Assembly: GCA_002269645.1 (NCBI GenBank)
Contig: NIVC01000742.1
Span: forward strand, 1-31,990
Direction of reading: 5' to 3'
Source of the DNA: Macrostomum lignano
Lineage: Eukaryota
Length of the DNA stretch: 31,990 bases
The position numbers and the translations under genes are program-made. Within the stretch, counting starts at the first letter, position 1. The number at the start of each line of letters is the position of its first letter. The notes beneath the pieces were generated by a model. That model had not been told where the DNA came from. It did no database searches and saw only the letters and a program-made list of their open reading frames with translations. Shown in pieces: positions 1 through 31,990 of the stretch.

Positions 1-3000
1 GTTGTGGTCGGCGTCGTGTCGTGTCGTCGACGTTGTTGTTGGAGTTGTTGATGTAGTCGTTGTTGTTAATGTTGTTGTTGGAGTAGTTATAGTCGTCGAA
101 CTGGTCGGTGTGGTGGTCGTTGTTGAAGTCGATGTCGTAGCACTTGTGTAGTTCTAGTGTAGTAGTTGATGTAGTAGTTGACGTCGTAGTCGTTGGCGCA
201 GTGCAAGTGCTCGGCAGTGGTTCGAAGCAACCCTCAATGGTGACGGAAAACCGGAAGTTTGTCGCAGCCGAATCATACACTTTACCAACTGAGGAGGCAA
301 TTCTCACTGCCGATATGTTGAATCCGATCGAGTAGCAAAGCGAGTCGGCCATGGCGTCGCCGGTGTTGTGAAAGATAGCTCAGAAAAGACCAGATTTCCA
401 GTGACGCTTCTTTTTAAGTGAAATGTTAGCTTGTTTGATGTTTCCGTACAGACAGATCTGAATTTTTTAATGGAAAAATGGAATTCTAAAGAAATTGCCT
501 AATAATTGTTTATTAACAATAGTTTTATTCAAAAAGCTCTACCCTTTCAATGTAGACTGGATTTGGTCGGCATTTCACGGCAGACAGATCGATATCCATA
601 AAACCAGAGGTGGACCTTAAAATGCTGTATCCATATGTGGGGTCAGACGAGACTCCGCTGATAGAGTAGGACGGGATGTAGGTACTGCTAGTCAGTCCAT
701 TGATCAGTGGGCAGACTGCAATAAAACAGGTACATACGTTTCCAATATTTCGTTTAGACCTTTGTTTTTAATTGCTCCTAATTACTTGAAAATTAGGCAA
801 AAAAGTAAGCATTGGACTTTTATGAGTCTAAATGTACCGTTTTGAAAGTTATTGAGAAATACTTAAAAATCAGAGTAGCTCGTAGTTATAGTAAATAATT
901 TTAGTCATTGATTTTTCATTCTGTAAGAATTGATGTTTTTCGTAATGCTGCTAGCTTGCTGTGAGTACCTGACTGGAGTAGCCTTTTGTGGCTCACTTTT
1001 TTATGGCTTGGTTGAATTCGTGAAATTCACTCTCTGGGTCAGTAAAGCTTTCTCCATCACATTCTCAACTCCATTTGTGATCATCTGTGGCGGGATGCCT
1101 GACTTGGTATTAGAATTTTGCCGCGCCGCTCATATGTGGCCCTGACGGCCTCTGAGGTGCTGTGTAGTAATGCCCCATTCTCCTTCTCGCTTAAATGTAA
1201 TGCTGCCAAATTTATTGTCTGAGAGGACTTCTACTTCTCGTATTGTGGTCCTTATTTCCAATTAACTTGTTGACAAGCAAGTTAACAAAGCAAGTTAACT
1301 TTTATAAACGATACACAAAGGATGCAGAATTCCCTGCGAGGTGTAGCTTAGAGGTGATACATTCCAATTTTGCTCCCCTCCATGTCCATGCAATGGTTTG
1401 ATTTTGCTTGCAGTCACATAGAGTCACATCGAATTTTTGTAAATCAGGGGTCGGAGAACGTCAGCTCGTGGGCAAAGCCTCTCTATCCGGCCCTCGGGTC
1501 CTTCAAAACTTCACAATTAGCAATCCGGCCCACTCAATGTATACATCTCTACCAGCGCTCTGCTCTCTAACCTTCTTTCTCCTCTCTCCTCTCTTCCTTC
1601 CGGCAGGAAAATTTTTCCACGGGAGGTTTTCCCACCGAGTCTTTCCTGCCGAGTTTTCCCCGCCGAGATTTTCCCGCAGCGAGGTTTTCCCGAAGAGGTT
1701 TACCAGTCTGAATTTCAAGTCCTATTGAAAATTGTTGACGCCCTGTTTTTATCTGTAGCAACATAAATCCTTCAAACTGATTTGTTAACTCTGCTGTGTA
1801 AAACAGAACTTCTACTTAGCAGAAGTTATATCTGTTTTAAATTTAGAAACTGTTTTAGAGCGCTTTGATACCACAGATCTGCAATGAACCATTCATTGTA
1901 GAACATGGCCAACCGAAGTAAAATGACGCGTTTCTTTGCAAATCGTACAAGTTGAAATGGGGGCCGATTTTCATTGCAAAATTCATTGGCGATATAAGGA
2001 GGTGTTCGCTTTTTAGTTCTAAAAAAATCCGAATAGCTCCCTTTCTGACAAGTAAACAAGTCGACATTTCCTGGGGTTCACTCACTCATAAATTAACAAG
2101 CTATTGTTTTATGAAATACTTACTAGGGGGGGGACTCGTCGGCAAGCAAAGTTACGGAGAAAATTTCACCTGTTTGTATTTCTAATGTATTGTTCTAGAC
2201 GGATTTTTCTCCTTGAACGAAACCACTCCCTGCTCGCTTAATTCCGAATTCGGAAATCCATAATATGAGATATTATGACTTTAGTGCTAAAATTAGTGAC
2301 AGCTTCTTATGTTGCTAATGCATTTTTGCAGAAAAAAACTGGTTTCCTATGAAATTTACATGATTTTCTAGTGTAACATCCTTCTACTTCAGCTGTCCAC
2401 GCCATGAGATACTTTATCTATACGTACATCTGGTCCAATATACATATATATCATTTTTAACATTAACACATTATATGCTTATCTCAGTAGTTATCTTCAG
2501 CCTAAAGATTATTTTGTAAATTTATCTGTTTTGCAGAGAGGGATAACCTTTTGGTAATCCCTCTTTAACCTTTTGGTTATTTTTGAGGAACAATCCTTTT
2601 GGTTCAGAAGGGATTACATAGAAGTTGGGTGCTAAAAAGGGCTTAAAAGTATTTAGTGCAGCTGGATAGACTAAGAGCAGAGACTAAATGAGGGTAGTGA
2701 AGAGATTTAACTACCCTCATAGAACTGCTGTAGTTCGGAGCCCCGAATTAAAACAATTGAAACCCATAAAAATCACATGGCTTCGAATGAAAAATGCTCA
2801 GCAGTATAAAACCTACTTGTTGGCTTAGGAGTCGTAGAAGTTGTCGTAGTGGTTGTTCCAGTGGTGCTCGTGGTCGGTGTGGCAGTCGTTTGCGTTGTGG
2901 ATGAAGAAGTTGTGCCAGTTGTAGTTGTCGCAGGTGTCGTCGTAGAAACTGTTGTTGGAGTTGATGTCGATATTGAAGTAGTTTGTGTAGATGCTGTCGT

Positions 3001-5966
3001 GCTGGTTGTAGTTGGAGTCGTTGATGTGGTGGATGTGGTTTTAGTAGACGTTGGTGTTGTTGGGGTAGTGGTAGTGCTTGTAGTTGTTGTTGGCGTTGTC
3101 AGACACACTGCGGAAAGCGGCAAGAAGCACGCGTTGATCGTGAGGTAGAACTGGTACTGGGTTTTGTTCGGTGCCGACGACTTGAACTCCAATGGAAAAA
3201 TTCCAATCTTGGCCGCAACTAGTTTAATGTCGTAGCACAGATCTCCAACATCGCTCGATACGGATGCTGATCTCGGCACGGGAACGAACGGTTTATCGAA
3301 TGTTTTCCCGTACAAAATGTTGGCCCGTTTTACAGTGCCACTGATACAGATCTGAAACGAGTTATTGTTAGGTGAAGAAATTTCTTAAATAAATATCATT
3401 TTTAAACCAAAGTCGTGAGAATTCGAATTTGTTGAATCGCTTGTAAAATATCAAACTCACTGTTTCGATTCGAATCGGGGCACGACAAGATCCAAGTACC
3501 AGGTCAATTTGCATGACGTCATTTTGGTGAACCAGCCAGCCGCGAAGCGGATCATTCGTCGCGTGATTCACGGCGGTGAGCGGAATATAGGAGTAGTCCG
3601 ACATGCCGTTCACAATGCGGCAGTCTAAAATGGTTATGTGCCAAAAAACATAAAAGTCAATGAAAAGCTAAAATAAGATAAACTTTCATATAGCGAAATT
3701 TGTTAAAAGTTTTCATTTTTAGACGTTTCTGCTCTCTTTCGAGCATATTGTATGCAGCTTAGTCATGCAATAAGTGAGGATTAGTTTTTTACTGATATTG
3801 AAAATATTAGTGCAGCAATTCTTACAAGTCGTAGTGGTAGGTGTCGTTACAGTGGTGGTTGTCGGTGTTGTGCTGGTTGTGGTTGAGGTTGTCCGAGTTG
3901 TTGTTGGCGTTGTCGGTGTCGTCGTCGTAGAAGTGGATGTTGTCGTGGTCGAAGTAGTGCTGGTGCTGCTGGTTGTGCTTGATGTGCTGGTAGTGCTGCT
4001 AGTAGTGGCTGTCGGTGTTGTCAGACAGGACACGTTTAAGTTGCTGAAGCAGCCATAGATCGATAAGAAGAAGTAGTAGGAACTTGCTGTCGTCTTGAAT
4101 AGCTGCGGTTCTACCTGAACACTGATGACATCTCTGTTTACATCAATGCACAGAATTTCTCCATCCTTTGCAGTGAGCGTAGCCGAGTCAGGGATCAGGT
4201 AGGGAATCACGTCTGTGTTGAATCGCACCAGAACAAATGCTTGAGCAACGTTTCCAGCTATGCAAACCTAAAATTTAGGTTAGTGTGATATTATAGTCAA
4301 TGATTGTGTCAGTTGGTAGAAGTGCTGCTTTTTCTTACTCTTAGAACCCGAGTTGCGGGACGACAGCCTCTCGACGAGATATCGACAATGACAGACGTTC
4401 TAGGCTGAAGTGTAAACGCTCCTGAGACTTGACGAGTGCTGTTACCGAATGTCGCAATGTCGATAGCGGGGATCATCGAAGGGTACAGCATACCATCGAC
4501 ACTGGGGCAATCTGTAGTTGAAAAGAGGCATTGAGATGCGCTATTTTCTTAAGGGGCCGGGACTAAAAGAGTTCTAATGAAAGTTATGTCTTAAAATTAA
4601 TATCTGTATCAGTTATAAATCATTAACTTTTGATAACTGATTTACTAACACTGAACTTACAAGTCGTAGTGGTAGGCGTCGTTGTTGTGGTGGTTGTCGG
4701 TGTTGTGCTGGTGGTTGTGGTGGATGTCGTCGGAGTTGTAGTGGGTGTTGTCGGCGTCGTTGTAGTAGTAGTAGATGTAGTCGTCGGGGTCGTAGTAGTG
4801 CTGGTAGTGGTAGTAGAAGTTGTAGTGCTTGTGGAGGTAGTTTGGCAGCTGTCATTAACCGGTGTGAAGCAGCCGTCGATGGTGAGGAATACCTGGTAGT
4901 TGGTGGCCGAGAGGGCTCCGGACTTCAGTGCGACTGGATAAAAGGCAAGCCGAGCCATCCTCGTATTCAGCTCATAGCACAGCCTGGCGCCAGTGACATC
5001 AGAAAACAGGGAGCTGGACGGCTCAAATGGGACGTAGCGGCTACTGGTGGTCGGCATGTACTGCACTACTGCTCGCATCACGTTTCCAGTCATGCACAGA
5101 GTGTTCACAAAAATTTCAGTAGTTCGACAGCCATCGACAATGAAGTCAAACTCCATCTGATCGTTGAAATTAATAAGAAAGCTGCCGGTGACTCCCGGCC
5201 GTCCACCAGAGATGGATTTGTCCGGGATGTAAGACTTCTGCGACAGACCGTTCACGTAGTCGCAGACTGAAGATTTTTTTTAAATTAGAATTTTTAGCCT
5301 ATTAGTATGAAAACCTTCTGCATCTAAACCTTAAAATTTGAGATTTAGGAGATCGATAACTCGAGAACGGGAGATTAGAGACGTCGAGACATCCTATGCA
5401 GGTCTCTCATGGGCTACCAGGGGATAAAAAGTCTATCAAGTAATGGATTTTTTTGTCCAGACCTTTACTTATAGGGCTCCATTCGAATGCTTCAGTTGAC
5501 ACCCGTCACGGCTCCTACAGGTACCTCCTACACCGTTGACGCAAACTTTTCAGGGCTTTTTGTCGAATCGCTAAATTACTCGTAATAAAAATTTATTTAG
5601 TTGCAAGAATATACAACAATAATGATCATGAATGATCAGCGGTGCCGCACTCACCTGGTGTGGTTGTCGGCAGCCGTGTTGTTGTAGTTGTAGTTGGCGT
5701 CGTAGTTGAAGTTGTCGTGGGCGTCGTTGTAGTGACCGTGGTGGTGGGAGTGGTTGGAGTTGGGGTGGTGAAGAAGTACTTGGTGGTGAGCGGCACGCAC
5801 GAGCAGAAGGGATCCGCTGTCGTTGTGAAGCCGGCAACCGGCAATGTCAGGACAGCTAGAAGGGCTGCCGCGGCAAATATTCCTGCTGAGAATAGAGTTA
5901 TAAAGTCATAGGATGCACGATTTAGTGCGTACTGAAACTAGTTCTTGTGGAAAGACTGCATTTCAT
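1..5966 (-). CDS. Gene B, 5' part: mucin-like protein with signal peptide and repeated [6-Cys discoidin-like domain + Thr/Ser/Pro tract]; continues beyond position 1
   Basis: Exons built by hand: 5966-5933, 5885-5655, 5266-4661, 4511-4339, 4267-3826, 3624-3461, 3351-2817, 715-543, 457-<1. All introns are GT..AG and phases are consistent (1,1,1,0,1,0,1,0). Domain starts: CDYVNGLSQKSYIP (5264), [14 protein letters not shown] (4509), CRIVNGMSDYSYIP (3622), CPLINGLTSSTYIP (713). The last exon carries apparent indels and an in-frame TGA at 382-380. Exon 1 is the least certain. Confidence 0.85.
1600..1700. repeat. Degenerate ~14-bp tandem repeat (TTTTCCCNNCGAG-like) in the 2.1-kb intron of gene B
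   Basis: ttttccacgggagg, ttttcccaccgag, ctttcctgccgag, ttttccccgccgag, ttttcccgcagcgagg, ttttcccgaagagg lie in tandem. Confidence 0.6.
4023..4514 (-). repeat. Dispersed duplicate, copy 1 (gene B module 2); partner at 31014-31505
   Basis: Ungapped alignment at offset 26991; about 9 mismatches in ~490 bp counted by eye. Confidence 0.97.
5830..5966 (-). other. Predicted signal peptide of gene B, split by a 47-nt intron (5932-5886)
   Basis: Spliced translation MKCSLSTRTSFTGIFAAAALLAVLTLPVAG|FTTTAD has a basic n-region, a hydrophobic h-region and a V-A-G cleavage context. The donor GTACGC is the same hexamer as the gene A donor at 24923. Confidence 0.75.
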
Positions 5967-7171
5967 AAATCAATATCTTTACGCTCAATTTTTCTTTTAA
6001 TACATGTACTGTACTCTTAGCTTTTCAACTCGACTTCTGTATTGCTATTAAATGTTTTTAAACGATGCCATCAAGCATAAGGGGACTTTCAATCAGACGA
6101 GCAAAGTCAAAACTTCGAGGTGTGTCAGCACTAATTGACGCTTGACTGCACCGCAGTCCCAATACAAACTTCGTATATTGCGCAAGAATTGGGTTGTACA
6201 AATTCAACACAACGTTCTAATGTGTCGGGGGGGGGTACACGGGACTACTCTTGAAGTCGTTAATATTCTCTTTCAATATTAACCACAAAGCAAAAAGCAA
6301 GCGCCCAACACGGGAATATACGAGCGTAGCGGTTCGAAATTCGATAACTTATCAGCTCGCAAAATTTGTGTGTACACTTTTCTATTCGCCCCACATTTTT
6401 TGCTTGCTACTTGTTAGTAGGCTGTCTGATGAACTGAAGGAACATCTGCGTCAAATGTTTAGTAGGTAGAGTTTATTAAGTTTCACTATTCGCATCTGGA
6501 ATGATATCCAAATTCCATATTCTATTTCCAGAAATCCATGGTAGAACTCCATATACCGACCTGCTTGTGAGGGCGGCGAGTTCGCAAGCTTAAAAAGCAT
6601 TTCGACGAGTTTATTGAGTGCAGGGACAGGAATGTTGGGGGTTGCCCGACTGGCGCCATGCCGGCTGGTACGCAACACCCCGCGCTCCTGTTGGGTGCCA
6701 TTAAAGATGCGAATGAATAGAGAACTTATCCGCCGCTCTTCCCTTTTTAAACATTTTCTGCATCTCAAGTTGCTAAAATCCAGTGTTTTTTATAAAGCGC
6801 ACTGAATGTGGGTCGTCGGCGTGCGTTTCTTCGAATCTTCCAAAAGCTTCTACGCCCACGGATTTTTTCTAAGACAATGCGAACTTTATATGGCTTGCAG
6901 GGTGGGGCTTTGTCGGTTTTTTTTACAAAAACGAAAGTTTTCTGCAATGGTAAATTTCTTAGAAATTTCTACAAATTTCTCAACTTCTCATCGTCAGCTT
7001 GTAAGGCAGGGGTTACGGGTTGCACCGTAGCCCTGCGCTGAGGCAGAAAGAAAAAAACTGCCATTGTGATCTTTTCCATTGGAGACCAAACTGCCACGTT
7101 TTAATGTGCTGCATGCATATGTCATAGAGAAGCATCTGCCGCGTTCAGTGGAACCATTTTTAGTATATGGA

Positions 7172-7227
7172 AATTTTTCTGAAATCTATCGCTTATATAC
7201 CTACCGACAGACAACTCATTTTTAGTA
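7172..7227 (+). repeat. Short interspersed repeat fragment shared with 21558-21625 (possible DINE-1/Helentron-like non-autonomous element)
   Basis: AATTTTTCTGAAATCTATCGC and GACAGACAACTCATTTTTAGTA occur in the same order at both sites. The family assignment is from recollected motif style only. Confidence 0.55.
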
Positions 7228-8243
7228 TATTGGAAGTTGCTTTGAAAAATCTGCATCTGTCCTGTTTTCTCACTGCTTCCATCTTTCAAGTGTCAAATCT
7301 TCTGACTTATGTTCTTAAACTAGCAGCTTGTTTTGGAGGGCCACGAATGCTAACGACAGAAGTAGTTGAAACAGAACCGTTAAATGCTGGCACATTTAAC
7401 AGCACCTACAACAATAAATACGAGTACTTGCTAAATACGCTCGTATGGGTAAATAGCGTGAGTAAAAATTATGTAATTACACTAAAACAAATTCGGTGGG
7501 AGTTTGCTCTGCCCTTAGCAGGTGAGGACAACGAGAAGCAGGAAGTTCTCAATGTTCGGACCGCGTTCCTTGTCATTGAGTGAAGCAACTGACCCAGACG
7601 TAAATTCTTGGCACTAATTGTCTGCAACCCGTGAGACTGGGCCTTTAAATAATTTAGCGATCCTTACCGATCAAAATTCTATGCACAGAATAACAGTGCC
7701 TCCAGCAACAAGCTTTACTGACAATAAGTAGTCAAAAATAGAAATTGCCTACCAAGCAGCGCAGATCGATCTGCGAGTGGCATCTCGGAGTTTGGCGCAG
7801 GGCCGTCTGGTGCAGTCAGCCCTTCGGAAAAGAGTCGCTGTGACTTGAATAAACGAACTGGGTGAAGGAATAACTTTTCTTCTTCTTGTCAAACCTGAAA
7901 TTCCTGCTCTCCCGACGAGTAGCAATTACTAAAGAATTTATGCAGCTACAGAAAAAGACTCGACAAGCTGCATAAGGCGCCGAATCCTACCAATCAAGCT
8001 AACCCTAGATCTATTGTCCCTTAAATCGGACAATAGAACTCCCCCCTTTACCTAAGCAGTGCACAATTAGCCTCGAAAAGAAAATTAAAGAGGGCAGAAT
8101 AGCGCCGAACTCAAGTTGAACAACTCTGACTGGGCTGGGCATGAGCCCAGGTGAATGAGAGACAGTAGTGAAATTCTCTCTAAGTTTACCAATGCAATCG
8201 CGCGACCCTACGAGCATATAGGGTACTAAAGTGTCTGGTTGGA

Positions 8244-8272
8244 TAGATAGATAGATAGATAGATAGATAGTA
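8244..8272. repeat. Short (GATA)n microsatellite
   Basis: Directly visible; followed by GCGAGCGAAGCGAGC. Confidence 0.9.
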
Positions 8273-8462
8273 GATAGCGAGAAAGAGCGAGCGAAGCGAG
8301 CTCTTTTGAGCTTGCTTGCCGCAGCCAATCACGCTGAAAGCACGCACACAAGATCACCGGAAACGATTAAGGCAGCTGGAAAGCCAATGGGCGCGGTAAG
8401 CGCTTTTATCCAGAGGAACTACCTACTGGAACCAGCCATGCCGAACGAAAATCAGACTACTA

Positions 8463-8815
<353 letters not shown>

Positions 8816-8820
8816 TTATT

Positions 8821-9110
8821 CGAGCTTTCCAGCGTCAATTTTAGCTTTCCCGCGCCAATTTTAGCTTTCCAGCGCCATTTTAGCTTTCCCGCGATAATTT
8901 TAGCTTTCCCGCGCCAATTTTAGCTTTCCTGCGCCATTTTAGCTTTCCCGCGTCAATTTTAGCTTTCCAGCGCTGGTTTGGGCCTATTGGCGCTGATTTC
9001 AGCGTTCCGGCGCTGATTTAGGGATCCTGGCGCTGATTTGGGGATCCTGGCGCCAAATTTGGCTTTCGGCGCCAATTCGAGCTTTTCGGCGCTGGTTTGG
9101 GCTTTTTAGG
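8821..9110. repeat. ~20-bp minisatellite (TTTAGCTTTCCCGCGCCAAT-like), ~14-15 units that diverge rightwards
   Basis: Directly visible units, e.g. tagctttcccgcgccaattt, tagctttccagcgccattt, later gggatcctggcgctgatttg. Confidence 0.85.
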
Positions 9111-9500
9111 CATGGCTTCAGGGATCAGCACTGATTTACATTCAATTGGCACTATAAAAATCAAAAGTGTCATTTTTTGACTTGTTATTGATTGTTGATT
9201 ACTTTGTTATTGATTATTTTTAGAGATGACTATTTGCTGAGAGTTGATTTTTTTAATTTATGCGACTCAGGATATACTGAATATCTACTACCTTGTTATT
9301 ATGACTGAGTTATGGTTTACTTTTACGATTTAATTGTGTAATGTCTTTGTCTTAATCTTTTACTCACTTGATGCACTGTTAGCGATGAGTTATGATGCCA
9401 ATTAGAATCGCCCATATCGCTTTTATCGCTTTTTATCACCTTAATCCAGGTCATTCAGTCATGCTACTCTCGTCCTACCTCCTCTCTGTATCTCTACCTA

Positions 9501-10852
9501 TTGTCCTATGTCCTCTCCTTTACAGTGTATCACTCTTCTAATCTTTCGTCACCCAACCTACAGAAGTATATCCGCCGCAATCGTAAGCGGCAGGAGAAGC
9601 GGGCTGCTGTTGCGTCCGCGGAGGGCGGGCAAGCCGCGGTGAGGCCTTCGGGAGCCACCGCAGCGGGGAGGCCCTCTGGGGAGTCCGGTAGCGCGGCTGG
9701 GCCGTCAGGAACCGCCGTGTCCTCGGACTCTCAGGGGGCAACCCTGCCGGCCTACCGCCTTTGAAGGACAAAGCGGCCCCAGTCAAGACCTCCGAGTCCT
9801 ACGCCTCCAAGGTCAAGCAGCCGCTGCAACCCGCCGTGATGATCCTCGGCGGGGATTTTGACCTGACGCCCGAGCAGCTCGACGTCGCGTGGCGCACCAT
9901 CGACGAGGGCTTGCTCAACCTAACCCTGGAGGGCGTCTTCGTGGACATCGTCAAGTCCACCAAGGCGAACGGGTGCATCCTACTGTGGTGCAAATCCGAG
10001 GAGAGCACCCAGCTCCTGCGGGATCAGCTGCCCAAGTTCGACTGGCACAGCGACCTGGGCCAGCTGACCTTCGCCCTGGTGAGCGAGCGGCCGAAGACCA
10101 TCCGCCATCGGATTTGGGTCTCGGCCGACAGTGCAATCAAGTCCGGGGAGCAGCTGCGGCAGCTCCTGCTCAAGCGGCACCCGGATCTCGACGCCAGTGG
10201 TCTTGTGTACCACAGCACGGTACGCAAGGGCACGACCGGGGCCACCGTCATCCTCGGCCTGACGGAGGGATGGGCCAAGCGGCTACCGCACGGCACAAAC
10301 CTCCACCTTGGTCTCCATCAACTGACCATCCTCCGCTGTGAGGAGGGCAAGGTGGAGACCAAGAACGACGGGAAGCGCGCCGCTCCCGGAGCTGGGGCTC
10401 AGGCTCCGCCGGCCAAGCGGCAGCAGCAACCCGATCCCGAGCCTAACAAGGCTATTCGCGCTGCTGAGTCCGCCTCGCGCGGACGTAGACCCGCCCGCAG
10501 TAACCGGCGGTCCGGGCTAATCCAGCGCGCACTTGACGAAGCTCAGTCTCTGAGACTTCACCTCGAGCAGACTCGCGCTGCTCGCAAAAATACCGAAAGC
10601 CAGCCGAGGGAACTGGACGACGGCATGGCTCAGCCTTCCAACTGGTGGGATTACCACCAGGAGGACGCTGCCGGCCGAGCTCAGACTCCCGACGGCGGGG
10701 CGCAAGGCGAAGGCAGCAGCCGTACCCCAGTCGCTGGGGGGGGGAGGGCGGTGTAGCGCGGCTAGGTGACTCACCTGCCGTGGGCGCCGTATCCGCCTCC
10801 GCGACGGCTGGGGAGGCGGCTGGGCCTGAGCCAATGGAAACTGGATGCACTG
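9501..10852 (+). mobile_element. Non-LTR retrotransposon 5' fragment: ORF1 (DUF4780-like, Lian/LOA-type), frameshifted and cut off by the foldback element
   Basis: GC-rich block. ORF 9761-10756 shows the pattern GCILLWCKSEEST..L..FDW...RIWVS...LLKRHPDLD...TVILGL...LHLGLHQLTI, which I recognise as like DUF4780 ORF1 proteins, between low-complexity basic/Ala-Gly-Pro stretches. The upstream part lies in another frame (9501-9764). Domain name is from memory, not a search. Confidence 0.62.
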
Positions 10853-13199
10853 GCGCCTGCATGTGTATTCTAATATCAAAACAAAACTAATAAAAGCGAA
10901 AAATAGAAGCGTCATGTAAAAATAAAAGAAGCGTCATGTAAAAATCTTAAAAGCGTCATGTAAAAAATCTTACAAGCTTCATGTAAAAAAATCATAAAAG
11001 CGTCATGTAAAAATGAAAGAAGCGTCATGAAAAGATCATAGAAGCATCATGTAAAGATCATAGCAGCGTTATGTAACAAGTAAAAAAGCGTCATGAAAAA
11101 AGAAAAGATGCGTCGTCATGTAAAAAACCATAGAAGCTTCATGTAAAAATGATAAAAGCGTCAGGTAAAAATCATAGCAACGTCAGGTAAAAATCATAGA
11201 AGCGTCATGTAAAGATCATAGCAGCGTTATATAACAAGTAAAAGAAGCGTCATGCCAGACTATAAGAAGCGTCATGTCAGACTATAAGAAGCGTCATGTC
11301 AGACTATAAAAAGCGTCATGTTAGACTATAAGAAGCGTCATGTAAAAAATCATGGAAGCGTCATGTAAAAAGTAAAAGAAGCGTCTTGAAAAAATAACAG
11401 AAGCGTCATGTAAAAAAGAAAATAAGCTTTATGTAAAAATGAAAAAAGCGTCATGTAAAAATCAATAAGCGTCATGCAAAAATCAATAAGCGTCATGTAA
11501 AAAGAAGCGTCATGTATTATTTTTTATTATTTTTATATAATAAAAAGCATCATATTATTTTTTTTACAAGACTTAAAAAAGCAAAAAGGCTTGACATCTC
11601 AAAAATCCCCCGTAAACCTTAAAATCTCAGTAATTCGTCCAAAGAGTCAGCAGAGTTTACGGGAGGCTTGTTTTATTTTCAATATGAAGTTTTTGTCATT
11701 TTACATGACGCTTTTTAAGTTTTGAAATGACGCTCCTTTTTGACATGACGCTTCTTTTTACATGACGCTTTTTGATTTTTACATGACGCTTATTGATTTT
11801 TACATGACGCTTCTTGATTTTTACATGACGCTTATATATTGTCTGACATGACGCTTCTGTTATTTTTTCAAGACGCTTCTTTTACTTTTTACATGACGCT
11901 TCCATGATATTTTACATGACGCTTCTTATAGTCTGACATGACGCTTCTTATAGTCTGACATGACGCTTCTTATAGTCTGACATGACGCGTCTTTTACTTG
12001 TTACATAACGCTTCTATGATCTTTACATAACGCTGCTATGATCATTACATAACGCTGCTATGATCATTACATAACGCTGCTATGATCATTACATAACGCT
12101 GCTATGATCTTTACATAACGCTGCTATGATCTTTACATGACGCTTCTATGATTTTTACCTGACGTTGCTATGATTTTTACCTGACGCTTTTATCATTTTT
12201 ACATGAAGCTTCTATGGTTTTTTACATGACGCTTCTTATAGTCTGACATGACGCTTCTTATAGTCTGACATGACGCTTCTTATAGTCTGACATGACGCTT
12301 CTTATAGTCTGACATGACGCTTCTTATAGTCTGACATGACGCTTCTTATAGTCTGACATGACGCTTCTTATAGTCTGACATGACGCTTCTTATAGTCTGA
12401 CATGACGCTTCTTATAGTCTGACATGACGCTTCTTATAGTCTGACATGACGCTTCTTATAGTCTGACATGACGCTTCTTATAGTCTGACATGACGCTTCT
12501 TATAGTCTGACATGACGCTTCTTATAGTCTGACATGACGCTTCTTATAGTCTGACATGACGCTTCTTATAGTCTGACATGACGCTTCTTATAGTCTGACA
12601 TGACGCTTCTTATAGTCTGACATGACGCTTCTTATAGTCTGACATGACGCTTCTTTTACTTGTTACATAACGCTGCTATGATCTTTACATGACGCTTCTA
12701 TGATTTTTACCTGACGTTGCTATGATTTTTACCTGACGTTGCTATGATTTTTACCTGACGTTGCTATGATTTTTACCTGACGCTTTTCATCATTTTTACA
12801 TGAAGCTTCTGTGATTTTTTACATGACGACGCATCTTTTCTTTTTTCATGACGCTTTTTTACTTGTTACATAACGCTGCTATGATCTTTACATGATGCTT
12901 CTATGATCTTTACATGACGCTTCTTTCAATTTTACACGACGCTTTTATGATTTTTACATGACGCTTCTATGATTTTTACATGACGCTTCTATGATTTTTA
13001 CATGACGCTTTTATGATTTTTTTACATGACGTTTGTAAGATTTTTTACATGACGCTTTTAAGATTTTTACATGACGCTTCTTTTATTTTTACATGACGCT
13101 TCTTTTATTTTTACATGACGCTTCTTTTATTTTTACATGACGCTTCTATTTTTCGCTTTTATTAGTTTTGTTTTGATACTAGAATACACATGCAGGCGC
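10853..13199. mobile_element. Foldback-like element: long terminal inverted repeats made of internal tandem repeats (core AAGCGTCATGTAAAAA) around a ~180-bp spacer
   Basis: The left end GCGCCTGCATGTGTATTCTAATATCAAAACAAAACTAATAAAAGCGAAAAATAGAAGCG... equals the reverse complement of the right end with 1 mismatch in ~90 bp. Left arm ~10853-11515, spacer ~11516-11700, right arm ~11700-13199. No ORF and no clear target-site duplication. Confidence 0.85.
12225..12650. repeat. Homogeneous 22-bp tandem array (CATGACGCTTCTTATAGTCTGA)n, ~19 copies, inside the right arm
   Basis: Directly visible. Confidence 0.95.
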
Positions 13200-13460
13200 A
13201 GTCCCAAGGCTCTTTGCTGAATTTTGCAGACAAGTTTGTGGACAAGTCTGGCTTGAATTTATGGTTTGACTTGTTATTTTCTTCTACCGAAAACCGATTA
13301 AAGGCTTTCAAACATTTCGAAAAAAGGTGGCATATAAATTATGCGAAGACTACATGTATATTTACAAATTGTACATGTATACTCGTAGCTAAAGCAACTC
13401 GTCGTCAGAGGCTTCCCCTCACCAACCCCTCTGAGGGATATAAGCAAGTGCGTCTTATCA

Positions 13461-14185
13461 GGGATAAGGAATTAGGAATCGTGGATTCGGATTCCAACAT
13501 GAGGAATCAGGGATAGGGAATTAAGAATCGGGGATTCGGATTCCACATGAGGAATCAGAGTTAGGGAATTAAGAATCGTGGATTCGGATTTCACATGAGG
13601 AATCAGAGTTAGGGAATTAAGAATCGTGGATTCGGATTCCAACATGAGGAATCAGGGATAGGGAATTAAGAATCGTGGATTCGGATTTCACATGAGGAAT
13701 CAGAGTTAGGGAATTAAGAATCGTGGATTCGGATTCCAACATGAGGAATCAGGGATAGGGAATTAAGAATCGGGTATTCGGATTCCACATGAGGAATCAG
13801 GGATAGGGAATTAAGAATCGGGGATTCGGATTGAAAAATGAGCTTCTCTCGGTTCTCTGATAGCTGGCAGTCTTTCAAACATTTAGAAGAAGGTGCCATA
13901 AGCTCCTCTCTGCCGTATGAATTATGATCGCCGACCCAGTCTTTTAAGCTTCTCGCGAAAGGTGCCATATGCCCTATCTGGGAAAGGGAATTAAGAATCG
14001 TGGGTTCGGATTCCACATGAGGAATCAGGGATGGGGAATTAAGAATCGTGGGTTCGGATTCCACATGAGGAATCAGGGATGGGAATTAAGAATCGGGGAT
14101 TCGGATTCCACATGAGGAAGCAGGGATGGGGAATTAAGAATCGTGGGTTCGGATTCCACATGAGGAATCAGGGATAGGGAATTGA
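13461..14185. repeat. 48-49-bp minisatellite (GGGAATTAAGAATCGTGGATTCGGATTCCA(A)CATGAGGAATCAGGGATA) in two arrays (~13461-13832 and ~13985-14185)
   Basis: Directly visible contiguous units with point variants, separated by ~150 bp of non-unit sequence. Confidence 0.92.
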
Positions 14186-14361
14186 GATAAAAAATGAGCT
14201 TCTTAAAAAACATCAAACATTCTTTCGAACATTATATAAACTACACCTTAGTTGAATGGGTGGGGTTGGCCTATTCAAAGGCTTAATAAACTTCATAATG
14301 AAGATTTCCGTCTGCGAAAACTCTGATTCCTGCCCTCATGCGCCCCATCTCCTTCCCCCCT

Positions 14362-15340
14362 TTGACTTACTTGACTTAGCTGCAGGGCGGTCCGAAGACG
14401 CAGCGGGGAGGCGAGCGTCGCCCATTCCGCTAATCCCTGAAAGACCCGCATAGGCTAGGGCGCGGGGCCGGTCAGGGAGGTCTGCCGGTCCTGTCTGCAG
14501 CGTTGTCTTCGGTGGGGAAGACAGAGGCTCGCTTGGTGGCCCGGAGGAACCGGATGAGCCGTGGGATGTTCTCGGGCCGGCAAACGTCGTCCAGGGACGG
14601 GTTGGGCCCGAGGTGGTTGAGCCGGTCTCGGTTGAAGGCCGGGCAGTAGCAGACGAAGTGCTTGGCGTCTTCGTTCTCGAGGTTGCAGAAAGGGCAGAGT
14701 TCGCTCCGGCGGGCACTTCGGAGGAAACAGTGCCTGGCAAAGCAACCGTGACCTGTGAAGGTCATAGTGAGAGCGCGGATATCTTTTCGATTTTGGTTCA
14801 AAAGGATTCTCCGCAGCTTGAGGGACGGATTGGGCACTGCCGCACGAGATTGGCGGCAGTTGGAGATACCATCCCATCTGCGCAAGTGCAGGATGTCCGC
14901 CCAGTCGTTAATCTGACGATTAATGACAGTGGCGGGGATGGGGGCCAGGGGCACCGGGCCAAGGGGCGAGCCGGAACAGCCCGCCTTAGCGAGGGAGTCG
15001 GCGAGCTCGTTACCTTTGAAGCCGGAGTGTCCTGGGATCCACGTAATCCGGACGGTGTTCCTCCGAGCCAGCTTGTTGAGCTGAGCTGCCCGATACAGTC
15101 GCGGACTGTTCGGGAGTTCGTAGTGGTGTGACACAGGGCCTGCAAAGCGGCCTGGCTGTCAGAGTGAAAGAAAATTCTTCTGTCCTTGAAGTCCCTGCAG
15201 TGGAGCTCAGCTGCACAGGAGCTGATGGCAAGGACTTCATTCTGGAAGACGCTGGAGAGTCTGCCAGTGTGTTGGGCGTGAGTAGCGATCACGCGGCCGT
15301 TGATAAAGATGCAGACTCTAAAGCCGGATAAATGAGTTCT
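14362..15340 (-). mobile_element. 5'-truncated LINE (I superfamily, Lian/LOA-like) 3' end: RNase H, C-terminal CCHC knuckle, 3' UTR and short tandem tail
   Basis: SVFQNEVLAI, FHSDSQAALQAL and WIPGHSGFKGNELADSLAK are non-LTR RNase H motifs, and CPFCNLENEDAKHFVCYCP is a CCHC knuckle. Stop at 14472. Tail CTAAGTCAAGTAAGTCAA at 14379-14362. A 5-nt tandem duplication (CAGCT) near 15080 shifts the frame. Confidence 0.9.
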
Positions 15341-15743
15341 GGGGGCGGTGGAGACAGGAGTCCAGCCAATAAAAAATCCGTGACGGAATTTTTGACGCCT
15401 GAACTGAACTAAATAACCGAATACTCACAGTCACAAGTTAATCATTCTACTGTTTTACCGTTCAAAATCCCTCCTATCTATCGTTACCTGTGGGCCCCCC
15501 GAGCCTGTCGGATTTCCATCCTCAAATTATTTGTACTTTCTGTTTTGCAATTTAGCCTTGTACTTTTCAGTTAGCCGGCTCCCTTCGTCTGCCATGCTCT
15601 TCCCCACAGACAATCTCATCGTTAATTCACCATAGATTATACAACTAACCTGTTCATTCTGTTAGTATAAATACAAGTTAAACTGGCGGCTCAGGCCCTT
15701 CATCCTGCTGCTTTTCTAACCCGCTAATCATTTATTAGTTAAT

Positions 15744-15973
15744 TGTCTATTCGACAACGGGCTATTTTTAGCGTGGGATGGGCTCCGCTAGCGGCCGGCC
15801 GTTAGGTGCTCGATGCGTCACCCAGTGCTTGCTTGTTCGTTCCTTCCTTTTCCATTTGCCCCTTTTGCTTTGCGTACATGAGACCCTCGAGGGTCTTTTT
15901 GCTTGCTAAATAGATAGAAGCAACGGGCTCTTTCGGAGCCTCAATCTTTTTTCGGCAGTAGACACGGTCTACA
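15744..15973 (+). repeat. Probable 5' LTR of the Gypsy element (3' end firm at ...TCTACA; 5' end uncertain)
   Basis: CA at 15972-15973 lies 4 nt before the primer-binding site. TGT at 15744 is only one of several candidate starts, and no second LTR is present for comparison. Confidence 0.4.
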
Positions 15974-15977
15974 AAAG

Positions 15978-15995
15978 TGGCGACGAGGATGGGAT
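15978..15995 (+). promoter_or_regulatory. Primer-binding site complementary to the tRNA-Ser(GCU) 3' end
   Basis: TGGCGACGAGGATGGGAT is the reverse complement of ...AUCCCAUCCUCGUCGCCA, the 3' 18 nt of metazoan tRNA-Ser(GCU) as I recall it. Confidence 0.8.
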
Positions 15996-16760
15996 GAACC
16001 AAATTGGCTCAGTCGGACCCTTCGAAGAAGGGACAGAGACATGGATTCAATACCAGGAGCGCATTGAACAGTTCTTTGTTGCCAACGACATTGCAGACGA
16101 GAAAAGGAGAGCAGTGTTGCTAAGCACGTGTGAGAAACAAACATACGAGTATTACATATCAGTTGCTCTGCAGCCTTCTGTCGCCGAATAAGCCAGCCCA
16201 AACGTCTTACGCTGACATCTGCAAAACACTGAAGGAACACTTCGACCCAAAGCCGCCAGAAATCGTTTTGCGCCATCGCTTTTACACTCGAAACCACCAG
16301 CCTGGTGAATCCATTGCCATCTTCTTGGCCGATCTCCGCAAGTTCGGCTGCAATTTCACCAACCTGAACGGAATGCTGAGGGACAGGCTCGTGCTGGGCA
16401 TCAACGATGACGGAATCCCGCGGAAGCTCCTTGCTGAGAAGGAACTGACTCTAGCAAAGGCACAGTCAACTGCACAAGCCCTCGCTACGGCCGCCGAGGG
16501 CACTCAACTTGTGATGAAGGGCACCGAGCCAGAGGCTGTTCATGTCGTTCAGCAGTCGGCAGCTGCCAGACGCTGTTTCCGGTGTCTCTCACAGCGGCAC
16601 CTGGCGGCCAAGTGTGCCTTCTTGAGCAAGAATGCTTCAACTGTTCCAAGCCGGGGCACACGGCAGCTGCATGCAAGTCCCAGGCAGCCAGTGGTCGATG
16701 CGAGAGCCAGGTGGCGGTGTGCGAAGTCGAGTCGGAGATTGAGGAAACACACTCTCTGCA
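15994..16760 (+). pseudogene. gag: Ty3/Gypsy (Mag-like) gag with two tandem CCHC zinc knuckles, frameshifted
   Basis: MNQIGSVGPFEEGTETWIQYQERIEQFFVAN, LKEHFDPKPPEIVLRHRF, MLRDRLVLGI, CFRCLSQRHLAAKC and CFNCSKPGHTAAAC, spread over three frames (15994, 16130, 16582). Confidence 0.92.
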
Positions 16761-18655
16761 CGTGATGGCCAAACGGAAGGGCAAGGTCCCGCCTATTGAG
16801 ACGACGGTTACAATTGACGACACACCCGTCCGTATGAAGATTGACACAGGTGCGTCATTTTCGCTCATATCTGCCAGGACCTATCGCTCACAGCTGCTGG
16901 GGCGGCCCAAGCTCGAGCCTGCTGGCACGATGTTACGAACGTACTCCGGCGAGCCGGTCCACGGCAGGACCCGCGTTGGCGTGCGCGCCGAGGAAACTGC
17001 CAAGGTCCTGCCACTGCTCGTGGTGGATGGCACCGGTTCAGATTTGATTGGGCGAAACTGGCTGGCCGATCTGCCCCTGGACTGGCGCGGGATCAAGCAG
17101 ATGCAGTTACATCAGAGCGGTGAGCATCTGAAGATCCGCGACCTGCTGAAGCAGTATTCCGGTGTGTTCGAGTCCGGACTCGGCCAGTACAGAGGGCAGC
17201 CGGTGCAGCTGCGACTGAAGGACGGGGCCCGGCCTCGCTTTCTGCCTTTTGCCTTTTGCCAAGGTTGAGGCACAGCTGGACAAGGAGATTGAGCAAGGTG
17301 TGCTCAAGCCCGTGAGTAGCTCTGACTATGCATCGCCTATTGTTCTGGTGCTCAACCCCGATGGATCCGTTCGCATCTGTGCCAACTTCAAGCGGACGGT
17401 GAATCTCGACGTGGAACCAGACAAGTATCCGCTGCCTCGGATTGACGAGCTATTCGCTAAGCTGGCCGGAGGGCAGAAGTTCACGAAGCTTGACCTCTCA
17501 CAGGCGTATTCGCAGATGCCTCTGGATGAGGCTTCTCAGCAGATCTGCACCATAAACACGTCTAAAGGGCTGCTGCGCTACGGCTTACGTTTGGCGTGGC
17601 GCCTGCGGTCGGAATTTTTCAGAGGCACATGGATAGCCTGCTGCAGGCCATTCCGCACGTCGAATGCTTCATTGATGACCTCATCATCACCGGGAGCGAC
17701 GACGATAGCCACCTGCGTTCACTAGAGCTGGTTCTACAGCGCCTGCAGCAGAATGGTCTGAAGTGCGGACCGAACAAGTGCAGCTTCATGCAGGAGAGCG
17801 TGAGCTATCTGGGACACCGAATCGATGCCACCGGCTTGCACCCGCTGCCAGAGAAGGTGCGGGCCATCGTGGATGCGCCAACGCCCAAAGACGAGACTCA
17901 GCTCCGCAGCTTCCTGGGGTTGGTCAACTACTACGGAAAATTCCTGCCGAACCTGTCCACCGAGCTGGCCCCACTGCATCGTCTACTGAACCGGGACGCT
18001 GGCTGGCGCTGGGGCACCGCACAGGATGCTGCCTTCCGTAAGAGCAAAGAGCTGCTCAGCAGGGCGCCCATGCTCGCACATTTCGATGAGCGGCAGCCAC
18101 TAGTGCTGGAGTGCGACGCTTCTCCATACGGCATCGGCGCTGTCATCAGCCATCGAATCGACGGAATCGACAGACCGATCGCCCTTGCCTCGCGCTCGCT
18201 GCACGAAGCCGAGACTAAGTACTCCCAGCTGGAGAAGGAGGCGCTGGCAGTGGTGTTCGGAGTGAAGAAGTTTCACATGTTTCTATGCGGCCGGCAGTTC
18301 ACGCTGATCAGCGATCACAAGCCGCTGTTGGGGCTGCTGCATGAGTCGAAGCCGATTCCTGCCATGGCTTCCAGCAGAATCCAGCGGCGGGCGCTCACCC
18401 TGGCCGCCTACGGCTACTCCATGGTGCACAGGGCGGGCAGGTCGCTGCTGCGTGCGAATGCTCTCAGCCGTCTGCCGCTGCCAGAGAGGCCGAAGGATTC
18501 ACTGGTGCTAGCGGATGTCGTGCTGCTCATGGACATGCTGGACGAAGGTCCGGTGACGGCACGACACATTCGAGCATGGACAAGGACGGACCCCATGCTG
18601 TCCAAGGTGTTGCGATCAGCCGAGTCCGGCCAGTGGCCGGCGAGACCGCCTCCGT
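16761..18655 (+). pseudogene. pol: Ty3/Gypsy pol: protease, reverse transcriptase and RNase H; integrase missing
   Basis: IDTGAS (protease); ASPIV..RICANF, YPLPRIDELF, KLDLSQAY, FIDD (RT); CDASPYGIGAV, YSQLEKEALA, SDHKPL (RNase H). Frameshifts near 17250 and 17580. Ends at the (GATA)n array. Confidence 0.95.
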
Positions 18656-19044
<389 letters not shown>

Positions 19045-20007
19045 TTAAAACACGAGTAGTTTATAGTATCGGTGGCAGACAATAAAATTTATAGTAAGGC
19101 TGTTGTCAAGCATGGTGGTGTATTTGATTATTGAAAAAACTGGACCTTCTTAGAGTTTAGCGCAGCTATTCCAGTTCTTGAAATCGTAAACAACTTGATT
19201 TATTATGACGCTCGTAGAAATTTTATAAACAAATTAAAAAACATTTACGCATTTAAACTTTGGTCAAGCCTTTTTGGAAAAAAATTCTGCTAACTGGGGC
19301 GGCGAAAACGCGATTAAAGCAGGTGTCAGACCAGTGTATAAACGTGCTGTGTCAGCGGGATGAAACTTACAGTAGAAATATGGTAGTAAAATGTCTAAAT
19401 AGTCTTATAAAAATTGGTTTGTGTGGGCTATTTTAGTTTCAACATGAGCAGATGCAGAGTACAGAGTGCAGAAATGTTGAACGCTCATCATAATTAGTCT
19501 CTGCTCTTTCGCTTTGTTAATCACGTCCGGGACCTTCAGGCGGCGTGGCTGCCCGGCCTATTGGTGCCGGGGCCGTCCACTGGGTCGTAGAACTGAGCCC
19601 TGTCTGCAATGTTGGGAAAAATTGTTTGCTATTATATTTACTAATTATACTGTATTAGTGAATAGTGACTGTATCCTTGATCTGACTGTCTTAAGATTCA
19701 TCGATTTATCATGGCTTGTTCACCAGATTTAGGATATTACAAATGCTAAACATAACAAGAAATAGAAATAATCTGACATGGGCATGTAGGGCATGTAAAG
19801 CGGATGGCTGCTGCACTGGCAGATAGCGCCAACCCTGGAGGCCGGCTGTGGCTGCAGAACGCATTGGCAAAATGGGAAACTCTCAGATTTTGTCATCAAT
19901 TCTCAATATTTCACCTTCTGAACATCCGAATCGCAAATCGAACAAATCTAAGTTTTGTTCGAGGTGAGCTCACAAGTTTATTGAGCTAGCTTTCATGAAG
20001 TGCTACC

Positions 20008-20644
20008 TCACTCACTCACTCATTCACACTCACTCACTCACTCACTCACTCACTCACTCACAAACTCACTCACTCACCCAATCACTTACTCACTCATTCA
20101 CCCACTCACTCATTCACTCACTCACTCACTCACTCACTCACTCACTCACTCACTCACTAACTCACTCACTCAATCACTCACTCACTCACTCACTCACTCA
20201 CTCACTCACTCACTCACTCACTCACTCACTCACTCACTAACTCACTCACTCACTCACTCAATCACTCACTCACTCACTCACTCACTCACTCACTCACTAA
20301 CTCACTCACTCACTCACTCACTCACTCACTCACTCACTCACTAACTCACCCACCCACTCACTCACTCACTCACTCACTCACTCACTCACTCACTCACTCA
20401 CTCACTCATTCACTCACTCACTCACTCACTCACTCACTCACTCACTCACTCACTCACTCACTCACTCACTCACCCAATCACTCACTCACTCACTCACTCA
20501 CTCACTCACTCACTCACTCACACACTCACTCACTCACTCACCCAATCACTCACTCACTCACTCACTCACTCACTCACTCACTCACTCACTCACTCACTCA
20601 CTCACTCACTCACTCACTCACTCACTCACTCACTCACTCACTCA
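20008..20644. repeat. (ACTC)n microsatellite, ~640 bp, with variant units
   Basis: Directly visible; reads (TGAG)n on the minus strand. Confidence 0.98.
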
Positions 20645-21196
20645 TTTTAATCAAACATCAAACAGCAAAGAAGAAAACCTTGCTCGCCTGCATGAAGCAG
20701 TACTTTAAATTCAAGGCTTTTGAAGCTAGGGACTAAAAGCTGAGTCCCGGCAGAACATAAATATAGAAAGAAGAATTGTGATTCCATTCCGGCACTATTT
20801 TCCCATTTGTCCTATTTTCAAACCCAAATTTCGGTGTCGCAGTTCGCTGTTTCTCTGCTTTCAGTAGCAAAAGGAAGAACGCAAAGGCTATTTTATAGAA
20901 GAAAGGCAGCTGGATGACCCGTAAAGAACTTGCTGTCGGTGGAGCAATAAAGAAAATTTTCATTCCAATTCGAAATTGAGCTGTGCTTAATAGTGAAGCT
21001 TCCATTCTCAATTGCTGGCTGTGGAAAAAGCTAAAGGTTTTACTTTCAATTTTGAAGCTGTGCATTCAGTTTTGACAAAAATGATTAACGCAAGCATATG
21101 TATGGAGATATAGCTTCGTTTTTAAAGTGTATACATCCTAAAAGGTGCAGCTAGTTTCTAGCGGCTTGCTTGTAACCAAGGTTAAGAAAGAACAAT

Positions 21197-21304
21197 CTAA
21201 ATCCCCACGCTGAGTCCCCAACCTGGTCCGTACGGCTCCTCAATCCGGTAGTTCGTCTTCAAGTTCAGTTCGTCCCTCAGGCGCCTGGTCTGCACAGCGT
21301 AGAC
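21197..21304 (-). other. Terminal coding exon of gene A (end of transmembrane helix and cytoplasmic tail)
   Basis: Acceptor AAACCTGCAG|GTC in phase 0; translation [35 protein letters not shown]. Too short to appear in the supplied ORF track. Confidence 0.8.
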
Positions 21305-24300
21305 CTGCAGGTTTTAGGAGGGTTTGTGCGGTTTTAGCGGACTTCCCATATCACCCAGTTGCTTAGGTAATAGCTTCCGCGAGCTTCTTCATGTAACAAG
21401 AACAACTTCATGTAACTAAAACAAGGATTTTAAGTTGTCCCCGACTGCTACTTAGTCGGTATATTTAACATTGAGCCATTTCTTAGCCAAGATGCATGTA
21501 CCGTGCCAGGAAAATTTCTGATCAAATGGTGCAAGTCTGAAGAAAATCGGTTGAGCCAATTTTTCTGAAATCTATCGCATAGCTAGATAGATAGATAGAT
21601 AGAGACAGACAACTCATTTTTAGTACTAGTCGGTATAAGCAAAGAAACACAGCTAATGGGCACAAGCGCTTGTGCAGTATTGCATACAGCAGCATTCAAG
21701 TCGCTTACGATGATAAAGATGACGAGGACAAGCAGGAAAAGTCCGCCAATTACTGCAACCAGAATGATCAGGATGGTGTAATCCTGCGACACGGCCTCAG
21801 GGCCACCGCTTGTGGCTGTGCCGGCACTGGCTGCCGCAGTCGTGGCCGCTGCCCGAGTGGTGGATTCGACGGCCGTTGTCGTTGAGCTGGTACTGGTGAG
21901 GCTTGTGACGGCTGTGAATTTAGGGAACCATTCGAAATTATTTCATATGGTATATACATGTCAAAGGCACAAAAAGCGCTTGCAATTTAAGCTGCTTTGC
22001 TCACCCGAAGATCCAATGTTATCGATGATGACACCACCCAGATCTGTTGCTTTCAAACCTTTTGTGAGAAGCTCGATAATAGAAGCTGCTGTGTTTGTAG
22101 ACGTGTCTCGAACCACAAGGTTTCCACTGATGACAACACTTCCCGACTTAAACTGTAAGTTTACTGCGTTTTGCAGTTCACCATAAAGCGAAGTTGACCT
22201 GGATGATTTCATAATGGTCTCAAAGGCGTAGTTAGCCAGCTGCTTGTAGCGCCAACTGTTCGGGTCTGCATAGTCATCGAACCACTGCAAATTTGAAAAG
22301 CGGAACGAGAACGGCACGGTCTTGACGTTCTTAAACACAGGCTGGTAGTTGGACGGACAGATGCAAGACGTCGTTGTGGGCGCAACAGTCGTAGTTGTAG
22401 TCGGAGTTGTAGTAGTGGTGGAAGTAGTCGTTGTTGTTGTGGTGCTTGTAGTTGGAGTAGTAGTGGTAGTAGTCGGAGTGGTTGTGGTAGTAGTCGGAGT
22501 GGTTGTTGTAGTAGTCGGAGTGGTTGTGGTAGTAGTCGGAGTGGTTGTGGTTGTAGTCGGAGTGGTTGTGGTTGTAGTCGGAGTGGTTGTTGTAGTAGTC
22601 GGAGTGGTTGTGGTAGTAGTCGGAGTGGTTGTGGTAGTAGTCGGAGTGGTTGTGGTAGTAGTCGGAGTGGTTGTAGTAGTAGTCGGAGTGGTTGTGGTAG
22701 TAGTCGGAGTGGTTGTGGTAGTAGTCGGAGTGGTTGTGGTAGTAGTCGGAGTGGTTGTGGTAGTAGTCGGAGTGGTTGTGGTAGTAGTCGGAGTGGTTGT
22801 GGTAGTAGTCGGAGTGGTTGTGGTAGTAGTCGGAGTGGTTGTGGTAGTAGTCGGAGTGGTTGTGGTAGTAGTCGGAGTGGTTGTGGTAGTAGTGGTTATT
22901 GATGTAGTCGTTGTCAAACACACTGCTGGAACTGTCGTGAAGCAGCCGTTGATGATGAGGTACATTTGGAAATTCGTGCTCGTTGCTGAAGCCGTCTTGA
23001 GTGTGCGCGGCAAAATTATGAACTGAGCTACTGGAAAGCCGATGTCGAAGCACAGATCCGCCGCAGTGTCTGAGGATACCAAGCTAGCAAGATTTTGGAA
23101 AGGTGCCGCATAGAACTGCTTGTATCGAATCGTAGCCTCTCTAACGTTTCCGGAGAGACACAACTAGAATTATGGCAGGGTAGAGCATTTAAGACCGATG
23201 CGTTCTCTGCACTGCTTAGAGAAATAAAGCTAAAAAAGCTTACCCTGTCAATATAAATTCCACTACGACAGTTATTAATGGTAAGATCCACAGTCAAATA
23301 TCCATCCGTACCGGTGCGAATATTGAAGCCAGTAGCATCACTGAAGCTGGTGGCCCCCGTGATATAGTCCATTGGCAGGAGCGATGAGTTCGACAGAGCG
23401 TTTACCATTGGACAGACTGAATAAACAATTTGCTTTTAGCCGTTAGCGTTCAGAATAAACAAACAATTTTGTCTTTACATAAAGGATAGTGCATTTGACT
23501 TACACGTGGTTCCCACAGTCGTAACGGTCGTGGGGGTTTTGGCAGTAGATGAACTGCTGGTCGTCGTGCTTGACGTGGTTGCGCTAGTGCTTGTCCTCGT
23601 GCTGGTCGTTGGAGTGCATCCCGGAATCGGCATGAAGCAGCCATACACCGACAGGAAGAAGTTGTAAGTGCTAGATCCGGTGGCTGCAGAAGACTTCAGT
23701 TCCTTCGGTGCGATGATGATAGAGCTCACGTTGAAGTTCAGGTCGTAGCACAGAAGTCCTGGACCGTCTTGAATAATAGTTGTGGACTGAACCAGTGGCA
23801 GGTATGACTGAGATGCCGATGTCTGGTAGATGAGGTCAGCTCTCTTTACATTACCGCCGATAAGGCAAACCTAAAAAGTGCAAGGATTTTTCGGTTACAG
23901 ATTGAATCGTGACGCGACTCTAATGACCAATTAAATCAATGCTACAGAGACTAATTGTACCTGTGTGATGTATTCTGGTCTGCGGCAGTTGTTGGATGTC
24001 AAATCGATGAAAAGTCCTTCGCCGGGTGCTCTAGACATTGTGTAGCCCAATACAGGAGAGAATGTTGCTCCACTGATGGCCCAGGAAGGCAGCAACGATG
24101 TATCAGCGATCGCATCGACAGCAGGACAAACTAAGAGAAATATTCAAGTTCAGTATACGATAACAAAAAGTTTTAAAAGAAATTAAGCCAAAGTACTTAC
24201 ATGTTGGCTTTGGTGTAGTAGTTGCTGTCGTAGTTGAACTTATTGTTGTCGATGTGGTGGAAGCTGTTGAAGTAGTTGGTGTTGTTGTTGCAGTTGACTT

Positions 24301-27300
24301 TGTTGTCTCCGTTGTGGAAGCAATTGGTGTTGTAGTTGTGGAAGATGTTGGCAGTGTAGTAGTTTTCGTCGTTGTTGGTGTAGTTGTAGTTGTAGAACTT
24401 GTTGATGGTGTCAATGTGCTTGAAGTTGTAGTAGAGGTCGAAGTTGTTGGAGATGTAGTCGATGTGCTGGTTGTTGGAGTCGTCGTTGTGGGTGTTGTAG
24501 TCGTACTCGTTGTTGTTGAAGTCGTGGTTGAAGTTGTCGTTGGAGTAGTAGTTGTGGTGGTAGTCGTTGGAGTCGTGAGGCAGGCGCTTGTTAGAGGCGT
24601 GAAGCAGGCATCGACTCTAACAAAGAAATTGAACATACTGTCGGTCGAGAACGATTTGAGTCGCAGAGGCACAATTGCTATTTTAGCTACAGTCTCTTTG
24701 TTGAGAACTGTGTAGCACCACGGACTCGTAGTGTCAACTGAGATGCTCGAAGCAGACAAATCAGGTGAGTACTTTTCAGTGCTTAATCTTGCAAACAGCA
24801 AGTTGGCTTCTCGCACGTTACCAATCAGACAAATCTGAAAGAATAAGCGGACATTCCAGTGTATGGAAACATGTGAGGAAAATATAGTTCAAGACACGTC
24901 ATAAATGACATACAAACGCGTACCCTATCAACGACTATTGGCGGCCGACATGAGTTTACAGTCAGATCAATCTCAAGGCTTCCGTTCTTCAGAGGAAGTC
25001 TGTAGCCATAGAATGGGTCGTATTCTCCACCAGTTACAGCGAATGAAGGAATCAAGTTGGACTGGTAGAAGCCGTCAATAGCGCAAGACGTTGTGGTTTC
25101 CAGTGTTGTGGTCAGAGTAGTTCTTGTTGTCGTCGATGTCGTAGTGCTGGTCGTTGGAGTCGTCGTAGTGGTAGATGTAGTCGGTGTAGTTGTAGTAGTG
25201 CTTGTTGTAACAGTAGTCGGCGTGGTCGGCGTTGTAGTAGTTGTAGTCGTGCTGGTAGTGCTGGTGCTGGTCGTTGTGGTCGGCGTGGTCAGACACGTGG
25301 AGTTAAGAGGATTGATGCAGGCCATGAGAGACACGAAGAACTGGTACTCGGTTGAGTTGTAGCCAGGCTTTGTAGCTTGAGGAACAATCATTAGTTCAGA
25401 GGTGAGTCTATTAAGATCATAGCACAGAGGATCTCCAGTTGAAGAAGTCTTTCCTGGCGTGTTGAAGTCGGGTACCAGTTTGTCGCTGGTTGGCTCTCGG
25501 ATCAAGATTTGTGCATTGAACACGTTTCCAGCGATGCACAGCTGCAATCACGATCGTTGACGATTAGTTAGATTAATGTTATATACGAGCGTAGTTACTA
25601 AGCGAGTAAGCATATCCATGTCGAAAACAGGAATACAACATCTAAACTTTACCCTTGAAATCACAGCAGCGGGTCGGCAGCCAAAGACAGTAAGATCGAT
25701 TTTCAATGCGGCTTTGAGGGGAAGAATGTATCCAAAAAGCTCTCTGTATGTGCCACCAGTGACTGCGAATGATGGCAGCAAGTCCGAACGACTGAAGGCA
25801 TCAACGAGGCATGCTGAAAATCAAGTAGTCAGTTTTAAAAATGATTAATCGCATTTTGTAAGCTGGGTTTCCAAAGAAACTCGAGAACAAAAACTAAAAT
25901 GTTTCTTTTTAAACGTTGTTTTAACTTACAAGTAGTAGTAGTCGGGGTTGTTATTGTAGTTGTTGGAGTCGTCGTCACAGTCGTGGTGGGCGTAGTTGTA
26001 GTTCTAGTAGTGGTAGGTGTAGTTGTTGTAGTGGAAGTCGAAGAGGTGCTTGTCGATGTTGGCGTTGTTGTAGTTGTAGATGACGTTGGTAGAGTAGTTG
26101 GCGTTGTGGTTGTTGGCGTTGTGGTTGTTGGAGTTGTTGTAGGAGTTGTTGTTGGCGTTGTAGTTGTTGAAGTTGTGGTCGGTTTTGTTGTGCTTGTTGT
26201 TGTGCTTGTAGTGGGAGTTGTGGTACTTGTGGTAGTAGTAGTGGCTGTAGTCGTTGTGGTTGTGGTTGTTGGTGTTGTTTGGCATGTGTCGTTAAGCGGC
26301 AAGAAGCAAGCTTGTATAGTCAAGAAAAACTGATAGTTCACTGCAGGAGCTTGAAGAGCAGTAGGCTTGACTTGGAGCTCGACCATGTCGATGTTCAAAT
26401 TGTAGCACAGTTGAGAACTACTAGTTTCATAGTTTATTGAGTCGGCGAAGATAACCGGATAGTCGGAATATGTTCTTCGATAAACCACGTTTGATCTTTT
26501 TACATTTCCTCCTATCAAGCAAACCTGAAATGTTCCAAGCGTTTTAAACGGAGTATCTGAAGACAAAATTCTCGTAGTCTATAGTAAGCACACTGCTTAG
26601 CTGGTAAAACTACTACATCATTCGTAACAAAACTCAGAAACAAAAAATATTCAAATAGTTTTACGTGATAAACTGTTTAGGTTTGCTCTCAACACTAACT
26701 GTCGAACAAAAACTATAAGAGTTAAAGTACTAAATAGTACTTTATACTAATTGCTTAATAGTACTACGAGGGTGTTCAAAACGTCTTAGGACGTTTTCTC
26801 ATTACTGTTGGGCTGCGCCCTTCCAGTGCTTGTGTACTTTGTCTTGTTTTCATTTTTTCATGCCGCCCCGCCCCGTCCCCCGTCTCGCGCCCGGGCCAGG
26901 GTTTGTGAGAGGCGTAAGCCTCAACCCTGGCCTAGCCCTTTCTGCACCCAGCCCCCGGCCCAACTTCTGTCCAATCTGGTTGCTGACCCTACCCCCTCCC
27001 TCTTTGCCCGCCTCACCCTAGGGCTGCTCGTATTGGCTGGCTGGCTGATAAGCCGGCTGGGCCCCAGGGTTTGGCTCGCCCTCTCCATTCTGCCCACCCC
27101 TCCCCTTTTCTGTGTAAATATTATGTAAAGGCTAGCCCTGAGCGGGCTGCGCTCCACGCTTTTCGTTCTTTCTGATTTTTCCGTTCTTCGGCGTACCTCT
27201 GCCCTTTGCGTACCAATAACTGCTTCGTGCCAATAACTGCTTTTTGCCAATAAACGTTCCGCCAATTCTAACGCCTTGTTAATAAGTCGATACATCAAGA

Positions 27301-30300
27301 AGAGGTGAGCGCGTGCTTTCTTCTTTCGGGTTGCCGCGTGGGGCCGGATCTGTAGGGACCTGGGACCGGTGAACACTCGCTGATCCCAGGGTGGTCGGTC
27401 CGGCGAACTCTCGCCGAACCGAGCGAGGCGGTCGTCGGAGTAGCCAGGGAGGGCTGGGACCGGGGTGTCTCAGGCGGGAGGGCCCGAACCATGACCCGTC
27501 CAGCGGCCATTAGGCCGAGACACAACATTACTCTTTTTAACAGTCAGCAATAGTACTCCTTGCTTGGCACATCTTTCGTTTCTCTGTAATATACGTACCT
27601 GATAAACAGTCAAGGCTCCCCGGCATCCACGAGCTGTGAGGTCAATCGCTATGTATCCACCGCTGGAAACTGGAATGTTCCAGCCAGTAGCGCCGTCAAA
27701 CGTCGCACCAGTGATCGTAAATTGCGGCAAGTACACAGGACTCGATAAACCATTAACGACGGGACAAACTGTAATGACAACGTGAAAATGTCTTATTTAT
27801 TAAGTTATTAATACACTACTTCTCGAATACAGCTCTCAATGACAATTGAGCACTTAAAAGAATCATGTAACGATCTTATTTACTTGTTGTGGGCACTGTT
27901 GTAGTACTTGTACTTGTCAGAGTAGTTGTAGTGGTAGTGGTCGACGTTGTCGGCGTAGTTGTTGTGGTTGTTGTGGGTGTTGTAGTTGTTGTAGTGGTCG
28001 TTGTTGTCGGAGTTGTCAAGCAGGTATTATTCAAAGGTGTGAAGCAAGCCTTGATTGTGATGTAAGCTCGAAATGCCGTGTCGGAGCTGAAAGCGCTCTT
28101 CAACTGTTGCGGTGAGATGCGCACACCAGTGAGCATCATTCCTGTAGGCGGAGTGAAGCACAACGGATCGGAAACCCCAGTAGCTGACTGGCTTGCAGAC
28201 GGAAGATTCGGACTGAATGGTCCTCCGTATGTAGTTTGATACAGGATGTAGGAACTCTGAATGTTTCCTAGTAGACAAATCTGCAAAAACCGTTGTGTGG
28301 TACACAATGGGTATTGTCTAGTGGTATGTCTGAAATGTATTAGCAAAGTGTCACGTTGTAACGAAATTCCTGCTCAATACTCACGCTCTCAACAGTAATT
28401 GGCATGCGGCAGCCAAACACGGAGATGTCCACTGTCATTGTGTAGGTACCACCAGTTCGAATCATGTACCCTGAAGCAGTGTAATTGGCTCCACTGACTG
28501 CAAATGATGGAATAAAGCGCTCATCCGACAAGCCATCAACTGCACATGAAGGCGTAGTTGTAGTAGCAGTGGTCGTTGTGCTCGTCGTCGTGCTCGTCGT
28601 TGATGTCGACGTGGTGGGTGTAGTTGTCGCTGTTGATGTTGTCGTCGGTGTAGTCGCAGTCGTTGTTGTGCTCGTCGAAGTGGTTGGTGTTGAAGTTGTC
28701 GTTGAGGTAGTCGTCGTAGTACACGATACTGGCAGAGGAGTGAAACAGGCCTCGATGGAAAGGAAAAACTGATACAACGAATCGCCTGAGGCTGCGCTTT
28801 TAAACTCTTTCGGAACAATTCTCAGCTCGGAAATGGGAAGCATTGGGTAGTAGCACAGCGGTGTAGCAGTGTCACTTGTATTGTACAGCGACTGCTCGAA
28901 GAAGTCCCAGTAGAGGGTGGAGCCTTGACGGATGATAAGATCAGCTCGTTTTACATTACCGCCGAACAGACAAATCTAAAACGGAACGCATCTGATTTTA
29001 GCATTTGAAATTGCTATTTTATTTAAATATCAAGAAAAGAACAAGTTACATACCCTATTAATTAGGATCGGTGTGCGGCAACCGGATACAGAAATGTCCA
29101 CATAGACGCCTTCCACTGAGCCTCTGGTACATTATATCCTGTTAACGGATTATAACTAGGAGCATTGATAGAAGAACTAGGAATCAAGACGCCGTTGAGT
29201 CCGTTCACCAAACAGGATGTTGTTGTCGACGGAGTGGTTGTAGTAGTGTGCTAGTTGCTGTTGTGGTCGATGTCGGCGTTGTGCTAGTAGTTGTGGGAGT
29301 TGTTGTTGTGGATGAAGTAGTCGACGTTGTAGAAGTCGTCGTTGTCGACGTCGTTACAGGTTGAGTTTGACAGGCTGTAGTTAGAGGCGCGAAACAGCCC
29401 TCAAGGCTCAGGAAGAATAAATAATTCGTTTCCAGCGACGAGCTGTTCAGTAGTGCGACTGGCGTGATTGCAATGCTAGATATGTTTGCCCCGAGAGTTA
29501 TGCAAAGAGGAGTCAACGAAGACGAGACAGATACCAAATTGGATTCCAAGACAAGATCGAACCGACCGGTCGGATAAGTCGTCTGGGTAGACACCGTTAC
29601 CTGCCTTACATTTCCTGTCACACAAACTCTCGTTAGGTATGTAGGAACAGGATTACATCCTCCAGCAGTCAAATCTATGATAAGATCTCGTCTCGGACTC
29701 ACTGGCATCTCGTATCGACCAGTTACATAAGTGGCGCCGGTAATGGCCCAATCAGGTATGTACTTTCTATCACTAAGGCCATTGAGTGCTGGACAAATTG
29801 TAGGCTTGACAGTAGTTGTAGACGTTGTTGTCGTTGACGTTGTCGTAGGAGTTGTAGTTGTGCTGGTAGTTGTAGGTGTTGTAGTGGTTGTTGAAGTAGT
29901 CGTCGGTGTTGTGGTAGTGCTACTAGTTGTAGTAGGCGTTGTAGTTGTGCTTGTAGTACTCGAAGTTGGAGTGGTTGAAGTGGTAGATGTAGATGTTGAA
30001 GTGGAGGTTGTTGGTGCGACTGTGGTAGACGTCGTCGTTGGAGTTGTAGTGGTAGTAGGAGTAGTCGATGTCGATGTTGTTGGTGTAGTTGTGGTTGACG
30101 TCGTCGTGGGTGTCGTTGTCGTTGACGTCGTCGTGGGTGTCGTTGTTGTGGTGGTGGTTGTTGTAGTAGTCGTAGTAGTGAGACAGCTGGCATTTAAGGC
30201 AGTGAAGCAGCCGTAGATATTCATATAAAATGTGAAATCTGATCCTGTTCCAGGAGTCATTGTCTGTGGCATCAGCTGCAAACCGGTGATGTCTCTGTTC

Positions 30301-31502
30301 ACTTGAAGACAAAGCAGCCCGTTTCACCCGTAACGGATGCAGGGAAAAGCACAAGCCTAGAATCCAGATTGTTCTGTACTGAAATCAGAGTCGTTTGCAC
30401 ATTTCCACCGAGACAGACGCTAAAAATTCGAATTGGCGCACGACATCCGCGAGCAGAGATATCCACCACAATAGAACCAAGTGGTTGAACAACGAATGCT
30501 CCTGCTCGATTAATAGATGCCCCAGAAATGTCTTGATCTGGTATAAACTGCGCGCTTGTCATTCCGTCGACCACAGGACAGTCTAAAAATCATATTTTTA
30601 CAGACAAATGATGATTATAACAAAAAACAATAAAATGAAACGAAAGGGTTAGATTTCTATTACTACTAATTCTTACAGGTCGTAGGTGTAGTTGTAGTAG
30701 TAGAAGTTGTTGTCGGTGTCGTCGGAGTAGTGCTTGTCGTTGTGCTGGTTGTCGTTGAAGTAGTTGAAGGCGTGGTTGTAGCTGTACTGGTTGTTGTAGG
30801 AGTTGTAGGGGTTGTTGTTGTTCTTTTGTTGTTGTTGATGTTGTTGTGCTTGTTGTGCTTGAAGTTGGTGTTGTCGTCGGTGTAGTGGTTGTTGGGGTCG
30901 ATGTCGTCGGTGTTGTTGTAGTCGATGTCGTTGGTGTTGTTGTGGTTGATGTTGTTGTTGAGGTTGTGGGAGTAGTTGTAGTTGACGTTGTTGATGTCGT
31001 CGTAGTCGTTGTAAGACAGGACGCGTTTAAGTTGCTGAAGCAGCCATAGATCGATAAGAAGAAGTAGTAGGAACTTGCTGTCGTCTTTAATAGCTGCGGT
31101 TCTACCTGAACACTGATGACATCTCTGTTTACATCAATGCACAGAATTTCTCCTTCCTTTGCAGTGAGCGTAGCCGAGTCAGGGATCAGGTAGGGAATCA
31201 CGTCTGTGTTGAATCGCACCAGAACAAATGCTTGAGCAACGTTTCCAGCTATGCAAACCTAAAATTTAGGTTAGTGTGATATTATAGTCAATGATTGTGT
31301 CAGTTGGCAGAAATGCTGCTTTTTCTTACTCTTAGAACCCGAGTTGCGGGACGACAGCCTCTCGACGAGATGTCGACAATGACAGACGTTCTTTGCTGAA
31401 GTGTAAACGCTCCTGAGACTTGACGAGTGCTGTTACCGAATGTCGCAATGTCGATAGCGGGGATCATCGAAGGGTACAGCATACCATCGACGCTGGGGCA
31501 AT
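21197..31502 (-). CDS. Gene A, 3' part: very large type I membrane mucin, >=10 x [6-Cys discoidin-like domain + Thr/Ser/Pro tract], then SEA, transmembrane helix and short cytoplasmic tail
   Basis: Exons built by hand: 31502-31330, 31258-30677, 30582-29054, 28975-28385, 28280-27884, 27768-27599, 26524-25930, 25813-25653, 25541-24924, 24834-24201, 24130-23961, 23870-23504, 23416-23244, 23163-22005, 21911-21709, 21304-21197. All are GT..AG. The total is 7630 nt and gives 2544 codons once four single-base gaps (~30825, ~30320, ~29248, ~29128) are restored. TAG stop at 21199-21197. The 5' end lies outside the window. Confidence 0.9.
21558..21625 (+). repeat. Second copy of the 7172-7227 interspersed repeat, with a short (GATA)n inside, in the last intron of gene A
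   Basis: Same two flanking blocks as at 7172-7227. Confidence 0.6.
21709..21774 (-). other. Transmembrane helix of gene A
   Basis: [22 protein letters not shown], continuing VYAV after the splice, followed by basic stop-transfer residues TRRLR. Confidence 0.92.
22010..22325 (-). other. SEA domain with autoproteolysis motif FKSG^SVVI (GSVV at 22143-22132)
   Basis: [30 protein letters not shown]...[16 protein letters not shown] fits the SEA pattern (F.f.....w...l.dp.S..y..L...GSVV) and sits membrane-proximal as in MUC1/MUC3-type mucins. Confidence 0.9.
22455..22892 (-). repeat. Near-perfect 21-bp coding tandem repeat encoding (PTTTTTT)n, ~20-21 copies
   Basis: Unit CCGACTACTACCACAACCACT on the minus strand; directly visible. 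Confidence 0.97.
26806..27527 (+). mobile_element. Solo LTR (722 bp) in a gene A intron
   Basis: Termini TGTTG...CAACA form a perfect 5-bp inverted repeat. A 4-bp target-site duplication TTAC lies at 26802-26805 and 27528-27531. AATAAA at 27249 suggests plus orientation. It is a GC-rich block in an AT-rich intron. Confidence 0.85.
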
Positions 31503-31505
31503 CTG
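31014..31505 (-). repeat. Dispersed duplicate, copy 2 (first gene A module in the window); partner at 4023-4514
   Basis: As for copy 1. Confidence 0.97.
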
Positions 31506-31990
31506 CGATTGAGCGCCAGATTTAGGCAATATTAAAATCTTATTTCTTATAGAGTCGATATACAAAGCCAAGTTAACAGGCCTAGTATGGTGTCCTTAAA
31601 GCATATGTACTAGTCCCTGTAGCGCTACACATTTAAACTAATTAGTTCGTAAAAGAAATAAAGCGTTGGTATGTATTTTTCTTTGCTAGAACTGTTTCTT
31701 TTTTTAGTTTTTTAATTTATTATTCTTGTTTGTGTTCTTTGAAATTCGTGCGTTGTTGTCGCAAGTACATTTTTTAGTTTGTCACTGGTTGCTGGTATAG
31801 AATTTAACATATGCTCGTAATTTATTTAGATCTATTCTCTTGATGAAGAAAAAAACACTTTTATTTAGCAATTGATATCAATTTGATGTTTGTTTTATTA
31901 TTACTTACTACCAGTCATAGCAAAGCTACTGCAATATCTGATTCTAAGTTAAGGCTAAAGTTAAAGCAACGACATTAGGACTATCTAACC

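Follow-up and report, generated by a model that had tools for sequence, protein, structure and literature searches.

We found that the analyzed stretch of Macrostomum lignano DNA (contig NIVC01000742.1, 31,990 nucleotides, hereafter the window) carries on its minus strand 14 copies of a six-cysteine domain, namely D1-D10 in gene A (31502 to ~22900) and B1-B4 in gene B (5266 to 1). Both genes are cut by the window ends, and the window contains the 3' two-thirds of one gene copy together with the 5' third of the copy that follows. In its full architecture, a single gene would comprise a signal peptide, B1-B4, D1-D10, a SEA domain and a transmembrane (TM) segment, and would encode a type-I membrane glycoprotein of ~3,500 amino acids. 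We assign a probability of roughly 0.8 to this explanation as a whole, that is, to the tandem partial copies, the full product and the mechanism proposed below taken together. What is established comprises the species and the gene order, the exon-intron anatomy, the domain family together with its fold class, and the SEA domain and TM segment. Membrane-anchored proteins that combine Thr tracts, discoidin modules and a SEA domain in this layout are known only as unnamed and unstudied database predictions.

The exons of both genes are listed in Table 1. All introns are canonical GT-AG introns whose positions and phases are conserved for all 14 copies, and all of the ~28 splice sites are intact. 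Ten N-half exons begin at YAG/NN-TGY in phase 1. The mid-domain introns have a phase-0 GT donor after the motif CRxxxxxxR and a YAG acceptor one codon ahead of CLxGNV, while the spacer exons terminate at N/GTAAG or N/GTAGG in phase 1. Exactly the same junctions are used by the database models PAA49141.1 and A0A1I8FZS0; the latter also reproduces the junction PKPT-I-CPLINGL after the B3 spacer. Gene A extends upstream of D1 past the window edge.

Table 1 Features of the window in the order of transcription. A slash marks an exon-intron junction.
Feature	Position	Strand	Splice signals and remarks
Gene A, D1 N-half exon (CPSVDGM...CRPATRVLR)	31330..31502	-	acceptor GCAG/AT-TGC, phase-0 donor AGA/GTAAGA; homologous to L001 7499-7670
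Gene A, D1 C-half and 113-aa spacer	30677..31258	-	acceptor TTTTAG/GTT-TGC, donor T/GTAAGA; 1-bp frame break
Gene A, single long exon: D2, spacer, D3 (no intron), spacer, D4 N-half	29054..30582	-	acceptor TTTTAG/AC-TGT, donor AGG/GTATGT after CRTPILINR; three frame breaks
Gene A, D4 C-half, spacer, D5 N-half	28385..28975	-	end donor in mid-D5 is the exact splice point of PAA49141.1 (sister contig)
Gene A, D5 C-half and spacer	27884..28280	-	acceptor TTGCAG/ATT-TGT, donor A/GTAAAT
Gene A, D6 N-half exon	27599..27768	-	splice sites
Gene A, D6 C-half and 117-aa spacer	25900..26524	-	3' boundary approximate; upstream intron ~1.07 kb (26525-27598)
Gene A, D7 N-half exon	25653..25813	-	splice sites
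Gene A, D7 C-half, spacer, D8 N-half	24924..25541	-	splice sites
Gene A, D8 C-half and 126-aa spacer	24190..24834	-	3' boundary approximate
Gene A, D9 N-half exon	23961..24130	-	splice sites
Gene A, D9 C-half and 37-aa spacer	23500..23870	-	3' boundary approximate (donor ACG-T/GTAAGT)
Gene A, D10 N-half exon	23244..23416	-	splice sites
Gene A, D10 C-half, 184-aa spacer, SEA domain	22005..23163	-	Pfam SEA; donor TCG-G/GTGAGC
Gene A, Ser/Thr/Ala-rich stalk and transmembrane helix	21709..21911	-	donor ATC/GTAAGC
Gene A, cytoplasmic tail exon, 35 aa then stop	21197..21304	-	acceptor CCTGCAG/GTC
Intergenic block between the two copies	5932..21196	.	microsatellites, satellites, transposon fragments
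Gene B, first coding exon: signal-like stretch, PFCSCVPLTTKYFF motif, Thr tract	5655..5931	-	donor CCA-G/GTGAAT
Gene B, B1 (no intron) and spacer	4650..5266	-	3' boundary approximate (donor ACT-T/GTAAGT)
Gene B, B2 N-half exon	4339..4511	-	near-copy of D1
Gene B, B2 C-half and spacer	3790..4267	-	3' boundary approximate
Gene B, B3 N-half exon	3461..3624	-	splice sites
Gene B, B3 C-half and 96-aa spacer	2815..3351	-	3' boundary approximate (donor ACA-A/GTAGGT)
Gene B, B4 N-half exon	543..715	-	splice sites
Gene B, B4 C-half and spacer, leaves window	1..457	-	~eight 1-bp indels vs intact sister copy

The initial annotation had counted at least 14 globular domains, each with a Thr/Ser/Pro spacer, and our assembly of 14 copies bears this out. 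Every copy (14/14) is followed by a spacer of 37-184 residues with 51-83% Thr and 81-98% Thr+Ser+Pro; across the 15 tabulated tracts, in which the stalk between SEA and TM is counted, Thr accounts for 69%. The spacers are presumably O-glycosylated. Tandem Repeats Finder detected a near-perfect 21-bp repeat (PTTTTTT, 21 units, 97% matches) at 22448-22893 within the spacer after D10. The domain itself spans 135-144 residues, with a median pairwise identity of 31% among the 14 copies and conservation of six Cys positions and a G-N-V motif; D1 and B2 share ~97% amino acid identity.

Searches based on sequence did not assign the domain to a described family. Three window copies gave no Pfam match at E <= 1, nor did Pfam recognise the domain in ten homologous proteins; the F5_F8_type_C model (PF00754) does not detect it at its curated threshold, and PDB sequence and profile searches with the domain were empty. 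An hhalign comparison of the domain profile with one true discoidin domain, given as a single sequence, yielded a non-significant probability of 1%. Structure prediction, in contrast, supports the earlier label "discoidin-like" as a statement on the fold. The AlphaFold2 model of D3 (pLDDT 87.8, pTM 0.83) is all beta and matches IFT25, HSPB11, CBM29, NRP2 b1, FVIII C and CBM32 in Foldseek with probability 1.0 and TM scores of 0.45-0.59. For the distant family member P0011 (pLDDT 85.1), nearly all of the 50 best PDB matches belong to the discoidin or CBM32 type (NRP1 b1, FVIII C2, FV, DDR2, CASPR2); TM scores to PDB discoidin domains are 0.6-0.68 at an rmsd of 3.4-3.7 Å and E ~1e-6, and 66 matches reach E <= 1e-3. 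According to these models, the family is predicted to adopt the discoidin (F5/8 type C)/CBM32 beta-sandwich fold while being divergent in sequence.

Like discoidin and CBM32 domains, the family has a Cys at the domain start and another near the end. In an alignment of 18 copies including distant members, the first Cys is present in every copy whose aligned segment covers the domain start, and the Cys of the C-terminal "ACF" is kept in 18/18. By eye, the motif pattern C-x-x-x-G-M...I-P...I-x-x-S; ...DL...V-x-x-V-x-x-G resembles that of discoidin domains as well. The flatworm branch differs by two extra cysteine pairs, besides being missed by the Pfam model and all PDB sequence searches, and lacks an "RP...GW" segment that distant members retain.

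Gene A ends with a SEA domain, a TM segment and a tail, as had been proposed. The Pfam SEA model (PF01390) matches at ~22365-22006 with 38 bits (cut-off 26.4, E = 2e-9), and the tetrapeptide GSVV (22143-22132) lies in "FKSG-SVVIS" ~58 residues into the domain, the expected place; paralogs carry GSVK or GSVA instead. The SEA domain is followed by a 44-residue stalk leading into the TM exon, a hydrophobic segment of ~23 residues and the 35-residue tail. Of the features of SEA-type membrane mucins, Thr/Ser/Pro tracts, a juxtamembrane SEA domain and a single-pass TM segment with a tail are present. Compared with the paralog model A0A1I8HA14, identity is 56% in the SEA region and 54% in the TM region, and the tail matches the paralog tail VYAVYSRRMRSDLKQK weakly (47% over 19 residues, E = 0.05). 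Used alone as a protein-search query, the SEA region matched one M. lignano protein and no other, and a PDB sequence search with it matched no SEA entry.

At the other end, the first exon of gene B encodes a hydrophobic stretch, FITLFSAGIFAAAALLAVLTLPVAG, with a V-A-G site at -3/-1, followed by a Thr tract. Of the earlier claim that gene B begins with a signal peptide, the signal-like exon stands, but the genome offers no start codon for it: the exon contains no in-frame ATG and opens at TTTCAG/TAC, on a codon boundary and right after an in-frame TAG. The PFCSCVPLTTKYFF motif is 93% identical to A0A1I8HA14 just past the signal peptide of that protein, which has a Met and a hydrophobic signal-like N-terminus ahead of the same PFCSC motif. 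The spliced leader of M. lignano ends in ATG, and ~30% of the genes of this species are trans-spliced (PMC8629364). From the position of the exon start, the initiator ATG of gene B may be supplied by this leader. In the sister contig NIVC01003964.1 (L001), a 1-bp deletion alters the base after the putative trans-splice acceptor and would shift the leader ATG out of frame. The gene model that NCBI gives for this contig reaches beyond the signal exon by more than 1.3 kb on the upstream side, which means that an ordinary upstream exon may carry the start codon.

The window had been described as two head-to-tail paralogs. The tandem head-to-tail arrangement holds, but the two units are partial copies of one gene type instead of two complete genes. 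NIVC01003964.1 contains gene B (98% identical) and then D1-D5 (97%); there, the B4 spacer exon is connected with that of D1 by a 120-nt phase-1 GT-AG intron. The full-length paralog model A0A1I8HA14 (1617 residues) combines a signal-like N-terminus, the PFCSC motif, Thr tracts, 11 domain-profile matches, a SEA-like region, a TM segment and a tail, and its best window matches are collinear (B1, B3, B4, D1/B2, D5, D6, D7, D9, D10, SEA, TM). Because of the sister-contig join and this collinear paralog, we take the 14 domains as the complement of one gene type. It is quite improbable that gene A is instead a distinct 10-domain SEA/TM mucin starting just upstream of the window and gene B a separate signal-peptide gene with at least four domains. 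Positions 31581-31990, upstream of D1, show no similarity to the sister contig, including its short B4-D1 intron, so the window copy could differ in structure. However, the D1 exon opens at an internal phase-1 acceptor, where a coding exon is required upstream and an ATG from the spliced leader would not be in frame, and the phase-1 donor ending the B4 spacer exon fits the D1 acceptor. Moreover, B-type domains immediately precede D1 within a single gene both in the sister contig and in the paralog model. We consider it just as improbable that the tandem is an assembly artefact in which two haplotigs of a single gene, or a collapsed repeat, were joined with the 3' part ahead of the 5' part. Microsatellites and satellites abound in the junction region, M. 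lignano assemblies are redundant and repeat-rich, with de-duplication described (PMC8629364), and protein searches for a SEA/TM end ahead of gene B in the sister contig found nothing. Against this, the sequence at window positions 6395-7234, upstream of gene B, recurs at the corresponding place of the sister contig, the divergence of D1 and B2 and the unique flanks are enough for separate loci, and membrane mucin genes often occur in tandem clusters (PMC9578598).

Somewhat less improbable, though still unlikely, is that both copies are decaying pseudogenes with real frameshifts, yielding no full-length protein or an N-terminal secreted fragment ending at about D4. Gene A has at least four frame breaks (~30830, ~30325, ~29250 and ~29130, in the D1 spacer, D2, the D3 spacer and the N-half of D4), and B4 shows about eight 1-bp differences from its intact sister copy (L001 6868-7398). 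The D4 break is present in both the window and NIVC01003964.1, and the NCBI annotation splits the sister locus there, with PAA49141.1 starting at an internal Met in D4. The missing in-frame ATG of gene B and a pN/pS of 0.6 between the contigs, calculated from just 16 differences, point in the same direction. However, all breaks but this one are private to one contig, each contig having its own set: the sister contig is broken in the D2 spacer and D3, both of which are intact in the window. Between the two contigs there are 43 indel events, most of them 1 bp long and distributed over both introns and exons. With indels about as frequent as substitutions, this is the pattern typical of consensus errors in long-read assemblies. 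Furthermore, B4 is read straight through in UniProt models from another assembly, among them A0A1I8FZS0, no premature stop is created by a substitution, all splice sites are intact, and the six Cys and the GNV motif are retained although the copies are only 31% identical. Several of the 1-bp frame breaks look like long-read assembly errors; the shared D4 break stands apart.

In a search of 1.8 billion representative proteins, a profile built from 13 window copies retrieved 21 relatives with E-values as low as 4e-192, which places the domain family far beyond chance. The best are the M. lignano proteins A0A1I8G2V1, A0A1I8HA14, A0A1I8FZS0 and PAA49141.1, and the search found relatives in flatworm, chiton and metagenome proteins and none elsewhere. 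The "mucin-2-like" protein XP_064614628.1 of the chiton Liolophura sinensis contains seven distant copies (E = 6e-29 against the whole library), and further distant copies occur in metagenome proteins of unidentified eukaryotes (P0010-P0021, P0026). In XP_064614628.1 and P0019, the copies alternate with Thr/Pro-rich linkers. These chiton and metagenome relatives, all uncharacterised, differ in that no SEA or TM segment was seen in them, and some carry TIL, VWC and one true F5_F8_type_C domain in a gel-forming-mucin or hemocytin-like context. The idea of an undescribed family needs restricting: Pfam has no match and our literature search found no paper on the domain family, but unnamed predicted proteins are already deposited in UniProt and NCBI.

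For the complete gene proposed here, the product would consist of a signal peptide, the short Cys motif PFCSCVPLTTKYFF, 14 units of domain and spacer, the SEA domain, a TM helix and a cytoplasmic tail of ~35 residues. The Thr tracts would be O-glycosylated and act as stiff rods, setting the modules apart on a filament that extends off the cell surface and forms a glycocalyx. By analogy with discoidin and CBM32 domains, the modules may bind a ligand via their loop face; a glycan is the likeliest candidate, with a lipid or matrix protein as the alternative. The SEA domain would autocleave at G/S in the manner of vertebrate SEA-type mucins, so that the ectodomain would be held non-covalently and could be shed under force.

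The flatworm gene resembles MUC1, MUC3A/B, MUC12, MUC13 and MUC17 in its type-I layout with a signal peptide (putative in the flatworm gene), long PTS tracts, a juxtamembrane SEA domain with G/SVV(V or I), one TM segment and a short tail. Vertebrate genes of this type also form head-to-tail clusters, as here, and SEA-type membrane mucins are stated to have arisen in vertebrates (PMC9578598); given this origin, the simplest reading is that the flatworm protein arose by combining the same parts in parallel. No homology to the MUC1/MUC3-cluster families was found beyond the SEA domain in the profile search and, because only this domain is common to both, there is no evidence of orthology. Whereas the PTS region of MUC1/3/12/13/17 is an uninterrupted, usually single-exon tandem repeat, that of the flatworm gene is divided among more than 20 exons and interrupted at 14 places by a discoidin-like module. 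The initial annotation contrasted such modules with the MUC1/3/12/17 layout; among mucins at large, folded modules set into PTS regions have established precedents. In MUC2, MUC5AC and MUC5B, the PTS tracts are interrupted by small disulfide-rich globular CysD domains; these have another fold and belong to secreted polymers with VWD domains, not to SEA/TM proteins, and the corresponding Pfam model Mucin2_WxxW had no match in the tested window copies or homologous proteins. The ectodomain of the membrane mucin MUC16 (CA125) alternates a folded module with O-glycosylated linkers as "beads on a string". Its bead is the SEA domain itself in many repeats, whereas the flatworm protein has discoidin-fold modules as beads and a single SEA domain.

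The window is eukaryotic in character, with a GC content of 33-61% in 1-kb windows and long microsatellites; long prokaryote-style ORFs were looked for in it and were absent. Six-frame translation placed the Thr-rich reading frames on the minus strand in every case. We found two recurring coding pieces, one of ~57 aa (C-P-x-V-[DN]-G-[LM]...[YLI]-[IL]-P...I-[ST]-G...[IV]-D-[LI]...G-C-R-x(7)) and one of ~85 aa (x-C-[LI]-x-G-N-V...L-C-[YF]...P...L-K...Y-x-F-[FY]-L-x-I-x-[GA]-C-F-x-P-L-x(3)-C), the latter leading directly into a Thr/Ser/Pro (PTS) tract. Both pieces are contiguous in the copies D3 and B1, which fixed how they are joined in the remaining copies. The assembled modules, ten in gene A (D1-D10) and four in gene B (B1-B4), are 135-144 aa long and have a median identity of 31%, with Cys invariant at six positions and a near-invariant G-N. 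The spacers between them comprise 37-184 aa, of which 51-83% are Thr and 81-98% Thr, Ser or Pro. Coordinates are collected in the table.

The splice sites of these copies follow a uniform pattern. In 11 of the 12 copies other than D3 and B1, the first piece closes at a phase-0 GT donor (AGA|GTAAGA, AGC|GTGAGT, CAG|GTACGT etc.) located nine or ten codons past the conserved Cys-Arg; D2 lacks a mid-domain intron but contains a 1-bp frame break. The second piece opens at a YAG acceptor exactly one codon ahead of the next conserved Cys. Spacer exons close with a phase-1 donor (N|GTAAG or GTAGG), and the exon that follows opens with YAG|NN-TG[CT], the first Cys lying two bases on. Such regularity over ~28 sites, in copies of so low a median identity, is strong evidence that the predicted exons are real and have been maintained over a long time. 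Two introns, one within D6 and one between B3 and B4, are unusually long compared to the others (roughly 50-200 nt), and the ORF-like repeat fragments in these two introns had no Pfam match.

Features of the window, listed from position 31990 down to position 1
Feature	Position	Strand	Remarks
Sequence upstream of D1 in gene A	31581-31990		Unique, AT-rich, non-coding
Module copies D1-D10	31502 to ~22900	-	Gene A
Long intron within D6	26525-27598	-	~1.07 kb
Repeat in last spacer of gene A	22448-22893	-	21-bp unit x 21 at 97% identity, encodes (PTTTTTT)n
(CTCA)160 microsatellite	20007-20644		
(GATA)97 microsatellite	18656-19044		With (ATAG)88, of the same repeat unit, flanks ~10-kb transposon/satellite block between mucin copies
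LTR retrotransposon fragment, likely Ty3/gypsy-like	16124-18654	+	Pfam: gag zinc knuckle, aspartyl protease, reverse transcriptase, RT-RNase H
RNase H (PF00075) fragment	14475-15158	-	Adjoining Ser/Pro-rich ORFs; opposite strand to LTR fragment
48-bp satellite	13457-14187		~15 copies
22-bp satellite AGAAGCGTCATGTAAAAATAAA	10853-11516 and 11656-13199		Two arrays, opposite orientation
GC-rich (~61%) stretch	9692-10753	+	354-aa open frame; composition unlike rest of window
(ATAG)88 microsatellite	8463-8816		See (GATA)97
First exon of gene B	5931-5655	-	Putative signal exon
Module copies B1-B4	5266 to 1	-	Gene B
Long intron between B3 and B4	716-2814	-	~2.1 kb

In the 3' part of gene A, a single exon contains the second half of D10 and the long last spacer and runs on into a SEA domain (Pfam PF01390, 38 bits, cut-off 26.4, E = 2e-9). 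A 17-residue stretch with a GSVV-type motif lies ~58 residues into this domain, the position at which mucin SEA domains such as that of MUC1 cleave themselves. A phmmer search of the PDB for solved SEA structures with the SEA region of gene A alone gave no match, so the assignment rests on Pfam. The SEA domain is followed by a phase-1 donor (TCG-G|GTGAGC); the next exon encodes a Ser/Thr/Ala stalk of 44 aa and a hydrophobic stretch, and a further donor (ATC|GTAAGC) leads to the last exon, which encodes 35 residues before the stop.

The initial annotation had read the window as two head-to-tail paralogous membrane mucins with discoidin-like domains among the Thr tracts. This overall reading is largely right; the two-paralog gene structure needed correction, since a full-length paralog model and a sister contig put the B and D copies in one gene. 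The paralog model, A0A1I8HA14 (1617 aa), starts with Met and a hydrophobic signal-like segment, continues with PFCSCVPLTTKYFF and Thr tracts, matches the domain profile eleven times and has, at its C-terminal end, a long Thr tract followed by a SEA-like region, a TM helix and a tail. Read along this protein, the best-matching parts of the window are B1, B3, B4, D1/B2, D5, D6, D7, D9, D10, SEA (56% identity) and TM. The sister contig (NIVC01003964.1 of GCA_002269645.1), which encodes PAA49141.1, independently matches positions 6280-1 of the window at 98% and then immediately 31538-27587 at 93-97%. Its B4 spacer exon ends ACC-T|GTGAGT, and 120 nt on the D1 exon opens CAG|AT-TGC-CCC, the junction being in phase. 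This collinearity and the B4-D1 junction lead to a complete gene encoding a putative signal, B1, B2, B3, B4, D1 to D10, SEA, TM and tail in this order, with a predicted product of ~3,500 aa. In the window, the 3' two-thirds of one copy of this gene are separated by 15 kb of repeats from the 5' third of the next.

B2 and D1 are 97% identical in protein and 88% in DNA including the spacer (3827-4514 vs 30801-31505), compared to 23-44% for all other pairs. An equivalent of B2 is missing from A0A1I8HA14, and B2 therefore appears to have arisen by a recent duplication of D1 within the gene. In addition, D1 of the window is closer to B2 of the sister contig (97.4%) than to its D1 (93.1%), which hints at gene conversion between both positions. 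An origin of the window's D1 by a B2/D1 crossover that deleted B3-B4 was considered as well and is unsupported, as no B1-type exon is present within 490 bp upstream.

Several reading frames in the window are interrupted. We found 1-bp frame shifts in the D1 spacer, in D2, at the end of the D3 spacer and in the first half of D4, as well as several in B4. These might reflect decay of the genes or errors in the long-read consensus. A base-by-base alignment with the sister contig over ~9.5 kb revealed 100 substitutions and 43 indel events; the latter are mostly of 1 bp, often in short single-base runs, and occur in introns and exons alike. Breaks in the D2 spacer and D3 are private to the sister contig and intact in the window, and those in D2 and B4 are private to the window and intact in the sister contig and the UniProt models. 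This pattern fits consensus errors better than decay. The sole break common to both contigs lies in the N-terminal half of D4 (window ~29130; ~9700 in the coordinates of the sister locus L001). It may stem from a true lesion or from a systematic error of the consensus, or may indicate that D4 is skipped. An in-frame TGA in B4 was rejected as a nonsense mutation: flanking 1-bp indels put the stretch out of frame, and the sister contig and UniProt read through it in another frame. Clean exon stretches differ between the contigs by 16 substitutions in 3,114 sites (pN/pS 0.6), too few to inform on selection. As the locus shows, the current M. lignano models of these genes are fragmented and frame-shifted.

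The start codon of gene B allows different readings as well. Its first exon reads YALNRASYDFITLFSAGIFAAAALLAVLTLPVAG|FTTTADPFCSCVPLTTKYFF and then a Thr tract; an in-frame ATG is absent from this exon, and the frame opens at TTTCAG|TAC directly after a TAG. The M. lignano spliced leader CGGTCTCTTACTGCGAAGACTCAATTTATTGCATG ends in ATG and is received by ~30% of the genes of this species (PMC8629364), and it may supply the start codon of gene B. The start of the exon on a codon boundary behind a good acceptor speaks for this possibility. Against it, the sister contig is out of frame at the acceptor, and the gene annotated there extends further upstream than the signal exon of gene B.

Sequence comparison with known domains left the module without a family. 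Pfam had no match for single domains at E <= 1, and no PDB sequence was retrieved with one domain, a 13-copy profile or a wider 18-sequence profile. AlphaFold2, given 13 window copies as the alignment, returned a confident all-beta model of D3 (pLDDT 87.8, pTM 0.83), which Foldseek placed among the galactose-binding-domain-like jelly rolls of the PDB: IFT25, HSPB11, CBM29, neuropilin-2 b1, factor VIII and CBM32 (TM 0.45-0.59, best E = 5e-4). For P0011, a distant single-domain member from a metagenome (E = 2e-11 to the window profile; model pLDDT 85.1), the top fifty PDB matches were almost all true discoidin/CBM32 domains, such as neuropilin-1 b1, the factor V/VIII C domains, DDR2 and CASPR2 (TM 0.6-0.68, rmsd ~3.5 A, 66 matches at E <= 1e-3). 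In the 18-sequence alignment, every sequence whose aligned part includes the domain start has the first Cys, and all 18 have the Cys of the 'ACF' close to the end; judged from the alignment, both correspond to the Cys of the terminal disulfide of discoidin domains. Two further Cys pairs are additions of the flatworm branch. Moreover, in residues 171-455 of the metagenome protein P0026 (4511 aa), which also contains TIL and VWC domains and Thr-rich linkers, a Pfam-significant F5_F8_type_C domain immediately precedes a module copy. Aligning the family profile with this single true discoidin domain by hhalign gave the expected register without significance; phmmer with the same domain retrieved too few PDB sequences for a proper discoidin profile. 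The structural matches, the terminal Cys positions and the neighbouring domain in P0026 together led us to call the module, on its predicted structure, a divergent discoidin-fold domain, which fails the sequence test of PF00754 itself.

Word-indexed protein searches with the 13-copy alignment and with the gene B N-terminus plus B1 found nothing, which reflects limits of the index and not absence, since identical UniProt segments exist. An exhaustive profile search of 1.8 billion representatives yielded 21 proteins with E down to 4e-192. Cluster look-ups assign the close relatives to M. lignano. They comprise A0A1I8G2V1 and A0A1I8HA14 ('Membrane-associated protein'), automatically named entries such as A0A1I8FZS0, A0A1I8FZY4 and A0A1I8IX78, and PAA49141.1 (NCBI hypothetical protein BOX15_Mlig023086g3). 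Near-identity to the window was seen for A0A1I8FZS0 over B3-B4 and for PAA49141.1 over D4-D5; both are spliced at exactly the inferred junctions. The module family is already in databases, solely as fragmented, unnamed predictions, and our literature search on it, including Macrostomum mucins and flatworm discoidin/mucin-like proteins, found no specific paper. Distant relatives are 'mucin-2-like' XP_064614628.1 of the chiton Liolophura sinensis and proteins from metagenome assemblies, in some of which module copies alternate with Thr/Pro linkers. They point to a broader branch of the discoidin superfamily that is associated with mucins and has no name as yet. A family that lacks a Pfam entry, occurs in at least two spiralian phyla and is confidently modelled deserves a name. 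In a 107-kb eukaryotic contig (ENA ERZ25069853 ctg28616l), single-exon copies of the distant domain (143-168 aa) occur every 2-5 kb on one strand in positions 1-20507; these look like parts of a single large multi-domain gene whose pieces were annotated as small individual proteins.

From the layout, a working model can be proposed. By analogy to mucins and SEA domains, the Thr tracts would be densely O-glycosylated and stiff (PMC9578598), so that the protein would project from the cell surface as a filament several hundred nanometres in length, along which folded modules would recur at intervals of 40-180 residues. As it folds, the SEA domain would cut itself at G|S into halves that stay together non-covalently, allowing release under force. 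Judging by the fold, the modules might bind ligand via their loop face. Known ligands of discoidin and CBM32 domains are galactose-type sugars, phospholipid head groups, collagen and peptides with C-terminal Arg; given the mucin context, the ligand here would most likely be a glycan. If so, it would serve as a scaffold of the glycocalyx and as a multivalent lectin at once, a role that would bear on surface coat, adhesion and microbe handling in soft-bodied ciliated marine animals.

Membrane mucins are textbook vertebrate molecules, and the origin of the SEA type has been placed in vertebrates (PMC9578598). Here, a gene cluster of a free-living flatworm, which is also a tractable laboratory model, follows the same logic, with PTS rods followed by a putative SEA breakpoint, a TM helix and a tail, and its rods are broken up by a module with the predicted fold of discoidin/CBM32 ligand binders. 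The vertebrate SEA-type membrane mucin is the closest known kind; it is alike in layout on paper, and the SEA domain alone is common to both. MUC16 and the gel-forming mucins also have folded beads between PTS tracts, but these are SEA and CysD, respectively, whereas the flatworm bead is different and without a Pfam family. A broader reading, to which we give a probability of only about 0.3, is that the module represents an old, unnamed, mucin-specialised discoidin branch, combined with Thr-rich linkers in mucus or glycocalyx proteins of flatworms, chitons and other invertebrates. The beads would then act as lectins, cross-linking or reading either O-glycans on mucins of the animal itself or glycans of microbes, and vertebrates would not have invented the SEA-anchored, sheddable membrane mucin, which would have been assembled on at least two occasions or at an earlier time than assumed so far.

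The block between the mucin copies is made up of other elements. The LTR retrotransposon fragment is frame-shifted between its ORFs, lacks integrase and is cut off by the (GATA)97 microsatellite, and the RNase H fragment is probably a piece of a second, non-LTR element. A Pfam match was sought for the 354-aa frame and none was obtained. The arms of the 22-bp satellite, up to 221 nt long, are 94-99% complementary and form a foldback-like structure, and the ORFs flanking this satellite (FCFDIRIHMQA / FCFDTRIHMQA) are inverted copies as well.
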